This document shows, piece by piece, positions 1 to 64,000 of a DNA stretch of 64,000 nt. The position numbers and the translations under genes were made by a program. The notes below the pieces were generated by a model, which worked only from the letters and a program-made list of their open reading frames with translations, made no database searches and was not told where the DNA came from. Within the stretch, counting starts at the first letter, position 1, and each line of letters begins with the position of its first letter. The stretch lies in IMG/VR virus record IMGVR_UViG_3300010163_000024, positions 3 to 64,002 of that record, one strand, 5' to 3'. This DNA comes from a virus (taxonomy: Duplodnaviria > Caudoviricetes).

Positions 1-1056
1 GCCGATCGTCGCCTTGATCGACGTGCCCAGGTTGTATGTGAGCGCGACGTTCGTCGCCGCAGTGGTCATTAGGTTCTGCACGAAGATGCGGTCCGGGAAG
101 TAGCGCGGGTAGTAGGTCTGTATCTGCGACACTGCCGACGATATGTCCGTCGTGACCGTCTGCTCCATGCGCAGCACGGTGAGGTCGGCCGGCGTGGAGC
201 GGTCGAGGGCGGGCGCCGCGGAGCCTGATACCTTGGTATAGGTAAGCGGTAGCGGAGTACTGCCTGCATCATTCCAGGTGTTGCCCGATATATTCTCCGC
301 CTCATAGCAGTGGACCATAGTGCTGAAATTAGCAGTATTAGCGCGATACTGCGCGGGGCGGGCCTTATTCCACAACTTCTCGCGGTCAGTATTGGTCAAT
401 GCGCTATTGAACACACGCATGTGATGGATAATACCCTTGAAGGTTGCCGTCGAGGTACCAAACGAGCCAATCGTGAAATACGCGTATTTAGCTAAACTAC
501 CTGATTCCTGCAAGAAAAGACTTCCGTTGATATAAATGAAAATATTAGAAGTATTATACACCATCACTACGTGGTACTGCGTGTTCGGCCATACTTGCAT
601 CGTCGTGATCGTCTGGGAGGCAAATATAAAATATTTATTGGAGATTCTCAGACACAGACCGCCGGAAGTCGACGTACTGTCTCCGAATATGTACTGGTTT
701 GTAGTGACATCATCCGATGTGGTGAACGACAACTCCACCGACCGAATAGCCTGACCGTTGTCCACCGCGGCGGAGAAATGCCCGGTCGTCGAGAGGAAGC
801 CGGTGACGGGCGCTCCGCCCGCATTTTGAGCGAGAGTCTTTGCCTCATCCGCCGTGTCCTGAGCGGTTTGGGCTGCGTTCAGTGCTACACCTGCGTTAGT
901 GTTTGCCTTGATAGCTTTGGACTCTGCCGATGATGCTACGTCATTAACAGCAACGATAGCCTCAGCGACTTCATTTATGGCGGCAGAATATTTATTGTCC
1001 GCCTGAGTTTTGAATCGCGCAAGGTTATCCAGTGTAATATATTTCCTTTTTACCAT
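1..1056 (-). CDS. Tail fibre / receptor-binding protein with LamG (concanavalin A-like) domain, 3' end runs off window
   Basis: Not in ORF track; manual translation gives 352 open codons from ATG at 1056 (MVKRKYITLDNLARFK... QYHVVMVYN...IYINGSL...FKGIIHHMRVFNSALT), a LamG-like pattern. Confidence 0.75.
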   Translation of the reverse strand, partial: MVKRKYITLDNLARFKTQADNKYSAAINEVAEAIVAVNDVASSAESKAIKANTNAGVALNAAQTAQDTADEAKTLAQNAGGAPVTGFLSTTGHFSAAVDNGQAIRSVELSFTTSDDVTTNQYIFGDSTSTSGGLCLRISNKYFIFASQTITTMQVWPNTQYHVVMVYNTSNIFIYINGSLFLQESGSLAKYAYFTIGSFGTSTATFKGIIHHMRVFNSALTNTDREKLWNKARPAQYRANTANFSTMVHCYEAENISGNTWNDAGSTPLPLTYTKVSGSAAPALDRSTPADLTVLRMEQTVTTDISSAVSQIQTYYPRYFPDRIFVQNLMTTAATNVALTYNLGTSIKATIG

Positions 1057-1119
1057 TGTTTTACTTTTAAAAGTAGCAACTATAGTGGCGATCAAGCCAC
1101 TATAGTTAATATTCAACGA

Positions 1120-1752
1120 TTATGCGTTCTCGTTGAAAAGCGCGTCAATTTCTGCGTTAGTAACAGCGACAAGATCACTATTCTTGACGTAGTCGGCTTC
1201 AAGAACAGACGTCTCAACATACCCTGCCAGCAAACCATCTACTTCCGTCTTGTCGTAGTAGTTGTTGGCGTTAAAAATACCCTCCAGCGGAATCTCGATC
1301 GGCGACTGGCCAGCGTCCGTGTTAAACGCAACTTTCAGCACTTGCTTGCCTGCGTTAGCACCGGTTCCCGTGGTAATACTAACAGCATTCACCATGCCAT
1401 CCTTGATGAACGGCGCAGCCGAGAGCGTCTTTACAACAGTCGTTCCATGCTTAAACTCGATGTTTTTGCTGGTACTGTTGTACGCAACCTCATTGAAATA
1501 CGCAGAAAGATCAGGGAAAGTAATTTCGCCGATTGCCGAAGTCACAAACTCAGTGGTTGCAATCTGCGTCGTATTCGTGCCCTTTGCTGCCGTAGGTGCC
1601 TTAGGCGTACCTGTAAAAGTAGGCGATGCCAGCGGCGCCTTTTTTGCCATATCAGCAGTCAAGGCATTTTGTACTTCGACAACTTCCCCATTAACGTAGG
1701 TTTTGACTTTGTCCCAAAAGTGGGTCAAGCCCTCAAAAGATAAGTACTTCAT
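1120..1752 (-). CDS. Tail-fibre-associated protein
   Basis: KAPLASPTFTGTPKAPTAAKGTNTTQIATTEFV is a typical tail-fibre repeat; N-terminus resembles that of the neighbouring fibre gene. Confidence 0.7.
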   Translation of the reverse strand: MKYLSFEGLTHFWDKVKTYVNGEVVEVQNALTADMAKKAPLASPTFTGTPKAPTAAKGTNTTQIATTEFVTSAIGEITFPDLSAYFNEVAYNSTSKNIEFKHGTTVVKTLSAAPFIKDGMVNAVSITTGTGANAGKQVLKVAFNTDAGQSPIEIPLEGIFNANNYYDKTEVDGLLAGYVETSVLEADYVKNSDLVAVTNAEIDALFNENA

Positions 1753-1765
1753 AAACTTGATTTAA

Positions 1766-1939
1766 TTAGGTTAAAAAAAGTGAATCGATATCAACATTTG
1801 TTATGTCTTGTATCGTGCCAGAAGAACCAATGTTACTCGACTGAACACTATAATTTATGCCATCTTTAACAACAGGAATCAATTCATCACCAGAAAGTTT
1901 CCCTAACTTAGGGAGGTCTGAAATTTTCTTATCGGCCAT
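1766..1939 (-). CDS. Small hypothetical protein (57 aa, MADKKISDLP...)
   Basis: Manual translation; tightly packed in the operon; the KISxLP start is common in tail-associated proteins. Confidence 0.55.
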   Translation of the reverse strand: MADKKISDLPKLGKLSGDELIPVVKDGINYSVQSSNIGSSGTIQDITNVDIDSLFLT

Positions 1940-1941
1940 AA

Positions 1942-2118
1942 TTATTCCTCTAATAAAATTGCACTACCATCTTCGAGTGTGAAGTTTGCAAAATTCTCTA
2001 ACAGTAAGTTGTCTACATCCCAAAAAGCAGGCCTATTGGATGTTGCGGTAGACGCTAAATCCAAACATTCTAATGAAATACTGAATAAAGAAATAATCGG
2101 AATATATATCTTTTTCAT
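1942..2118 (-). CDS. Small hypothetical protein (58 aa)
   Basis: Manual translation; ATGA overlap with the upstream gene. Confidence 0.5.
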   Translation of the reverse strand: MKKIYIPIISLFSISLECLDLASTATSNRPAFWDVDNLLLENFANFTLEDGSAILLEE

Positions 2119-2387
2119 TCTGAAAGCATTTTTGCGGCAGAAACTTCCGTGGCGGATTTAATCGTAACTTCGATACCTACGGGAATGTTAAGTCGGAAAA
2201 TTACATTCGCCATGTATGGGTTATGAAAACTCGCAACAGGTACTGCTTGCATACCCTCAATGTTTGCTGAGACAGAGCAAGTTCCTCGCTTTGCTCGCTC
2301 AATTTCCACAATACAATTCCCTACAGAAACAAATGTCGTAACCCACACGTCATTCGATTTCGTGAAAGTTAAACTTGCAGTTGTCAT
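2115..2387 (-). CDS. Hypothetical phage protein
   Basis: ORF track 2115-2438; probable start MTTASLTF at 2387 downstream of a promoter and hairpin. Confidence 0.6.
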   Translation of the reverse strand: MTTASLTFTKSNDVWVTTFVSVGNCIVEIERAKRGTCSVSANIEGMQAVPVASFHNPYMANVIFRLNIPVGIEVTIKSATEVSAAKMLSE

Positions 2388-2494
2388 GATATGTTGTTTT
2401 ATTTTACAAAATAATAGCCGATGCCGGAAATCCGGCATCGGCTCTTGGCTCAGGCAGGCGCCCCCTGCTCATCGTAGGTGATTATTACATACCG

Positions 2495-2526
2495 CAAATA
2501 TAAAAAAAATATATATAATATACAAA
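2495..2526 (-). promoter_or_regulatory. Bacteroidota primary-sigma promoter for the tail-fibre cluster
   Basis: TTTG-N20-TATATTTG on the minus strand, followed by a perfect hairpin GCCGATGCCGG-ATTT-CCGGCATCGGC. Confidence 0.7.
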
Positions 2527-2642
2527 TCATACAAGTAGTGCTTAACATGCGGGGTGTTGTGTTTTTACACAATAAAAGCGGAGAAAACCTCGCACGATAC
2601 TTTCGATTGAAGTTCTCTCCGCCTTTTACTACACGCTATTGG

Positions 2643-2828
2643 CTACTCTTCGTATTCATCAGGGTAGTTTAGAACTGATTTCGCACGGAACTCTTTCAGT
2701 AGCTTCGCAAGTTCCATACTCTTCTTGCGTGCTCTCCTACCGGCTGCTTTGTTACCTTTTTCTCGCTTGTCAGCGTCTACCTTAAACGCATCCCAAGCCT
2801 CTTCGATTTTCGTAAGTAGATTTTCCAT
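2643..2828 (-). CDS. Histone H1-like (Hc1-type) nucleoid protein
   Basis: GNKAAGRRARKKSMELAKLLKEFR matches the Bacteroidota histone-H1-like motif GNKAAGxRARKxS. Confidence 0.75.
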   Translation of the reverse strand: MENLLTKIEEAWDAFKVDADKREKGNKAAGRRARKKSMELAKLLKEFRAKSVLNYPDEYEE

Positions 2829-2839
2829 AGTTTTATTTG

Positions 2840-3184
2840 TTAAAGGGTTGTTGTATATCTTCTCATACGACGAACATCCGTCTTACTTTCTACTTTCGGC
2901 ATATCCTCGACCCGCGTCATCTTAACCTTATGCCACCAATCATTTATCAACATCCGCGACTTCCATACCTGCTGAACCTTTGCAAACGGTTGGTTATATA
3001 ACTTCTGCGTTACCACATCCAAATTCTGTGCACTCCAACCGTTTTCGTTATTCCACGTGCAAAGATAGTCAATCACGACCTTTTCTCCGTCCTTTGTTTC
3101 CACGACCTCCCCCCGCTGTATGCCCTCCAACAGCACGGCTGGCAGTAGTGCCTTTTCGTTGTATTTGGTGTTCAGTTTGCGCAT
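2840..3184 (-). CDS. Hypothetical phage protein
   Basis: ORF in the co-directional early arm. Confidence 0.55.
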   Translation of the reverse strand: MRKLNTKYNEKALLPAVLLEGIQRGEVVETKDGEKVVIDYLCTWNNENGWSAQNLDVVTQKLYNQPFAKVQQVWKSRMLINDWWHKVKMTRVEDMPKVESKTDVRRMRRYTTTL

Positions 3185-3581
3185 TGCTCATCTTTGCTTT
3201 CGGCGGCTCGTATATCGGCTTATCCTCGTCCACTTTGTACCATATCATTACAGCCTTATCCTCGTCAATCGCTTCTTTCAAATATCCCTCGCTCCTTGCG
3301 TTTACCTCCCATTGCCGTCGTACCTTTTCTGCTGAGCATCCATATCTTTTCCAGCAAAGGTTACGAAACAAGAACGAATGAATATCAATGAACCCAATAT
3401 CGCGAATTGTCCTTGTTTTGCCTTTGACAAACTTTATCGTGTCCCCGACCTTCGCGTCATTCAGGTGCTTATTATAAGCATATCCTATCGGTAGGAATAT
3501 GAACGTATAGTTTGTGTCTATATTCCAATTCAGCGCGTGGGCGACGGGGATTACCTTATTCGTCTTGGGCGGTTGTTGCAT
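3069..3581 (-). CDS. Hypothetical phage protein
   Basis: ORF in the co-directional early arm; 3' end overlaps the next gene. Confidence 0.55.
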   Translation of the reverse strand: MQQPPKTNKVIPVAHALNWNIDTNYTFIFLPIGYAYNKHLNDAKVGDTIKFVKGKTRTIRDIGFIDIHSFLFRNLCWKRYGCSAEKVRRQWEVNARSEGYLKEAIDEDKAVMIWYKVDEDKPIYEPPKAKMSNAQTEHQIQRKGTTASRAVGGHTAGGGRGNKGRRKGRD

Positions 3582-3777
3582 TTCTATCGCTGTGGGCTAC
3601 ACTATTATAACATTGTGGACAGTCTGTATAGTAATAGTATTGCGCAGGCACAATACCCCTCATTTGTTCTTTCCTAATATCCTCCTTGTTGTATTCATAC
3701 TCGCACCCACAATCGGGACATACCACTCTGTACGTCGGCGGAATTTTCGTTCCCCTTTTTAATATCCTTACTGCCAT
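3556..3777 (-). CDS. Zinc-ribbon protein
   Basis: CPDCGC ... CPQC. Confidence 0.65.
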   Translation of the reverse strand: MAVRILKRGTKIPPTYRVVCPDCGCEYEYNKEDIRKEQMRGIVPAQYYYYTDCPQCYNSVAHSDRNATTAQDE

Positions 3778-3802
3778 AACTTCTCGTTCTCCGTAACGGA
3801 GT

Positions 3803-4000
3803 TTAAAATTCTACCTTTGTTGTCGTTTTCGCAAGTTCACCTATTTTTCTTGTTTTGAGATGCTTACGCTTCCGTTGAACGGAACAAACCGTAATATTTT
3901 TGTTATGTGATACTAACCCTTGTACTAATTCCCGGATATCCTCATAACTTTCATCCCCGTTTGTAAACACATTAACGGTTACTATCCAATTTCTACTCAT
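3803..4000 (-). CDS. Hypothetical phage protein
   Basis: Packed ORF in the early arm. Confidence 0.5.
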   Translation of the reverse strand: MSRNWIVTVNVFTNGDESYEDIRELVQGLVSHNKNITVCSVQRKRKHLKTRKIGELAKTTTKVEF

Positions 4001-4004
4001 ACCT

Positions 4005-4439
4005 TTACTTATTAAATTGTTTAATTATCTCCTTCACGCTCGCCTTGTGCAGCATTCCGTGTTCGGTGTGCCATTCCCCGCTCCCACGAAGTACATGCTC
4101 CGTGCATAACGTCCAATTACCACCGCTATAATCGCAGAACCACTGCATATAGTCGCTGTCATCGCGTAGGGCGGCAAGTGCCAAGAAAAGTTCTTCGTTG
4201 TCGGCGCAGTCTATATCAAATGTCGTGTTTTCATAGACTGCCAACGTTTCTTCTTGCGTCTTGTACGGATCGCCACTTCTGTAATATCCTGTACCATAAA
4301 CAGAGTTTTCCGCTGGAAACGTCGTTAACCACGTTGCATCTTTAAACTCCGCGCAGAAGCAAATATTATACCCTAACTCCTCCAGCTTCTTGCGTAGGGC
4401 AAGGGTATTCTTTCGTATGTAACATGACGTAGTGAACAT
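4005..4439 (-). CDS. Conserved Bacteroidota phage hypothetical protein
   Basis: MFTTSCYIRKNT...DNEELFLALAALRDDSDYMQWF pattern recalled from gut phages. Confidence 0.65.
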   Translation of the reverse strand: MFTTSCYIRKNTLALRKKLEELGYNICFCAEFKDATWLTTFPAENSVYGTGYYRSGDPYKTQEETLAVYENTTFDIDCADNEELFLALAALRDDSDYMQWFCDYSGGNWTLCTEHVLRGSGEWHTEHGMLHKASVKEIIKQFNK

Positions 4440-4440
4440 T

Positions 4441-5085
4441 CTACCTCCTTTTTACAACCTTTTTCCTTTTCTTTTCCCTTAACTCATACCGGACAAACAT
4501 TATAGTTTTCAAAAAGAGTTCGTACGACCCTTTATTCAAAGTGAAACGCTTGTCCTCTCCCTCCTCCTCGCGTATCTGCTCATCCTTGCGTCTACGTTCG
4601 TTCAATAGCAATACCACCTCATCGTTGAATTGGTGGATAGTCCGCTTCGGTTCTCTCTCCCACTTCTTGCGCCAACGAGCAAAGTCCTTGTTATACAAGA
4701 ATACCTCCAAGCCTACGGTCTCCGGGAACTTCGTGTAATCCTCTACACCAATAACGTACCAATCCATACATAGCCTTAAAGGAACAGAATCGTAGTGGTT
4801 GTATGTCTGTATGTCGGCTAAATAGCGATTCGCCATTCGTCGGAGCACTATCCTATTCGACCACAGATTTACCACTGAGCGCCATTCAATCCAATCAATA
4901 AAGTAGTCCTTACCAACCAATCCGAACCGGTGCCCGTTTTTCATAACATCCACAAACTCCCAACAACGGTTAGTATCGTTCAAGTCCGCTGCATCTGACA
5001 CACCTTGTTTATAGCAAAGGTGCATCAGTTGCAGTAGCATCGTAGAAACTTGCGGCGTTATTTTTGCACGGTAATCGTGGGGCAT
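4441..5085 (-). CDS. Hypothetical phage protein
   Basis: 214-aa packed ORF. Confidence 0.6.
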   Translation of the reverse strand: MPHDYRAKITPQVSTMLLQLMHLCYKQGVSDAADLNDTNRCWEFVDVMKNGHRFGLVGKDYFIDWIEWRSVVNLWSNRIVLRRMANRYLADIQTYNHYDSVPLRLCMDWYVIGVEDYTKFPETVGLEVFLYNKDFARWRKKWEREPKRTIHQFNDEVVLLLNERRRKDEQIREEEGEDKRFTLNKGSYELFLKTIMFVRYELREKKRKKVVKRR

Positions 5086-5097
5086 GGTGTAGTGCGG

Positions 5098-5439
5098 TTA
5101 TTCTCCTTTGATATACAACGGAATATTCCTGAAGCCGGCAAACCTCAAAAATTCGCCGTTAGCAGCTGCCTTGGTTGCAGAATACAACGTCTGGTATTGC
5201 GGGTATTCGATCTGCAAATCAAAAAATGAAAACACCTCTTTGCGTTCGTACATGGCATTAAAGTCCCGCTGAATATCACAATCCGTTGTAATGATGCTCT
5301 TTATTCGAGTTACATAATACTCTCCTTTTTTGAGACCACGGTCGATTTCAGCGTACCTTTTCCCGGTTTGACTTTTCGTCATTATTTTACCCTCGTTGAT
5401 CCATTGTTGGAGTTGTTGTGCAATCTCTTGTTTCGTCAT
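5098..5439 (-). CDS. Hypothetical phage protein
   Basis: Packed ORF. Confidence 0.55.
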   Translation of the reverse strand: MTKQEIAQQLQQWINEGKIMTKSQTGKRYAEIDRGLKKGEYYVTRIKSIITTDCDIQRDFNAMYERKEVFSFFDLQIEYPQYQTLYSATKAAANGEFLRFAGFRNIPLYIKGE

Positions 5440-5448
5440 AGTGTATAG

Positions 5449-5688
5449 TTAATTAAGTAATTCGTGTGCATTAATGGCATCCGCTTTGCCACCAAAAATA
5501 CCGAGTTTTTGGTAAGTCAGGTTAAATATCGTCACCATTTTTGCAAGTTCTTCTTTTGTGAAATATTCCAACAAAAAACTCGCAGACTCATCTACCTCCT
5601 CTTGAATTTCCGGAGGGAGGTTTTCAAACTGTTCTTTTATTCTATCTGCTTTCTGTTTACTTATTTTGTCTATTATATCTCTTAGCAT
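5449..5688 (-). CDS. Hypothetical phage protein
   Basis: Packed ORF. Confidence 0.55.
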   Translation of the reverse strand: MLRDIIDKISKQKADRIKEQFENLPPEIQEEVDESASFLLEYFTKEELAKMVTIFNLTYQKLGIFGGKADAINAHELLN

Positions 5689-5705
5689 ATTCTTTTTCGT
5701 TTACA

Positions 5706-6260
5706 TTATTCTTTTTCGTTTACATTTTCTTCGTTCTTTATATCCGCAAGCCCCTCTTTCATCTTCTTTCGTGCGTCCCGCTCTACTTTGCGCCTTTGCT
5801 GACGTGTCATCTGCCCACGCTCTACGTTCTGACGCACCTCGCGTAATGCCAAGTCGTTTTCAAAGTCGCTCGCTTTCGGCTGACTTGCACCTCGCTTTTC
5901 CAGTCGATCAAAACAAGCCGATAACGCCTTGTTGTTGTCGTCAACTAACTGTTGGTCGGCGCAAAGCATCATCGTGGTTTGGTACACCGCCAACGCAAAA
6001 CCGTAGATATTCTCTTTCTTGTCTTGCTTTGCTGATTCAAGCAAATACAGATACGGTCGAGTGTAAAAGGCCAAACGAAGTTTGAAGTTATTACTTTCCG
6101 ATACAATATCCATGTAGTAGGCACGGAAAGTGATTTTGAAACCAGCGAAGCCCTTACCGCTGAACTCGTACAGCACTTTGTTCCGCCCGAGTAGTCGCCA
6201 AAGGGCGAGGCGTTGGAAAAGTTTGTTAAAGAGTTTTTTCATGTAGTTATAATTTGTCAT
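5706..6260 (-). CDS. Hypothetical phage protein
   Basis: Packed ORF. Confidence 0.6.
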   Translation of the reverse strand: MTNYNYMKKLFNKLFQRLALWRLLGRNKVLYEFSGKGFAGFKITFRAYYMDIVSESNNFKLRLAFYTRPYLYLLESAKQDKKENIYGFALAVYQTTMMLCADQQLVDDNNKALSACFDRLEKRGASQPKASDFENDLALREVRQNVERGQMTRQQRRKVERDARKKMKEGLADIKNEENVNEKE

Positions 6261-6631
6261 TCGTGAATCTCGCGCCAGCCGATAACGGGGTTTTCATCCT
6301 CTACCAAAATTCCACCTCCGCCATAAGACCACCCGTCGCCGAGATATAGATGTTTTTCTCGGAAAAGACAATCATACATCCCGTCTTTGAATTTCACCAG
6401 GACCCGCTTCCTGTATTCCGGCAACTCCACTTTCGGGTCGCACCAGCGGGTAAGTTGTTCGTGCTCGGATTGTGCTCCTGCAATAAACGACATAAGGTCA
6501 TTATAAAACCGACAACTCATTCTTTCGAGGTTGCATTCCTTACATCTTCTATCGCATGGAGCATCTACAAATTTCCGCGCCCGTTCCTTGATACTTTCTA
6601 TATGTTGCTTTTTCATACCTCTCGTTTTCAC
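6257..6631 (-). CDS. DUF551-like phage protein
   Basis: WCDPKVELPEYRKRVLVK...VIGWREI pattern. Confidence 0.55.
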   Translation of the reverse strand: MKTRGMKKQHIESIKERARKFVDAPCDRRCKECNLERMSCRFYNDLMSFIAGAQSEHEQLTRWCDPKVELPEYRKRVLVKFKDGMYDCLFREKHLYLGDGWSYGGGGILVEDENPVIGWREIHE

Positions 6632-6690
6632 AATGCAAATATAGATATTGTTTCTTAATGTACAAAACTTACATCCATTGCAGTGCCCTA

Positions 6691-7290
6691 CTATCTTACC
6701 AATTCAAACTCATAAGCAAACACATAGGGATTGCTTTCCCACGTTCCGCGACCCGAAACCTTGTCTATAAGAACAGAAAAGGCTTCGCGAGGCAATATAT
6801 AGCGGTTCCCTCTCTTATCCTCGCCTATATAATAATTGAATCGAATCCCGATAGGATAGCCAATGATATTATCAGTAGCACTTACGCCTACACCCTCTTT
6901 CATACAATCCTCATCCGATATATCCTGCAACCTTTCTACGCGAACATCGGTTATTCGGATGCGGTGGGGCATAAGGTCAGACTTGACGAACATTTTGTTC
7001 GTCCAACCTGCACCATCGGGAAACATGATAGGATTATAATCATCATTATAGAAGTCGTCGTATGCTTGCGCCACTGCTACGACATCACCAATCTTGAAGC
7101 GATTATATGTAGAGTTCTTAACGTCAATAAAATCGCCAAAATCATTTTCGTAGACCAAAGTATCATCGCGTACGTCCCAAGTGAGCGTAAAGAACTCTTT
7201 CGGAATTATCCTCCTTGTCTGTGTCTTTCTTCCGTCCAATACGGCTTCGGTAAGCGAAAATTTATCCGAGAACATAATTTTTTTACTCAT
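6691..7290 (-). CDS. ASCH/PUA-like domain protein
   Basis: IMF...AVLDGRKTQTRR and ITDVRVERLQDISDEDCMKEG motifs. Confidence 0.7.
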   Translation of the reverse strand: MSKKIMFSDKFSLTEAVLDGRKTQTRRIIPKEFFTLTWDVRDDTLVYENDFGDFIDVKNSTYNRFKIGDVVAVAQAYDDFYNDDYNPIMFPDGAGWTNKMFVKSDLMPHRIRITDVRVERLQDISDEDCMKEGVGVSATDNIIGYPIGIRFNYYIGEDKRGNRYILPREAFSVLIDKVSGRGTWESNPYVFAYEFELVR

Positions 7291-7293
7291 ACA

Positions 7294-8007
7294 TTATTGT
7301 TTTAATTTCCAACAAAATCCACCTGCCATTTTAGACCGCCCTTTAATACAATTCGTAATTGATGTTATAAGCAACCTATTTTCTTTCGCAGCGGTTGTTA
7401 TGTTAATATATTCTTCAATCGGATTTCCCTCTTTATCACATTTTATTACAGATTTACCATTTTTGTATTGGACATCGGTGTCATGGATGTACCTCCATAT
7501 AAATCTTTTATAGGTATTATGTTTTGGTTTTCGCAAACAACACCAATTAATACATGATTGAGCATATCCCAATTCTCTTGCAGCAAGAGTGGCCGATTCC
7601 CACTCTCTTATTTTATTACCTTGCAAATTATATTGTGCAATTTTCTTGCTATGAGATTTTGCCGCTTTTTCGGTATGGCTACCATATCGGTTATTGTATG
7701 CCCTATCGCACCATTCAAGATTATCCGCGTGGTTGTTTTGCGGATTTTCGTCCTTGTGATTAACACAATCGTATTTATCAGGATTAGGGTTCTCAACGAA
7801 TAGTTGTGCAACTAATCTATGAACTCTAAATCCTTTAATATGCCTATCCTTTTGGATATTTATCGTGGGATAACCATATTTGTTTAGGAATATCGCTTTG
7901 GGTTTCTTGCTCTTAAAGAATCTTACATTTCCCAAATTCGATACCTCTAACTGACATCCATGAAGTTGTATTGGTTTCCAAACCTCGGTGGAAATAATCT
8001 TCTGCAT
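7294..8007 (-). CDS. NUMOD4/HNH homing endonuclease with NUMOD1 repeats
   Basis: VSNLGNVR, VHRLVAQLF, VNHKDENPQNNHADNLEWC; two C-terminal Q/C-Y/D-xxG-W/Y repeats; own TATCTTTG promoter at 8030-8037. Confidence 0.9.
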   Translation of the reverse strand: MQKIISTEVWKPIQLHGCQLEVSNLGNVRFFKSKKPKAIFLNKYGYPTINIQKDRHIKGFRVHRLVAQLFVENPNPDKYDCVNHKDENPQNNHADNLEWCDRAYNNRYGSHTEKAAKSHSKKIAQYNLQGNKIREWESATLAARELGYAQSCINWCCLRKPKHNTYKRFIWRYIHDTDVQYKNGKSVIKCDKEGNPIEEYINITTAAKENRLLITSITNCIKGRSKMAGGFCWKLKQ

Positions 8008-8062
8008 ATACCTTTCAATTTTCTTACTGCAAAGATATAAAACTTTTTATAATCTACGAAAT

Positions 8063-9571
8063 TTATTCCGCAATTTTCTTGCGCTTAATTTTGTCCCATA
8101 CGTTCTTCTTAAATACAAACCAATACTTTTTCGCTTCGACTTCGGTCTTACCGTATAACTTGCAATATACCTCCGTGAACGCTTTCTTTTCTTCTCCGAC
8201 GTTCGCAGAACACACCTGCACCATTATACGGCTTAACTTCCACCCCTCCAATTTTTTCTTTGCCGCCCACGAAAGTATATCTTTTTCTTCGCTTTCGGCT
8301 ACCTCCTCCAAGTGTAAGATAACTTCATCTTTTTCAGTCGGGAACTTGAAGCCGCAGGCTGGACAAACCTTGCATGATGCAGGAACTCTTTGTCCGCACC
8401 CTCTGTTGTGGTTTATATCAACCTTATCTGTCGGGCATACTTTCATCTGCTGAATACCGCCACCCGTGCTTTCGTTATGCCAAAGGCTCCATTCTATTTC
8501 TTGCTCAAAGAACCCGAGACGACGAATGTTATCCCCTGCGTCAAGAATGATAAAGTCCTTTTTGCCCTCGCATATACGACTACCACGTCCAATACTCTGA
8601 CGCCATTTCGTCATCGACGTTGTAGCGTAGTTGGCAATGATACAACCTATATCAACTATATCCGTTCCTGCGGTGCATACCCCGACATTGACAAGAACTT
8701 GAAACTCGTTGTTCTTGAAAGCGTCCATTATCTCTGACCTCTCGCCCGAATACGTTGCGTCATCGTCAAAGTTCCCCGAAAGTACATACCTTGCGGATAT
8801 GCCACGCTCGACAAAGATTTTAGTACACTTGATTGCCTGTTTTGAACTTACGCAAAACATTAGCGTCTTTCGGTCAGGACAAATACGGAACCACTCATCA
8901 ATAACGCCATAGTACACTCTCTTATCCTCGAACTTCTTCGCCAGTGACTTCTGATTGTACTCTTGCGACTTGCTGTCAATCTCTACGTCGTCTAACTTCG
9001 GAGCGGCAATAGTGAAATGACGAGCCTGTGTTAGGTAGCCGAGCCGAACCAACTCTTTCACGGGAACTCCTGTAACCATAGCCCGAGCGAAATGCCCTAA
9101 CTGCGCTTGTTTCCCTTGTCGCTGCGGTGTGGCCGTTACGAGCAGAATGAAGCAACCATCTTTTAAGAAGTGGTACACAAAGTCGTGGTCGCAGCAGTGG
9201 GCCTCGTCTACTATGCAAAGGTCGATACTATGTACATACTCTTTCCATTCATCCTGTTCTATGCGCCGTTTGAGTGTCTGCGACATTCCTACGGCTATTC
9301 GCTTATTCGGAATAGAACGGTGGTATCGGTCTATGTATTCAACATCCAATCCCAATTCGTTTAGCGCGCCGCCGTTCTGTTTCAGTATCTCTACTCGGTT
9401 TGAAAGTATAAGGACTTTCCGATTGTAACGGCCGCTTTGCTTTGCTATATAACTAAAACAGAGCGATTTTCCTCCTCCAGTAGGGAGTTGAAACAGCACC
9501 CTCCGATACTGCGACAACGCAGTGCGTATCTCATTGACTGCTTGTTGCTGGTAAGGTCGTAATTGTATCAT
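8063..9571 (-). CDS. SF2 DEAD/DEAH-box helicase
   Basis: LRPYQ, PTGGGKS, DEAH, TATP, QSIGRGSR; C-terminal zinc ribbon; probable start at 9571. Confidence 0.92.
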   Translation of the reverse strand: MIQLRPYQQQAVNEIRTALSQYRRVLFQLPTGGGKSLCFSYIAKQSGRYNRKVLILSNRVEILKQNGGALNELGLDVEYIDRYHRSIPNKRIAVGMSQTLKRRIEQDEWKEYVHSIDLCIVDEAHCCDHDFVYHFLKDGCFILLVTATPQRQGKQAQLGHFARAMVTGVPVKELVRLGYLTQARHFTIAAPKLDDVEIDSKSQEYNQKSLAKKFEDKRVYYGVIDEWFRICPDRKTLMFCVSSKQAIKCTKIFVERGISARYVLSGNFDDDATYSGERSEIMDAFKNNEFQVLVNVGVCTAGTDIVDIGCIIANYATTSMTKWRQSIGRGSRICEGKKDFIILDAGDNIRRLGFFEQEIEWSLWHNESTGGGIQQMKVCPTDKVDINHNRGCGQRVPASCKVCPACGFKFPTEKDEVILHLEEVAESEEKDILSWAAKKKLEGWKLSRIMVQVCSANVGEEKKAFTEVYCKLYGKTEVEAKKYWFVFKKNVWDKIKRKKIAE

Positions 9572-9620
9572 TTTTAGAGCCGTAGTTAATACGGCTCGTT
9601 GGCTCTGGTGGTTCATGGTG

Positions 9621-9845
9621 CTATTTGGTGTTTTCTTCGGGGTACTCCAACTCAATAAGCATGTCTATGTAGTGTTTTATTTTCAGCAAGTCTTCCTTGC
9701 CGTTCTTATCCCTAAATCGAGTGATATACTTGACCACGCATCCCTGAATAAAGTCTAATCCGTTTGCGTGTATATACTCTATCGGCTGAATCTTTTGCTT
9801 GCGGTAGTGTTCTCCACCTACCTGTGTGTCTAATGCTTTTCCCAT
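9621..9845 (-). CDS. DUF3310 (SaV-like) protein
   Basis: QVGGEHY...IQPIEYI...GCVVKYITR...KNGKEDLLK. Confidence 0.8.
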   Translation of the reverse strand: MGKALDTQVGGEHYRKQKIQPIEYIHANGLDFIQGCVVKYITRFRDKNGKEDLLKIKHYIDMLIELEYPEENTK

Positions 9846-9971
9846 AGTGATTCACTCTTAAAAGGTGATTATCATACAAGTTTACACTTTTACATATTCG
9901 CGTTTCTTTGCCCCGACCACTGTCGGCGACTCCACGCGCCCTGCCCCGATCACCGCAGGTGGTATTCCTAT
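9845..9971 (-). ncRNA. TnpB omega-RNA (reRNA) 3' scaffold plus putative guide
   Basis: Overlaps the tnpB 3' end as omega-RNAs do; two hairpins plus GCGCGT/ACGCG pairing; near-identical copies elsewhere define the conserved core; scaffold/guide boundary uncertain. Confidence 0.7.
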
Positions 9972-11075
9972 AAGGTTCTGATGTTGCAAACCGAACCTCT
10001 TAATGTTTTGAGCAGCAAGCAAGTCACGGTCATGCGTCGTCCCACACTTCGGACAAGTCCACGACCTATCCGATAACGTCAGGGCGTCATTCTTGTAGCC
10101 GCAAGTACAAAGTTTGCTGCTCGGCTCGAATCTACCTATGCGGATAAGGTTCTTACCTTGCCACTCGCACTTGTACTCCAACTGACGAAAGAACTCCGAC
10201 CAACTCGCTGACGATATATGCTTTGCAAGGCAATGATTTTTCAGCATACCGTCTACATTCAAGTCCTCAATAATAATCGTTTGGTTCTCGCGAACTATCC
10301 TCGATGTTACTTGATGCAGAAAGTTGGTACGCTTGTTTCTCACTACCTCGTATTGCTTTGCTACTGCTCTACGTGCTCGCTCACGACGATTGCTGCCTTT
10401 TTGCTTCCTTGCAAACCTACGCTGCAATACAGCCAAACGTTTTTCCTCTTTCTCTAAATACTTCGGATTAGCGAAAGTCTGACCGTTTGACAGCACGGCA
10501 AAATCCTTAATTCCTACGTCTATGCCGACCGCCGTGTCCTCCGTGATAGGGGCTTTTGCAGGTAATTCCTTGCCGTCGTCTACCAGCACCGAAGCGTAAT
10601 ACTTTCCTGTCGCTGACTTGCTGATTGTTACCGTGCCTATCTTACCATCAAACGTCCGGTTCTTGTAGAACTTTACCTCTCCTATCTTTGGCAGTTTGAT
10701 TCGGTTTGTCTCAAAGTCAATACTTACCTTTTGCACAAACTGAAACGATGCACGTGAACGGTGCTTTGACTTGAACTTCGGGAAGCCTTTCTTTTCACGA
10801 AAGAAACGAACGAAGGCAGCCTCCATGTGCCGGATTGAACTCTGCAAAGACTGATTTGAAACCTCTTTTAGCCAAATCGTATCTTCCTGCTTTTTAAGCT
10901 CTGTAAGTTCCTTGCAGAGTTCTACCCAACTAATTCTTGTCTTATCTTTCTGATAGGCTTCGATGCGTCTATTCAACGCCCAGTTATAGACGAACCGTGC
11001 GCAACCAAAGGACTTCTCAAAGAACTCCGCCTGTGCCTTGTTAGGGTTCAATCTATATCTGTATGCCTTTATCAT
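9882..11075 (-). CDS. tnpB: RNA-guided endonuclease TnpB (IS200/IS605 family)
   Basis: N-terminal KAYRYRLNP HTH; RuvC-I VGIDVG, RuvC-II IIIEDL, zinc finger CTCG..CPKC, RuvC-III HDRDLLAAQNI; all three acidic residues intact; no tnpA nearby. Confidence 0.95.
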   Translation of the reverse strand: MIKAYRYRLNPNKAQAEFFEKSFGCARFVYNWALNRRIEAYQKDKTRISWVELCKELTELKKQEDTIWLKEVSNQSLQSSIRHMEAAFVRFFREKKGFPKFKSKHRSRASFQFVQKVSIDFETNRIKLPKIGEVKFYKNRTFDGKIGTVTISKSATGKYYASVLVDDGKELPAKAPITEDTAVGIDVGIKDFAVLSNGQTFANPKYLEKEEKRLAVLQRRFARKQKGSNRRERARRAVAKQYEVVRNKRTNFLHQVTSRIVRENQTIIIEDLNVDGMLKNHCLAKHISSASWSEFFRQLEYKCEWQGKNLIRIGRFEPSSKLCTCGYKNDALTLSDRSWTCPKCGTTHDRDLLAAQNIKRFGLQHQNLIGIPPAVIGAGRVESPTVVGAKKREYVKV

Positions 11076-11079
11076 ACTA

Positions 11080-11110
11080 CAAAGATAAGTAATAAAAACT
11101 AAATATGCAA
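11080..11110 (-). promoter_or_regulatory. Promoter of tnpB (probably leaderless mRNA)
   Basis: TTGC-N19-TATCTTTG ending 4 nt before the ATG. Confidence 0.65.
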
Positions 11111-11158
11111 GGATTTAGTTTGGTTCGGCGAACTTGTATATAATTACCATTGCCTTTT

Positions 11159-11470
11159 TTATTCTTCCTCCGATTTTATTTCCTCCAACTTCTTGCGGAA
11201 CTCGTCGAGCGACTTATCCAATTCTTTGAAAAACTCACCAAACGGCACATTCGGCAACTCTACATTCTCGCAAATAAAGTCAAAAATCTCCTTTGCCTTA
11301 TCCGTGTGTAGCACCTTGTTGCCATTCTCATACGTTGCGGTCGAATCCAACGCATACTGCATAGCGGTTGCCTTACTTTCGATAGGCTTACTGAATATCG
11401 ACGACATTAAATTCGGATCGATACCACGTTTCTGTAAAACTTCTTCTGTATGTTCCATTTTGTTTTCCAT
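11159..11470 (-). CDS. Hypothetical phage protein
   Basis: Packed ORF; resembles 62696-62989 in style (..AKEIFDFI...VELP). Confidence 0.55.
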   Translation of the reverse strand: MENKMEHTEEVLQKRGIDPNLMSSIFSKPIESKATAMQYALDSTATYENGNKVLHTDKAKEIFDFICENVELPNVPFGEFFKELDKSLDEFRKKLEEIKSEEE

Positions 11471-11477
11471 AACTTTG

Positions 11478-12406
11478 TTATTTTAGAATTTGTTTATACT
11501 TAATACACTTAAATCCTTTTCTCGGCACAAAGTCGTCAAAAAAGACGGACTTATATAGTTGCCGCTTATTAGCCCAATGCGCTACATCTTTTTGCCATTG
11601 TGGAATTATTTGGTGTTTATCGTCGAAGTTTCTATAAGGTTGGCAATGCGGTGTAATATCCTTTCGGCGTTCCCACATCCACTTAATCCTATTATAACTT
11701 TCGTCAAAATCGCGCAACAAGCAATAGCAAAACAACTCTTTCGTATATCCGTATTTTCTCAATAGTTGTAATGCGTGTTCCACATACTTAATCTGCGCAC
11801 TTTGGTCGCAAGCAACTCGAATATACTTTATCCACTTGCAAGACGCTAACAATTTCGCTACATCGTCAGTAATTAACCTTGCGTCCAAACCTTGATTAAA
11901 GTCTATTCGATAACCTCGTTTTGCCGCTATCTCTATTTGCTCAATTCCGTAGTCAGACGCGAGAATGTTATTATCCATAAGGATAAGGTTATTATTACCA
12001 TTTGCCACCTCGTCAATCGTCATATACGGCTTAACATTACCCTCTTTCTTTGGTACAATACACCACGCGCATTTGTTCGGACAACCCCGCGTCAAAAAGC
12101 CATACGAAATACCCTTGATACCATATAAAGAATAGTCGGGTTGCATACGGTCTATTTCGTCGGGTAGTTTGGTAGTATAGTCATATCCTGTACCACCTTT
12201 TATAACTTCGCAATTCCACACGTCGGTATTGTCGGGTGTAAAAGTAAATACCTTACTCATATACACTCGGTCATAGCGTCCGAAGAGAGGGTCTGCCCAC
12301 TCAACACTATCTACCCCCCCCTCGATTTATGCCACGCGGATAGTTTCATAAGTGCTAAATTCGGATAGCCGCTATGCCCGTCCACATCTACCAACCCGAT
12401 ACGCAT
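11478..12406 (-). pseudogene. Radical SAM protein, frameshifted in a G8 tract
   Basis: CPNKCAWC (CxxxCxxC); true N-terminus MRIGLVDVDGH..PNLALMKLSAWHK starts at 12406 and hits TAG right after G8 (12314-12321). Confidence 0.8.
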
Positions 12407-12409
12407 AGT

Positions 12410-13154
12410 TCAGTACACCTCCCTATTTACCTCCACCTCCAAACCTTTCTTGGCAATGTAAACCGGCTTCCCCGTTGCGCTCATAACGCGCCGACGAAAC
12501 TCAACTACATCCGAATTGTTGTCCGAGAGGTGGATTAAGATTATTTCGTTTACATTACTTAAATCATTCGCTTTAAGCATACCGATAGCGTTTTCCAAAC
12601 TCAAATGCGTCGTCATCAAACGGTCTTTCATTACGCTGCGAACCACACCGTTGTCGATATTACGCTCTACTATCTCATCAGAATAGTTCGCTTCAATCAT
12701 TATGTGGTTCAGACCGCTAAACTTGTATTCGAGCATCATCGTATCGGTAGCGAAAAGCAACTTCCCCATTTCTGGGTGTTCGATAACGAAACCAACGCAG
12801 GGTACATCGTGGTGTACATTAAAGGGTAGTATCTTAAAAGCACCAAGTTTGTACCCGTGCATTGGCTCGATAGGCTTGCAGTAGTTATTACAGTTGCATC
12901 CTGCGGATTCGAGCGTGTCAGCAAGAGCGAGAACTCTGCGACCTCGATTTGCATAGTGGTCTATGTACGCTGCGTGGTCGCTATCGGTGGGAGTGGCTTA
13001 CGCACACTCCCTGCAATCCCCCGATATTAAAGTTCATAGCCTTGTACACTTCGTCTGGGTTTACCCCTGCCTCCAACAAAAGACTACTTCCTTTGCTGTC
13101 GGTGAGTAAGTACGAATTACCCAAACTGCCGCTATCAACGACTATAAGTTTCAT
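12410..13154 (-). pseudogene. Metallo-beta-lactamase-fold nuclease/hydrolase, frameshifted in the HxHxDH motif
   Basis: 5' part MKLIVVDSGSLGNSY...SHSH; 3' part DH...HHDVPCVGF...ATDT...IEANYS...THLS...HLS; frames differ by +1. Confidence 0.8.
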
Positions 13155-13209
13155 AAAAAACCTCTAAATTTTATGCCCTACTGCAAGTGGTTTCGTGGCG
13201 CGCCATAAG

Positions 13210-14067
13210 CTAATACGGCTGCTCCTCCACTTCTTCATACTGAACTTCTTCCGTGTTTACGACGGTGGTGTTGGCTTCTTGTGCGACTACATAATCGCGT
13301 TCCTCCTCCGCTGTTTCAACGGTAGTGCCATTCGGCGTATTCGCATCTGCAAAACTATCCGACGAACTAATAATCGGAACAAGAGCAGAGTTTATGATTG
13401 TCTTGCAAATCATTTTGTAAGGAAAATCATTGTGCGTCTGCTTGGAATTACTCGACGACTTTTCCCACGCTTTCAAAACCATTTTCTTGGTCATAATGTA
13501 TAGGTCTTGCCCCCCGTCTCGGCAAGGAATATACAGATAAGCGCACACAAAGTCATTATCCATATTCTCAATCTTTGAAGTGTGCTTTACAAGACGCCTG
13601 CGTCCATTGGTAATGTCGGTGTCGAACTCGAACTCGTCGCCCTGATATACCACTCGCGGTACAGGTGTATAATCGGGGAATAAACGCTGTATCTGTGTCG
13701 TTGTCCCGTGATACTCCTTACCGAAAACAAGTCGGTTCCCACGAATAGAAAAATATCCTTGACCTTTCGATACGTCAAGCCCTTTTTGTGCCATATCGAC
13801 TAACGCCGTCTGAATTGACATTGGCGTACACGTTTCGAGCGGGGATTTTCCGTCTCGGTCTTTCATCTCGGCTATCGTCATCATTGACGACTTGATAGCA
13901 TTGATGTGGTTATACTTGCTCGGTAAAACAAGACCTCCCGCAATATACTTGTTAATAGTTGCGATTGCCTTGTCGGACGGCGTTTGCTGTGTGGCTACTG
14001 CCGTCGTACTTTGTACTGCCATCGTTGCTGCTTGCGGCTGTGCCGCGCTTTCGTTTGTTGTTGCCAT
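13210..14067 (-). CDS. recT: RecT-family single-strand annealing recombinase
   Basis: CTPMSIQTALVDMAQKGL, YFSIRG, YHG, VVYQGDEFEF, W..FPYKMICKTII. Confidence 0.8.
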   Translation of the reverse strand: MATTNESAAQPQAATMAVQSTTAVATQQTPSDKAIATINKYIAGGLVLPSKYNHINAIKSSMMTIAEMKDRDGKSPLETCTPMSIQTALVDMAQKGLDVSKGQGYFSIRGNRLVFGKEYHGTTTQIQRLFPDYTPVPRVVYQGDEFEFDTDITNGRRRLVKHTSKIENMDNDFVCAYLYIPCRDGGQDLYIMTKKMVLKAWEKSSSNSKQTHNDFPYKMICKTIINSALVPIISSSDSFADANTPNGTTVETAEEERDYVVAQEANTTVVNTEEVQYEEVEEQPY

Positions 14068-14093
14068 AGTGTTTATGTTTTACAATTATTCGT

Positions 14094-14330
14094 TTAACTT
14101 CGCCATCTCCGCATAGTAGTCTCTGCCAAGTTCAGACGCTTTTTCAAGTAACGCTTACCGGCAGAAGTTGATGCGTAGGCATCCCATTCTTCGCTGCTAA
14201 CGACTACTGTGCCGTTCAGAATCCTACTCTTTACTTTCCCTTTGCGGATAACTTGCCATACAGCCAACTCGGTTACTTGTTCGTCGCGGGCTATTTGCCG
14301 CAAGGTGCGGTAATTTTTATAGTTACTCAT
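14094..14330 (-). CDS. Small HTH DNA-binding protein
   Basis: TLRQIARDEQVTELAVWQVIRKGK. Confidence 0.55.
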   Translation of the reverse strand: MSNYKNYRTLRQIARDEQVTELAVWQVIRKGKVKSRILNGTVVVSSEEWDAYASTSAGKRYLKKRLNLAETTMRRWRS

Positions 14331-14922
14331 ATTTATATCTCCATATAAATGAATTTGTGTACTTGATACGTCCTCTTGCAACTTTTGATATAGACGATGG
14401 GTTGCTACTTGTCATTTCTGTTGCGATACTTATACTTTCATATTCACGAATGAATACTCCTGACAAATCAAATTGAAGTATAGCCCTTGAATTAGGATTA
14501 AGTGAGCCTTTTCTGCCATACATACCATTATTTTCCCCAGATTGGTCGCGATGAGCAACTCCTCTTTCTATTCGAGTTCCATAATTCCTATTTTCACGGA
14601 CAGACATCCATTCAAGATTTGATGCCCTATTATCGTTCTTATTTTCATTAATGTGATTTACCTCTGGTTTATTCTCGGGATTTGGAATAAATGATAAGGC
14701 AACCATACGATGAATAGAAAACCCTTTCGTATTTCCGTCTTTGCTTAAAGTAACGAACCTATATCCATTTTTATAATACTGTGGAGATAGAATAATTCCT
14801 TTTAGATTCTTTGATTTACCTGATTTTGTTCTTACAACCCTATCAATAGACCGTACTCTTCCCAGATTGCTTACTTGGTATAAGCCCTCATACTTGGGTA
14901 TATCTTTCCATTCTTCTTTCAT
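14323..14922 (-). CDS. NUMOD4/HNH homing endonuclease
   Basis: EEWKDIPKYEGLYQVSNLGRVRS, IHRMVALSF, VNHINENKNDNRASNLEW. Confidence 0.92.
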   Translation of the reverse strand: MKEEWKDIPKYEGLYQVSNLGRVRSIDRVVRTKSGKSKNLKGIILSPQYYKNGYRFVTLSKDGNTKGFSIHRMVALSFIPNPENKPEVNHINENKNDNRASNLEWMSVRENRNYGTRIERGVAHRDQSGENNGMYGRKGSLNPNSRAILQFDLSGVFIREYESISIATEMTSSNPSSISKVARGRIKYTNSFIWRYKYE

Positions 14923-16859
14923 TGTATAATAAGTTTATCGTCTTTTGATACTTTGAGTAATATCATCTGACTTTCAATCTCTGGAATGTCGTTAATTGAT
15001 TCTGCATTATCCAAGAAACACGGAGCGGTAATATGTGCGTATCGGCATATTGCGCTAATAATATCCAATCCTACAACAATTTTCTCGGCGTTGCTCAAAA
15101 CGCTATACGGTACCCCGTGCATCGTCGCTTCGCAAACCTCGACTTCCTCGCCGTTTACCTGCGTATCAAATAACTTGAAGCGTACAAACTTGAACAACCC
15201 ATTAACTCGGTCGCTGATAGCACGGCTTCGAGCCTTTGAAAACTCTTTAATAGCGTACAGCAAGCCTTTCAGATTTGCTTCTTTCTCTCCGAGATTCCGG
15301 TTCTGCTTCTCCAATTCGGCAATGCGCTCGGCGTTTTTGCGTATTTGGTCGCGTTTTGCAAGACGCGATTTCAGTCCATCCAACTCTGCCGTGAGTGTGC
15401 GCTTACGCTCTTGAAGTGCGGTGTCGGCGATTTCGGTAGGTGCTTCCGAGAGTTGATTTTTCAGTTCACCTATCTGTTTGGTGAGTTCGGCGTACTCGGC
15501 ATCGTCAATGATAAGTTCCTCATACGCAGGTTCAACGGGTCGCTCGCCTATAAGTTCTACCTTAACCTCCTCGATGCTTTTCTTATACCTTTCAATGTCG
15601 CGTTCCGCCCCCGCAATGATATTCTCCGCTAACGTCTTACGCTCTTTTACGGCTAATCCTTGCTTTTTGTTTATTCCCAGACGATTCGCCTTGTCTACGG
15701 TGAAACGTGCAATCATTTCGGATTGTTTTGCTTCAATATCGTCCGCCTCGTACTGCCGACCGCAAGTCGGGCATACGAACTGCGATTCGTCGAAAGTCAG
15801 AGTTTCGGCATTGATAGCGTGGTACTCGGCCAACAGTTGCTCTCGCTCTTTGTCGAGTTCTGCGATGTTATCCGTTTCGCGCTTAATCTTCGCCTCGCAG
15901 GTAGCAATGCCGTTTTCCCAATCCTTTACGTCGCGTTCGGCTTCTTCTATGATGTCAAGCCGCTGGTGGTACTCTTTATACGCCTTGTTCTTGATTTCTC
16001 TTTCCCGTTCCGTGCGCTTGCGGTTTACGGCGTCCAACTCCCTCGCAATAGTCGCCCTCGCTTCACTCGCCGCCGTTATCGCTTTTGCCTTGTCCGCAAT
16101 AGCACCCTCTACCTCTTGCAAATCTTTCGTGCGATCGAAAATCTGCACCTCTAATGCCGCCCAGTCCTCCGCCATAACCTCGTCGCGCTTACGCTCGTCA
16201 ATCCTTGCAGGTAGGTCGCTCAACTCCTTGCGTACTCGCGCAAGTGAAGCCTTTGTTTCGTCCTCGAACTGTGTAAGTGTCTTGTTGCCTACCTTATCGA
16301 ACAACTTTCGGAACTCGCCGTTGCTTTCGATAATCTCTGCGTCGGTAACTCCGCCCGCCATTTTGAAAAGCAACTGACGCTGTACATCGGGTTTCTGCGA
16401 AGAAAAGTAGTGAGGGTTGGTAGTGTACTTAAAAATCTCCTCTTTGACAATAGCGTCGATTTTCTCCTGCCACTCCTTGACGCTACAAGGTACGCCGTTG
16501 TACAGCCTTTCGGTTTCGTGTCCTTTGAAAACTTCTTCACCGTTGCTGTCTTTGTCCCTACGCCATACCTCATTGTATCGTCGCGTAAGCGTAATTTCTT
16601 CGCCGTTCACGTCCAGCACCGCCGTAACTTCATGCGGCACTCGCGGAATGACTACGCCGTCATCATTTGTTTTCACATCGAACTCGGCGCGATTTTGGCT
16701 GTCCTTACCGAACAACACCCAAGTGAAGCCGTCGAAAATCGTTGTTTTTCCTTGACCGTTTGAACCCGAAATAGTTGTGCGGTCGGAAAAGTCTATTGTA
16801 TAGTCCTTGAAGCCTTTGAAATAGACAAAGGACATTCGTTTTAGGGTAACTGTTTTCAT
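14919..16859 (-). CDS. SMC/Rad50-like AAA ATPase with coiled coil
   Basis: GSNGQGKTT, zinc hook CPTCG, signature LSNAE, Walker B FLDNAES. Confidence 0.88.
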   Translation of the reverse strand: MKTVTLKRMSFVYFKGFKDYTIDFSDRTTISGSNGQGKTTIFDGFTWVLFGKDSQNRAEFDVKTNDDGVVIPRVPHEVTAVLDVNGEEITLTRRYNEVWRRDKDSNGEEVFKGHETERLYNGVPCSVKEWQEKIDAIVKEEIFKYTTNPHYFSSQKPDVQRQLLFKMAGGVTDAEIIESNGEFRKLFDKVGNKTLTQFEDETKASLARVRKELSDLPARIDERKRDEVMAEDWAALEVQIFDRTKDLQEVEGAIADKAKAITAASEARATIARELDAVNRKRTEREREIKNKAYKEYHQRLDIIEEAERDVKDWENGIATCEAKIKRETDNIAELDKEREQLLAEYHAINAETLTFDESQFVCPTCGRQYEADDIEAKQSEMIARFTVDKANRLGINKKQGLAVKERKTLAENIIAGAERDIERYKKSIEEVKVELIGERPVEPAYEELIIDDAEYAELTKQIGELKNQLSEAPTEIADTALQERKRTLTAELDGLKSRLAKRDQIRKNAERIAELEKQNRNLGEKEANLKGLLYAIKEFSKARSRAISDRVNGLFKFVRFKLFDTQVNGEEVEVCEATMHGVPYSVLSNAEKIVVGLDIISAICRYAHITAPCFLDNAESINDIPEIESQMILLKVSKDDKLIIQ

Positions 16860-16877
16860 ATCTTTCTTTTTTTAACG

Positions 16878-17249
16878 TTAGAACGGCAGCCCTCCGTCGT
16901 CCTCTACCGCCTGCTGCGCCGGTACCGTAGGCTTCGGCTGCGGTGCTGCTGGCTGACGCTCCTGTCCCTGCGACTGCTGTTTCGCGTCAATCCTCCACGA
17001 CCAACAATCGCACGTAGTGTACCACCTACTATGATACTCGCGGCTGTTAAGGTTGATGTTGAATGTACCAGTATCACCCACTTTTAACGATGCGAACTCA
17101 TCCGCCTTGCGCATATTCGTAAGCGCGACCTTATGCGGGTAGTCACCATCCAAATACTCGACAATTACCGTAGCACGTTTCCACTCGCCGTTCTTACCTT
17201 GTCCTATTTCGAGGTCGCAAACGCCCAAAACTTTCGCTCTGATTTCCAT
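16878..17249 (-). CDS. DUF3127 OB-fold ssDNA-binding-like protein
   Basis: WKRATVIVE...SREYHSRWYT..WSW; acidic DDGGLPF tail. Confidence 0.8.
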   Translation of the reverse strand: MEIRAKVLGVCDLEIGQGKNGEWKRATVIVEYLDGDYPHKVALTNMRKADEFASLKVGDTGTFNINLNSREYHSRWYTTCDCWSWRIDAKQQSQGQERQPAAPQPKPTVPAQQAVEDDGGLPF

Positions 17250-17274
17250 ATTGTTATATCGTTTAATTAAAGTT

Positions 17275-17457
17275 TTACTTTAAGCGTATTTTGAACAAGT
17301 CATACCATAATCGGAACATACAACACGCAAGACCAAAAATTATACACTCGTATGTATAATCGCCAGCGTCTAATATATACGCTAATAGGGAAGTTATACA
17401 AACACATATTGCGGTTGCGAGTATTGCAAATAGTATTATACAAATCTTCTCTTTCAT
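17275..17457 (-). CDS. Small membrane protein
   Basis: Two hydrophobic segments. Confidence 0.5.
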   Translation of the reverse strand: MKEKICIILFAILATAICVCITSLLAYILDAGDYTYECIIFGLACCMFRLWYDLFKIRLK

Positions 17458-17750
17458 ACCTTTTCTTGTTTTGCGCCCAACGCTTCCAGATCCTCTTTAA
17501 GCCGCTTATGGAAATCATATTCGTCGTCATCTCCCGACAAAAGCCAGTCTATACGGTTTGCGTATATCTCCGCCTTACGCAGTAGTTCAACGCCTTTCTT
17601 GAACTCGGCTATCGTCTCGTCCGAGAAACGCTGACCGTTCCAGTTATCCCACCATTCGGGCTTTATCTCGTTTTGGTCTATCTCTTGTTGTATTCTATCG
17701 GCTATCGTTCCGATATGATACTGCCAATAGTTAAAGTGTCCGCCGCTCAT
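17454..17750 (-). CDS. Conserved phage hypothetical protein
   Basis: MSGGHFNY...IDWLLSGDD motif. Confidence 0.65.
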   Translation of the reverse strand: MSGGHFNYWQYHIGTIADRIQQEIDQNEIKPEWWDNWNGQRFSDETIAEFKKGVELLRKAEIYANRIDWLLSGDDDEYDFHKRLKEDLEALGAKQEKV

Positions 17751-17751
17751 A

Positions 17752-18171
17752 CTACTTTAAGTTAAGGTAGTTCCCCATTTTCTCCTTGAACTCGTCAAGC
17801 GTCCGGTAGATAAAGTAATAATACCCCGCACTCTCAACTCGTTCCTGCCATTGCTTCTGCGCCGTAGACTGAACTCCGGTAGGTGTTTTCGCTTCGGCGC
17901 ATACGCCGTGAAACTTTCCTCTCGGTATCAGACCGATAGAATCAGAAACTCCACTAACGACGCCACGCGCCCTACGCCTTGCACCCGATATTTCTTGCAT
18001 TTTCTTACTCTCGTAACCCGACCGTTCGTTTTCATTCACTACCGCAAAGAAAAGCAACCTTGTCTCTGGGTAGGTATTCCAAAGCCAATTCCAAGCATTT
18101 GCCTGCAACACCGCTTCATCGTTCCTGTGCTGCCGCTTCTTCGGCTGAGGTGGGGTCGGGATTATGGTCAT
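17752..18171 (-). CDS. VRR-NUC nuclease
   Basis: E..LQ, GVVSGVSDSI, EAKTPTGVQSTAQKQWQ. Confidence 0.85.
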   Translation of the reverse strand: MTIIPTPPQPKKRQHRNDEAVLQANAWNWLWNTYPETRLLFFAVVNENERSGYESKKMQEISGARRRARGVVSGVSDSIGLIPRGKFHGVCAEAKTPTGVQSTAQKQWQERVESAGYYYFIYRTLDEFKEKMGNYLNLK

Positions 18172-18401
18172 TCATCGTCAAGTTTCTTTATCTCCGCGTC
18201 TAATGCAGAAACGATGATTTCTTTGATGTGTGCGGGAACCTCAAAAAGTCTTGCACCCCACGGGATCTCAATTGATTCGTCTTCATAGACGTATTCAAGC
18301 TCTATGGTTTCGTTTCCGTTAAAAATATCCTTCCACTTCACCAGCTCGTCATACTTCTCTAACTTATCGCGCCCTGAGAGCAATTCTGAAATCTTTGCCA
18401 T
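18168..18401 (-). CDS. Hypothetical phage protein
   Basis: Packed ORF, probable start MAKISEL. Confidence 0.55.
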   Translation of the reverse strand: MAKISELLSGRDKLEKYDELVKWKDIFNGNETIELEYVYEDESIEIPWGARLFEVPAHIKEIIVSALDAEIKKLDDE

Positions 18402-18467
18402 AGTTCTTATTGTTTTGATACGCAAACTTACCAATTATTTTTCAATCTACAAAATTATTTTGATGTT

Positions 18468-19412
18468 TTATTCATACCGGTTCCTATTTTTCCACCTCCA
18501 AATAAGGTAATCCCCTACCCCGTCGTGCTCACCGCAAAGAGGGTATTTCTCCCACCAACGGCATATCTTACCACGACCGGCAGCGCGTTGTTCCCACTCA
18601 TCGGCGGCATCTCGGTCGGGTAATAGCACAAAGTTATCGCCTATCTCCCTCAAATTACCCTTACCACCTGTTGCAATCGCTGTTCTGCCAGTAGTGAGGG
18701 TGATTATCAAACAATCCTTTTCGCTCTCGGTGAGTAATACCTCACTGGTTGGGTTGCTGACTGTTTTTTCGTTGGCTATCAAGTGTTCTCCGAAATAGCA
18801 CCTGCCTGTATATCCTTTATCGGTTAGGTATTTCCGAAACGCATGGCGTTCCTTGTCCCTATGCCCGTTGGACATATAGGGTATTCTGTTTTCGTGGCAT
18901 ATTCGCCCTTTCGCGTCAATGTAAAAGTAAACCGCATTTCCTTTGCTGTCAGTTGTAACTCCGTACCTCTCCCACACCTCTCGTACCCGTTCTTCATCAA
19001 ACATTCCGCAGAACCACCGAAACAACGGGCAAGTGTAAAGGTCAAACTCGCGCATCGCTTCATAATCGGAGCGAGGGACGTAAAGCGTAGGAGGCTTCTT
19101 GTGTTGTGATGCTCGCATAGCAAAGTCCGTTACGGGTCTATCCCCACCGCGTATAACTTCAAAGGCGGCCTTATAGTCCGCGCATCCGCCGTAGGTTACG
19201 AGCCACTTCTGTAACGAAAGCGATGGCCCTCCTTGCTCAAACAGAACGACCGTGCCGCGTTGCAGTTTCACTTTCAACTTATCCCGCTGATTATGCGGTT
19301 CTCCATTGATATAGTAAGCCCCCTCCCACCACGTCTTCTTGAAAGTGAGGTCTAAACCCATTATCTCGGGTATGCGAGTAAACACGCGGTTGTAGTCGAT
19401 AGGGGGAAACAT
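18468..19412 (-). CDS. Primase-like (TOPRIM) protein
   Basis: CYFGEHL, LTESEKD, LLPDRD TOPRIM-like acidic motifs. Confidence 0.65.
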   Translation of the reverse strand: MFPPIDYNRVFTRIPEIMGLDLTFKKTWWEGAYYINGEPHNQRDKLKVKLQRGTVVLFEQGGPSLSLQKWLVTYGGCADYKAAFEVIRGGDRPVTDFAMRASQHKKPPTLYVPRSDYEAMREFDLYTCPLFRWFCGMFDEERVREVWERYGVTTDSKGNAVYFYIDAKGRICHENRIPYMSNGHRDKERHAFRKYLTDKGYTGRCYFGEHLIANEKTVSNPTSEVLLTESEKDCLIITLTTGRTAIATGGKGNLREIGDNFVLLPDRDAADEWEQRAAGRGKICRWWEKYPLCGEHDGVGDYLIWRWKNRNRYE

Positions 19413-19420
19413 GGCTTAAA
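19407..19420. repeat. 14-bp direct repeat, copy 1 (AAACATGGCTTAAA)
   Basis: Identical to 20574-20587; contains the MTase stop codon and the primase-like gene's start codon. Confidence 0.85.
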
Positions 19421-20579
19421 ATAGTTGTCTTTGTTCAGGCTGCGTTTTAGTTATGAACAGCTCTCTGAAAATATGGTACAAGCACGACACTACAATGCTA
19501 TTGCCTGCAAGTTTATAAAGTTGCGAGTTACTTACGCCGGATTCTATCATTTTATCTATATTTTGTTCCGATACATCCATAAGGCGCAACGCTTCGCGTG
19601 GTGTTATTTTGCGTATGCGGTGCTCGGCATAAACAGACGGATGCCAACCTACGGTTATTGCGGTTGATATTCCGTTACTGTCATACACTCTGTCAGACAA
19701 CGACGGCTGTTTCCCATTCTCATCTTTTGAGTTAATACACATTGTAGTCGTTACAATCTTCGGCTCTCTTCCTCCGCCATTGCAAGTGTTAAGAGTAGGC
19801 GATATACCACCAGCCGAATATACACGGTATTGATTTTTGTTTGTAAATTTACAATCGGTATAATGTTTTAGTTCTCCGACCTGAACAACCTTATCCCCTC
19901 TATCAATACCTTCAATTTGTCTGCCGTATAGTTCAAAGAACTTGTCGGATTTTTGTTGTGGTATGTAATACTTATCATCTAGTACATCGTCAAGTATATC
20001 TTTCCACCTTTTTTCGAGCGGAACCGGTTCAGGAAAAACAAATTGCTCATCACCGAGAATTGACACCATAAACACTCGCTCTCTGTTTTGAGGGGTGCAA
20101 AAATCCTTTGCGTTGAGTATCTGATAATAGTTATTATACCCCAAACTTGATAAACAACTTATCCATTTTGAAAATTCGCCGATAAACTTTTTACTTACCA
20201 ATGCTTTCACATTTTCCATAAGAAGATATTTCGGACGTTTCGCTTCAATTGCCTTTCGGCACTCCCATAACAAACTCGACCGTGTGCCACTGTTTTCAGA
20301 CAATCCTCCTTGCTTTCCAGCGTTGCTTATGTCGGTGCAAGGAAATGAATAAGAAAACAGGTCAAAGTCGGGCACCGTATTCCAGTAGATTGCTGTTATA
20401 TCCCCGAAATTTCGGTCTGCATATTGAGGATATATTGCATTGTGAGCTTTGATAGCGTATTTGTTAATCTCCGACCACCCAACACACTCGTAATCTATAC
20501 CAAGTCTGTCAAGAGCCATCAACTGACTATCATAGCCGCTGAATGCCGTGAATACTTTTAACTTTTCCATAAAAAACAT
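19416..20579 (-). CDS. DNA (cytosine-5) methyltransferase
   Basis: FSGYDSQ (motif I variant), SFPCTDIS, MENVKAL, PQNRERVF, YKLAGNS. Confidence 0.93.
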   Translation of the reverse strand: MFFMEKLKVFTAFSGYDSQLMALDRLGIDYECVGWSEINKYAIKAHNAIYPQYADRNFGDITAIYWNTVPDFDLFSYSFPCTDISNAGKQGGLSENSGTRSSLLWECRKAIEAKRPKYLLMENVKALVSKKFIGEFSKWISCLSSLGYNNYYQILNAKDFCTPQNRERVFMVSILGDEQFVFPEPVPLEKRWKDILDDVLDDKYYIPQQKSDKFFELYGRQIEGIDRGDKVVQVGELKHYTDCKFTNKNQYRVYSAGGISPTLNTCNGGGREPKIVTTTMCINSKDENGKQPSLSDRVYDSNGISTAITVGWHPSVYAEHRIRKITPREALRLMDVSEQNIDKMIESGVSNSQLYKLAGNSIVVSCLYHIFRELFITKTQPEQRQLF

Positions 20580-20587
20580 GGCTTAAA
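20574..20587. repeat. 14-bp direct repeat, copy 2
   Basis: Contains the MTase start codon. Confidence 0.85.
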
Positions 20588-20882
20588 CTTTCAACCGATA
20601 GTGCGAGTATCGGCTTACTCATTTAAGCCATTTAATTTCTTCTCAACCTCTCGCACAAGTCGTTTTTCGCATGTAAAGATAGTGATTGTTTTCGTAAACT
20701 CAAAGATTTTACTTATCAAAAGCATCAAAAAGTGCGTCAAACTAAGTTGTGTCAAACCGTGCCTTAACACCGAATATATATCGGATAATAAACCACGCTA
20801 CGGCATATATAAAAACAACATCGCAGAACAACACTACGCTTAACCACTTAATAATTATCCGTACCATATTCTCGGTGTACTT

Positions 20883-21509
20883 TTAATGGTCTTCATGCGT
20901 TACAATAGTTTCGCTTCCTTTGCGCTTCGCGAGTTTGTCGAGGTTGTACTGCGCGACCTCCTCCAACGTCCATCCGAACTGACGACAAAGACCCGCAAGC
21001 ATCCATAGGCAATCGCCAGCCTCGGACTTCACTTGTTCCCAAAACTCATCCATAGTCCCGCTATCGCCAGTTATACGACTGATTCGGCTGTTATCAACCG
21101 ATACCCACTCTTTTCGTATTCCTTTCGATACCTTTCCGCATAACTCGCCGACCTCCTCGACCAACCCGAACAACATATAGCAATCGTTCGCACTCGACGG
21201 CAGGCAAGTCGTCATCGCTTGTGATTGGTAGTAATTAAGAGTCATATCACCATTACTACCACTGTTAGCGTCTGTAGATCTCGGCTCCGCGTTCTTCTGC
21301 GCGATAACTTTTTGCGCTATCTCGCACCGCTTTTGGGATTCCGTAAGGGCGGTACGCAAATTAGCAATCTCGCCATCCTTATATGAAAGGTATTTTTCTG
21401 CGAACATAGTAAACAAGTCGCAAAACATCTTTCTATTTTCTATTGAACTAAAAGATCCAAGTTCCAGTCCGTCTGAAAATTCTTCTGCCATTTCTTCAAT
21501 CGATTTCAT
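20883..21509 (-). CDS. MazG-like NTP pyrophosphohydrolase
   Basis: LNYYQ, GLVEEVGELCGKVSK, EAGDCLWML, NLDKLAKR. Confidence 0.85.
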   Translation of the reverse strand: MKSIEEMAEEFSDGLELGSFSSIENRKMFCDLFTMFAEKYLSYKDGEIANLRTALTESQKRCEIAQKVIAQKNAEPRSTDANSGSNGDMTLNYYQSQAMTTCLPSSANDCYMLFGLVEEVGELCGKVSKGIRKEWVSVDNSRISRITGDSGTMDEFWEQVKSEAGDCLWMLAGLCRQFGWTLEEVAQYNLDKLAKRKGSETIVTHEDH

Positions 21510-21521
21510 AGTTCGTGAATT

Positions 21522-21725
21522 TTACTCTTCTTCTATAACTTCAGTTGTTTTGTAAATCCAGCCGTCCCCGTCGCACTCCGGGCATTCAGCGCGCAAATCT
21601 TTCCAAATCAATTCAAGAGCAAACATTATACCACCGGTACATACGCACTCTTCGACATCGAAGACTCTCCCTTTACCTTTGCAACGTGGACAGATGACTC
21701 TTTCCTTGATAATCAATTTTCCCAT
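21522..21725 (-). CDS. DnaJ-type zinc-finger small protein
   Basis: CPRCKGKG, CPECDGDG. Confidence 0.65.
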   Translation of the reverse strand: MGKLIIKERVICPRCKGKGRVFDVEECVCTGGIMFALELIWKDLRAECPECDGDGWIYKTTEVIEEE

Positions 21726-21737
21726 TTATATGTTCTT

Positions 21738-22001
21738 CTATTTATTAGGTAAGTTACGGTACCCGTCAACAAAAAGGCATACGCTCAGAAAAGCACCAGC
21801 AAAAAAAACAAGAATCGTCCACGACACATCGGCATGGAAAGCCGAAATTAAGCCTTTAATGTTTAGGCAGGTACATACCAAACCTGTTATTGTTTTAACA
21901 TCCGCTTTCGTCATTGTTGTCCATATCAACGCACTAATAAATAAATTCTTGTCGCTTGCTCTCGTTTGAAACTCGAACAAAACACGGGGAATGAAATTCA
22001 T
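21738..22001 (-). CDS. Small membrane protein
   Basis: Hydrophobic segments; ATGA overlap at 21998. Confidence 0.45.
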   Translation of the reverse strand: MNFIPRVLFEFQTRASDKNLFISALIWTTMTKADVKTITGLVCTCLNIKGLISAFHADVSWTILVFFAGAFLSVCLFVDGYRNLPNK

Positions 22002-22483
22002 TTCATATCTTCTTTCCGACGCAATGCCCAATAGCGCATTGCCCCTAATCTTGCAAGTTTTAACTGTTCTTCGATGAATAGCTTTCGACCTCCTTTGCGT
22101 TTTGGATAACCACCGTATTTTTTGAATTTCCCGTTTTCATCATAAGCAAGGACAGCCGGTTCGTCATCGGTGTTTTCTCGAAGATATTCAAGAACCTTTT
22201 CGATAATCGCAATCGGGACGACATAGTAGAAATTGTAGATTTGCGGCGCATTATGCGCACACGTATCTTTCTTGAAGTCAGCAACAAAATCGCGATATGA
22301 ACGTTTTATCTCAAACTCGGTTACATATCCTGATCTACTTGTTACAAGTAGATCAGCTTCAAATGGCAATCCCCAAAATAATCCCGTTGTTACATTGGGA
22401 ACGGCTATATTGTTGCGTTCTCCTCCGCACCAATCCAACAATGCAAGTTCTATTTCTTTTACTGAAAGATTTGTATCAGCCAT
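21998..22483 (-). CDS. PD-(D/E)XK nuclease-like protein (MmcB-like)
   Basis: EADLLV...EFEIKRSYRDFVAD. Confidence 0.7.
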   Translation of the reverse strand: MADTNLSVKEIELALLDWCGGERNNIAVPNVTTGLFWGLPFEADLLVTSRSGYVTEFEIKRSYRDFVADFKKDTCAHNAPQIYNFYYVVPIAIIEKVLEYLRENTDDEPAVLAYDENGKFKKYGGYPKRKGGRKLFIEEQLKLARLGAMRYWALRRKEDMK

Positions 22484-22678
22484 TATTACATTCCTTCGTT
22501 AATTCGGTGTGGATTTGAAACTCATACTCTTTGTTCGCATCGTACAACACCACGTGCATATACCTAATAATACATTCATTACATAGTTTTCGCGCCCGCA
22601 TTTCGGGCAGCGTTCAAGGGAATCTTCCCCGTGTCTTCATCTCGCCACAAACCTCGCGGAAGTTTCTCGCTTTCCATC

Positions 22679-22963
22679 TTAATCCAACTTTGCCAAATTG
22701 ATAGTTTCTACTTTCGTATATTTCAACTCTCCGTCATACCCCATAGCTTTCAACTTCAGCATCATCTCTCGAGGCGTGGGCGATACCATGATGTTCAACC
22801 CGCGACTTTGAAGTTCGGCGACTAATTCTTCTTTGCTGAATTTTGCAAGCGGCGACTTGCCACGCAACTTTGCGCCTTTGCTCCGTGAAATGTGTTCGCA
22901 CTCCTTGCAGATGTGTTTCATACCATATCTTCCGTGCGTTCCAAAGTTATCAATTGAGAGCAT
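22679..22963 (-). CDS. Hypothetical protein with zinc-binding motif
   Basis: F..H..GMKHICKEC. Confidence 0.5.
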   Translation of the reverse strand: MLSIDNFGTHGRYGMKHICKECEHISRSKGAKLRGKSPLAKFSKEELVAELQSRGLNIMVSPTPREMMLKLKAMGYDGELKYTKVETINLAKLD

Positions 22964-23058
22964 TCTACCGCAGCGTTTGCATTTCTTTTTCGTATCCCCC
23001 CCTCATTGCGGTTACAGTTTTTGTTTCCATACCTTTATTTTTTACTTAAACCATTACC

Positions 23059-23280
23059 TTACATAGCGCATTTACGAAATACGCCCTTCTTGATTCTTGA
23101 TAGAATCTTCCCAATTCGAGAAGTGTCGTCAAGAGTTGGTCCGTCCTCGAATACGATACTTGCCCCGGCGTTATACAGCCGTTCGGTCAATCGGTTATCA
23201 TTGCTATCGGCATACCTCGTCCCGTTGAACACCGCTACCCAAAGATAGCCGCTCCATTGAATTGTTGCAGTTGTTTCCAT
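23059..23280 (-). CDS. Hypothetical phage protein
   Basis: Packed ORF. Confidence 0.45.
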   Translation of the reverse strand: METTATIQWSGYLWVAVFNGTRYADSNDNRLTERLYNAGASIVFEDGPTLDDTSRIGKILSRIKKGVFRKCAM

Positions 23281-23282
23281 AT

Positions 23283-24374
23283 TTACTTCTCTTTAACCTC
23301 TACAAATTCACCGTCCACCAACTTGTACCACGTGTCCGCCTTTATCTTCTTGCCGTCAACGACAGCGGCTTTCCATTCTCTAATGTCATAATCTAAATCA
23401 TTTTCTTCTGCAATAACCAGTACAGCACCAATGCCACCTCTAACCATAACATTGTTTCCACGTGCAACTGAAAGGCCATTGTCTCCTGTTGAAGATTTAC
23501 CGCGAGCGGTGGCGGCACCCGAATCTCCGGCGGTGGCGGCACCATAGTTTCCGGCGGTGGCGGCACCCTTATAGCCGGCGGTGGCGGCACCCGAATCTCC
23601 GGCGGTGGCGGCACCCTTATAGCCGGCGGTGGCGGGTTTACCTGCTTCCGCATTATTTTCGTTAGTGCATCGGCTTCTCACAAACTCGAAGTGCGCTTTA
23701 CAGATGCCAGCGATATCTAACCTCGCGCCGATTTTAATCTTATTCGTTACACTTTTGCTGCCATCCGAATATGTATCACCAATCGCTTCTACCTCGTGCA
23801 TGACCGTTTCTTTTCCGTCATTTATCGGCCCGTAATAACCACGTGTTTCAAGCGGACTTTCGCAGAAGTGAAACCCTTGTTCGCATAGTTCCGGTTTACC
23901 GTTCATCTCAAATGTTTCACCCTCTTTATATTGGAATCCGCGACACGTCATGTCATTATTAAACACCTTATAGCCTTTTGTGATGCAGAACTCTTTAGGC
24001 AATATGACGTTTTGAGGGGCTAACATTGTTTTGAACATATCGCCCATTTCTATTATAGAAAATCCGGCTATTCCGCAACCTATTTTCGTTACATAAAATG
24101 TCTTGTCGGGATTGTTTTTCGCGAACTCGTACAATTCCATTACCGACGAGGCGATTTTGTTTATATCGACTTTTTCCATATTCTCGTCGAGCGTCGGAAT
24201 AGCATACGATTGACCTTGCAAACCCTCTGCTTGACCCATGACCGCGCCGAACTTTTCGACTGCGAGACGAGCAGCACCGCCAGCATGATTACCGGATTTG
24301 TTTGACCCGAAAACGAACACTTCGTTTTCTTTCAGTTCCGAGACATTCTCGGGTGTGAACTTTCTGTTTTCCAT
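23283..24374 (-). CDS. Fusion: macro-like (A1S_2505-type) domain + DUF7666-like domain + 8-aa repeats
   Basis: EVFVFGSN..G.H.GGAA..A...FGA..GQAEGLQGQSYAIPT, YVTKIGCGIAG; then GYKVF...CRGFQY...CEQGFHFCE; AGxxGAAT repeats. Confidence 0.7.
   Translation of the reverse strand: MENRKFTPENVSELKENEVFVFGSNKSGNHAGGAARLAVEKFGAVMGQAEGLQGQSYAIPTLDENMEKVDINKIASSVMELYEFAKNNPDKTFYVTKIGCGIAGFSIIEMGDMFKTMLAPQNVILPKEFCITKGYKVFNNDMTCRGFQYKEGETFEMNGKPELCEQGFHFCESPLETRGYYGPINDGKETVMHEVEAIGDTYSDGSKSVTNKIKIGARLDIAGICKAHFEFVRSRCTNENNAEAGKPATAGYKGAATAGDSGAATAGYKGAATAGNYGAATAGDSGAATARGKSSTGDNGLSVARGNNVMVRGGIGAVLVIAEENDLDYDIREWKAAVVDGKKIKADTWYKLVDGEFVEVKEK
23506..23635. repeat. Coding tandem repeat, 24-bp unit, about 5.5 copies
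   Basis: GCGGTGGCGGCACC core at 23506, 23530, 23554, 23578, 23602 and partially at 23626. Confidence 0.9.
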
Positions 24375-24387
24375 ACCTTTTATTGTG

Positions 24388-24990
24388 TTATTGATTTATG
24401 AACTCCTCGAAATACGGCAACCCCTTTATGAACCCGCAAAATCCATCCACCCAATCTTCTTTTAGTCGATGGAACTGCCGTTGGTGGTATATGTTTCTCA
24501 ACTGCATATAGTTGGTGCTCACACGCATGAATAACTCGATGCCTTGCGGGCAGTTGGATAGCACCTGCATAAATGCCTCGTATTTGGCTGTTTTGTCGCC
24601 CGTTTCGCAGACCTTGTTGTACTCTGCGACCAACTCCCGCATATTGTCGATAGACGCTTGATTAACGTACTTATTGTAGCACTCGGGTTTGTCCGCCATT
24701 ACCAACAACTTGTGCATCTTGCTCGCCGATGTTACGATGTCAATAAACCCATACCGCTGCAATTCCGGCGAAAAGTAATTCGGATACTTGATGTCGAAAC
24801 TTACGCGAACCCCCTTTAGAAAATTACATTCTCCTGAATTAGCCCGTGTTTTAGCCAATTTAACGGCACGTTCCAGCGAGGCGGTAAATTCCTCATCCGT
24901 GTAGTCGGGAGGGCTTACACGCATCGCATTTCGGCAAGCAATGACCGATTCGCGGAGGTCGTAGACCCTTACATTTGTTATCTCTACCAT
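24388..24990 (-). CDS. Conserved gut-phage protein, possibly ThyX-like fold
   Basis: SGECNFLKGVRVSFD...ELQRY..IDIVTSASKMH, TNYMQLRNIYHQR. Confidence 0.45.
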   Translation of the reverse strand: MVEITNVRVYDLRESVIACRNAMRVSPPDYTDEEFTASLERAVKLAKTRANSGECNFLKGVRVSFDIKYPNYFSPELQRYGFIDIVTSASKMHKLLVMADKPECYNKYVNQASIDNMRELVAEYNKVCETGDKTAKYEAFMQVLSNCPQGIELFMRVSTNYMQLRNIYHQRQFHRLKEDWVDGFCGFIKGLPYFEEFINQ

Positions 24991-25170
24991 ACCTTTACTT
25001 TGATTCCATTAGTTTAATTCTCCACTCTGCCGCCGTTAGCATTCCATATCGCCTGTTCGCTTCGCGGACTGACAACCCCTCGGTCTTGCGTACCCACCGC
25101 AACAACTCTCAGTGCAGTACGGCGGAGGGTAGGCGTCGGGCGGTAAAGCCGATAGTAAAGCGGCTTTTTT

Positions 25171-25506
25171 TCAGAAATCCGTTTTATTTAACAGATTGCA
25201 ATATTCCTCCTCCTTTTCGGGGGGCAGAGGATTAATTTGCTTTTCGTGATGCAACCACGCGAAGCGCTCTTCCTCGCATGTCTCGTAATGGAATTTCGGG
25301 CGGAGTTGAGGCGCCGAATACTTTTCGTTAAAAAGATTAACGAAATATTCTTTGAATTCCTCGATGCCCTGATGACCGAGAATGTGTTTGCCGCGGCCGA
25401 CTTCCCCGGCGGTCATGATTCTGCATATAGTTTTTCCATCGTTGAGGTGGAAAAAGACTCGGCCGCTCTCGAAAGTGTTAATAAGTCTGATTTCCGTCGT
25501 TTTCAT
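25171..25506 (-). CDS. Hypothetical phage protein
   Basis: ORF with an upstream TATATTTG promoter (25572-25579) and 5' hairpin. Confidence 0.55.
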   Translation of the reverse strand: MKTTEIRLINTFESGRVFFHLNDGKTICRIMTAGEVGRGKHILGHQGIEEFKEYFVNLFNEKYSAPQLRPKFHYETCEEERFAWLHHEKQINPLPPEKEEEYCNLLNKTDF

Positions 25507-25737
25507 TTTTCTATTGTTTTTTTAAGTTTAGTGAACCGCGGGGTTCACTATTTCAAGTCGTTTTTGATATGCAAATATATCTATTATTTTGCGTATTCCA
25601 AAATAATCTTTACAAATAATGATTACTTTTTGAAAAGTTCATCAAATGCGCTACACAGCATTCCGATGGCAACAATGATTGCTAACATAAATCGTGGTTT
25701 TATTTAATTCAACAAAATCCCGGGTGCCTGGCGACAA

Positions 25738-25899
25738 CTACAATTTGTTCACCTTTTCAAGCAGCTCCCGCATAAATTCTATTTCCGCGTCGATGGCCTC
25801 GTTACCCGCGTCCGTGCTCATCTTGTGCCGGATATCGGCCAACTCCGTAATTCGGTTGATTATCAACTTGCACAATGCGATAATTTCTTTTTCGTTCAT
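25738..25899 (-). CDS. Small hypothetical protein (53 aa)
   Basis: Manual translation MNEKEIIALCK... Confidence 0.45.
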   Translation of the reverse strand: MNEKEIIALCKLIINRITELADIRHKMSTDAGNEAIDAEIEFMRELLEKVNKL

Positions 25900-25901
25900 T
25901 T

Positions 25902-26654
25902 TTAAAACGTCTCAACCTTTATTTCCTCCAATATCTCCTTTTTCCACTTCGATATATAATTATACGTCATTGGAGCACCGCTACGGCGGCAATACACATC
26001 CGGCTGGTGCTTTGCAAGTTCTTGAAACTCCTCGTAAATCTCCCCCGTGCTTTTCCCTTTAACAATCTGCGACTTCACCCATTGATAGGCCGGCGAATTT
26101 TCTTTCCAGTCTTGTTTTTTCTGCATCCTACGCTCGCTCGCAGCCGCCACAGCCTTACCCATATCGCATCCTTTGTTGTTCCCTAAATGCGTCCGCACGT
26201 TTCCGGTTCGGCTGATCCAATAGCCATTCTTCTCGCTTTGCTTCCGTCGTTCGGCAAGTGCTCGCTTTGTGTTAAGACGTCCCATAAATGCCTGCCGCTC
26301 CCAGATAGCAAACATCATCGTCAACACTGTTCTGTCTGTTACAGGTAAGTCGCAGAATGACAAGTTACCCTTGCCCATTTGGTCGAGAATATCCAAGGCC
26401 TCCTTTACGTTACGGAAACGGTCGGTTTTAGCAATAACAAGCAAGTAGTTATTCTCTTTGCAGAACTTGATGGCCTTTGCCAAGTCGGGACATTCGCCTA
26501 ACTTAGTGCCGCTGTATACGTCCGTAAACACTTTCACCGGCTCGCTACGCATATAGTACTCGGCTATTGTTAGTTGAGCGTCCAAACCAAGCCCCGAGCA
26601 GCCCTGTTGCTTTGTCGAAACTCGCCTCCAAAGAACATACGGGCGGGATTCCAT
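25902..26654 (-). CDS. Serine recombinase (resolvase/invertase family)
   Basis: RRVSTKQQ with catalytic Ser, SG, DLAKAI, KTDRFR; C-terminal HTH-like region; probable start 26654. Confidence 0.88.
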   Translation of the reverse strand: MESRPYVLWRRVSTKQQGCSGLGLDAQLTIAEYYMRSEPVKVFTDVYSGTKLGECPDLAKAIKFCKENNYLLVIAKTDRFRNVKEALDILDQMGKGNLSFCDLPVTDRTVLTMMFAIWERQAFMGRLNTKRALAERRKQSEKNGYWISRTGNVRTHLGNNKGCDMGKAVAAASERRMQKKQDWKENSPAYQWVKSQIVKGKSTGEIYEEFQELAKHQPDVYCRRSGAPMTYNYISKWKKEILEEIKVETF

Positions 26655-26674
26655 GATATAGTTTTCTCCCATGA

Positions 26675-26914
26675 TTATGCCGAATACCTTTGTACGTGCC
26701 CGCCCATGTTTTCGAGCGAATAATCTGTTTCCGAAATAATATCTTCGTCGTAATTTACCCAAGCGTCAGGGTCGAAACGTTCACCAGCTATTTCTGCATT
26801 CGACACCGATTTATGCCTCGAAATAAGTATATACGGGGCCGGTAGCAGCTTATCGGTAATAATAAGTTCGTAATACCCTGCAAATAGGTATATCCATTTT
26901 TGTGCCGTTCTCAT
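26675..26914 (-). CDS. Hypothetical phage protein
   Basis: Packed ORF. Confidence 0.4.
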   Translation of the reverse strand: MRTAQKWIYLFAGYYELIITDKLLPAPYILISRHKSVSNAEIAGERFDPDAWVNYDEDIISETDYSLENMGGHVQRYSA

Positions 26915-26941
26915 ATTTCAAGTTGTTTTTATTTGTTATAC

Positions 26942-27283
26942 TTATTTGCTTTGGCCGCTGCCTTCGCGTCTATTTCGTTTGTCTAAATCTGTGCGATAAT
27001 CGCCTGCATATTCGTGCCATATTCGATAATCTTTTCTGTATGATGTTGCTTGCCGTTTTTGGGCGCGGCGCGTCGATTCATAGCCACTGCCCTCTAAAAT
27101 TCTCGTTGTCTCTCTTTGTAGAACGGCGGCAATTAACGGATACACTGCCGTATAATTATCCGGTAGTTTTTCAAGCTCAACCGCATTGTTGCCTAATGCA
27201 CGGGTAAGCGCTTCTTGCATGGCTTTGAAGATGTCTTCCGCCACGTCATTATATTTTTCTGTAAATGCTTCCTTTGTTATCAT
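26942..27283 (-). CDS. Hypothetical phage protein
   Basis: Early-region ORF. Confidence 0.6.
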   Translation of the reverse strand: MITKEAFTEKYNDVAEDIFKAMQEALTRALGNNAVELEKLPDNYTAVYPLIAAVLQRETTRILEGSGYESTRRAQKRQATSYRKDYRIWHEYAGDYRTDLDKRNRREGSGQSK

Positions 27284-27310
27284 TGCTTTGTTATTTCTTA
27301 TTCGTTTTCC

Positions 27311-27517
27311 CTATTTTCTCGCCTCTCTCAGCTCCTTTTGCTGATACCGGATAAGCACACCGGCTGAAGCGTAAAAGTTGCTCAAAACAAACAAAACCGC
27401 GCCCGTGCTGCTATTGTCCACGTCGAGGGCCAAGATAGCCACAAAAGCGATAAAAAACCACAATTCGACGGATTTTTTAATTGCGTTTTTCATTGTCTTA
27501 TTATTTAGTATATTCAT
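27311..27517 (-). CDS. Small membrane protein
   Basis: Hydrophobic segments. Confidence 0.45.
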   Translation of the reverse strand: MNILNNKTMKNAIKKSVELWFFIAFVAILALDVDNSSTGAVLFVLSNFYASAGVLIRYQQKELREARK

Positions 27518-27719
27518 ACCGTGTTGTGTTCAGCTCCCAATCGTGGGTAATTGTCAGCGCGTGGCGGTCTCTGTCAAATACGGCCACTGTGTAGCCTATT
27601 TGTCCGTAACTGCCAAACAGCGGGCACGTGCGTAACATAATCCCGTACCATGTTTTGCCGTTCAGATACTTTTCCCACGCGAATTTGCCGCGCTCTATTG
27701 CTTTTATTAGTTGGTTCAT
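27501..27719 (-). CDS. Hypothetical phage protein
   Basis: Early-region ORF. Confidence 0.55.
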   Translation of the reverse strand: MNQLIKAIERGKFAWEKYLNGKTWYGIMLRTCPLFGSYGQIGYTVAVFDRDRHALTITHDWELNTTRYEYTK

Positions 27720-27737
27720 GATCTTTTGTGTTTGCTT

Positions 27738-28088
27738 TTATTGTATGTTTATTTCGCCGTCGATAATTTCAACCCAATACGGCACGCCTCCAAAGATCAT
27801 CGGCTGCGCTTTCCGTATTCTTTTATACGGATCGATCGCAAATAATTTAGTACATTCGGCATCCTTATAATATGCCGTGCCGCGTTCGATCCCCTTGCGC
27901 ATTTTTTTTGCGTAGAGCGTCCCGAAATATTTCGGTAGCGCGTACCCTTGTTCCTCTTGTTCCTCTCGTTTAGTGCAACGATACGATTCCATCCCGACAA
28001 ACTCACATCCGTTCGTTGTATCGCGGAATATAGCAAAGTTTTCCGTATGCTTTGGCTGCTCCTGCGCCGCCTTGTTGCTCGTTTCCAT
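27738..28088 (-). CDS. Hypothetical phage protein
   Basis: Early-region ORF. Confidence 0.55.
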   Translation of the reverse strand: METSNKAAQEQPKHTENFAIFRDTTNGCEFVGMESYRCTKREEQEEQGYALPKYFGTLYAKKMRKGIERGTAYYKDAECTKLFAIDPYKRIRKAQPMIFGGVPYWVEIIDGEINIQ

Positions 28089-28198
28089 TTTCCAAGTGTT
28101 TTAAGTTATTAAATTTATTTAATTATCTTTCCGTTTTTGTTATCCTTGCGGGCGCGGGGGCGTCGCTCCCCCTATTCCACGCGGTACGCCCTTTGCGG

Positions 28199-28570
28199 CT
28201 ACTCTTCGGCTTCGGCTTCGGCCTCTTCGACCTGATCCAACGCAGCCGCGATCGCTTGCGGTAACAAATAGCACCGAATTGTAACGTCGCAGGCTTCGAT
28301 CCCTTGTTCCAGAACATCCACCGATCCGCCGAACTCTTTAATCGCATCGGCCAACAAGTAAAGATTTTGACAAACATATTCAGCCGCCTTCTGAAAATCG
28401 AAAGTGTATGACCCCGAACCGTTGCCGGTTACGCTATCAGCCGTCCACAATTCATCCCGCAAACGCTCTTCGATCTCCTCGCGGTTTTCCGCCGTTACTT
28501 TGATCCCGTTTTCTTTGATCCACTCGATAACGTCCGCCGTTACCGCATCCATGTAGTTGTAAGCTTCCAT
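28199..28570 (-). CDS. Conserved acidic gut-phage early protein
   Basis: DSVTGNGSGSYTF...DVTIRCYLL motif; strongly acidic. Confidence 0.7.
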   Translation of the reverse strand: MEAYNYMDAVTADVIEWIKENGIKVTAENREEIEERLRDELWTADSVTGNGSGSYTFDFQKAAEYVCQNLYLLADAIKEFGGSVDVLEQGIEACDVTIRCYLLPQAIAAALDQVEEAEAEAEE

Positions 28571-28658
28571 ATTCTTTTTATATTAGTTGTTATTACTTGT
28601 TTGTGCCCCGGCTCGCACTTGCGGCATACTCTGAAAAGTGCCGGGGCTGTGCTGTGAT

Positions 28659-28940
28659 TCAGGCGATAAAAAACCGCTTTATAGCGTTCATCCCTTTAAT
28701 ACGGCACATTGAAGCGTATAGGTCATTAGCAACAGAGTTAAGGTGGTTAACCTTTGCGCGTTGCGCGTTGTTGTATCGTTCATACGCGGCGTATGTTACA
28801 CGGTAATAGTATTCGTCTGTCGTGCCAGGTTCTTTGGAAGGCACAAGCTTGAATTTGCGCGGTGATGATTCCTTGCGTAATTCGTTCACAACTTTGGTGT
28901 ATTCGCTGTTGAGCGTTGCGAGTGTATTTTTTGCGTTCAT
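28659..28940 (-). CDS. Hypothetical phage protein
   Basis: Early-region ORF. Confidence 0.55.
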   Translation of the reverse strand: MNAKNTLATLNSEYTKVVNELRKESSPRKFKLVPSKEPGTTDEYYYRVTYAAYERYNNAQRAKVNHLNSVANDLYASMCRIKGMNAIKRFFIA

Positions 28941-28989
28941 TTCCTTTGCTTTTATTCGTTCGACTTACTTACCAAGCCAGGGTTTGACG

Positions 28990-29346
28990 CTATCTAATCG
29001 GCGCGAATTGCAAGCGTTTGTAAAAATCATTCCAATCAATCGCCCACACCGTCAGCACGTCCGCGCCCGGCGCGTTCACATCGTAGTGCGACAGTGTGCC
29101 GTATCGCTCGTGCAAGTCCTTGACCGTCGCGATTATGTAACCGCGCCCCGCCATCCATTCGCGCGCGATTTCGCGCATTTGACGATTGTGTTTGTTTGTT
29201 ATGCAATAATCCTTTAATGCCGCGGCGCGTGCCGTCATTCGCTTTGCGACGTTAATCCAATTCGTTAAAGTTAGATTGTCTACTCGTTTGCTTTTCATCT
29301 TTTCAGTTGTTTTTTTTATTTGACACCGGGCGGCATTGCCGCCCAC
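28990..29346 (-). CDS. Hypothetical phage protein
   Basis: Early-region ORF; the real start is probably internal (MKSKRV). Confidence 0.5.
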   Translation of the reverse strand: MGGNAARCQIKKTTEKMKSKRVDNLTLTNWINVAKRMTARAAALKDYCITNKHNRQMREIAREWMAGRGYIIATVKDLHERYGTLSHYDVNAPGADVLTVWAIDWNDFYKRLQFAPIR

Positions 29347-29387
29347 GCGCTCGGCCTAAGTCCTATTTTAAGCCGCCAAGCCGGCTA

Positions 29388-29594
29388 TTACTCATCTATA
29401 TAGACTCGTTCAATCATTAGAGATCTTTTCATATCGCACGCAAATATAACCGACTGGCGACATTTTAAATGTTCTTCACAACCTTTAAAGGTTGCGTGTA
29501 GTGATTCATTTACAACATTTCCGTTTTCATCTTTTTCGAGCAACTTATAAATAATAAAAAAGTAACCTCTTTTTTCCACTGATATAGTTTCCAT
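29388..29594 (-). CDS. First gene of the leftward early operon, hypothetical
   Basis: Directly downstream of a consensus promoter. Confidence 0.55.
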   Translation of the reverse strand: METISVEKRGYFFIIYKLLEKDENGNVVNESLHATFKGCEEHLKCRQSVIFACDMKRSLMIERVYIDE

Positions 29595-29663
29595 TTTTTA
29601 AATTGTTTAAAATATCCCGGTTCCGCCGGATCGGTGGGGGAGCCTTTCCCCCTTTCTTCAATA

Positions 29664-29694
29664 CAAATGTACTACTTTTTTTGTAAAACACAAA
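29664..29694 (-). promoter_or_regulatory. Consensus Bacteroidota promoter driving the early arm
   Basis: TTTG-N19-TACATTTG. Confidence 0.8.
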
Positions 29695-30365
29695 ATAAGT
29701 GCGACTATTTTTGTGCTGCTGCGCCTCGGAATTTAATTATATTTTTTACGTTTTTCATTAGTTTTGCCTATCGGCGCCGCCTGGCTCCCTGCCTCTGTTA
29801 TCCCGCTAACACTGTTATTCCGCTAACAGTAAACAAGGCAACTACCCCCTCCGCAATTATTAAAATTTTTTAATAACTATGACAATTGACATATTTTAAA
29901 TAATTTCAATAACTTAAGTGAATTAATAAAATTTCTTAAAGTGCATTGTTAGTGAAATAACAGTGTTTGTAACTTGTTGGTTCTCAATAGTACATTTTTT
30001 TTCCATATTTGATTATCAATAAGTTACAGGAAAATTTTCCAGACCCTCAAAAAAGTAGTACTTTCAATCATTACACGTACAATAACATCCGTTATTGTAC
30101 GTGTAAGTAATTGATATATAGCACACACAAGGGTACGCGGGGGTATCTTCCTCGTCAGTTTCCGTAGCGGAGGTGTGACTTTCAAAAATTTTTTGCTATA
30201 ATTTTGAGGTCCTATTCCGTAGGGTAGTTGAGTTGCTGTCATACCCTATTCAGGGCAAGAAAACAGAGGGATGCCGATAGTATTTACGTAATACGGGGCG
30301 GTAAATACGCATAATTAGGTAATAAACAGCAAGATACGACAAACAGGACGGTCCATAGTTAAGTT

Positions 30366-30652
30366 GTGTGACGATAATGTGACGAAAAACAGGTAGTTTT
30401 TGTTATCGTCACGTTTTTGTCACGCCTCTAATTTACTGATTTATGTATAGTTATATATACCTTGTGACGATGTGACAATAATATTGTGTAAAAAATAATT
30501 TTCTTACGCGCGGGTGCAAGGAAAGAAGATTGGCGAAATTTATCGTCACATCGTCACGGCCACTACTAACTTTTTGATTATCATTTTTTTGTTTGTGACT
30601 ATAATTTTTTGACCTTGTCGTTATCGTCACGTTTTTGTCACCTTATAGTCAC
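30366..30652. repeat. Iteron-like GTGAC/GTCAC array, putative replication origin
   Basis: About 12 TGTGAC(G)/(C)GTCAC motifs in paired, inverted arrangement; exact 22-bp direct repeat at 30402-30423 and 30620-30641; upstream of the D5/P4-type helicase. Confidence 0.7.
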
Positions 30653-30907
30653 ATTCTATCGGAGAACCCGACGCAATCCTACGGGAAGTGTAGGTAATTG
30701 CTTTACGTCGCAAAGATAAAAAATAGTTTTAAAAAAAACAATACCCCTAGGCACGGACTTTGCCAAACCCTACTTCGTTCCCGGCCACAAGAAAATCAAC
30801 GACCTGCTCATAATCCTACGGTAAGTCTTATGTAACTATCAGAGAGCGAAATATGGGCATTAGAGTGTCCCCTGCAAGTGGTGTTTTTTTGAGGATACTT
30901 CTTTTTA

Positions 30908-31162
30908 TTGAAAATAAATTATATGTTTGTAGCGGTTAACGAGAGAGACATGGGAGAGAAAAAGCGTAAAAATATGCGTTGCCCTCGGTATCGGAGGGTT
31001 TACAAGTACGACTTGTACGGCAAGTTGGTGTCTGAATATGCTGATTTGGAAACAGCTGCGCAAGACAGTGGCATTAGTATTGATGCTGTCAGGTTGAATC
31101 TTATCGGTCAGACGAAAGTATCGCGAGACGGATTTATTTATCGTTGGAGTAAACTGCAATAG
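30908..31162 (+). CDS. NUMOD1-domain small DNA-binding protein
   Basis: VYKYDLYGKLVSEYADLETAA...GFIYRW. Confidence 0.65.
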   Translation: MKINYMFVAVNERDMGEKKRKNMRCPRYRRVYKYDLYGKLVSEYADLETAAQDSGISIDAVRLNLIGQTKVSRDGFIYRWSKLQ

Positions 31163-31171
31163 GGGGGTGGT

Positions 31172-32638
31172 ATGAGTGAAGTAAAGAATACAGACTACGC
31201 TATCGACTACCTCGTGTCGGTACTTGAAAATGTCAATGGGTTAAGGGGATTTGAGGCTGATGCTACTAAGGTTGAGCAAAAGCCAGAATCTACATTGTGC
31301 TCTATTTTTAGGCGGTATCTTACAAGTTCGGAAGATAGTATAGAGCCAGTTTTCCTGAGTGCGGACGAGGATAAATACATATACATGTACGACGGGAAGT
31401 GTTACACGCCGGTTGATGTTAAGAACCTAAAGTATGTAATAATGACCGCAATGGAACGGCTAGAGATAAGTAATATATATTCAGTTAATTCGAGTAAAAA
31501 AATAGCGGAAAACTGTGCTTTGGTGTTGCAGTGTGATACGGACTTCATCTTTAAGCCTAACAGGCGGTATGCGATATTCGATAATTGCGTAATGGACTTA
31601 ATGGATTTCTCTCTTAAAGAGCATTCTATTGAGTTCCGTAGCGACTTGCGGTTTGGGTTTAGTTATAAGGCTAATGCGGAAAGTGCGTTATGGATTGAGA
31701 AACTCAATGAAACGATACCGGATAAGAGTATGCAGGACGCTCTACAAGAGTTTATGGGGGCGCTACTGGATTGTCGGGAGTTCAAGATAGAATATGCGCT
31801 GTTTATGATCGGCCCGGTGGGTCAAAACGGTAAGAGTTTGATTATAAACTCTATATTAAGCATGTTCGACCCGTCGTTGATATCGAATCATACGGCGGAT
31901 AAGTTGTTCAAGTCGGAGAAAAAGGAGTACTACATTGCGTCGTGCGATGGGAAAGTGTGCAACTATATTGATGACTTGGATTATAAGGATTTTTCCGGCG
32001 GTGATTTTAAGGCTTTTGTGTCGAATGATGCGATGTCGGCACGTTCTCCGTACGGCAGGCCGTTCAAGACGAAAAAACTGCCTAAATTGATATGCAATGC
32101 GAATGATATGCCGCCAATTACGGACGATTCGGGTGGCTTTGAGCGTCGTATTATGCCTATTCAGTGTCCTAATTTGCTTACGGAGGATAAAAAGGACGTG
32201 ACGCTTGAAAAGCGTATGAAAGAGGAACCCGTGCAACAGGCTATTTTCAACTGGATATTAGAGGGATACAAGCGTGTAGTGGCGAATAATGGCAAGATAC
32301 AGTTGTCGGAAACTATGAAGTCTATGCGTAGCGACATTATGGCGGATGTTAACTCGGCACGCAGGTGGGTTGAGGAAAGATGCTACTGCCCATGCGAGCC
32401 TAAGGGCGATTTTGATGAGAGATGGCGGTCTATGGTGGACATTATGAGGGAGTTCCAGCAGTTCTGTAAGGATTATGGCTATAATAGTGTGTCGGCAAAG
32501 GGTGTAGGCAGGGTGCTTAATAGGCTCGGATTCAAGAAGAAACACACTCGTACAGGTTCATTCTATTGTATTGATATACGGGAAGATATAAAGGAGGCGG
32601 AAGAGAAGATGAATGAGGCGGACGATCTGCCGTTCTGA
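31172..32638 (+). CDS. D5/P4-family SF3 helicase (phage/plasmid primase family)
   Basis: Walker A GPVGQNGKS, Walker B YIDD, motif C ICNAN, GGFERRI, C-terminal winged helix. Confidence 0.9.
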   Translation: MSEVKNTDYAIDYLVSVLENVNGLRGFEADATKVEQKPESTLCSIFRRYLTSSEDSIEPVFLSADEDKYIYMYDGKCYTPVDVKNLKYVIMTAMERLEISNIYSVNSSKKIAENCALVLQCDTDFIFKPNRRYAIFDNCVMDLMDFSLKEHSIEFRSDLRFGFSYKANAESALWIEKLNETIPDKSMQDALQEFMGALLDCREFKIEYALFMIGPVGQNGKSLIINSILSMFDPSLISNHTADKLFKSEKKEYYIASCDGKVCNYIDDLDYKDFSGGDFKAFVSNDAMSARSPYGRPFKTKKLPKLICNANDMPPITDDSGGFERRIMPIQCPNLLTEDKKDVTLEKRMKEEPVQQAIFNWILEGYKRVVANNGKIQLSETMKSMRSDIMADVNSARRWVEERCYCPCEPKGDFDERWRSMVDIMREFQQFCKDYGYNSVSAKGVGRVLNRLGFKKKHTRTGSFYCIDIREDIKEAEEKMNEADDLPF

Positions 32639-32737
32639 CAAAATGACGGTGTAAGTTCAACTTACACCGTATTAAATTTGGTGGTTTAGATAATTATGCT
32701 TATCTTTGTGGTATAAACAGCGACCACCACCGCTAAT

Positions 32738-33343
32738 ATGGATTTAGAATGTCCCCCTTTCGGATGCGTGGTGGCTCCGATTGGGGGCTTCTCTTTTATT
32801 ATGGAAATATTAGACAAGTTTACAAGCAAAGACGGTATAGATATAATTGTCTTTAAGAAGAATGGTATTGTTTACGTGAAGTCTCCGTCATATAAACACA
32901 CAGTAAGTTGTTATGATTTTTTAGCCCTCGCTATGAGACGTGTCGATGAATCTGATGCTTTTTCATTCGCGAGAGTGTTGGATAAATACTGTGTAGATGA
33001 TGATGTATATTGGGATTTGCGACTTGCCGTAATGCACTATATAATAGGATGTGAGAATAGAGAAAGATATAGTGATGCCTATAATGGAATCAAGACTTAT
33101 CTAATGTTAGATTCTAACACAGAATATACAAAAATAGGGAAAGCAAAAAATCCCCAAAAGAGAGAGCGCACACTACAATCTGAAAAACCGACAATATCAC
33201 TTATAAAAGTTTGTGAGACGTTAGTTGAGAGTGAACTTCATAAAAAATATGCTGATAAGAGAGTTAGAGTTGAATGGTTTAACTTATCGGAACAGGATAT
33301 TTCTGATATTGTAAAGGAATATGATTTTCACGATGTCAAATAA
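32738..33343 (+). CDS. GIY-YIG (T5orf172-type) domain protein
   Basis: TYLM...TKIGKAKNP..RERTLQ, ESELHKKY...RVRVEWF; own TATCTTTG promoter at 32701. Confidence 0.8.
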   Translation: MDLECPPFGCVVAPIGGFSFIMEILDKFTSKDGIDIIVFKKNGIVYVKSPSYKHTVSCYDFLALAMRRVDESDAFSFARVLDKYCVDDDVYWDLRLAVMHYIIGCENRERYSDAYNGIKTYLMLDSNTEYTKIGKAKNPQKRERTLQSEKPTISLIKVCETLVESELHKKYADKRVRVEWFNLSEQDISDIVKEYDFHDVK

Positions 33344-33357
33344 AGAACATTGAACGT

Positions 33358-33930
33358 ATGGAACCCACTAAAATCCCCCTCCGTCAAGCGCAGTTAATGA
33401 AGCGAATGGCATGGAACAACATACAGAAGTTGGAGCATAAAGTTCCGACGGCAGACGATAAAAGGCTGAATGATCTTGCAGTTCGGATGATTTTATTCGT
33501 TGCGTGCCTGAATTACGCGATGTACGATTTGGAAACCGACTTAAAAGCAGCCGGGAAGTTGCAGAATCAAAAGCAGCGCAGGTACTTTTATATGGCGCGG
33601 AGGATAGCAGGCAATGCGCACCAGACGGCATATAAGATGCTTGTAGCGGTTGATAACGGAGTAGGTCGTGAGTACAACAAGGCATTTGACCTTACGTGGA
33701 AAAAGATCGAGGATTGCATTTTATTGGACGGGCCGGAGAGGTCGTATAGCATAGTGTGTGCGTTATGCCGGCTTATCGGTTCATTGAATAAGGAGTTGGG
33801 TAGTCGGTACTACTTTGCGCCGGCAGGTCCGATTTCAAGGATTCCGCGCATAATGGACGTGCAAGGTATCGAGGATAAGGGCATTGATAGGATAATCGAC
33901 ATGAATGTTGATATAAATCACCTGTCTTGA
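33358..33930 (+). CDS. Hypothetical phage protein
   Basis: 190-aa ORF followed by a terminator. Confidence 0.6.
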   Translation: MEPTKIPLRQAQLMKRMAWNNIQKLEHKVPTADDKRLNDLAVRMILFVACLNYAMYDLETDLKAAGKLQNQKQRRYFYMARRIAGNAHQTAYKMLVAVDNGVGREYNKAFDLTWKKIEDCILLDGPERSYSIVCALCRLIGSLNKELGSRYYFAPAGPISRIPRIMDVQGIEDKGIDRIIDMNVDINHLS

Positions 33931-33934
33931 TTTA

Positions 33935-33968
33935 AAACCGTGACCTTTTGTCACGGTTTGTTTTTTTG
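33935..33968 (+). terminator. Intrinsic terminator
   Basis: AAACCGTGAC-CTTTT-GTCACGGTTT followed by a T-run. Confidence 0.7.
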
Positions 33969-33992
33969 TAGAAAAAACACTATCTTTGAAGC

Positions 33993-34397
33993 ATGGCACG
34001 AGGTTTAAGAAATAACAATCCCTTGAATATTGAAAAAAGCAAGGGAAATGCGTGGCAGGGGGAGATAATTCCGTCTGCGGATGGCCGTTTTTCACAGTTT
34101 AAAAGCATCGCTTACGGTTACCGGGCTGCATTTAAGCTATTGTATAACTATCAGCGGCGCTATGGGTTCAATCGGTTGGAAGATTTCATCAATCGTTGGG
34201 CGCCTCCGGTCGAGAATGACACGCGAGCGTATGTTGCTACTGTTGCTAAGCGTAGTGGGTTGTCGAGTGATTCGGTTATCGACACGAGAAACGGCGAGCA
34301 AATGTGTAAAATTGTATCGGCTATGTCGTATGTAGAAAATGGCATCCCGGCCAATGAGCATGATGTTATGGAGGGCTGGAAACTTTTTATGAAATGA
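33993..34397 (+). CDS. Putative endolysin (lysozyme-like, 'structural protein P5' type)
   Basis: RGLRNNNPLNI, F..F....YGYRA, I.RWAPP.EN.T.AY; first gene of the lysis cluster. Confidence 0.75.
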   Translation: MARGLRNNNPLNIEKSKGNAWQGEIIPSADGRFSQFKSIAYGYRAAFKLLYNYQRRYGFNRLEDFINRWAPPVENDTRAYVATVAKRSGLSSDSVIDTRNGEQMCKIVSAMSYVENGIPANEHDVMEGWKLFMK

Positions 34398-34657
34398 ATG
34401 CAATATTAAAAAATATCCTCGACAAACTCGGGAAAATCCCGGCGGATAAGCTGCTGCACTTTATTGCAGGTGCGCTAATAGCGGCGTTCTTTGCGCTGGT
34501 AGTGCCTACTGGTCGGCTGTGGTGCATCGGTCCTGTTGTATTGGCAGCGATCGCGAAAGAGATATACGACGAAGTCGACTATGGCGGTTTCGATTGGGCT
34601 GACATAGGTAGTACAGTTTTAGGAGGCCTTATTATTCAGGTGTTTGCGTGGGTATGA
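34394..34657 (+). CDS. Membrane protein, holin candidate
   Basis: DKLLHFIAG, KEIYD, DIGSTVLGG; 2-3 TM segments between lysin and spanin. Confidence 0.55.
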   Translation: MNAILKNILDKLGKIPADKLLHFIAGALIAAFFALVVPTGRLWCIGPVVLAAIAKEIYDEVDYGGFDWADIGSTVLGGLIIQVFAWV

Positions 34658-35121
34658 AATACATTCTCTTCCTTATCGCCGTTTCAGTTTGCTCCGCGAG
34701 TTGCTGTCCTTGTCGGAGCCTGACCTCTTCGACGGCTGACAGTGTTCGTGTGGAAACGGTGGTAAGGACAGAGTTTGTTAATGATACGGTATATATAGAC
34801 GTGCCTCGGGAAGTGGTGCGAGAGGTCGTGGAAGACAGTAGCTATTTAGAGACCGATTTCGCCCGTTCTGAGGCACGAATACTCCGGGATGGTAGATTGT
34901 ATCACTCTCTTGAAAACAAGGCAAAAAAACGGCCCGTAGAGGTCAAAAAAGAGATAGAGTACAGGGATAGTGTAGTCTGGAAAGAACGAGTTGTAAGAGA
35001 TATTGTAGAAGTAGAAAGGAAGCTGACGGTATGGCAGCGGACGCAGATGACGGGATTCTGGGTGTTTGTAACGGCAATAGTGGTGACGGTAGTGCTATGG
35101 TTAGGGAAGAAGTTGCGCTGA
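34654..35121 (+). CDS. Unimolecular spanin-like lipoprotein
   Basis: N-terminal signal with lipobox (SASC), beta-rich periplasmic part, C-terminal TM segment and basic tail. Confidence 0.7.
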   Translation: MKYILFLIAVSVCSASCCPCRSLTSSTADSVRVETVVRTEFVNDTVYIDVPREVVREVVEDSSYLETDFARSEARILRDGRLYHSLENKAKKRPVEVKKEIEYRDSVVWKERVVRDIVEVERKLTVWQRTQMTGFWVFVTAIVVTVVLWLGKKLR

Positions 35122-35170
35122 GTCCGCGAGAAAGCACGGATGCGACGGAATCGGACTTAACGTTTATTTA

Positions 35171-35440
35171 TTGGGAGCGATGAGGATTTTTTACAATAAC
35201 ATAATTCCTTTTAAGGGGTTTTCAGTAATAAACCTCTTTGGAGTTCTGTTTGCCCGTAAGTCGAGTAGGCCGATTACGCCGACAACTATCCGCCACGAGA
35301 AGATTCGTACCGCGCAGATGAAAGAGTTGCTGTATATAGGGTTTTATATTGCGTACTTTTTCGAGTGGGTGTATAGGCTTATAACGACAAAGAATGCTTA
35401 TCGTAGCATATCGTTTGAGAGAGAAGTATACGAGAATTAA
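35171..35440 (+). CDS. Conserved phage hypothetical protein
   Basis: IRHEKI, AYRSISFEREVY. Confidence 0.6.
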   Translation: MGAMRIFYNNIIPFKGFSVINLFGVLFARKSSRPITPTTIRHEKIRTAQMKELLYIGFYIAYFFEWVYRLITTKNAYRSISFEREVYEN

Positions 35441-35481
35441 AGATTTGTTAATTATTTACAAACGCGCAAGCATTTTGCGCA

Positions 35482-35694
35482 ATGGAGAAGAAAGGTATGA
35501 GGATTTTTCGTAAAACCGCAAAAGAGGAATTAGTTAATGAGCGGCAAGAGCAAAACAAGCCAGTCGAGCAGCCAGCCGACGAAAGTTACGGTGAAAGTGA
35601 AAGCATCACCGTCTTCAAAGGGCAAGGGAAGCGGAAAGGGGCTGTATCGGACAAGGGCAAAAGTATACACTCACCTAAACACGGGCAGGCGTAA
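35482..35694 (+). CDS. Hypothetical protein
   Basis: Packed ORF. Confidence 0.4.
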   Translation: MEKKGMRIFRKTAKEELVNERQEQNKPVEQPADESYGESESITVFKGQGKRKGAVSDKGKSIHSPKHGQA

Positions 35695-36108
35695 ATGACG
35701 GACGAGGAAAGAATTGTAAGCGTCATCAACATTGCACGGCGCGCGACAACTACGGTTAAGTTGTTGCCGTTTGTGTACGTGTTTGCATATGTCGTGTGCG
35801 CAGTCGCGTTTTTCTTTGTTGGCGACGAAACGCAAACGGTGTTGGATATGCTTTTCTATGTATCTCCGTTACAGATTGCTTTTTTGCTGATACTATCAAA
35901 GGTTTTCAAATTATGCAAATGGCATAAGTTAGAGTGTTCCCTACCTCTTTTATCGCAAGTATTCGTTTTAATAGATACTTTTCAGCCACTCGACGAATGG
36001 GGAGCAAAGATTAATGTAGCAGTAATCGGTGCTATGTTTGTTCTTTCGTTCGTCAACGCATATTTCATGTTTTGGCGCAAGACGCCTACCACACCTCGCC
36101 GCAATTGA
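35695..36108 (+). CDS. Membrane protein
   Basis: Four hydrophobic segments. Confidence 0.6.
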   Translation: MTDEERIVSVINIARRATTTVKLLPFVYVFAYVVCAVAFFFVGDETQTVLDMLFYVSPLQIAFLLILSKVFKLCKWHKLECSLPLLSQVFVLIDTFQPLDEWGAKINVAVIGAMFVLSFVNAYFMFWRKTPTTPRRN

Positions 36109-36170
36109 CGACGAGGCAGCAAACGTATTGTTTAATCATTGTCTGAAAAAGAAAGGTATGGAATCGGACA

Positions 36171-39100
36171 ATGATAAAAGATATAAAGGAAATCAACTTC
36201 CCCAATTACGCCACTCTCTCACAAGCGACGGTAAACATCGCCGACATGGGAGAGCGAACTATTACGACGCAGATCAAGATTGACGGCGATGTAATTCCCG
36301 ACTTTTCCTATGATTGGGAGGTTGAGTATAAGGGGGAGCGATACATACATACAGCTCGTACACCGCAAGCCTCAAAGGATAATACGTCGCGACGGACGAG
36401 CATCGACCTTACATTCAAACATTGGGTTATTGCCGAACTGCAAAGGTATTACTTTGTGGAAATGGCTTCAACAGATGCCGGAACTGCTGTTGCGGACAAG
36501 TACGAAGCGTCGCTCGGCCTTGCGCTCCCAGACTTTGTAAATGCCTTTAATAAGGTTCTCGACTACTATTTCAATGGAGATATTCGCATTGTATTGAATC
36601 CGGCTTGGGTAGCATCTCCGGAAGCGTCTTTCGTTGAGATAAACTACTCGTACTTGTGGGATGTACTGCAAAAGGTATACGAGATTTATGGTGTACGTTG
36701 GACTATTGAACCCGTCACAGGTGAATCACGGAAGTGCCTTATTAAGTTCGGCTACGACGCACCAGCCGAGGTATCGCATGTTTTTGAGTATGGCTACAAG
36801 GGCGGATTGCTGAAAGTCGAACGGCAGGTACAGAGCACCGACATCCGCAATATAATCTTTGGTCGAGGAGGAGACAAGAACTTGCCTTACCTATATTTCA
36901 AAGATTATGACAGGTTCGGTGTTGGAGCATCGGGAGATCCGAGCAATCCGAGTAATCCGAGCAATCCGAGTAATCCGAGTGATACAGACAGTTCAAGCAA
37001 AACAGAAACTATTAGCGGTGTTACTTCCGCTATAATTCCCTCAATTGCTAAACAAGAAAAGGAGACAATTATAACTACCTCTACAAACACTTTTGAGATT
37101 GCGGAGGGGAAGTCAGGTGTTCTTACGCCAGGTATTCCGGAGGCAACGGGATTCTATAAGTACGACCAAATATTGCAAGTTATAGAGATAGGCGGAGTAT
37201 TTCATGCTGTAATTGGAGGAACGAAAGCAGAAGTTGAGGTAGTATATATTGCCCTGGGGTCACCTTTTCTCCGTGTGTTTAACCTGACAACTGGTGACGA
37301 GGTGTCACCAGTTGCGATACCGCCCGGCGAGTATTATTATACATGGGAGAATGTGGTAACGAATAACTACACCGATACGATATACGATGTTAAGGTTACT
37401 CTCCCCTCGCTTACTCTTGTTACGGGTAGCGGCAACGTTATCGGCGCATCGCAGACAGGAAATAGGGGATTCCGACCTGACCCGGATGCTATACCTGAAT
37501 TGAATAATATTGCATTCACTGAGTTGCGGAGTAGCGAGTTTCGCGAGTATGTTCGCGGATGGAAAGCGGCGCACTATGGCGGAGAGATTCCTGCGGAACC
37601 AAGTGAAACGTTTATTAAGGGTTTGACGGACAAAAAGTTCGACCCTGTTGAGTATGTTAAGGACGACGATAGCATTGCAAAGTATGGCAAGTATTTAGGC
37701 GCATTAGATAAAAATGAAGAGATATACCCGTCTATTCAAGGTAGTGGTGTTGAGGACATTATTGCGGTAGAGGAACAAACGAGTGATGTTGTCGATGTTG
37801 ACACTAAAGGAACGAAAACAGAATCTATTGCTGGAGGTAAGTGGTCAGAAAAAATAATAGATCACAACAATGGCATTAGTTTTAGGATTCGTAAAGATTT
37901 TGCTATTCCAGAGGGCAAAGTCGGAGTAGTAAAGGGTCGAACAATAACTTTTAGTTGCACCGCAAACGGACGCTACTACAAAACAATATATCGTTTCACC
38001 GGTTTAGGTCCTTTGTTAAATGTAAATGGTTTCACCCAAGAGGGCTATGGAAGCATTGAGGACCTATTCAGTTTGGCAATAGCAGTATCAAAGATACAAA
38101 ATACTCGAACTCTTAAGTCCTATAACATTGGTGCCAAAGGGACAGATGGTATACCTACTGGCAATTATAAACTTTTAGTAGATATCGCAGCTCAGCGAAA
38201 ATCCACCGCGCCAACAATATACAATCTGTTGGTTGAATGTGCGGATTTCTCTCTTACGCACCAATACAAAGAAGACTATCAGTGGGATTCCCCGCATACT
38301 TTCAATATTTGGGTTAAGAATCTTTGGAATACCGAGAAACGTAATGATGAAACGGTCAAGCAGTATGCCGATCGGGTATGGTTCCCTATAATGGGACAGA
38401 ACGATGCCGAGATTACTTTCACTTCGGGTTTGTTGTCGATAAGCAGCGACTATCAATTTAAGATCATCAAGGGTGGTATTAATTATGACACAAGCAAGGT
38501 TTGCAACGGCGAGAAGTCGCATTGGAGGCTGACACTTGCAAAGAGCCAAGCTGAATACGAAACAACGGGTTTGCTTATCCCCAATACTCGCATAAACGCA
38601 AAAGCCGGCGACAGGTTTTTCTTTTCCAATGTTGAGTTGCCGCATCAGTATGTATTGTGGGCGGAGCAACGTTTACATGATTACAAGGTAGACCACCTTG
38701 AGCAAGTGTCGGATATTAAGCCGACGTGGGTAGTGTCTTTGGATAAGGTACGTTGCAATAACTTAGAGAGCGGTGAGGTTGTAAAGTTGATAGACCAGAT
38801 ACAGGTTGGTGCAGCTGTAAATATTTCGCATCCATTCCTTACGGATAAGCCCCATAACACGCTGTATGTTCAGTCGGCTACCTATACTTACGCCGAGCCG
38901 CAGCAAGATTCTCCGGCATTTTACCCTGATGTTGAGATTGTGCTATCCGACAAGATTGCGACCGTTACTAATCCTGTTTCTTTGATGCAGGGCGAGATAG
39001 ATGCACTGCGCAATCAGGTCGGAGGATCGTTGTCTAACATAGCACAGGTGGTCCGCGCTGTCGGCGACCGACTGTATCTACGCAAGGATGGCATATCCGA

Positions 39101-42100
39101 TACAGATTTGGGTTATGCCCAATTCCAACGTGGCGCTCGTTTTGATGAACAGGTGGATATCAAGGACGATGTAATAATTGGAAGTGACGGTTACACAGAC
39201 GGTCTTACGGGCTTTGGTATCCGTTTAGGGCGCGACGGTGCAAGCGAGATGGATAGCCTTACGCTGCGTCGTTTTCTTGAAGTTCCGGAACTACGGTACA
39301 ATCGTGTAGATATAACCCTCGGCAATGCGTGGAGGGCAGTTTGTGCCGGCATCATTGAAACCGTAATACCCGATACTGACGAGAATGGCAATCAACTCGA
39401 CAGCGGTGTTGTATACCTTAAACTGGAGGATGGCGAGATAGGCTCAGTGGCGGTGGATGATATTTGTATGGGTATATTCCATAATGAAACCGACCCGAGC
39501 GTAAATGCCACGGATGATACTGACGACAGCAAGGGTAACTTTACCTTTGCCGGTTTTGCAACCGTTTATTTCCGCATCACTGAGTTATTGGATGAGGGCC
39601 GCAAAGGGATATTCCGCTATGTCCTGCGTGCAACCGACAGCACATGGAAATTGAAGCACCACCCGCAGGAGGGCATGACGTTCACGGGGTATGGCAACTT
39701 TACGAATAAGGAACGTCAGACCTCGAAGTATGAAACTCGGACATACGAGCGTTACCTGAAAGATGTAAACGATTGGACTTTTTCAGCTCGCAATATAGCC
39801 GCACAGTTCGGTGACTTGTCGAACCTCGGCTCTGTATTAGGTGTAGATATGTCGGGGTACTCAATATACCTCAATAACATCTACATGACGGGTCGTATCC
39901 AGCAACTTAACTCACAAGGTGAGGAAGTACCTGTCATTACAGATAGGGGTGTCTGGAGTTCGATTGAGACATACTACAAGAACGATGATGTTTATCATAA
40001 TAACGCGAAGTGGCGTTGTTTGGTAGACGGCACGACGAGTGAGCCATCGAAAAACAGCAGTGCGTGGTTATTATTGCAGGAAGCGTTGAAAGGTGAAGAT
40101 GGTAAGCCCGGTGCCACCGGCGCACCCGGCAAAGACGGCGCACCCGGCAAAGACGGCGCATCGGTAACTATAACAGAGCAATCGGTAACTTATGCCGTGA
40201 GGTCTGATGCAAAACAACCAGCAGATAATGAATTTACATTAACTGCTGTACCCGAAGTTATTGTTGGACGATATCTTTGGATTAAAACACATATTGTTTA
40301 TTCTGATGGCACAATAACCACGTCATATTCTGTTAGTCGTGTAGGTGCAGATGGTGAAAATGGCATACCTGGAACTGCGGGTGCCGATGGGCAAACCTCG
40401 TATTTTCACACAGCCTATGCCAATAATGCTACAGGTACAGTTGGATTTTCGACTACTTATTTCTCGGGAGCGTTATATATCGGTACCTGCACGAACTTTA
40501 AGAAGGCTGACCCGACTACTCCGTCATCTTATACGTGGGCAAGGTTGAAAGGAGAGGACGGCAGTTCTTATACCGAGAATTTGCTGTCTGATAGCAAAAA
40601 GCGGAGAACGATAAATGAAGCAACGTCAGGTGTCATAGACGGATATTATCCCGACATGAAGATATCTCTCGTTAAGGGAGAAACCTATACTATCTCGGCG
40701 AAAACAAATGGTTATTTTAGTGATAATGATAATAAGTTAGTTAGTGATAACCGCGTAGTTTTATGGTTGGTAGGTGGAGCATATCTACCTGTGCCAATAT
40801 CAGCCGTAGCGTCCGACGGTAGTATTCAAAATAATACAAGGGCTACCGGAACAGAGGATGTATATCAGATAGTCAGCGGCACAGATATGGCATCCGATGG
40901 TAGCAAGGGCCACACCTTTATATGGGACAACGAAATTACTGATTGTTTCATATATGCCAGTGTCTACGGAGATGAGGAGTTGTGGATAGAAGAAGTTAAG
41001 ATTGAAAAAGGCACGAATCTTAACCCTGCATGGACGCCCAGTGCTGATGAAATGATAGGCAAGGAGGGCTGCATTCTGCGCACATCACAGTGGACATTAG
41101 GCACAGAATACCGCAATGATACGGATAGCAAGGAATTGAGCATAAGGTATCTGGATGTTGTTGTTATCAATGATGGGAATGGCAATCAATATCGATTCCA
41201 ATGCGCCAAAACTCATACGTCTAACGAAGACAACATGCCTCCAACTAATCTTGTAGGTAACGACTATTGGACACCGTTAAGCAATATGGCGCCGTTATAT
41301 ACCCCGCTGTTGTTAGCGGATAATGCCGAGATTACGTTTGCCAATAGTACCCGAATCCTTATTAAGGATCAAGCGGGCAATATATGTGCCGGCATGATGG
41401 CTGACAATACGAGTAAGGATACTCCGTTTTGGTTGGGCGCGGACTATGACCTGAGAAAAACAGCACCTTTCCGTGTTAACTCTAAAGGTCAGGTAGTAGC
41501 AAATGATATTACTATTAACGGTAGCTACAAGGGTGCGTTTGGATATTGGAATGATGAGTCCTACAATGATGTATTTTTTGGCGACTTAAATGGACTGGGT
41601 CGGAAAGACAATATCGTCATACCCTTAAATGTAACACTCAACGAAAATACGATAAATGCGAATAATTTTCCATGGGGGGTTGAAAATATAGGTCGTGTCA
41701 TAAGGTTGATAAATTACAGGTGGGGAACGAAATATGCCCAAGGACGGACAATTATAAAAGCTCCGGGCAATAAATATTTCTTCGAGAACGGGATGAAATA
41801 CAACACGTTGATCTTATCTCGCGAGATGGTTGAATTGGTTGGCTATGGAGTTCCTAAAGGTTTTCAAGAGAGTGATACCACCTATATTGGGGCAACCTTT
41901 TACGGATGGATAGTGTCCCGGCGAATAGATTTAGGTACCAATAATGCTTACGGTAGTTCCCAAAAGATATTGGCGGCAGGGACTATGATGCGAGATGAAG
42001 CGTCTGGTCTATTTCCCCAAAATATTTGGACATATAGGTTGACTAATGGCAACAGCGAAGAATTTAAAGCCAAGATAGAATCTGATGGTATTAGTATAAA

Positions 42101-42470
42101 AATCCTTTTACCCCAAGGTTTGGTAACTAATACGAATTATGTTGTTATCCTACAAGCAATGTTGGTACCGCCGGGATCATCCAATATAACGTTAGATATT
42201 AATCATTGTGCGACGAATGTTTTCCTTATTGGGCAAGGCTATGACGATGAAAGCCAATGTTATTATTTTACTTATAAACCAATGCGCGGAAATGCAGGGA
42301 TGGTACCTCATTGCGTGTATTTTGAGGTTCATTCGACCGCAGATTTCTTGGTGCCTAACGTTTCCAATGTAGCCGAAGTCATGTCTATAAATAGCCTTGA
42401 TACGACGGCTACCGAGGATGAGTCCAAGTTTGTTACATACGTTATCAAACATGGCCCCGGCATAGATTAA
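36171..42470 (+). CDS. Large tail protein (Tal/central fibre-like) with collagen-like repeats and carbohydrate-binding-like modules
   Basis: 2099 aa; G-X-Y runs (GEDGKPGATGAPGKDGAPGKDGA; GADGENGIPGTAGADG); ENLL...KIEKG..PAWTPS module; (PSN)n linker. Confidence 0.8.
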   Translation: MIKDIKEINFPNYATLSQATVNIADMGERTITTQIKIDGDVIPDFSYDWEVEYKGERYIHTARTPQASKDNTSRRTSIDLTFKHWVIAELQRYYFVEMASTDAGTAVADKYEASLGLALPDFVNAFNKVLDYYFNGDIRIVLNPAWVASPEASFVEINYSYLWDVLQKVYEIYGVRWTIEPVTGESRKCLIKFGYDAPAEVSHVFEYGYKGGLLKVERQVQSTDIRNIIFGRGGDKNLPYLYFKDYDRFGVGASGDPSNPSNPSNPSNPSDTDSSSKTETISGVTSAIIPSIAKQEKETIITTSTNTFEIAEGKSGVLTPGIPEATGFYKYDQILQVIEIGGVFHAVIGGTKAEVEVVYIALGSPFLRVFNLTTGDEVSPVAIPPGEYYYTWENVVTNNYTDTIYDVKVTLPSLTLVTGSGNVIGASQTGNRGFRPDPDAIPELNNIAFTELRSSEFREYVRGWKAAHYGGEIPAEPSETFIKGLTDKKFDPVEYVKDDDSIAKYGKYLGALDKNEEIYPSIQGSGVEDIIAVEEQTSDVVDVDTKGTKTESIAGGKWSEKIIDHNNGISFRIRKDFAIPEGKVGVVKGRTITFSCTANGRYYKTIYRFTGLGPLLNVNGFTQEGYGSIEDLFSLAIAVSKIQNTRTLKSYNIGAKGTDGIPTGNYKLLVDIAAQRKSTAPTIYNLLVECADFSLTHQYKEDYQWDSPHTFNIWVKNLWNTEKRNDETVKQYADRVWFPIMGQNDAEITFTSGLLSISSDYQFKIIKGGINYDTSKVCNGEKSHWRLTLAKSQAEYETTGLLIPNTRINAKAGDRFFFSNVELPHQYVLWAEQRLHDYKVDHLEQVSDIKPTWVVSLDKVRCNNLESGEVVKLIDQIQVGAAVNISHPFLTDKPHNTLYVQSATYTYAEPQQDSPAFYPDVEIVLSDKIATVTNPVSLMQGEIDALRNQVGGSLSNIAQVVRAVGDRLYLRKDGISDTDLGYAQFQRGARFDEQVDIKDDVIIGSDGYTDGLTGFGIRLGRDGASEMDSLTLRRFLEVPELRYNRVDITLGNAWRAVCAGIIETVIPDTDENGNQLDSGVVYLKLEDGEIGSVAVDDICMGIFHNETDPSVNATDDTDDSKGNFTFAGFATVYFRITELLDEGRKGIFRYVLRATDSTWKLKHHPQEGMTFTGYGNFTNKERQTSKYETRTYERYLKDVNDWTFSARNIAAQFGDLSNLGSVLGVDMSGYSIYLNNIYMTGRIQQLNSQGEEVPVITDRGVWSSIETYYKNDDVYHNNAKWRCLVDGTTSEPSKNSSAWLLLQEALKGEDGKPGATGAPGKDGAPGKDGASVTITEQSVTYAVRSDAKQPADNEFTLTAVPEVIVGRYLWIKTHIVYSDGTITTSYSVSRVGADGENGIPGTAGADGQTSYFHTAYANNATGTVGFSTTYFSGALYIGTCTNFKKADPTTPSSYTWARLKGEDGSSYTENLLSDSKKRRTINEATSGVIDGYYPDMKISLVKGETYTISAKTNGYFSDNDNKLVSDNRVVLWLVGGAYLPVPISAVASDGSIQNNTRATGTEDVYQIVSGTDMASDGSKGHTFIWDNEITDCFIYASVYGDEELWIEEVKIEKGTNLNPAWTPSADEMIGKEGCILRTSQWTLGTEYRNDTDSKELSIRYLDVVVINDGNGNQYRFQCAKTHTSNEDNMPPTNLVGNDYWTPLSNMAPLYTPLLLADNAEITFANSTRILIKDQAGNICAGMMADNTSKDTPFWLGADYDLRKTAPFRVNSKGQVVANDITINGSYKGAFGYWNDESYNDVFFGDLNGLGRKDNIVIPLNVTLNENTINANNFPWGVENIGRVIRLINYRWGTKYAQGRTIIKAPGNKYFFENGMKYNTLILSREMVELVGYGVPKGFQESDTTYIGATFYGWIVSRRIDLGTNNAYGSSQKILAAGTMMRDEASGLFPQNIWTYRLTNGNSEEFKAKIESDGISIKILLPQGLVTNTNYVVILQAMLVPPGSSNITLDINHCATNVFLIGQGYDDESQCYYFTYKPMRGNAGMVPHCVYFEVHSTADFLVPNVSNVAEVMSINSLDTTATEDESKFVTYVIKHGPGID
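36939..36980 (+). repeat. 9-bp tandem repeat encoding (PSN)4
   Basis: CCGAG(C/T)AAT x4 plus a partial copy. Confidence 0.9.
40119..40160 (+). repeat. 18-bp tandem repeat encoding collagen-like GAPGKD
   Basis: GGCGCACCCGGCAAAGAC x2 plus a partial copy. Confidence 0.9.
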
Positions 42471-42486
42471 CTTGATACGACAAAGT

Positions 42487-45231
42487 ATGTTACGACTGAA
42501 AGATACAAGTATAAGTAAGCCGGTACCCTATCCGAGGGTGGAGAGAAAAGACCCTACCGTCATCGACAAAGGTTGGGATAGGGTCGGAGGATTTACGCTT
42601 CGGGATAAGGTGGACTTTATGCCGCAGAAAGGATTGCAGGAAAGATTGTGCGCGTGTGATAGTAACCTCGTGTTCCTTTGTGGAGCGGCTACAATGGGTA
42701 AGGCGCAGCCATACGACACAAAGGTTCTTACACCTAACGGATTTGTAGATATGGGGTCGCTACAAGTCGGCGACACTATATCGGGATCAGACGGAGGTAG
42801 GCAGACCGTATTAGGTATTTTCGAGCAAGGAGAAAAGGACGTTTACGGAATTAATTTCGAGGATGGAAGTTATACAGAGTGTTGCAAAGAACATCTTTGG
42901 AAAATATCTTCGAGAACATTAAGTTGTCATCAAACTTATGGCGATTACCACATCGAAAAGTTTGAGGATATTATGCGGCTTCTCGACACGAATTACGCTG
43001 TATGTATTCCTTATTGTGGAAAAATACAGTTCAAGGAACAAGAACTTCCTGTAAAGCCATATACGCTCGGAGTTATATTAGGTGATGGTCATTTCCCAAA
43101 ACGAGGTAATCCGCAAATTTCTTGTATTGATACTGAAATTATTGATAGAATAAAGAAAGATGGGTATTCCGTAAGTAAGATACCAAGCCACACTATAGAC
43201 TATATTATATCGGGTCATAACATAAATCAAAAAATCAAAGAACTCGGATTGTGGGATAAACGCTCTTGGAGTAAGTTTATTCCCAACATATATAAAATGT
43301 CAAGTGTGGATGACAGAATGGAGTTGATACGAGGTCTTATGGACACCGATGGTTGTATAGATACGAATAGCAGATTGTATTATGCAACAGCAAGCAAACA
43401 ACTTGCAAAAGATTTTCAATGGATTGTACGCTCTTTGGGTGGTAGGTGTTCTATAACGGAAGCACATCCAAAATATAAATGGAAAGGAGAAGTTAGGCAA
43501 GGGCGAACATCATACTGCTTATGGCCGTCTTTCAAGGATGATAATAATGCAGTAACAATTACAAGAAAGAAAGAACGAACAAGGGAACATACATATAGTC
43601 GTCGTAAGTCCATCGTATCTTATAAGTATGTAGGCAAAAAGCAATGCCGATGCATTCTTGTATCGAATCCCGACCACTTGTATATTACTGACGACTTCAT
43701 CGTTACTCATAACACCTACGGAATGTTCTTAAAGTCGTTAGAGGGCATAGATAAGCAAGGCTATACGGCTCGTATGATTTCCGTCCGCTTACAGGATAGC
43801 AAGAAAGGTTCATCTATATTCCGTGATGCGGTCGAGGTTTGTGGTAATTTTGCAGGGTGTGAGTACAATTCATCGGACTACCCTACATTCTCGTGGAAAA
43901 AGTGGAATAGCAACTTGCAGTTGATTCACTTAAACTTTAATGTAAATAATCAGCAAGAATGGGAGGATTTTCAAGAGTATTGTAAAAAGCAGCAAAGTTC
44001 AAAAATACTCGTGGATGAGGCTACGGATGCAGAGGAAAAGGCTTTGATGTATCTTTTTTCTCGTAACCGCGATAGTTCGGGTATGACACCACAATCTATA
44101 TGGTCATTCAACCCAAAACACGAACATTTCACTACCCGCGTTCTAAAAGATGCTGGATATTTGGGCGAAGATTGGTTTTTCAAACCTGAAATGAATGGTG
44201 CTACACGGTATTTCTATATGTTAGGAGATACTTTTGCAGATGCTATTTGGGGGGACACGCCCGAAGAAGTGGCAGAGAGAGCGAATATCCAAATTAGTGA
44301 TGGTGATAAGGCGGCAGGCGTAACGTTCTACCATATTGTAAAATCATTCACGGCTTTCACAGGAGAAGCATCAGATAACCGTAAACTTATTGCCGCGACG
44401 AAAGGTCAAGTTATCGGAAACCTGCACGCCGTAGGTAAAACCCAGCGAAGTGTTCTTAAAGGTGCTTATTTCGGTCCTATTGACAACGAGGAACTGACCG
44501 TATCGCGGCAGATGATACACGCCTTATGGGAGAACCCTATCAATGGCGATGAGAATATGTACGCCACTATGGACGTGTCGGGAGGTGGCGAGGAGAGCGA
44601 CAACTGTCCTATGGTTATATGGAAAGGGTTGCAGATTATCGCTATAAAGATGTTCAGCGGAGACCCTAAACAGTTGGTCGATTGGATTGACACTACCTTA
44701 CGAGAGTATGGTGTCCCGACAGAACACTTTGCATTTGACGCAACCGGCATTGGCTACTATCTCCGGAGTTATTCGTCCGGTGTTCCTATTACGGCAAATA
44801 AGAGAGTTTTGCAGGAATACGACGAGTACGGGAACCCAGTAACACTTACTGATTACTACAACCTGCGTTCGCAGTTGCTCGGCAAGACGAAAGTATTGTT
44901 GGAGAAAGGTGAGATTTCGTGCGCGGTGGATAAGGATATTGTGTTACCATACGGTAAGAAAGGCAAGACACGGCGGTTGATAGACATTCTGTTCGACGAG
45001 ATGAATGTGTTTATTACGACTACAAGGAACAGAAAGGTTTACTACCGACACAAGGATGAATATAGAAGCAAATTTAAGGCTTCGCCTGACCTTATGGACG
45101 CCATATCGTATAGGGCTATTTTCGAGCTAGATGCGCGAGAAAAGAAAGCGCCGCCTAAGGAGATATCCGATGATGCTTACGACGGCTTGTATCAGCACTA
45201 CGGCAGAGGACAGAGTGTTGTTTGGGTGTAG
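42487..45231 (+). CDS. terL: Terminase large subunit, intein-containing
   Basis: After intein removal Walker A reads GAATMGKT; Walker B ILVDEATD; nuclease MDVSGGG...FAFDATGIG...PDLMDAI. Confidence 0.9.
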   Translation: MLRLKDTSISKPVPYPRVERKDPTVIDKGWDRVGGFTLRDKVDFMPQKGLQERLCACDSNLVFLCGAATMGKAQPYDTKVLTPNGFVDMGSLQVGDTISGSDGGRQTVLGIFEQGEKDVYGINFEDGSYTECCKEHLWKISSRTLSCHQTYGDYHIEKFEDIMRLLDTNYAVCIPYCGKIQFKEQELPVKPYTLGVILGDGHFPKRGNPQISCIDTEIIDRIKKDGYSVSKIPSHTIDYIISGHNINQKIKELGLWDKRSWSKFIPNIYKMSSVDDRMELIRGLMDTDGCIDTNSRLYYATASKQLAKDFQWIVRSLGGRCSITEAHPKYKWKGEVRQGRTSYCLWPSFKDDNNAVTITRKKERTREHTYSRRKSIVSYKYVGKKQCRCILVSNPDHLYITDDFIVTHNTYGMFLKSLEGIDKQGYTARMISVRLQDSKKGSSIFRDAVEVCGNFAGCEYNSSDYPTFSWKKWNSNLQLIHLNFNVNNQQEWEDFQEYCKKQQSSKILVDEATDAEEKALMYLFSRNRDSSGMTPQSIWSFNPKHEHFTTRVLKDAGYLGEDWFFKPEMNGATRYFYMLGDTFADAIWGDTPEEVAERANIQISDGDKAAGVTFYHIVKSFTAFTGEASDNRKLIAATKGQVIGNLHAVGKTQRSVLKGAYFGPIDNEELTVSRQMIHALWENPINGDENMYATMDVSGGGEESDNCPMVIWKGLQIIAIKMFSGDPKQLVDWIDTTLREYGVPTEHFAFDATGIGYYLRSYSSGVPITANKRVLQEYDEYGNPVTLTDYYNLRSQLLGKTKVLLEKGEISCAVDKDIVLPYGKKGKTRRLIDILFDEMNVFITTTRNRKVYYRHKDEYRSKFKASPDLMDAISYRAIFELDAREKKAPPKEISDDAYDGLYQHYGRGQSVVWV
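42703..43713 (+). mobile_element. Intein (337 aa, class 3 signature) with LAGLIDADG homing endonuclease
   Basis: Starts AQPYDTKVLTPNG, ends IVTHN followed by Thr; block B EHLW, block F CRCILV, LGVILGDG and IRGLMDTDG motifs. Confidence 0.92.
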
Positions 45232-45502
45232 ACTACTACAAAGGTATAGGCTTCGGGTTCGATGAGAAGTGCTTGGGTGATTATGTCCCCCTTGTTTATT
45301 ATATAGGTGATTATGTACTAACTTCCATAGCAAAATTTAGCGAGATAACAAAATGTTTCAAAGAACACTTCTCTTATTTTCACGATCTTTGCAAAGGGTT
45401 ACTTCATATATAAATGCCTTTTTAAATGGGGGGGAACTTGTATGATTTGTATATTATATTTTTTTTCTTATATTTGCGCAGGTTAGAGTGTTAAATTCGG
45501 TC

Positions 45503-45685
45503 ATGGATAGGACTATTTATTGTTCAGAGTGTTCAAAGCGCGGACTACCGCCTAAAAAGTTGGGTGTAGTCGAGGATGTAGAGCGAGCCGGAGGCAAATT
45601 GCGCCTTTGGTGTAAACAATGCAAAAAAGAGATTCGCGTAGTAATTCAAGACGGTAAGATAGTAACGACAGACGCTAATAGATAG
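45503..45685 (+). CDS. Small zinc-binding protein
   Basis: CSEC...LWCKQCK; upstream TATATTTG promoter. Confidence 0.55.
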   Translation: MDRTIYCSECSKRGLPPKKLGVVEDVERAGGKLRLWCKQCKKEIRVVIQDGKIVTTDANR

Positions 45686-45797
45686 AAAACTTTTTCGTAA
45701 CATACCTTTTTTTGAGTTTTTGAGCCAACGGTATTTCTGCCGTTGGCTCTTTTGCTTTTTTGGGGTGTGGGACGGATAAAAATATAAATATGACAAT

Positions 45798-45890
45798 CAC
45801 CTGCGGTGAGCGGGGCAGAGCGCGCGGAGTTGCCGACAGTAGTTGGGGCTAAGAAACGCGAATATGTGTAACTTATTAAATCATAATCAC
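45798..45890 (+). ncRNA. Orphan copy of TnpB omega-RNA scaffold (copy A)
   Basis: CACCTGCGGTGAGCGGGGCAGAGCGCGCGGAGTTGCCGACAGTAGTTGGGGCTAAGAAACGCGAATATG aligns with the reverse complement of 9.89-9.96 kb. Confidence 0.8.
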
Positions 45891-46574
45891 ATGAAAAACA
45901 AAATTAAGGCGGCATTGCAACAGAAGTATCCGCAACTGGGGCTTGCTGATGAAGTTTTTGAGGGGGTCGCTTCCGCCGTTGAAACCCTTATCCCGGATGA
46001 GGCAGCCATTCCCGCTTTCGTAGAGGGCGCGGAGGGTATGCTGAAACGGTATCAGAGTATCGCTGACAAGACGCGTGGAGAGTTAGCAGAGGCGAAGCGG
46101 GAGTTGGAAGCGTTGAAAGCAAAGCAAGTTGAAAAGCCTGCCGAGCCAAAAGATGCACCAAAATCCCAAGAAGAACCGAAGCCTGCGGAAACGTCCGACC
46201 TTTCCAAACTAATCAGTGAGGCCGTAAGTGCAGCGGTGAAGCCCTTGCAAGACGAACTTGCGTCTTTCAAAGGAGAGCAGGCACAAAAGGCCGCCGTGAA
46301 AACGGCAAAGGAAAAGTTCTTCGCAAACGACTACGCAAAGAAGTACGAAACCGAGCGCGACGATGCGTGGGAACGTGCTATCGAGAAGTTCGAGGACACG
46401 GGCAGTAAAATGAACGTAGACGAACTTCACAACACGGCTATGGGATACTTTAATAAGTATGTTTCTCGAAAGGGCGTAGACACCAAAGTACCGTTCAAGA
46501 GCGAGGGGAACAGCGATACTGAAAACTTTTCCGCATTCGACAGAGTGGTGGCAAAGGAGAACGAAAAAAAGTAG
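45891..46574 (+). CDS. Capsid scaffolding protein
   Basis: Charged coiled-coil protein just upstream of the head genes; probable start 45891. Confidence 0.7.
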   Translation: MKNKIKAALQQKYPQLGLADEVFEGVASAVETLIPDEAAIPAFVEGAEGMLKRYQSIADKTRGELAEAKRELEALKAKQVEKPAEPKDAPKSQEEPKPAETSDLSKLISEAVSAAVKPLQDELASFKGEQAQKAAVKTAKEKFFANDYAKKYETERDDAWERAIEKFEDTGSKMNVDELHNTAMGYFNKYVSRKGVDTKVPFKSEGNSDTENFSAFDRVVAKENEKK

Positions 46575-46593
46575 AATATAAAAACAAAAAAAG

Positions 46594-46995
46594 ATGAAAC
46601 ATTACGGAAACACATTCAATGCCGAGAAAGTCGATTCGGTAGATGTTGAGCGCATTTCGTTGTGGAAGTCCGTGCGAGAGTTTTTCCCGAGCGGTGCCGT
46701 GCTTTCGTCGGAGGACGTTGCTGATACGACAGACCTTGCAACCGGTAAGGTTAAGGTCGGCGACATTATCCCCGCAGGTACGCCTATTTTCGTTACGAAG
46801 CCCGGCGGTAAACCGACTTTCAACGGTGCAACTCCTCTTGGTCTGACCTATGAGGATGTAGAGATGGGTAACGAGGGTTGCACGTTCACTATCGTAACGA
46901 TGGGCGAGTTCCTCGAATCGCGCACAAAAGCAACAATTACAGACGCACAAAAATCGCATCTGTTTGGTCGTATTTCATTCATTAAGGAGGTATAA
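46594..46995 (+). CDS. Head decoration protein
   Basis: 133-aa beta-rich ORF between scaffold and capsid (IPAGTPI...PLGLTYED). Confidence 0.65.
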   Translation: MKHYGNTFNAEKVDSVDVERISLWKSVREFFPSGAVLSSEDVADTTDLATGKVKVGDIIPAGTPIFVTKPGGKPTFNGATPLGLTYEDVEMGNEGCTFTIVTMGEFLESRTKATITDAQKSHLFGRISFIKEV

Positions 46996-46998
46996 GCT

Positions 46999-48312
46999 AT
47001 GGATGCAAGATTTAATGGATTTGGAAACATTATGCAGGCTCTCGGACTTGGTTCGTCCAAGTCGTTAGAGGTTTGGTACAATAAATACCTGCAAGGAAAG
47101 GAGACGACCAACTTTAATATAGACGGTTTCTCGTGGGACGAACAGCAAATCGACTTCTCGTATGAACTGGGTGAAGTAGACGAGAACATCACGGCAATGG
47201 CTACCTATGTGGACGTGAACTCCGAGCCGCTGCCTCGTGGTCGTCAAATCTCTATGCGTAAGTTCGGCGGTTATATCCCGCGTCAGAGGCGACTGGAGGT
47301 TATGGGTGAGAATGATTACCGCCGTTGGCTTATTGCTGCACAGGATCTGGAGAGTGCCGCCGTTCTTCGTGGCGATTCTCCCTACACCTCACTGCTTGAC
47401 TACTTTGCCAAGAACATTCTGAACACTGTTTCGGAGTTCCCGTCGGCACACGCGCAGTCGATTACCTATCAAGTGGGTCAGATGAAGTCGAACCCCGATG
47501 GTTTGGTACTCACTGACACGAACAACCAAGGCGGTATTGTAAACGTATCGTTTAAGTCGAATATCCCGGCGGAGAACGTAACCACTTCTGCTTACTGGAC
47601 GGAGGACGCAAATGGTAACGTAGCTTCCTACGACGAGACGAAGAATCCTGTTATGGATTCGCAGAAGTTCGTTAAGGATTTGAAGTATAGCGGCACTTAC
47701 GGTGCAGTTACGCTGGAACTTGACGAGGAGGATACGATGTACAAGCTGGTTCGTCACCCTGCATTCAAAAAGGCGATCGGTTACATGACTATTGGGGGTC
47801 TGTACACCGCAGGTAAGTCAAATGATGATTCGGATATTCGTGCTGCCGAAGCTGGTAGTTGGGCACTAATGACGGCGGACGACGCACAGATTAAGACGTG
47901 GTTCAAGCGCCTTATGGGCGTCGATGAGGTTGTTTACCACAATAATGTGGTATTCGCGCCGAAGTTCAACGCGGAGACTAAGCAATTCGACTACCCGATG
48001 CTCAAAGCGTTCAACACCGGCGTCCTGCTGTATCGTCCGAGCGGCAATATGGGTACGATTAAGAACGTCGTTCCTGTGCGTCCCGACGGTAGTGCAATCT
48101 CGGCGAATATCTTTGGCGGTCGCGGTATTATCGAGTACCGGTACAACCCCGAGACTCGTACCCAGACTTGGGTTTCCGAGCTGACCGCACTGGCAGTTCC
48201 GAGCCGTCCGACGAAGATGTACATCAAGAAGATTAGCAACGATTCGGCGGTTCTGTCTCGTTTGGTAGATACCGAGCCGAAAGTGTTGTCTACCAAAACT
48301 TCGAGCAAGTAG
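46999..48312 (+). CDS. Major capsid protein
   Basis: 437 aa, position in the head cluster, lambda gpE-like organisation. Confidence 0.75.
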   Translation: MDARFNGFGNIMQALGLGSSKSLEVWYNKYLQGKETTNFNIDGFSWDEQQIDFSYELGEVDENITAMATYVDVNSEPLPRGRQISMRKFGGYIPRQRRLEVMGENDYRRWLIAAQDLESAAVLRGDSPYTSLLDYFAKNILNTVSEFPSAHAQSITYQVGQMKSNPDGLVLTDTNNQGGIVNVSFKSNIPAENVTTSAYWTEDANGNVASYDETKNPVMDSQKFVKDLKYSGTYGAVTLELDEEDTMYKLVRHPAFKKAIGYMTIGGLYTAGKSNDDSDIRAAEAGSWALMTADDAQIKTWFKRLMGVDEVVYHNNVVFAPKFNAETKQFDYPMLKAFNTGVLLYRPSGNMGTIKNVVPVRPDGSAISANIFGGRGIIEYRYNPETRTQTWVSELTALAVPSRPTKMYIKKISNDSAVLSRLVDTEPKVLSTKTSSK

Positions 48313-48336
48313 GGAAACAAATGAACATTGAGTAGT

Positions 48337-48879
48337 ATGACCGTAGAAGCGTATTTGAAAAGTTTAGTCCCGGGCCTTGATTTGCCGAAAGAGGTATATC
48401 AGAGGGCAGCGCGTAGTCCGAAGGAAGTAGGGCTTGACGCTGTTAAGTTGGATGATGATATTGACGCTTTCGATGCTATCGAGGACAAGGACGAGAGAAA
48501 TAAGGCGGAGGCCGAGTTTCAAGTTCGACTTGATTATGCGTCTTCTACGGTCTATTACGCTGTTTTGGGTGTGTTCGCTGGAGGCGGGTTCACGGAACAG
48601 TACGGAGACACGCAGATGCGCAAAGGTGGTTACACTATCACTATGGCAGATAGGGAGCGTTTTAAGATGCTCGCTGACGCCTTGCGTAAAAAGCATGGAT
48701 TCGATACGGAGGACGAGGACTTGGAATCCGGCGGTATGTTCGACGGTGGGTATTTGCGTTCATTAAATAGGAATACCACCTGCGGTGAGCGGGGTAGGGC
48801 GCGTGGAGTTGCCGACAGTGGTCGGGACAAAGAAACGCGAATATATGAAAGTGTAAACTTGTATGATAATCACCTTTAG
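48337..48879 (+). CDS. Head-tail connector/adaptor; last ~37 codons encoded by an omega-RNA copy
   Basis: MTVEAYL..., GG.TEQ.GD....KGG motif; position after the capsid gene. Confidence 0.65.
   Translation: MTVEAYLKSLVPGLDLPKEVYQRAARSPKEVGLDAVKLDDDIDAFDAIEDKDERNKAEAEFQVRLDYASSTVYYAVLGVFAGGGFTEQYGDTQMRKGGYTITMADRERFKMLADALRKKHGFDTEDEDLESGGMFDGGYLRSLNRNTTCGERGRARGVADSGRDKETRIYESVNLYDNHL
48767..48877 (+). ncRNA. Orphan copy of TnpB omega-RNA scaffold (copy B)
   Basis: 105/111 nt identical by manual alignment to the reverse complement of 9861-9971. Confidence 0.9.
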
Positions 48880-49192
48880 GGATAAATGCGTAATTGAGCG
48901 TCCGACGGATAGGTACGACGAATGGGATAACCAAATCGTCGAAACTATCTACGAGGGTGAGTGCCACTACGAGGAGGGCGGACAAAGCAACGTGAATCGT
49001 ATGGTAATACGCAATCCCCTATTGTTCCTGCCGAGCAACAAGGTACTTGTAAATATCAACGATTCTGTAAGTATAGAGACGCTTGCAGGTCGCAAGATTA
49101 CGAGTGTCGTAGAGGCGGTTCGGGACATCCGCTTTATCTTCATTGAACGCGAGACTACCCGCATAGAGTTGAAGCAGGCGAGTGAAAAGTAA
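48863..49192 (+). CDS. Head-closure protein
   Basis: Position and pattern (DEWDN...IYEGECHY...GRKITSVV). Confidence 0.6.
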   Translation: MIITFRDKCVIERPTDRYDEWDNQIVETIYEGECHYEEGGQSNVNRMVIRNPLLFLPSNKVLVNINDSVSIETLAGRKITSVVEAVRDIRFIFIERETTRIELKQASEK

Positions 49193-49256
49193 AAGACAGC
49201 GTGTTCGCTTGCGGATAGCGAAATACGTAGTCGGTTATTAACACAACGATTGTATT

Positions 49257-49700
49257 ATGAGTAGTATTGCTGACATACAACCTGACGCGGAGTTAAAGCA
49301 GTTGTTGGAGGGTAAGATTACAATCCAAACATCTGCGACGGATACAACTACGCTTCCTGTATATCGGCAAGGAGAGCGACCCAATACGGGGTTAGCGAAC
49401 GAGTTTATAGACATAAACATTAACGGAGTTATCCGTGCAATGGTACATCCGTTAGGTTTGTTTCGCGGCAATTTAGCCGTTAGTGTCTATTGCAAGACGC
49501 AGAACAACGGAGTGGTAAAGCAAAATCGAGTTAATGCAATCGTAAGTCAGTTGGAAGAGTATTTGAAGTATCGAAAGAACGGAAAGTATTTTTTTGAACT
49601 GAATCCGCAGAATATCATTACACCCACGACAATCAATGTAACGGCAGGCTATTCCGTAACGGTTTTGAACGTGGAATGGCAAATGTCGGAAAAGGAGTAA
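49257..49700 (+). CDS. Tail terminator-like protein
   Basis: Position and size. Confidence 0.55.
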   Translation: MSSIADIQPDAELKQLLEGKITIQTSATDTTTLPVYRQGERPNTGLANEFIDININGVIRAMVHPLGLFRGNLAVSVYCKTQNNGVVKQNRVNAIVSQLEEYLKYRKNGKYFFELNPQNIITPTTINVTAGYSVTVLNVEWQMSEKE

Positions 49701-49703
49701 CTA

Positions 49704-50228
49704 ATGGCAAATACGGCGGAAAATAAGCGTGTATTCTCGAAGTTGCTAAAACTTCATGTAGAGAATATGGTGAAACCAAAGATTGTAAGTATACTCAACA
49801 ATATAGCTGCGTGGTTGGTTGGTGTTATAGACGGAGATTTTGCACCACACGAAAAAGGAGGAGGCACAGATGTATTTCCGTTCTGGTTCGGACATCTACA
49901 CGACGCTACGGGAGTTGGGGTTTATGTGGACGGTGTCCTAATGTCGTATAAACCGACAAATAGAGGAAAAGGTTCACAGAACGACAACGAGACTCAAACA
50001 CACAATATCATTGGTACGGAATATCTCGAAAACGCATTACAAGAAGCATCGGGAGAGTTCGCAAATGGAATATGGATAGTGTTGTTTTCTGCTGTTCCTT
50101 ATGCTTATAAAGTAAATACCAAGGGTTCACCATGGCATAGAGGTATAGGGTTTTTTGATACCCTTGAAGATACTCTCAAACGCGAGGTTTTTGCTAATTT
50201 ACAGCCGTTAGGCACTCAAACAATGTAA
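49704..50228 (+). CDS. Neck/tail-completion protein
   Basis: GHLHDATGVGVY, AVPYAYKVN motifs; position. Confidence 0.55.
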   Translation: MANTAENKRVFSKLLKLHVENMVKPKIVSILNNIAAWLVGVIDGDFAPHEKGGGTDVFPFWFGHLHDATGVGVYVDGVLMSYKPTNRGKGSQNDNETQTHNIIGTEYLENALQEASGEFANGIWIVLFSAVPYAYKVNTKGSPWHRGIGFFDTLEDTLKREVFANLQPLGTQTM

Positions 50229-50259
50229 TTTAACGTAAAACAATTTAATACTTACAACT

Positions 50260-50859
50260 ATGGCAGGAATTAAGAGAGCGGGAGTTACCGATATTTTCAA
50301 CGGTCAGTCCGACATTGTACTTTTCGATACCGTTACAGATTATGACGCCCTGACACTTGCCACTCTTGCTGGGGCAAAGTCACTCGGCCAGATTGTGCAG
50401 GATTCGACGGAATGGAATGGCGACGAACCCGAAGTGAACAACATTCTCGACGAGCAGGGCGACGTTATCACGGCTTCGGTTACGGCTGGAACGTTGGGCT
50501 TTACTTTTGAAATGGCCGACACCTCGAAAGAAAATTTCAAAGAGTTCTTAAAAGGTATGGACGTTAAAAAATCTACTACCGAAAACACTTGGACGAGCGA
50601 TGTTTGGGATGGCGAGGTTACGGCAATAGGTTTTGGTACTCAACTTCCAACAATGACGCGACCGATTATGGTTGTGAACGACGAGGCAAACAAGTCGATT
50701 CTGCTTCCGAAAGCAAAGATTACGTCAAACCTGACTATTTCTGATGGTCTTTGGCGTATTGCAGTTACGGTAGTTGCCGAGAACGTAGATACGCCTACGA
50801 TGAAAACCGGTATGCTGATTGTCGGCAAGACGAAGTACGACGAGGAAGTATCGGCTTAA
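50260..50859 (+). CDS. Major tail tube protein
   Basis: 199-aa acidic beta-rich ORF upstream of the chaperone and tape measure genes. Confidence 0.7.
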   Translation: MAGIKRAGVTDIFNGQSDIVLFDTVTDYDALTLATLAGAKSLGQIVQDSTEWNGDEPEVNNILDEQGDVITASVTAGTLGFTFEMADTSKENFKEFLKGMDVKKSTTENTWTSDVWDGEVTAIGFGTQLPTMTRPIMVVNDEANKSILLPKAKITSNLTISDGLWRIAVTVVAENVDTPTMKTGMLIVGKTKYDEEVSA

Positions 50860-50901
50860 CAGTCGACAAAGGAGAACGAATGGGCGAGAGTCGTAGGTTG
50901 C

Positions 50902-50938
50902 ATAGGCGATAGCCGTCGGCTTGCGGCTCTCTTTTAAT
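50902..50938 (+). terminator. Terminator-like stem after the tail tube gene (stem spans about 50886-50932)
   Basis: GAGAGTCGTAG ... TTGCGGCTCTC followed by TTTT. Confidence 0.45.
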
Positions 50939-50942
50939 TATC

Positions 50943-51006
50943 ATCCGCAGTTGGCGGGGCAGAGCGCGTGGAGGGGAGAGGTTACGAACCCGATGAAGCG
51001 CGAATA
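50943..51006 (+). ncRNA. Diverged orphan omega-RNA-like copy (copy C)
   Basis: TCCGCAGTTGGCGGGGCAGAGCGCGTGGAG...GATGAAGCGCGAATA keeps both hairpins and the CGCG pairing. Confidence 0.6.
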
Positions 51007-51041
51007 AAGAGTAATTGTTTAACATTACAATTTAACAACGC

Positions 51042-51620
51042 GTGGCAACCACCGAGGAACAGATACAGATGCTTGCAAATGAGCGAGCCGCACGAACTGG
51101 CGCACCTTGTGCGGTAGTAGTAGGAAATAAAGTATATAATGTTAAGGACGTACCTAACATTATCAAACGAAAGATTTACGACCTCGAATTGGAGGCGTTG
51201 ATATTAGAACGCGAGGCAAAGGAGGAGATAAAACTGCGTCGCGCACAGGAAATAGCGAAAAAATTACGGACGCTACATTCAAAGACTGCGGCGTACTATA
51301 TACTGGGATTGAAAGCGTTGTTTGTGCCGTTCCTGTTCGCTATCTATTGGCGGATATTGGACTGCCGTACAAGTGTGCATACGTACGAAATCAATAAAGC
51401 GGGAATGCAGGGGAAAAGTGTAAATTTTTTCTACGCCAACTGGCAGATTACAAAGGCTCAACTCGCGCTCTCTACGAAGTTGGTTGGCGACGGCATCAAG
51501 CAATATCAAGAGAGAATGGAGAGTGCGGAAAGTATGTTGGCCGAGGACGCTTTGCCGAAAAAGGAGGCGGACGACAAGTCGGCAACTTCTTTGAAAGCGC
51601 GGCGGACAACGAAAAGATAA
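51042..51620 (+). CDS. Tail assembly chaperone (G-like)
   Basis: Between tail tube and tape measure genes; contains a slippery site. Confidence 0.7.
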   Translation: MATTEEQIQMLANERAARTGAPCAVVVGNKVYNVKDVPNIIKRKIYDLELEALILEREAKEEIKLRRAQEIAKKLRTLHSKTAAYYILGLKALFVPFLFAIYWRILDCRTSVHTYEINKAGMQGKSVNFFYANWQITKAQLALSTKLVGDGIKQYQERMESAESMLAEDALPKKEADDKSATSLKARRTTKR

Positions 51621-51931
51621 AGCATATATACGGCAACTATAACTTTTGGTCGTGGCTACGGTATTGGTATTTGGATAGCGCGAACTTTGTAACGCTGATG
51701 TTAATTGATAAGGGCTATTACGATTACGACTATGAGGAGCCAAAGCACAAGAAGAATAGCGCACTAAGAAAAGCAAAGAGCGATGCAGAAACGGCGAAGA
51801 TGCTATCGAGGTTTGGCGTGGGCACGGCACCGCAAGTAGCGACGGACTTGCGTAAGTTGGATATGGAGCAGTTGCAGGCGTATGCAATGCGTGAGGCAGC
51901 GGAGAGTGCGGAAACAAAAAAGAGTAGATAA
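51422..51931 (+). CDS. Tail assembly chaperone -1 frameshift extension (GT-like)
   Basis: A AAT TTT heptamer at 51422-51428; the -1 frame is open from 51398 to 51931. Confidence 0.7.
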   Translation, partial: KFFLRQLADYKGSTRALYEVGWRRHQAISRENGECGKYVGRGRFAEKGGGRQVGNFFESAADNEKIKHIYGNYNFWSWLRYWYLDSANFVTLMLIDKGYYDYDYEEPKHKKNSALRKAKSDAETAKMLSRFGVGTAPQVATDLRKLDMEQLQAYAMREAAESAETKKSR

Positions 51932-51944
51932 AAAAGGATAGACT

Positions 51945-54900
51945 ATGGCAAAGGATAGATTGATGTTCCCGATAGGGTTTGACTTGGATAGTGCAACAAA
52001 AAATGCAGAACAAGAATGGGGTAGCACGTATGCAAGTAAACTCGAAAAGGCTATACAAAAACGCCCTATTAAGATTAAGTTGTCCTACGACGTTAAGCAG
52101 TTGGATAATCTCGACGCAGTACAAAAGCGGCTTAAAGAATTGAAACTTGCGCCTGTAACGCCGGAAACAAAAGGGGCGATAAGCAGCCTTGTGTCGGAGT
52201 TGAAAAAGCTAGAAACTATCCTTGTCAAAATACAATCTCTTAACCAAAAGTCCGCACTTATATCGGCAAAGGCAACAACCGAAGAAGCGCGTACAAAGGA
52301 TATTTTGGCACGAACGCTCGCCCGTGAGGAAAAGTTAAAGAGGGATATTCTTATACGGGAGCAGCGTGTAGAGCAGGCAAAAAAACGTACAGCTATTGCA
52401 GAGGAACGTTATCGTAAGGCAGTAGAAGGTACTGCTCACGCATATTCGAACACAGGGGGATATATAAGTCGCCTATTAAAACGTACAGCAGTATTATTCG
52501 GGCTAACCGCAATTTCTCGTTTTACCGAGCGGTTAAGAGAAACGACCGCCGAATTTGAGTTACAGAGGGTATCGCTCGGCGCAATCATTCAAGATACCAA
52601 AAGAGCAAATGCGCTGTTCAATCAAATCAAGACCTTTGCAGTTCAGTCGCCTTTCGAGATTAAAGACTTGGTGGGTTACGTCAAGCAGTTGTCGGCATAC
52701 CGTATTGAAACGGATAAGTTGTTCGACACCACGAAGCGGTTGGCGGATGTATCTGCTGGTTTGGGCGTGGATATGCAACGCCTGATTTTGGCATACGGTC
52801 AAGTAAAGGCTGCGAGTGTGCTTCGAGGCTCCGAAGTCCGTCAGTTCTCCGAAGCCGGAATCCCGCTTATCGAACTACTCGCCGAGAAGTTCACCGCCTT
52901 GCGTGGCGAAATGGTTTCTACGGGCGAGGTTTTCGACCTAATATCTAAAAGGGCCGTGTCCTTTGAAATGGTAGCGGAGATATTCGAGGATATGACCGAC
53001 GCAGGCGGTATGTTCTACAATATGCAGGAAAAGCAGGCCGCGACGCTCGCCGGTCAATGGTCGAACCTCAAAGATAGCCTATCTATTATGTATGACGAGA
53101 TGGGCAATACAAGTGCTGTTCGCGGTGCTATGGAGGGCGTAATAAGCCTTGTAAAGACGCTTGCGGATAATTGGCAGTTGGTAAGTGGGTTAATGCTTCA
53201 AACGCTCGGAGGGGCTGCAATACTCGGCGTTGTGAATAAGTTTAAGTCGCTGTGGAATATGCTCGGAGTGCAGATGTATTCCGCAACACAAAAGGTTGCC
53301 GTCGCGCAAGACCGATACAATGCCGCAGTAGCAAGGCAGAATGCGCTGTTGCCTACTGCTACCAATTTGGAACGTGCCGCAGCCGCTCAAAAAGTAAAGT
53401 CAGCGGCCGCAACATTAAAGTCGGCGCAGGCTCTCGAAGCAGCCGCAGCAAGTGGGAATAAGTTTACTTTCGCATTAAAGAGAATAGGGGCTGCAATTAA
53501 AGCAAATTGGGTTGGTATTCTTATCACCGTTGCTATTACGGCATATCAAGTCATATCGCACCTTGTATCTAAATCTAATGAGTTGAAAAATGCACTCGAT
53601 GATATAGGGACGGAGGGAGCAAAGAATATAACCGTTATGACACGTAACTTTGAATTGTTGGCGAATAAAGCGGTACAAGCAGCCGACGGTTCAAAGGAAC
53701 AAAAAAACGCACTCGACGAATTACAGCGGACTTATCGGGATATGATACCTACGCACTTGCTAACTATCGAGAACTTGCGTAATATGGCGGGCAGTTACAA
53801 TATACTAACTACGGCTATTTCAGAGTATTGCCGCCAACAAATGCTTGCTAACCAAATTGAAACTATTGTCGGTAACACTACCGAAAAAATATCAAAAGCG
53901 CAGACCAAGTTACGCGACAAATTAAAAGATACGACCGAAATTATTACTACGGGTTTTGCTGGAGATACACCGCAAAGAGAAGCCATATCGTTATCCTTTG
54001 ACGAAAGGACTATTGAGAGGGCATTTGCTGGTATAGAAAAATACGCTCGTACAACGGCAGACAGCGTACAAGATATTATTCGCAATGCGTTCAAAGACTT
54101 TGCAGGCGTAGAACTTACCGATAAAGAGGTGCAGGCTATATCGGAGTTAGGAGGATTCGCGAATAATATGCACACACTTGTAGAAGCATACAGGGAGCAA
54201 GAATCCGAGATTAAAAGAGTAACCGAACAACAAAAGGCGCTCACGGGAGAAGTCGGTTTGTATGGAGACCTTATTGATGCAGCGACGGAAAAGATTAACA
54301 ACTTTGAAAGTGCGACGTTGCAAACGGGTACATACGCATTTGACACGGCGAAAGCAAAGGTAGCAGCCGATGAATATGTAAAAGTAATCAAACAGATATT
54401 CCAAGATTCGGGGCTTACTTTCAAAGATGCGTGGGTCGACGGTCAGTTTATTGATATAGATAGCATAAACAAAGAACTCGTCAATGCGGGGAACAAAGTA
54501 TCGTCGCAAGCAAATACGGCATTCGCTAAAATCGCAAAGGCATACTACGAACTTATACCGTCAGATTCATTCTCGAAAGTGATAAACAAAAAATTCGAGG
54601 ATGTAGCAAGTGGTATGGGGGTAAGTATGGACTTAATAAAAAAGCACCTCAAAGATAGCAATACGAGCATAGACGACTATGTGAAGAACTTTTTTAATAG
54701 CATAGAAGAACTCGAAAAGAGGATAAAGCAGACGCAAGCGTTATTGCTATCGCCAACACTCTCTGAAAGTGAAAGAGGTAAGAAATCTACCGATTTAGAG
54801 AATTACCAACAAGAGTTAGCGGTACTGAAAGAGTTAGTAGCGTTTATTCAGTTATTCAATGTGGCGAAAAGTCAAGGGGGCAGAGGCGGCACCGACGACC

Positions 54901-57512
54901 GCCTATCCAAACTCAAAGAGGAGGTATCGCTGCTTGAAAAGGTTTATGCCAACTATAAAGAGTACACAAGGTATGTAAGCCAAGCGGACGCGCAAGAACG
55001 TATCAATCGTGAGTTCGGAAAAACGCTCGACATATTCAAGCAGTACGGTATAGAGTTGCCCAAAACGTCGGCAGAGTATAAAGCGGCACTTCAAAAGTTG
55101 CAGGATGTTATGCGTACCTTGCCGAAGTCGCAAAAGGACGTTCTTGAACTCGGATTTAAGATAGAGAAAGTGGATTTTGAAGATACCAAACGCAACCTCG
55201 AATCCGAACTCAAACGCCTTGCCGACGAAGTGTCTCGCACCAAGACGGCAAAGGAGTTCTTCGACAAGATGCTGAACATGACCGGAAACAGGGAGTTATC
55301 GGCAAATATCACTATGAGCGTGTATGGGGATACCGGTAAGGGTCTGCACGATGCAATAGTAAACCAAATTAGGGAGGCATTTAAGGGTATAGACGATACC
55401 GCATTAAATCTCGCTATCGGCGTAGATTCGGTGGACTATCACGCATTGGAACAGATATTTAAGGATAATTTTGCAACGATACCCGACGAGCAAAAAAAGG
55501 CTATTCAGCAAATCCTCGACAACTACAAAAAGGCAAACGCACAATGGATGCTCGACACATTCAAGGTTTACGAGAAATTCAAAACCTTTGAGGAACAACG
55601 CACCACTATTGTAGAACGAGAAGCCGAAAAACGTAGACAAATTGCGGAAAGGCTGGCAGCGAAAAATATATCCCAAGAGATGGCGGATAGTCTTACGAGA
55701 GCTTCGTACCAAGCCCAAGCCGAGGCACTTAATGAAATTGATTGGGATGAGTTCAAGGCAAGCACGGATTGGATCAAGACTTTTGAAGATATAGACCGCG
55801 TTGCGACACCAACAATTGAACGTTTGATTAAAAAGTTGCGGGAGTTCATCGAAACCAATAAGGACCTCACGCCGGAGCAACTGAAAACCGTAATGAGTGA
55901 GTATGAAAAGCTGTACAACGAACTCATTAAACGTAATCCGATTAAGGCCATTATAGACGGAATAGTGGCGTATGCTCAAGCAACAAAGCAGCTCGCCGAG
56001 GCAAGGGCAGAAGAAGCCGCTGCAAGGAAAGAAGTAGATGAAGCACAGGCAGATGTAGCTGCTGCACAACAAGTATACGCACTAACACCGGAGCTGGAAA
56101 GGAGAACAATGGGGGACCGTGCCCGAGGTGCTAATGAACTTGCAGCGGCAAACGATAGATTAACTAAAGCAAAACAAAGATTAGGTAAAGCAGAAATAAA
56201 TGTTGCGGCAGCACAAGACGCACAGCAAGCTGCACAGAACCAAATCGTAGAGGGATTCAATGCCGCATCGAGTGCCATAAGTAACTTGCAGTCGATTTTA
56301 TCGCAAGTTGTTGACTTGTTCGGTATAGCAGAGGACAGTGAACTCGGAGCGTTCTTGCAAGAGATGGCTAAGTGGTTAGGTATTGTCGCAACTGCACTCG
56401 CTTTGGTGGCGTCTATCATAACGATTATTGAGGCTGAGTTGGCACCTCTCCTTGCTGGTGCCGCAGCAATAGCCGCAATCGGTGCTTTCTTTACGTGGTT
56501 GTCTGGCTCAAAAGCTCGAAAGGCCGAAAAAGAAATCAAGCGTCAACAAGAACGCATTGATGCCCTCTCTCACGCTTACGAACGGTTGCAGAAAGCAGCA
56601 GATGAGGCGTTCGGTGGCGAGTATGCCGCAAACATCCAAGATCAAAAGAAGAACTTGGAGGCACAGATAGCCGCTACCCAAAAGCAACTCGAAGCAGAGA
56701 GAAGCAAAGGCAAAAAAACCGACGACGAGAAAGTCAAGGAGTATTTGCAAAAAATCCTTGACCTTAAAGAAGAACTCGAAGACTTACAAGACACGTTAGC
56801 CGAACAAATGCTCGGAACCGACCTCGCAAGTGCTGCACGTGCTTTTGCGCAGGCATGGTTGGATGCCTATAAGGAGTTCGGAGATACCCGTAAGGCGATT
56901 GAGGATGAGATGGAGAAGATGGTTGACAATCTCATCCAAGAGGCGGTATTAGGTGGAGTTGCAAAGGTAGCGTTGCAACCTTTGTTTGACTTGTTTGAAG
57001 GTCAGGATGCCTCTATTTTCCAAGATGAAAAGTTTTGGGAAGACTTCCTAAAAGCAACCCAAATGGCGATGAATGATCTGAATACTGGGCTTCCCGTAGC
57101 GATGGAGAATATGCAAAAGATGGGGCTTCTTTCTCAACAATTCGGCGACGACTTCACCGGCATATCCAAAGACATAGCATCGGCGTCGGAGGAAAGCATT
57201 CTCGGACTATCCTCGCTTATCAATACCTCACTTTTCTACGTTACCAATATCGACCGGAATGTAGCACAAATTGCTACCATAATGAGTGGCGGAGGATATG
57301 AGGTGGCGTCAGGTGAACAACTGACCGATTTGATTACAATTCAGAATCAGCACCTTGCATATCTGCCGAACATCGCTCTAAACACCGCGCAAACTGCGGA
57401 ACGGTGTGAACGTGCTGCGGCGGCTTGCGAGAATATCGCCGAAAACCTTAACCGAGTGATTAAGCCTAACGGCGTACAAGGAAGTTATAAAGTAAATACT
57501 TCTTTGAACTAA
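51945..57512 (+). CDS. Tape measure protein
   Basis: 1855 aa, helical; SPFEIKDLVGYVKQLSAY tape-measure N-terminal motif; hydrophobic segments. Confidence 0.9.
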   Translation: MAKDRLMFPIGFDLDSATKNAEQEWGSTYASKLEKAIQKRPIKIKLSYDVKQLDNLDAVQKRLKELKLAPVTPETKGAISSLVSELKKLETILVKIQSLNQKSALISAKATTEEARTKDILARTLAREEKLKRDILIREQRVEQAKKRTAIAEERYRKAVEGTAHAYSNTGGYISRLLKRTAVLFGLTAISRFTERLRETTAEFELQRVSLGAIIQDTKRANALFNQIKTFAVQSPFEIKDLVGYVKQLSAYRIETDKLFDTTKRLADVSAGLGVDMQRLILAYGQVKAASVLRGSEVRQFSEAGIPLIELLAEKFTALRGEMVSTGEVFDLISKRAVSFEMVAEIFEDMTDAGGMFYNMQEKQAATLAGQWSNLKDSLSIMYDEMGNTSAVRGAMEGVISLVKTLADNWQLVSGLMLQTLGGAAILGVVNKFKSLWNMLGVQMYSATQKVAVAQDRYNAAVARQNALLPTATNLERAAAAQKVKSAAATLKSAQALEAAAASGNKFTFALKRIGAAIKANWVGILITVAITAYQVISHLVSKSNELKNALDDIGTEGAKNITVMTRNFELLANKAVQAADGSKEQKNALDELQRTYRDMIPTHLLTIENLRNMAGSYNILTTAISEYCRQQMLANQIETIVGNTTEKISKAQTKLRDKLKDTTEIITTGFAGDTPQREAISLSFDERTIERAFAGIEKYARTTADSVQDIIRNAFKDFAGVELTDKEVQAISELGGFANNMHTLVEAYREQESEIKRVTEQQKALTGEVGLYGDLIDAATEKINNFESATLQTGTYAFDTAKAKVAADEYVKVIKQIFQDSGLTFKDAWVDGQFIDIDSINKELVNAGNKVSSQANTAFAKIAKAYYELIPSDSFSKVINKKFEDVASGMGVSMDLIKKHLKDSNTSIDDYVKNFFNSIEELEKRIKQTQALLLSPTLSESERGKKSTDLENYQQELAVLKELVAFIQLFNVAKSQGGRGGTDDRLSKLKEEVSLLEKVYANYKEYTRYVSQADAQERINREFGKTLDIFKQYGIELPKTSAEYKAALQKLQDVMRTLPKSQKDVLELGFKIEKVDFEDTKRNLESELKRLADEVSRTKTAKEFFDKMLNMTGNRELSANITMSVYGDTGKGLHDAIVNQIREAFKGIDDTALNLAIGVDSVDYHALEQIFKDNFATIPDEQKKAIQQILDNYKKANAQWMLDTFKVYEKFKTFEEQRTTIVEREAEKRRQIAERLAAKNISQEMADSLTRASYQAQAEALNEIDWDEFKASTDWIKTFEDIDRVATPTIERLIKKLREFIETNKDLTPEQLKTVMSEYEKLYNELIKRNPIKAIIDGIVAYAQATKQLAEARAEEAAARKEVDEAQADVAAAQQVYALTPELERRTMGDRARGANELAAANDRLTKAKQRLGKAEINVAAAQDAQQAAQNQIVEGFNAASSAISNLQSILSQVVDLFGIAEDSELGAFLQEMAKWLGIVATALALVASIITIIEAELAPLLAGAAAIAAIGAFFTWLSGSKARKAEKEIKRQQERIDALSHAYERLQKAADEAFGGEYAANIQDQKKNLEAQIAATQKQLEAERSKGKKTDDEKVKEYLQKILDLKEELEDLQDTLAEQMLGTDLASAARAFAQAWLDAYKEFGDTRKAIEDEMEKMVDNLIQEAVLGGVAKVALQPLFDLFEGQDASIFQDEKFWEDFLKATQMAMNDLNTGLPVAMENMQKMGLLSQQFGDDFTGISKDIASASEESILGLSSLINTSLFYVTNIDRNVAQIATIMSGGGYEVASGEQLTDLITIQNQHLAYLPNIALNTAQTAERCERAAAACENIAENLNRVIKPNGVQGSYKVNTSLN

Positions 57513-57622
57513 CTATTTGGATTTTCACTAAAAACTCGTATATTTGTACGTGTGAATTTTTACCATATTGCGCCATGAGCCGATACGCAGCAATGCGGTC
57601 GGCTTATGGTTTTTTTTAGAGC

Positions 57623-58105
57623 ATGGATAGAGAGTGGAAAGAGCAACTATTGCGTGATGCGAGGTTAGACGGTATGTGTAACGAAAACCTCGCTGCACTA
57701 CGGTTGTGTAACTCAAAAACGGCGGCTATACGCCTATATAAAAAGACTATTGATTGGGCGTTGGAACGCGAATATCCGACGCTCGATTTTCTGCGCAAAG
57801 AGTTCGACAATAGCGAAGCCCGCGACTGCGGAGTTTTCATCGGCCACACTTTCAACGGCGAATTGCTCGACAAGCACCAAGTCTACATTTTCCATAACTG
57901 CAAAGGTACGATTAAAACCGCGCTAAACATCGATGCAGAGATTATCCCGATGTACTACTTTGCGAACGGTTGCAGGATGACTATTGACTGTGACCAACAC
58001 AATTTTATGCCTATTCGTGTCCCCCTATACATTTTCGGCGAGAATACTATAACCGCCGAAAGTCCCAATGCAGATTTCGTTTTCTACAAACACGACACGC
58101 TATGA
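57623..58105 (+). CDS. Conserved phage hypothetical protein
   Basis: A..DGMC...YKK.IDW pattern after the TMP. Confidence 0.6.
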   Translation: MDREWKEQLLRDARLDGMCNENLAALRLCNSKTAAIRLYKKTIDWALEREYPTLDFLRKEFDNSEARDCGVFIGHTFNGELLDKHQVYIFHNCKGTIKTALNIDAEIIPMYYFANGCRMTIDCDQHNFMPIRVPLYIFGENTITAESPNADFVFYKHDTL

Positions 58106-58455
58106 AAGATTTACTGATAAACTTTGTTCTACCGATATTTACCGCACTAATTGCGTGGCTCGGTACTGCATACCGCAATAAACAAAAGAAAGAGGGAGAT
58201 GTGCTCGACAATGTCAAGCGCATCGTAAACATGCAAGACGAGCAAATCAAACGTCAAGACGCCATTATCGAACGTTACCAAAACAGAATTGACGCTTCGG
58301 ATATTAAGACCGCTCATGATAGAGAGTCCATCAAGCAGGCGTATCTATGCAAGCTCCCGTCCGAAGAATGTCCGGTACTGCAACACGATTCGCTTTGGAT
58401 TGAAACTGAGTGCAACAAAAATTGCACTATGTGCGCTAACAACAAGAAATCATGA
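58102..58455 (+). CDS. Membrane-anchored coiled-coil protein (holin-like)
   Basis: N-terminal TM segment, coiled coil, Cys-rich C-terminus. Confidence 0.55.
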   Translation: MKDLLINFVLPIFTALIAWLGTAYRNKQKKEGDVLDNVKRIVNMQDEQIKRQDAIIERYQNRIDASDIKTAHDRESIKQAYLCKLPSEECPVLQHDSLWIETECNKNCTMCANNKKS

Positions 58456-58937
58456 TTAACACTCGCTTGCAAATAGGAGACGGAAAAGTTCTCGATGCCT
58501 ATGCCGAGTATGGTCTGCTCTACCTTAACGCAGACGAGCGGCTTGCACCACCGACAAAAGGTTTCGAGAAAACAACCTATGCTGAGGAGGAGGGCGAGTA
58601 TATCGACCCCAAGACGGTAGATGACGCATTCGATTACAAAGCAACGTTTCTTGTACAAGCGAAAAACAGCGACATCGAAAACGCGAATATCATCATTCGA
58701 GACTTCAATAAGCGGCTCTACACGCAAGAAGGAGATGTTAAGACCTTTAAGCAAATAACATTCTACAATGACTACAACCGCGTGAAGATTGTCGGTTATC
58801 CACAACCAATTGCGGAAGCGAAAAATTTTTATCGCGATAAACATGGTAATGTAGCCGATGCTGTGCAGGTTGAACTCACAATCCGCGTAACGAAGCCGAG
58901 TTTATGCGACTTTGCGCTAACTGACGTAAATCCTTAA
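58452..58937 (+). CDS. Distal tail (Dit)-like protein
   Basis: YGLLYL...PPTK...EEEGE pattern; beta-rich. Confidence 0.55.
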   Translation: MINTRLQIGDGKVLDAYAEYGLLYLNADERLAPPTKGFEKTTYAEEEGEYIDPKTVDDAFDYKATFLVQAKNSDIENANIIIRDFNKRLYTQEGDVKTFKQITFYNDYNRVKIVGYPQPIAEAKNFYRDKHGNVADAVQVELTIRVTKPSLCDFALTDVNP

Positions 58938-59005
58938 TTTGCATGGAAACGGATAACCACTATAAGCGACTTATACTTGACGTACTTACTATGTTTTAGT
59001 ATAAA

Positions 59006-59251
59006 GTGCAAAATAATGAATGTACACCCGAAGAACTCAGGTGCATTAGTGAGGATATATCAGAAAAACTTATCGTGAACGCTACGATTGAAGATATTGC
59101 AAAAGCATTCGGTCAATCCAAGAACAATGTTAAGGCCGTCATGTCGCGCAAGCAATTTCAAAAGGACAATCCGCCCAAAACAAAGAAGTTTTACAACATC
59201 ATTAACTTCTCGAAGATTATACCGACGTCGTGGCGTTGTAACATACAATAG
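59006..59251 (+). CDS. HTH DNA-binding protein
   Basis: TIEDIAKAFGQSKNNVKAVMSR. Confidence 0.55.
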   Translation: MQNNECTPEELRCISEDISEKLIVNATIEDIAKAFGQSKNNVKAVMSRKQFQKDNPPKTKKFYNIINFSKIIPTSWRCNIQ

Positions 59252-59488
59252 GCGCATTATCAACAGCCTTACGGAATTTCCACCGTATTTTATTTTCCAT
59301 ACCTTTCTTTTGACGGTGGCAGGAGCATCAATTATGATGCTCCTTTTTTTGTGACCCGTATCACCAAACAAACACACTACATATCAATAAGTTGATATGT
59401 GACTGTAACTTCTTTGTCGTGCGGCATACGCTACGCTACCTTTGTGTTACGGTCAATGATGACCGCAACAATTAAACCTCTAAATTTT

Positions 59489-60475
59489 ATGTCTGAAACA
59501 AAACAATTTTTCTTCCCCGATGCAGGTGTATCGAGCAACAACCTGCTCGCAAGCATCCTGCCTGCCTTACAGAACCGTGGCGTTGATACTGCCGCGCTTA
59601 TGGGTATGATAAACGGCAACAACGGCGGTCTGTTTGGCGGTCGTGGCTTCGAGGACATCATCGCTCTTATTATCGTGGCTGCTATCTTCGGCAACGGCAA
59701 CTTTGGCTTCGGCAACAATGGTAACGGACGCGGTGACGAGGAACGTCAGATGCTTATGGACGCCATTCAGCGCAATGGCATTGATATCAGCCAACTTGCA
59801 TCCACCCTTAACTGCTCGATAGGACAGATCAACAGCGGTATTAACTCTGTTGCACAGCAAATCTGCAACCTCTCAGCTCAGAGCGGACAAAACACCGCAA
59901 GCATCATCGCACAGATGCAGCAAGGCAACATGGCTCTTACCCAGCAAATCTGCAACTGCTGCTGCGACGTAAAACAACTTATCACCGCACAGGGCTACCA
60001 GAACCAACTTGCCAACTGTGAGCAGACCCATACCCTTGTCAATGCAATCAACGGCGTTAACATCGGTCAGGAGCGCGGTTTCTCCGCTGTGGCTTACGCA
60101 TCGGCAGACCAAACGTGCCAACTCAAGCAGAACGCTAACGACAACACCCGTGCAATCCTTGCCAAACTCGATGCTATCGAGGACAGCCGCAAAGACCGCG
60201 AACTTGCCGAGAAAGACCGCGTAATTGCAACCCTCACTTCCCGCTCGGAGCGTCAGGCAGAACTCCAGCCCATCTACTCGGCATTGCAGGAAATCCAGTG
60301 CAACCAGCCGCCTGTTAAGAAAATATGCTGCCCCGATCAGTACGTTCCGCTCAACACTTCGGTAAACGCCACTTATGGGCTTATCCCTACGGGTTTCTGC
60401 GGAGGTGTGTTCGGCAATGCGTTTGCCAATCCTTTCGGCTTCGGCTTTAACAACGGAACAGGATCGTTCTTTTAA
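59489..60475 (+). CDS. Gly/Asn/Gln-rich coiled-coil protein with NCCC motif (cassette gene 1)
   Basis: Probable start MSETKQFFFP after a TACCTTTG promoter (59438-59445); hydrophobic Gly-rich segment; ICNCCCD. Confidence 0.75.
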   Translation: MSETKQFFFPDAGVSSNNLLASILPALQNRGVDTAALMGMINGNNGGLFGGRGFEDIIALIIVAAIFGNGNFGFGNNGNGRGDEERQMLMDAIQRNGIDISQLASTLNCSIGQINSGINSVAQQICNLSAQSGQNTASIIAQMQQGNMALTQQICNCCCDVKQLITAQGYQNQLANCEQTHTLVNAINGVNIGQERGFSAVAYASADQTCQLKQNANDNTRAILAKLDAIEDSRKDRELAEKDRVIATLTSRSERQAELQPIYSALQEIQCNQPPVKKICCPDQYVPLNTSVNATYGLIPTGFCGGVFGNAFANPFGFGFNNGTGSFF

Positions 60476-60493
60476 TGTAGGGAGGGCATCACT

Positions 60494-60844
60494 ATGGTAA
60501 ATGTGAATGGCATTCCTTGTATTAACTCGACCGGAGTAGCGGTTTCCACGGCTAATGTGACTTACTCGTTTGACAACTCGCGAGAAATCCCATTTGCAGG
60601 GCTTGTGCTTGTGCGGCTGCAACAGGCAGTCCCGACGGGCACCACCGCCACACTTCCCGTGCTGTTTGGCAGTGTGCCGTTGACCGGCTTTAACGGCGAC
60701 CCGATTACGGTTGCCAACCTTAGCGGCACCGGCATCTACACTGTTTACTACAACAGCAGGTCGAGGCTGTTGCAACTGCTGACAGGCATTACTCCTACTG
60801 CGGCTGCGGCTGCGGTAGCAACACCAGTAGCGGCAACAAAGTGA
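60494..60844 (+). CDS. Beta-rich hypothetical protein (cassette gene 2)
   Basis: VNGIP..., GTGIYTVYY. Confidence 0.65.
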   Translation: MVNVNGIPCINSTGVAVSTANVTYSFDNSREIPFAGLVLVRLQQAVPTGTTATLPVLFGSVPLTGFNGDPITVANLSGTGIYTVYYNSRSRLLQLLTGITPTAAAAAVATPVAATK

Positions 60845-60872
60845 TTTATAAACATTAAAAACAATTAACAAC

Positions 60873-61397
60873 ATGAGTTTTTCAACCTTACGCCCCGGTT
60901 CTCCCATCTATATCCTCAATAAAGAGGGTGTTCCGACAGTGGAGATAGGAACGATAGTATCGGTGACTAAACCGATACCACAGTTTGGCTTACCGCAGAC
61001 AATGACAGTTGACCTTATGATAAAGGTCGGTGACAAAACGGGGCCATTCCCTAAAGTTCCTGCTCATGCCGAAGTTGACGAGTACAAGAACAACGGTGTG
61101 CCTACCCAATACGTTCTTGCGACCAACAAGGAGGCAATGAACGCCGAGGTCAACAGCCTACGTCAACAGGCTATTGGTGTAATCAATTCGGTAGACTATA
61201 ACCGTCAGGTGATAGAAGCGTGTGACGAGATGATGAAACGGCTTAATCCTGAGTATGCTGAAAAGCAAAAACAGGAAGCCGAGATTTCCGATCTTAAATC
61301 ACAACTCGCAGCCCAACAGTTGCAGATGGCTGAACTTATATCCTTGTTGAAAGGCATGGAGGGGGCTAAGGAAGAAAAACCTGCAAAAAACAAGTAA
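60873..61397 (+). CDS. Hypothetical protein with C-terminal coiled coil (cassette gene 3)
   Basis: MSFSTLRPGSPIYIL...LNPEYAEKQKQE. Confidence 0.7.
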   Translation: MSFSTLRPGSPIYILNKEGVPTVEIGTIVSVTKPIPQFGLPQTMTVDLMIKVGDKTGPFPKVPAHAEVDEYKNNGVPTQYVLATNKEAMNAEVNSLRQQAIGVINSVDYNRQVIEACDEMMKRLNPEYAEKQKQEAEISDLKSQLAAQQLQMAELISLLKGMEGAKEEKPAKNK

Positions 61398-61400
61398 ACT

Positions 61401-61655
61401 ATGGGATACATGATTGAGATTTCGGAAGACAAAGTATCGGGTCTGTCCGAACATGTCGAAAAGGTTCTCCGCCATGCAGGCAAGGCTATGCAGTGCATAG
61501 AGGAAATGTGCGACGACTACGGCTATGGTGAGCGTGGTGGTTACGGGGAACGAGACGATGATGATTGGGACGGTGATGACCGTATGGGCGAACGTCGTTA
61601 TGGACGCGGTCGCGGTATACGTCGCCGTCGCGATTATCGCGGACGCTACATGTAG
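61401..61655 (+). CDS. Gly/Arg/Asp low-complexity protein (cassette gene 4)
   Basis: YGERGGYGER...MGERRYGRGRG. Confidence 0.65.
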   Translation: MGYMIEISEDKVSGLSEHVEKVLRHAGKAMQCIEEMCDDYGYGERGGYGERDDDDWDGDDRMGERRYGRGRGIRRRRDYRGRYM

Positions 61656-61662
61656 TCCGCAT

Positions 61663-61692
61663 GGAGCGGAGGGTTACGGCCCTCCCTCCTTT
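61663..61692 (+). terminator. Stem-loop/terminator within the cassette
   Basis: GGAG-C-GGAGGG...CCCTCC-CTCC followed by TTT. Confidence 0.55.
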
Positions 61693-61748
61693 ATTTAATT
61701 TGAAAACGACAGTACGCCGAAAGGTATACTACAAGATACATTGAAACT

Positions 61749-62174
61749 ATGGCAATAGAATTGGATATTTATGATGATTACCGTCCGAAAGCAATGACGG
61801 CTTATTTGCGGCACAATGCGTGGAATTTCAATAAAAAGGCTTGTGAGTATGCGGTAAAAGATATGCGAAAACTAAATCCCGCAACCGGAAAGAAAGAGAG
61901 CATAGAACCGCTTACAAAAGAAAAAGTTGATGAACTTCTCGAAAGGTATAATGTCAAACTGGAACACAACAAGGGGTACAATGCAACATTCATCGCTAAT
62001 ATGTGTGTCGCGGATTACTATAAGTCGAGCATTCCCGATGAGCAACACCTCGCACTCTATATTAAGGATGTTATTGATGACCCCGATAACGAGGGAGGCA
62101 ATGTGTTTAGGAAGTGGTACGTGGACTGCATCGCCAAAGGTGAACCTGTAGATTGGGAAGACTTGCTCGATTAA
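61749..62174 (+). CDS. Conserved hypothetical protein (cassette gene 5)
   Basis: YLRHNAWNFNKK...ADYYKSSI.DE.HLA.Y.KD..DD.D. Confidence 0.7.
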   Translation: MAIELDIYDDYRPKAMTAYLRHNAWNFNKKACEYAVKDMRKLNPATGKKESIEPLTKEKVDELLERYNVKLEHNKGYNATFIANMCVADYYKSSIPDEQHLALYIKDVIDDPDNEGGNVFRKWYVDCIAKGEPVDWEDLLD

Positions 62175-62176
62175 AC

Positions 62177-62617
62177 ATGATACGCCAAACATTCGACATA
62201 CCATCTTATGATTGGCACGTTAGGTGCTACTATGCCGTGCATGGCTACCACGTCAGCGAAATCATGAAGAGCTTGATAGAGATAGGTTGCAAAGGCAAAG
62301 ATTTGGATAACGCCTACAGAAGCCTTTCGTCGGGCAACATGAATACCGGCTTGACGTACTCAAACAAACGCACAGGAGAGACCGTTATTGTTATTCAAAT
62401 AACAACAACTACAAAAGAGTTTGCAAAATCGTGGCGGCACGAAATGGGGCATTTGGCAACGCATATAGCCGAAGCGTATGATATAGACCCGCATGGCGAG
62501 GAAATACAATATATCGGCGACGACATTGTAGAAGAAATGTGGGATGTCGCGCATCATCTCCTTTGCGACCATTGCAGAAAGAGACTGACTGAGGGGCTAT
62601 GTCAAATTGGAGAGTGA
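62177..62617 (+). CDS. Putative zinc metallopeptidase, HExxH (cassette gene 6)
   Basis: WRHEMGH plus downstream GEE. Confidence 0.65.
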   Translation: MIRQTFDIPSYDWHVRCYYAVHGYHVSEIMKSLIEIGCKGKDLDNAYRSLSSGNMNTGLTYSNKRTGETVIVIQITTTTKEFAKSWRHEMGHLATHIAEAYDIDPHGEEIQYIGDDIVEEMWDVAHHLLCDHCRKRLTEGLCQIGE

Positions 62618-62695
62618 AAATAAGCATACAGGAATGGGTTTACTTTAAGAACAGAACACAATCAAAACATTATCAATAACCTATAAAAGTAAATA

Positions 62696-62989
62696 ATGAC
62701 TATCAATTCAAAGTTAGAAGTACGCAATGAGGCCGTAAGGATTGCTTCAATGCTGAAAGATGTAGATTCTACAAACATTGTAGAGGTGTCGGAAAAAATT
62801 GAGAAATATATGCTCGGCAATGTAGACGTCCCGGATTTCTATGACCCGAATGCGTATATGCGAGAACTTAAAGATATGTTCAAGTCTCAAATTAGCGACA
62901 GCGGTTCTAAAACGTATAGCGCAAACACCGCTAATGGCGTTAATGGTTTTTGCCTTGGTATTGCACCTGAATCTGCAAAAACAGAATAG
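62696..62989 (+). CDS. Hypothetical phage protein
   Basis: Last plus-strand ORF of the element. Confidence 0.5.
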   Translation: MTINSKLEVRNEAVRIASMLKDVDSTNIVEVSEKIEKYMLGNVDVPDFYDPNAYMRELKDMFKSQISDSGSKTYSANTANGVNGFCLGIAPESAKTE

Positions 62990-63314
62990 CCCCACTCTTA
63001 TCTCTCGTTAGTCTATCTTGGGGCATGGCGCGAAAGCGCAATGTGCGTAGTAGCGCGGTGGAGCGGCATAGGTCGCTCCTTTTTTATACCATATAGGTGA
63101 TGCCACCAAAAAAGGTCTCGAATTCGACACCTTTTGTTTACGATACCGTTCCGGCGTTTCCAATATGCCGGCGAGCCAGGTATTGGCCGATTTTTATAAT
63201 ATTGATTATTAAATAGTTAACATCTAAATAAAGCCCGAAAACGCCTATTTGGGGCCTACTTTTGGCCCGGCTCGGCGCTTTTAGTATAATTAGAGTATAA
63301 CAGAGTTACCGTAT

Positions 63315-63375
63315 AAAAAATCCCTCGCGGGCTTCACAGCAGGCGAGGGGAAACGAATAAAATCTCTTAAATCCA
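63315..63375 (-). ncRNA. Candidate sRNA A (~60 nt)
   Basis: TTGC-N20-TATCTTTG promoter (63379-63410), then an intrinsic terminator TCCCCTCGC..GCGAGGGA-TTTTTT; no ORF. Confidence 0.45.
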
Positions 63376-63421
63376 CCACAAAGATAGTAAAAAATTCTAA
63401 TTATGGCAAATTCGCCGTAAT

Positions 63422-63488
63422 TAAAAACCCCGCAAGAACTCGTCAAGCGGGGGAAATCCAATGCTAATTCAGTGTTTTACCAAAGCCA
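63422..63488 (-). ncRNA. Candidate sRNA B (~65 nt)
   Basis: TTTG-N19-TATATTTG promoter (63492-63522), then terminator CCCCGC..GCGGGG-TTTTT. Confidence 0.45.
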
Positions 63489-63511
63489 TTGCAAATATAG
63501 TAAAACTTTTT

Positions 63512-63695
63512 GTGCTTGCAAAAGCAAGGGTCGGATTTCTCCGGCCCCATAACTCCTCTTACACTTGGTAAGCGAGATATGCAAGTAGCGGTAACGCGCG
63601 CTTACCACTACCGTTTCCCATACCGACACTTGTCCGTTGGGAGTTTGCGCAGACATCGCGACCTGCCGATGTGGGCGACTTTTCGTTTGAACTCG
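63512..63695 (-). ncRNA. Candidate structured ncRNA C (~180 nt)
   Basis: TTTG-N19-TATCTTTG promoter (63699-63729); five or six hairpins including GTAGTGGTAA/TTACCGCTAC and a GAAA tetraloop. Confidence 0.55.
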
Positions 63696-63758
63696 CTACA
63701 AAGATACAACTTTTATGTGAACTTGCAAATCAATACACAATAATTCACGCGTCAAGCA

Positions 63759-64000
63759 TCAATGAGTATCAAGGAGCATCGGCATCAGGATCATCAGCGC
63801 GTTGGCCGTGCGCGGCTCGTCGTAGAGCGGCTTGAACACGCCCGAACGCGTGGAGTCGGCAAGCTCGATGATGACGCTCGGGGTATCGATGTTGGACAGT
63901 ATCTCGACCAGGAACGTCGACTTGAAGCCGATGGTGACCGGCTCGCCCTCGAAGCTGCACGACAGGCTCTCGTTCGCCGAATAGGAGAAATCGAGGTCCT
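63759..64000 (-). CDS. dnaN: Host DNA polymerase III beta clamp, 3' end (partial)
   Basis: Manual translation DLDFSYSANESLSCSFEGEPVTIGFKSTFLVEILSNIDTPSVIIELADSTRSGVFKP...LMILMPMLLDTH*; GC-rich host codons. Confidence 0.92.
   Translation of the reverse strand, partial: DLDFSYSANESLSCSFEGEPVTIGFKSTFLVEILSNIDTPSVIIELADSTRSGVFKPLYDEPRTANALMILMPMLLDTH

Follow-up and report, generated by a model that had tools for sequence, protein, structure and literature searches.

A gut phage (Bacteroidales-type) provides a real and clear case of the stand-alone omega-RNA arrangement that has already been described in other systems. Within the 64,000-nucleotide stretch of DNA that was analyzed (the window), one tnpB gene is accompanied by three modules, denoted here as copies A, B, and C. 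These are predicted to be stand-alone omega-RNAs, with a scaffold homologous to that of the co-resident effector and no adjacent effector or transposase gene. We consider it probable, but well short of certain, that the three copies are non-autonomous omega-RNA/right-end modules of a tnpB element family circulating in gut Bacteroidales-type phages. They are most likely remnants of a selfish mobile element, possibly still capable of homing, and we read the arrangement as selfishness at the level of the element rather than as a dedicated phage weapon.

The tnpB gene and its element are composed of the following features.
9882..11075, minus strand: tnpB open reading frame of 397 amino acids, an ISDra2-like RNA-guided nuclease with intact RuvC D/E/D and zinc-finger motifs (Pfam, PDB alignment).
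9864..9975, minus strand: tnpB-linked omega-RNA core and right end, ending in ...ATAATCACC (91.7 bits with covariance model R1).
9973..9998, minus strand: extra 5' hairpin of the tnpB-embedded RNA, AGGTTC...GAACCT (alignment folding).
9844..9863, minus strand: putative guide flank of the tnpB-linked RNA, which runs into the start of a DUF3310 gene (ATG 9845; sequence and DUF3310 match).
11076..11148, minus strand: left end of the tnpB element (sequence, motif search, and a matching layout in relatives).

The protein matches the Pfam families OrfB_IS605, Cas12f1-like_TNB, and HTH_OrfB_IS605. Its alignment with the ISDra2 TnpB structures (8bf8/8exa/8h1j) has an E-value of 4e-83, with the catalytic motifs GIDVG, IEDLN, and HDRD aligned. 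By fold, domains, RuvC D-E-D triad, and zinc finger, the gene is predicted to encode an OMEGA TnpB effector. The preliminary description of this DNA had reported an intact tnpB at this position with its own promoter, and both statements hold; a Bacteroidota-type promoter box, TATCTTTG, is located directly ahead of the ATG. The predicted omega-RNA is structured, overlaps the 3' end of the gene, and stops at the right end of the element. According to the pair counts, one stem-1 pair is mismatched, at bases that double as coding sequence. The 5' hairpin covaries in relatives (one pair is AU 7, GC 5, and GU 2 times, and another is UA 10 and CG 4 times), and it was not found by alignment folding in copies A, B, or C.

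The ends of the element in the window are inverted repeats (GGTAAYTATATAC / GTATATAATYACC), and the terminal inverted repeat GGTAATTATATAC at 11136–11148 mirrors the right end. Although the inverted repeat is present, no target duplication was found around this copy. In related phages, perfect 8-bp target duplications surround full elements at at least six independent sites, and an empty allele has a single copy of the duplicated sequence. The absence of tnpA from the window, noted earlier, was confirmed by a PF01797 search of the 64-kb record (89% complete; a host copy is possible), which gave no match to a Y1 transposase. The IS1595-type DDE transposase (PF12762) was not matched in this phage or in four relatives. 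Inverted-repeat ends and 8-bp duplications indicate that the carrier is not a classical IS200/IS605 element. With symmetrical ends, duplications in relatives, and no Y1 HUH match, it would fall outside the IS200/IS605 group, including the IS1341-type. The end sequence and the 8-bp duplication may point to the IS1595 family (ISNwi1-like), which has ends of ggnnatTAT and an 8-bp duplication.

The three modules and the sequences associated with them are as follows.
45276..45318, plus strand: two left-end-like inverted-repeat motifs, GGTGATTATGTCC at 45276 and GGTGATTATGTAC at 45306 (motif search, alignment).
45435..45446, plus strand: additional right-end fragment, the exact 12-mer AACTTGTATGAT, inside the site-A mosaic (three exact matches versus 0.01 expected).
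45784..45891, plus strand: copy A, omega-RNA core and right end, the last base being the A of the ATG at 45891 (R1, 77.9 bits).
48763..48874, plus strand: copy B, complete omega-RNA core and right end, the top-scoring copy (R1, 93.9 bits, E-value 2e-21; protein alignments).
48875..48894, plus strand: putative guide flank of copy B, codons F-R-D-K-C-V-I of the head-closure-like gene, conserved in relatives.
50928..51040, plus strand: copy C, diverged omega-RNA core and right end, ending in ...AACAACG, 1 nt before the GTG at 51042 (R1, 44.0 bits, E-value 9e-9).

Model R1 was trained solely on the tnpB 3' ends of 20 relatives, and the copies in the window were excluded from the training. With the filters off, the four matches in the window were the tnpB-linked RNA and copies A–C, and the fifth-best match scored only 18 bits. 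By BLAST, copies B and A are 95% and 85% identical to the tnpB end, respectively. The proposal that the tnpB 3' end recurs without its open reading frame at three sites is thus upheld by an independent model that recovers exactly four copies. Compensatory changes were found in 12 of the 24 R1 model pairs across relatives, and standard pairs occupy 90% of the pair cells in the four window copies versus 33–49% with the partners slid, so that the stems described as common to all four copies are borne out. Single-sequence folding z-scores (−0.1 to −1.1) were not significant, and the case for an omega-RNA structure is therefore made by covariation and not by folding energy. These comparisons show that copies A–C are homologues of the final ~110 nt, at the 3' side, of the TnpB guide-RNA scaffold, with a predicted fold that matches it.

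All three copies are on the plus strand, and their ends overlap a gene start or lie 0–2 nt ahead of one. The locations given previously are correct in this respect, but the end of copy C had been placed too short, since the module reaches 51040. Among the gene labels used earlier, scaffold corresponds to a weak PHROG match and head-closure and tail-chaperone to no PHROG match; the names are merely positional. No tnpB-like open reading frame was found adjoining copies A, B, or C, and no second near-match to any of the four putative guides was found within the window. Copies A and B begin at the same scaffold position as the solo modules of relatives.

Copy B is the sole member of the three whose predicted structure is intact, with every helix preserved and an R1 score above that of the tnpB-linked copy. 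It encodes the last ~37 codons and the stop codon of the open reading frame at 48328–48879, and it supplies the ATG (48863) of the open reading frame at 48863–49192. The adaptor homologues of the nearest relatives are 81–91% identical and 135–148 amino acids in length, without the 37-residue tail. The head-closure homologues, up to 98% identical, begin with MEFRDK where this phage has MIITFRDK. Read at the protein level, these comparisons indicate that copy B is a recent insertion that is absent from the nearest relatives. The naive B allele deduced from them has no clean junction of left flank and guide; ~6–12 nt of native sequence appear to be missing, and the bases before the guide match would therefore be ATGGAR, which is at most a candidate TAM.

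Copies A and C are probably older or crippled. Copy A retains helices 1–3 with one broken pair (pair counts), and its guide-proximal helix 4 is broken (three pairs and a 3-nt deletion). The left-end motif has three matches in the window versus 0.48 expected; one is the tnpB left end, and the other two are co-oriented with copy A at 470–600 bp upstream, with an open reading frame in between. The 12-mer AACTTGTATGAT is common to the site-A fragment, the tnpB end, and copy B. A 60-amino acid open reading frame at site A was considered as a TnpB remnant and ruled out. Copy C keeps helices 1 and 2, and its inner and 3' hairpins are replaced by other pairing sequences. It is ~62–65% identical to every subfamily compared, and it matched none of those sampled as its own. 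The intergenic space at copy C is ~113 nt longer than in relatives. The comparisons for copies A and C are with distant relatives. The capsid searches of viral, metagenome, and genome collections yielded only relatives of ≤52% identity; the module was not found at 23 morphogenesis loci of capsid relatives.

The same family was found in nine related gut-phage contigs, each with one or two tnpB copies and two to four solo hits. Sequence comparison shows that it occurs in related phages as full elements, as two-ended mini-elements, and as solos with no left end. The mini-elements (~230 bp) contain only the omega-RNA between both ends and are flanked by 8-bp duplications (TAACCAAA, TAAGTTTA). One left-end-less solo, bordered by a 9-nt duplication, is filled in two phages and empty in five that are near-identical. 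Near relatives lack copy B, as judged from their proteins, and solos of relatives are polymorphic at the DNA level; the omega-RNA modules are thus evidently mobilized. Co-oriented placement at gene starts is found for 14 of 18 solos in relatives and also for full tnpB elements. It is thus general to the element family and does not indicate that virion genes are targeted in particular. In relatives, the conservation of solos at orthologous sites is 94–96% versus 94–100% for their flanks, and purifying selection is therefore not evident. Flanks of insertions with duplications were read for a TAM. The closer subfamily gave TGATA, TGATA, GTATA, ATGGA, and AGAGA, and the 65% subfamily gave NNAAA; these are too few and too mixed for a common TAM to be derived.

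Under the preferred interpretation, copies A–C would be co-transcribed with the late operon, and the resident TnpB could bind the RNA from copy B in trans. This complex would cut alleles without the insertion, and repair from the carrying genome would copy the module in. The module would thereby home selfishly, and marker exclusion would be a side effect. The missing 5' hairpin of the solos, the broken helix 4 of copy A, and the divergence of copy C count against this interpretation, as do the lack of a target duplication around the tnpB element of the window, the ~6–12 nt apparently lost from the naive B allele, and the conservation of solos in relatives, which does not exceed that of their flanks.

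A possible, although less favored, alternative is that copies A–C are inert relics, that is, full tnpB insertions that have lost the left end and open reading frame, with intactness reflecting age alone. The decay mosaic at site A (left-end-like motifs, right-end fragment, and an unrelated small open reading frame), the defects of copies A and C, and the missing nucleotides at the copy B junction all agree with this explanation. The left junctions of solos show microhomology to the target, as deletion or repair would leave, and the solos of relatives are no more conserved than their flanks. However, copy B outscores the tnpB-linked copy with every helix intact, and copies A, B, and the solos of relatives share one scaffold start. 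The two-ended mini-elements with target duplications show that small units are mobilized as such, and a left-end-less solo with a 9-nt duplication is polymorphic among near-identical phages. The relic explanation offered in the preliminary description is thus correct only in part, because omega-RNA-only units are mobile or polymorphic in relatives.

The use of stand-alone omega-RNAs in trans by one effector is plausible here by analogy and is not new. We regard as unlikely the stronger proposal that a single TnpB, trans-loaded by dispersed left-end-less scaffolds, would attack co-infecting relatives by cutting their adaptor/closure, scaffold, and tail-chaperone junctions where these are uninterrupted. 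In that array-less multi-guide system, the solos would as a result spread by homing without a transposase, and the phage would gain localized marker exclusion. More doubtful still is a selected, phage-beneficial system in which one TnpB and four RNAs destroy or convert the essential morphogenesis loci of co-infecting relatives. In its favor are the intact TnpB and its promoter, the shared orientation of the three solos, the conserved gene starts that flank them, and the recurrence of this arrangement among several lineages of phages. Even where capsid relatives have ~50% protein identity, no more than 2–3 of the 18 nt in the guide A region differ, and trans use is proven in principle (PMC10691335). 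Nevertheless, the gene-start location is the general insertion habit of the family, two of the three solo scaffolds are impaired or divergent, and the solos show no excess conservation. A fit of the TAM-position bases of the naive alleles is not evident, and selfish spread without benefit to the phage explains the same data. The anatomy put forward originally stands: a single intact tnpB that has no transposase, and three modules that encode no protein and are each flanked by a "guide" of their own. The further claim of a programmable system for multi-site homing or phage competition found no support in the tests made here, and several results speak against it: among the three modules only copy B is intact, copy A has lost its guide-proximal hairpin and copy C has diverged, the 5' hairpin is missing in copies A–C, the naive B allele has no clean junction, and the gene-start habit is general. 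It is very improbable that the modules are domesticated cis elements serving gene expression without TnpB (as start codon, 5' UTR structure, or RNA processing site): copy B does provide a downstream start codon and an upstream stop and copies A and C abut start codons, but near relatives express these genes without the module, which is thus not needed, and the simplest view of the coding use is that it resulted from the insertion and was tolerated.

Stand-alone omega-RNAs that are mobilized and function in trans with a compatible effector are attributed to Altae-Tran et al. 2021 in PMC10691335. The copies in the window resemble these OMEGA (TnpB/IscB) RNAs in having a scaffold that matches a co-resident effector, no adjacent effector or transposase, their own flanking guide, and apparent mobilization. 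They differ in being wedged at virion-module gene junctions of a phage genome, without the element left end and the covarying 5' hairpin, and their trans function is putative. The PATEs of Geobacillus stearothermophilus encode omega-RNAs that are served in trans (Meers et al. 2023, PMC10055086). PATEs are also protein-less tnpB derivatives that would need TnpB from another copy, but they retain both IS200/IS605 ends and depend on Y1 TnpA. No left-end motif adjoins copy B or C, which would set both apart from PATE/MITE-like mini-elements. The carrier family here has inverted-repeat ends and 8-bp duplications, with two-ended mini-elements in relatives and not in the window. ISDra2 TnpB with its reRNA/omega-RNA is a close homologue and shares the catalytic triad, the zinc finger, and the layout, with the RNA overlapping the gene 3' end and the guide being the flank past the right end. 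ISDra2, however, belongs to IS200/IS605, has a Y1 TnpA, and lacks both inverted repeats and a target duplication. PMC10691335 describes DDE-transposase-associated TnpB branches with inverted terminal repeats, in which solo tnpB is presumably mobilized in trans. The tnpB gene here likewise lies between symmetrical inverted-repeat ends but, unlike in those branches, the IS1595-type DDE transposase (the only DDE family searched) was not found in this phage or the four relatives. Free-standing phage homing endonucleases such as T4 SegF (reviewed in PMC13565253) are similar in the proposed outcome, namely cutting of the element-less allele of a co-infecting relative, co-conversion, and marker exclusion. 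Here RNA would encode the specificity, and the system would be divided into a single protein gene and RNA genes dispersed over the genome.

Trans use of the solos would mean that RNA-guided elements in gut phages can spread without a transposase, by homing via one shared nuclease, and co-infections would allow the effect on virion-gene inheritance to be measured. Were the copies nothing more than selfish debris, the family would still provide a useful natural series from full element to two-ended omega-RNA-only mini-element to left-end-less solo. This series can help in the study of how guide genes of TnpB become detached from the gene for the nuclease, a step thought to precede CRISPR-like arrays. 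The family also provides an ISDra2-like TnpB carried on an element type that has inverted-repeat ends and makes 8-bp duplications.

A blastn search of 44800–52000 against an isolate-phage collection and a scan of IMG/VR with a long exact pattern of the core gave no match, and a close TnpB was not found in five Bacteroidales MAGs that hold capsid relatives. A shorter core pattern identified seven loci in IMG/VR, of which L094 proved to be the tnpB end of a relative (L010). The other six were not matched by R1 and are apparently chance hits.

To avoid circularity, a covariance model of the omega-RNA core and right end (R1) was trained solely on tnpB 3' ends from 20 phages other than this one, and the window was scanned with filters off. 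Four matches were found, and the next match reached only 18 bits. The four are as follows:

48763-48874, plus strand, copy B, a stand-alone omega-RNA/right-end module (solo) without its own tnpB, 93.9 bits
9864-9975, minus strand, tnpB-linked copy, overlapping the tnpB 3' end, 91.7 bits
45784-45891, plus strand, copy A, solo, 77.9 bits
50928-51040, plus strand, copy C, solo, 44.0 bits (E 9e-9)

The preliminary description had proposed that the structured 3' end of tnpB recurs three times without the ORF, and the independently built model returned exactly these three copies together with the tnpB-linked one. The existence of copy C was upheld, but the module is longer than had been described. 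The omega-RNA structure contains four helices with compensatory changes among relatives at 12 of the 24 pairs, and standard pairs account for 90% of the pair cells in the four window copies versus 33-49% in slid controls. The folding energies of single sequences were not significant.

Every helix is intact in copy B, the best of the four. The tnpB-linked copy has a single mismatched pair in stem 1, at a sequence that also codes. Copy A retains helices 1-3 with one pair broken; three pairs and 3 nt are missing from its guide-proximal helix 4, and it has a right end of ...CACA rather than ...CACC. Copy C retains helices 1 and 2, other pairing sequences substitute for the inner and 3' hairpins, and its identity to each subfamily compared is only 62-65%. 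Copies A and C are probably impaired. All three solos lack the 5' hairpin found at 9973-9998 in the tnpB copy, a hairpin that covaries in relatives.

The ORF at 9882-11075 (minus strand) encodes a complete TnpB with OrfB_IS605, TNB, and HTH domains. Residues 3-364 align to ISDra2-type TnpB structures (E 4e-83) with the GIDVG, IEDLN, and HDRD motifs all in place, in agreement with the earlier reading of tnpB as intact with its catalytic residues. The reported absence of tnpA from the window was borne out, as no match to the Y1 transposase family was found anywhere in the 64,002-bp record.

The ends of the tnpB element are inverted repeats of ~13 bp: GGTAAYTATATAC marks the left end, and at the right the complementary sequence lies immediately interior to ...ATAATCACC. 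Relatives that combine these repeats with 8-bp duplications fall among stretches L010-L089 (e.g., L011, L029, L014, L054, L076, and L084), and independent insertions are flanked by the perfect duplications TAACTTAA, CCATGTTT, TTTGTAAC, CTTGTATA, TTCTTATA, and TTAGACTA. An empty allele with the duplicated octamer in single copy was also recovered (empty alleles: L178/L180/L181). The inverted-repeat ends, the 8-bp duplications, and the single-octamer empty allele contradict a classical IS200/IS605 carrier; this family with an ISDra2-like TnpB is DDE-like and fits a DDE-type element mobilized in trans. Branches of TnpB associated with DDE transposases and inverted repeats have already been described (PMC10691335), and the carrier shares the inverted repeats with them. 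No IS1595-type DDE gene was found in this phage or in four relatives. In the window, the tnpB element shows the inverted repeat and no duplication, and many element copies are without duplications. One left flank, CTGATATTCTTATA, is paired with differing right flanks across phages (L053, L062, L077, L087, and others), which suggests rearrangement by recombination between element copies.

Copy B lies at the junction of an adaptor-like ORF and a head-closure-like ORF. In distant relatives this site encodes a protein of 142-145 aa, and the next gene (110-116 aa) overlaps it. Among database homologues of the upstream protein, the closest (81-91% identity, 135-148 aa) have ends such as LRSLKG or LRGQRE, and the 37-residue tail encoded by copy B is absent from all of them. 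For the downstream protein, the nearest homologues (up to 98% identity) begin with MEFRDK; the window protein begins with MIITFRDK, and its MIIT is read from the element right end, ATGATAATCACC. By these protein comparisons, copy B is an insertion relative to the nearest relatives. Since neither the native last codons with their stop nor the native ATG-GAR is present on either side, about 6-12 nt of native sequence appears to have been lost or replaced, so that this is not a clean junction of left flank and guide (the flank beyond the right end). At copy C, the ~113 nt of extra intergenic space relative to distant relatives is explained by copy C itself.

Site A, which precedes the scaffold-like gene, is a mosaic. 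Two left-end-like motifs (45276 and 45306) are followed by an exact right-end 12-mer (45435), a 60-aa ORF, a terminator hairpin, and copy A. Taken together without the intervening DNA, the flanks ...TTATATA (left) and TGAAAAAC... (right) look like the uninterrupted starts of scaffold genes in distant relatives. The ORF (45503-45685, plus strand) is zinc-ribbon-like and has a TAnnTTTG-type box of its own as well as a strong terminator; it showed no kinship to TnpB and received no family assignment.

At least 198 IMG/VR stretches, most of them supplied by one large collection, contain TnpB relatives with 62-76% identity. Over 50 whole records, R1 detected a tnpB-linked RNA in 45, many with additional matches, and nine of the ten records in which tnpB was located combine two to four solo modules with one or two copies of tnpB. 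R1 modules were absent from this phage's five capsid relatives and from 18 further morphogenesis loci. The modules in relatives fall into three grades, namely full elements, mini-elements, and left-end-less solos. In the mini-elements (~230 bp), a short unrelated hairpin stands between the left end and the omega-RNA core, the right end follows the core, and 8-bp duplications (TAACCAAA and TAAGTTTA) flank the whole. The left-end-less solos begin at a scaffold position identical to that of copies A and B. One of these is filled in two phages and empty in five whose flanks are nearly the same. A 9-nt repeat, CTTTAAATA, borders this solo and is also microhomologous to the interior of the mini-element. 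The small units are thus mobile in relatives. At orthologous sites, conservation of the solos is no higher than that of their flanks. In L185 versus L187/L189 (records G032 versus G035/G030), two different insertions, one a left-end-less solo and the other a mini-element with both ends, occur within ~10 bp of each other before the same gene of related phages, which makes this site a hotspot for insertion.

In 14 of 18 cases in relatives (about 8 of 10 distinct sites), the solo is followed within 9-43 nt by a start codon on the same strand, and full tnpB elements likewise sit co-oriented before gene starts. Co-oriented placement at gene starts is therefore a general habit of the element family: the position at gene starts that had been pointed out recurs, but it is not special to virion genes. 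Some relatives contain a loose array-like cluster in which two further omega-RNA mini-elements on the same strand, each before a gene and spaced ~860-960 nt apart, come after the tnpB-linked omega-RNA:

G036:C1, 8052-10011, array-like cluster
G030, 14636-15735, array-like cluster
G034, 52093-53192, array-like cluster

The core of the earlier proposal, that one TnpB could load several omega-RNAs in trans, is known biology: trans function with a compatible effector is published for stand-alone omega-RNAs (PMC10691335), and PATEs encode omega-RNAs that need TnpB in trans (PMC10055086). The solos are probably selfish, non-autonomous products of the tnpB-carrying element family. Copy B, which is young and intact and located in the late operon, would be the most likely source, among the solos, of an RNA that the resident TnpB could bind. 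If this RNA were transcribed, processed, loaded in trans, and matched to a compatible TAM, its binding by TnpB could lead to cutting and conversion of the uninterrupted junction of relatives, and hence to homing of the solo. A role in phage competition may be hypothesized. Transposon "non-restorative homing" into co-infecting phages has been discussed as a theoretical case (PMC13565253).

The source record is a 64,002-bp IMG/VR viral contig with an estimated completeness of 89%, nearly all of which is covered by the window. Bacteroidales MAGs hold capsid relatives, one of them in an Alistipes MAG, and the tnpB left end contains a TAnnTTTG-type box, the promoter consensus of Bacteroidota; the host is therefore probably a member of the Bacteroidales. 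The sole Rfam family match within the window is a Pistol ribozyme at 29321-29386 (minus strand; 57.3 bits versus a gathering score of 34.5). In the terminase-like ORF at 42472-45231 (plus strand, 919 aa), the PHROG terminase matches are divided by a middle segment.

Follow-up and report, generated by a model that had tools for sequence, protein, structure and literature searches.

What is the end of a tnpB transposon doing across the boundary between two neck genes of a phage, and might it still serve the nuclease from whose gene it was copied? The window, by which we mean the whole stretch of ~64 kb that was analysed, is a record of a Bacteroidales-type phage with one IS605-family tnpB. The coordinates of the features discussed below are collected in Table 1.

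Table 1. Features of the tnpB locus and of the late operon in the window
Feature	Position	Strand	Remarks
tnpB, 397 aa, the only TnpB gene in the record	9882..11075	-	Pfam OrfB_IS605, Cas12f1-like_TNB, HTH_OrfB_IS605
Copy T, scaffold and right end attached to tnpB	9864..9989	-	R1 score 114 bits; overlaps the last 36 tnpB codons
Left end of the tnpB element	11076..11147	-	Begins GTAATTATATAC at 11147; the CAATG before it is a candidate target-adjacent motif
Copy A, tnpB-less	45785..45890	+	Last bases ...ATAATCAC, followed at once by the ATG of the scaffold protein (45891); 85% identical to copy B
Adaptor-like neck gene, helical	48337..48879	+	Conserved body to ...GYLRSL (48765)
Copy B, tnpB-less putative omega-RNA scaffold and transposon right end	48764..48874	+	Ends ...ATGATAATCACC; 95% identity to 9861-9971
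37-residue C-terminal tail, NRNTTCGERG...YDNHL	48766..48876	+	Residues 147-183 of the 183-aa ORF; encoded by the element
Head-closure/stopper-like gene	48863..49192	+	Starts MIITFRDKC; codons 1-4 (MIIT) lie within the right end of the element
Predicted guide segment of copy B, TTTAGGGATAAATGCGTAAT	48875..48894	+	Directly 3' of the conserved right end; putative guide role
Copy C, diverged, tnpB-less	50920..51040	+	R1 score 43 bits, E 4e-8 to 4e-10

A tnpB-derived element between two neck genes

The TnpB protein matched the structures of ISDra2 TnpB with an E value of 4e-83. In the one structural alignment displayed for it, with an AI-designed RNA-guided nuclease of ISDra2 length, its D (GIDVG), E (IEDLN) and D (HDRD) align with identical residues, which, going by ISDra2, we take to be the catalytic ones. 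No tnpA or Y1 transposase gene was found in the record.

A repeat search returned a pair of inverted arms, 9861-9971 and 48767-48877, which are 95% complementary over 111 nt with 105/111 positions matching, and thereby reproduced the match from which the original prediction had started. When the copy-B region was compared with its own record by BLAST, the tnpB-side copy was found with an E value of 3.8e-46, which excludes chance. A covariance model of the scaffold (R1, described below) matched 48752-48874 over the full model length with 102 bits (E 9e-23). The left junction of copy B is ambiguous within 48764-48767. There is no TnpB ORF at 48.8 kb, so that copy B has no tnpB in cis, and the sole tnpB lies 39 kb away on the opposite strand. 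We are highly confident that copy B reproduces, without any protein gene, the final ~110 nt of the phage's own IS605-family tnpB element, from the scaffold to the right end, and just as confident of its place where an adaptor-like gene meets a stopper-like (head-closure) gene.

The longest upstream ORF runs from a TTG at 48328 to 48879 on the + strand and reads ...GYLRSLNRNTTCGERGRARGVADSGRDKETRIYESVNLYDNHL up to its stop codon, its end being ...GYLRSLNRNTTCGERG...YDNHL. The most likely start of the gene is the ATG at 48337, from which the protein would begin MTVEAY..., as in all relatives. Among ~695 homologues of the upstream protein, 131-205 aa in length, none covers more than ~85% of the query. 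All 20 of those that were aligned end with GYLR, or a variant of it, and a further 1-14 residues (1-8 residues in 18 of the 20), the closest ones reading GYLRSLKG, GYLRSIKG or GYLRGQRG, and in the window ...GYLRSL is followed by 37 unrelated residues. With homologues that stop so soon after GYLR, the tail of 37 residues is peculiar to the window. A search for the tail in homologous adaptors had been proposed as a check along with the original prediction, and it was absent from all of the ~695 homologues (20 of them aligned). The element was likewise not present within 4 kb on either side in 68 IMG/VR loci encoding relatives of the upstream gene.

The tail results from reading the vestigial tnpB 3' end out of frame, and tblastn matched the tail region to the tnpB 3' end of a relative in a different frame. 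As had been predicted, the last ~37 codons of the adaptor-like gene fall within the element. The stop codon, which had been placed there too, does not: the TAG at 48877-48879 spans the boundary between the element and the flank, and is built from the last T of a TTT and the AG of the next codon. AlphaFold gave the upstream protein a pLDDT of 78-88 for residues 1-80 and of <40 for residues 130-183, a range that includes the whole tail, and the tail is predicted to be disordered. The protein had no Pfam or PHROG match, and Foldseek on the model found nothing. VIA-align placed a phiCD508 neck chain first (Z 6.3), followed by other neck or adaptor chains at Z 4.5-6.0, values that lie in the noise range for helical models. 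The name adaptor is a guess from position, to which the predicted fold lends weak support.

The downstream frame opens behind the TAA at 48854-48856, a triplet homologous to the stop codon of tnpB. The sole start codon between this TAA and the conserved FRD is the ATG at 48863, which lies inside the element, in agreement with the original prediction, and is read in the ORF that we assign to the head-closure-like gene. The closest homologues of this gene (98%, 90% and 84% identity, within a range of 98-82%) begin ME-FRDKC(VIER), and more distant ones begin M-x-F-I-x-FRD; MIIT-FRDKC occurs in the window only. At the level of the ORF, this shows that the downstream gene can start only at the right-end ATG, with MIIT replacing ME. 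The downstream protein had no match in Pfam or PHROGs. Its AlphaFold model (pLDDT 85) was matched by Foldseek to SPP1 gp16 (7z4w, 2kca), the T1 stopper and connector chains of phiXa, Douge and SaPI1, with prob 0.91-1.0, TM 0.35-0.55 and E 3e-3 to 5e-2, a consistent list with weak E values. The model agrees with the small beta-barrel of gp16-type stoppers, and the gene follows the adaptor-like one; the name head-closure/stopper, given from position and predicted fold, is reasonable.

Because the tail is absent in homologues of the one gene and the ATG of the other lies inside the element, both neck genes depend on the insert for their present ends, as shown at the ORF level. The earlier claim that a virion gene had been extended into, and had come to depend on, the RNA element is borne out to this extent.

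The transposon right end and the fold of the RNA

We aligned the 3' ends of 80 loci encoding TnpB relatives (62-76% identity) from other viral contigs with three window copies. The alignment stays conserved as far as ...GTGTAAA-(stem)-ATAT-ATAATCACC, beyond which the flanks are unrelated. The right end ATAATCACC, or a close variant of it (ATAATTACC, GAAATCACG, ATAAGCGCC etc.), was found in ~60 distinct phage tnpB loci, and copy B terminates in the same manner as the tnpB loci before it gives way to a divergent flank. The first flank base after the right end is T in 44/60 and C in 16/60 of the loci, and the flank begins TTT in 5/60. The sequence ...ACTTGTATGATAATCACC of the window is nearly identical to ...ACTTGTATATAATCACC of two unrelated loci.

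RNAalifold on 26 scaffolds gave four nested helices, in which 12/26 pairs carry a compensatory change. A fifth helix is a pseudoknot, in which GGUGA in the loop of stem 1 pairs with UCACC, the last five bases. This pseudoknot pairs in 98.5% of the cells and shows GC to AU changes six times and GC to CG changes three times, at two positions. With the pseudoknot included, 14/31 pairs are compensatory, and over the whole structure 95% of the cells pair, compared to 86% in column shuffles and 32-43% when the partners were slid by 1-3 columns. In another clade, reading of the sequences gave a pseudoknot of GGCGU with ACGCC or of GGCGC with GCGCC. No Rfam family fits the scaffold RNA; the only Rfam match in the window is a Pistol ribozyme elsewhere. 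The covariance model R1, built from 26 scaffolds, finds four copies in the window (T, B, A and C).

The 15 nt of ATGATAATCACCTTT are identical at the tnpB locus and at the head-closure site. The original prediction had noted this identity, which holds, and had taken it for head-closure flank carried at the tnpB locus, a reading that is not supported. Since the right end is invariant in ~60 loci and takes part in a covarying pseudoknot, the shared 12 nt are not head-closure flank. Judged from these alignments, 12 of the 15 nt are the transposon's own right end and a structural part of the RNA, and the TTT is the sole remaining shared flank. Over the 20 nt that follow the right end, the tnpB locus and the head-closure site match at 9/20 positions. 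A guide at the tnpB locus targeting the head-closure site was rejected on this figure, and neither the window nor ~200 loci yielded a better target for the tnpB-locus guide.

Copies without tnpB and the origin of copy B

The window holds three tnpB-less scaffold copies, A, B and C, all on the + strand in the late operon. Copy A was matched by R1 at 45770-45891 with 86 bits, and a direct repeat of 85% covers 45785-45871; most of its last hairpin is gone and 4 of its pairs are broken. Copy C sits 1 nt before a GTG ORF at 51042 and, on our reading of the sequence, retains stem 1 and a four-base pairing, GUUG with CAAC, at the position of the pseudoknot. All three copies start within ~10 nt of the same scaffold position in the same orientation, and their ends lie 0-12 nt away from the next gene's start codon. 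Terminator-like hairpins precede A and C. No left-end remnants were seen upstream of A, B or C.

Copies T and B differ at 7 aligned positions, and no pair is broken by these differences. Two of them are unpaired, 2 make up one double change from C-G to U-A, 1 mends a C-U mismatch of T, and 2 exchange G-U and A-U. When 7 random substitutions with the same transition/transversion mix were simulated, 1.1% of the trials had as few broken pairs (p = 0.011). Copy B retains every scaffold stem, with 1 non-standard pair. The evidence for selection on copy B itself is thin, as only 7 sites differ from T. Part of the changes between T and B may have arisen in T, whose sequence is under coding constraint as well. 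Copies A and B share 3-4 states unlike T, which hints that they are closer to each other than either is to T; one of the shared states falls in the native flank of B, and we therefore gave this hint of kinship no weight.

We surveyed 50 other phage records with this TnpB family by covariance model, and 20 of them also by protein. At least 17/50 records contain 1-4 scaffold matches that do not adjoin any tnpB. In one clade (L096-type) these consist of the left end, a short linker and the scaffold, and are true protein-less mini-elements; in the copies of G019, G047 and the window a left end is not visible. In a set of 28 distinct sequences, of which 27 are tnpB-less, 91% of the cells pair and 17/26 pairs are double-changed, in an alignment that, being fitted to the model, is biased towards pairing. 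Where different phages have a copy at the same site, these copies show compensatory differences, such as CCGAU...AUCGG in one and CCGCU...AGCGG in another. Such changes speak for a maintained RNA structure in tnpB-less copies at large, and putative protein-less omega-RNA copies of this sort are common in phages carrying this TnpB clade.

The left end of the element was read from the upstream regions of 18 related tnpB loci and from a survey of flanks. The left-end motif of full elements, seen also in the L096-type mini-elements, begins G[TC][AG]A[TC]TATATAC, which in the window lies at 11147. The flanks before the left end read ...AG in ~17/27 insertions, with a loose ...[A/T][A/T]AG tendency, and we tentatively take ...AG to be the target-adjacent motif of this TnpB clade. 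To the left of ~48764, adaptor coding sequence common to the relatives, ...TCA TTA AA, extends up to ...TCATTAAA, and the left-end motif is absent left of copy B. Lacking a left end, copy B in its present form cannot have been put there by the usual TnpA route.

The empty junction was reconstructed from the protein termini of the closest relatives (P0010, P0012 and P0121; Logan/ENA), and the uninterrupted junction of these relatives is expected to read ...TCATTAAARGGN-stop/ATGGAR-TTTAGGGAT. Compared with these relatives, copy B has taken the place of the upstream gene's last two codons and stop codon and of the downstream gene's first two codons, and, going by the termini GYLRSLKG-stop and ME-FRDKC, the native junction seems to have lost ~11 nt or more. 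Given this apparent loss, copy B is probably not a clean peel-and-paste or simple TnpA-type insertion. By one route, a full element would have inserted just before TTTAGGG, with the in-frame ATG of its right end keeping the head-closure gene translatable, and a later deletion would have taken the left end together with the greater part of tnpB and some bases of the flank. By another, a mini-element may have spread to the head-closure junction by recombination.

The region 45.4-49.4 kb had no blastn match in 50,697 GenBank phage records, and an exact degenerate 22-mer of the scaffold core was not found in IMG/VR, where the relatives are too diverged for exact matching. A scan of JGI metagenomes with the closest head-closure homologue found no relative, and a scan of GTDB genomes found only three distant loci in Bacteroidales MAGs (48-51% identity). 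The closest relative in IMG/VR has its tnpB in the late module, upstream of zinc-ribbon and scaffold genes, and tnpB-less copies were not found in its record. This placement, together with the lack of tnpB-less copies, indicates that the elements have moved within this phage group.

What the tnpB-less copies may do

Copy B is co-oriented with the late operon and would be transcribed within the structural mRNA. Since it would be present in late mRNA with every helix kept, TnpB could bind and process it in trans. The protein made from the distant tnpB would release copy B as an omega-RNA guided by the ~16-20 nt that directly follow the right end (TTTAGGGATAAATGCGTAAT; guide TTTAGGGATAAATGCG...), a predicted segment that doubles as codons 5-11 of the downstream gene. 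Such a guide would direct cutting of insert-less head-closure alleles in co-infecting relatives or in revertants, with retention, homing or exclusion of competitors as the possible outcome. The phage's own copy would be spared because the right end, and not the target-adjacent motif, precedes the target. We offer this service of copy B to TnpB in trans, as a guide against insert-less head-closure alleles, as a tentative proposal that may hold with slightly less than even chances.

Use of the copies in trans is plausible in that TnpB has its three Pfam domains and the aligned D, E and D, tnpA is lacking, and A, B and C all lie on the + strand at gene starts. A wider proposal is that a single TnpB draws on several tnpB-less omega-RNA genes, each placed at the 5' end of an essential virion gene and with a guide that equals the start of that gene, and cuts the uninterrupted alleles of relatives or revertants; we regard this multi-guide proposal as doubtful at present. 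Taken as a whole, a tnpB-derived copy B with its effects on both genes and a guide role in trans is the explanation that we favour, and we think it probably correct.

The alternative that survives best is that copy B is an inert relic, a leftover right end or recombination scar with no RNA function that is kept for its stop context and start codon. This would account for a copy that lacks a left end and an adjacent tnpB at a junction from which native sequence has been partly deleted, and for the loss of most of the last hairpin and of 4 pairs in copy A. The 95% identity between B and T also implies little time for decay, and the intact stems may reflect youth alone. We nevertheless consider the relic unlikely, since pairing was spared by all 7 differences between T and B (p = 0.011, as above), the older copy C has kept stem 1 and its four-base pseudoknot pairing, A, B and C share orientation and scaffold start, and orthologous tnpB-less copies elsewhere in phages show compensatory changes.

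Improbable, in our view, is a role of the copies as cis-acting RNA, that is, as a processing site in late mRNA, a stability element or a start-site context, with TnpB perhaps a processing factor and without DNA targeting. The closeness of all three ends to the next start codon and the terminator-like hairpins before A and C are what such a role would lead one to expect, and TnpB has been reported to process its own transcript. However, the wider family has the same ends in many contexts and not at gene starts alone, the literature search found no precedent, and the pseudoknot with the exact right end is left unexplained.

The original prediction had proposed that tnpB was moved from this junction to 9.9 kb together with 15 nt of head-closure flank, or that the tnpB-adjacent guide aims at the head-closure site of relatives. 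The identity of ATGATAATCACCTTT at both loci was the ground for this; the deletion model would also permit a full-length element to have once occupied the junction, and the closest IMG/VR relative does carry its tnpB in the late module. Both versions are now very improbable, given that 12 of the 15 nt are the invariant, covarying right end of ~60 unrelated insertions, that the remaining TTT is a common flank start, and that a guide aimed from the tnpB locus would match its supposed target at fewer than half of 20 positions. IS200/IS605 elements, by the mechanism in PMC10055086, also carry no flank along. An assembly artefact, in which reads of the tnpB locus were mis-joined in what is a metagenome-derived viral contig, is hardly credible for copies that are 95% and not 100% identical, with gene order on both sides as in 68 relatives, both flanking frames open and in register, and two more diverged copies in the window.

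The tnpB-derived copy B resembles the ISDra2-type omega-RNA (reRNA) in that it comes from the tnpB 3' end and the right end, measures ~110-125 nt, is structured and contains a pseudoknot, and in that its guide would be the sequence after the right end. It differs in having no tnpB in cis, in lying within overlapping protein-coding sequence and in having no Rfam model. Virus-borne mini-CRISPR arrays and solitary repeat units, which are used in conflict between viruses, are similar in being orphan guide-encoding units in a viral genome with the effector encoded elsewhere; the window copies, in contrast, have no repeats, spacers or acquisition machinery, and their guide would be fixed by the insertion site. 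Protein-less (PATE-like) IS200/IS605 elements in bacteria often encode omega-RNAs that need TnpB in trans (Meers et al. 2023 preprint, PMC10055086). Copy B, too, has no protein gene, keeps the right end and scaffold and would need TnpB in trans, and PATE-like mini-elements with a left and a right end occur in other phages with this TnpB family. Unlike these, A, B and C have no left end and so are not TnpA-mobilisable as they stand, and they are phage-borne, at junctions of essential genes, with a coding overprint. Our search of the literature, incomplete in its coverage, found no paper on tnpB-less omega-RNA copies in phage genomes or virion genes. We therefore read copy B as belonging to a known kind of protein-less omega-RNA element, but in an unusual setting: phage-borne, without a left end and overprinted by two essential genes.

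In the model of PMC10055086, TnpB cuts the empty donor site and the transposon is thereby restored, and a 2026 review treats this donor-site cutting as homing and sets it beside the homing endonucleases of phages (PMC13565253). The outcome proposed for copy B, in which the insert-less allele of a co-infecting relative is cut and the insert spreads with neighbouring markers, is like that of the free-standing homing endonucleases and marker exclusion of T-even phages (PMC13565253). The difference is that recognition by way of copy B would be RNA-guided and multiplexed from one nuclease gene.

Whatever its function, copy B shows clearly, in a natural genome, how an RNA module of transposon origin can become part of two essential genes at the same time: one gained a new C-terminal tail from a dead tnpB end read out of frame and the other a new start codon from a transposon terminus, as read from the ORFs. 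Simple deletion of the insert is no longer open to either neck gene. The right end and the pseudoknot fix where the guide would start in all four copies in this phage. If the copies act in trans, TnpB would be a multi-guide weapon or homing drive of the phage. Should the multi-guide reading be true, the inserts and the structural genes linked to them would home, or competitors would be excluded, in an RNA-guided, multiplexed counterpart of marker exclusion by homing endonucleases. The tnpB-less copies found by our survey in other phages suggest that this may be a general phage strategy and not an accident of one genome.

Sequence surroundings of copies A and C

Stem 1 of the omega-RNA was kept in copy C, a diverged, tnpB-less fourth copy, despite changed bases when the sequence was read by eye. 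At the pseudoknot position (stem 1 loop with the last bases of the right end), the same reading found a four-base pairing, GUUG/CAAC, kept through changed bases. A terminator-like hairpin precedes copy C, and a GTG ORF begins 1 nt past it.

Copy A follows a strong terminator, and its terminus, ...ATAATCAC, directly abuts the scaffold-protein ATG. Just upstream of copy A lies a promoter-like stretch, TTTG-N22-TAAATATG, which resembles a Bacteroidota-type promoter. Transcription from this putative promoter would begin roughly with the first base of the omega-RNA scaffold.

Features of the window
Feature	Position	Strand	Remarks
Copy A region	45722-45893	+	terminator, copy A, scaffold-protein ATG
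Strong terminator	45722-45749	+
Scaffold-protein ATG	45891
Terminator-like hairpin	50911-50928
Copy C	50920-51040	+
GTG ORF	51042 (start)
Terminase-like ORF	42472-45231	+	919 aa; translation read by eye
HNH/NUMOD-like ORF	7294-8007	-	237 aa; homing-endonuclease features by eye
Pistol ribozyme	29321-29386	-	match to Rfam RF02679
24-nt tandem repeat	23497-23635

Protein-less elements and tnpB loci in other phages

Protein-less mini-elements, 2-4 per phage, were found in seven other phage records (G021, G022, G024, G026, G029, G030 and G046; loci L185-L202), which carry a related TnpB clade. In each element, a short linker joins a left end to an omega-RNA scaffold of 150 nt; some of the elements occupy the same site in several phages, with compensatory stem changes between them. 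In the closest IMG/VR relative (IMGVR_UViG_3300045988_166386, loci L073 and L005; adaptor 72% and TnpB 75% identical), tnpB lies in the late module, where the zinc-ribbon and scaffold genes follow downstream of it in the same orientation; this record contains no tnpB-less copies.

Across about 60 tnpB loci (L074-L152), the first base 3' of the right end was always a pyrimidine (T in 44, C in 16). This points either to an element that extends one base further than drawn or to a preference at position 1 of the guide.

Other elements of the window

The Pistol ribozyme match was full-length; it scored 57 bits, where the gathering score is 34.5. The 24-nt repeat (GGCGGTGGCGGCACC...) forms a tandem array that probably codes a Gly-rich repeat on one strand. 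Judging from its translation, the terminase-like ORF seems to be split by an intein that contains a homing-endonuclease-like insert. The HNH/NUMOD-like ORF would add a further selfish element, at a distance of about 2 kb from tnpB.
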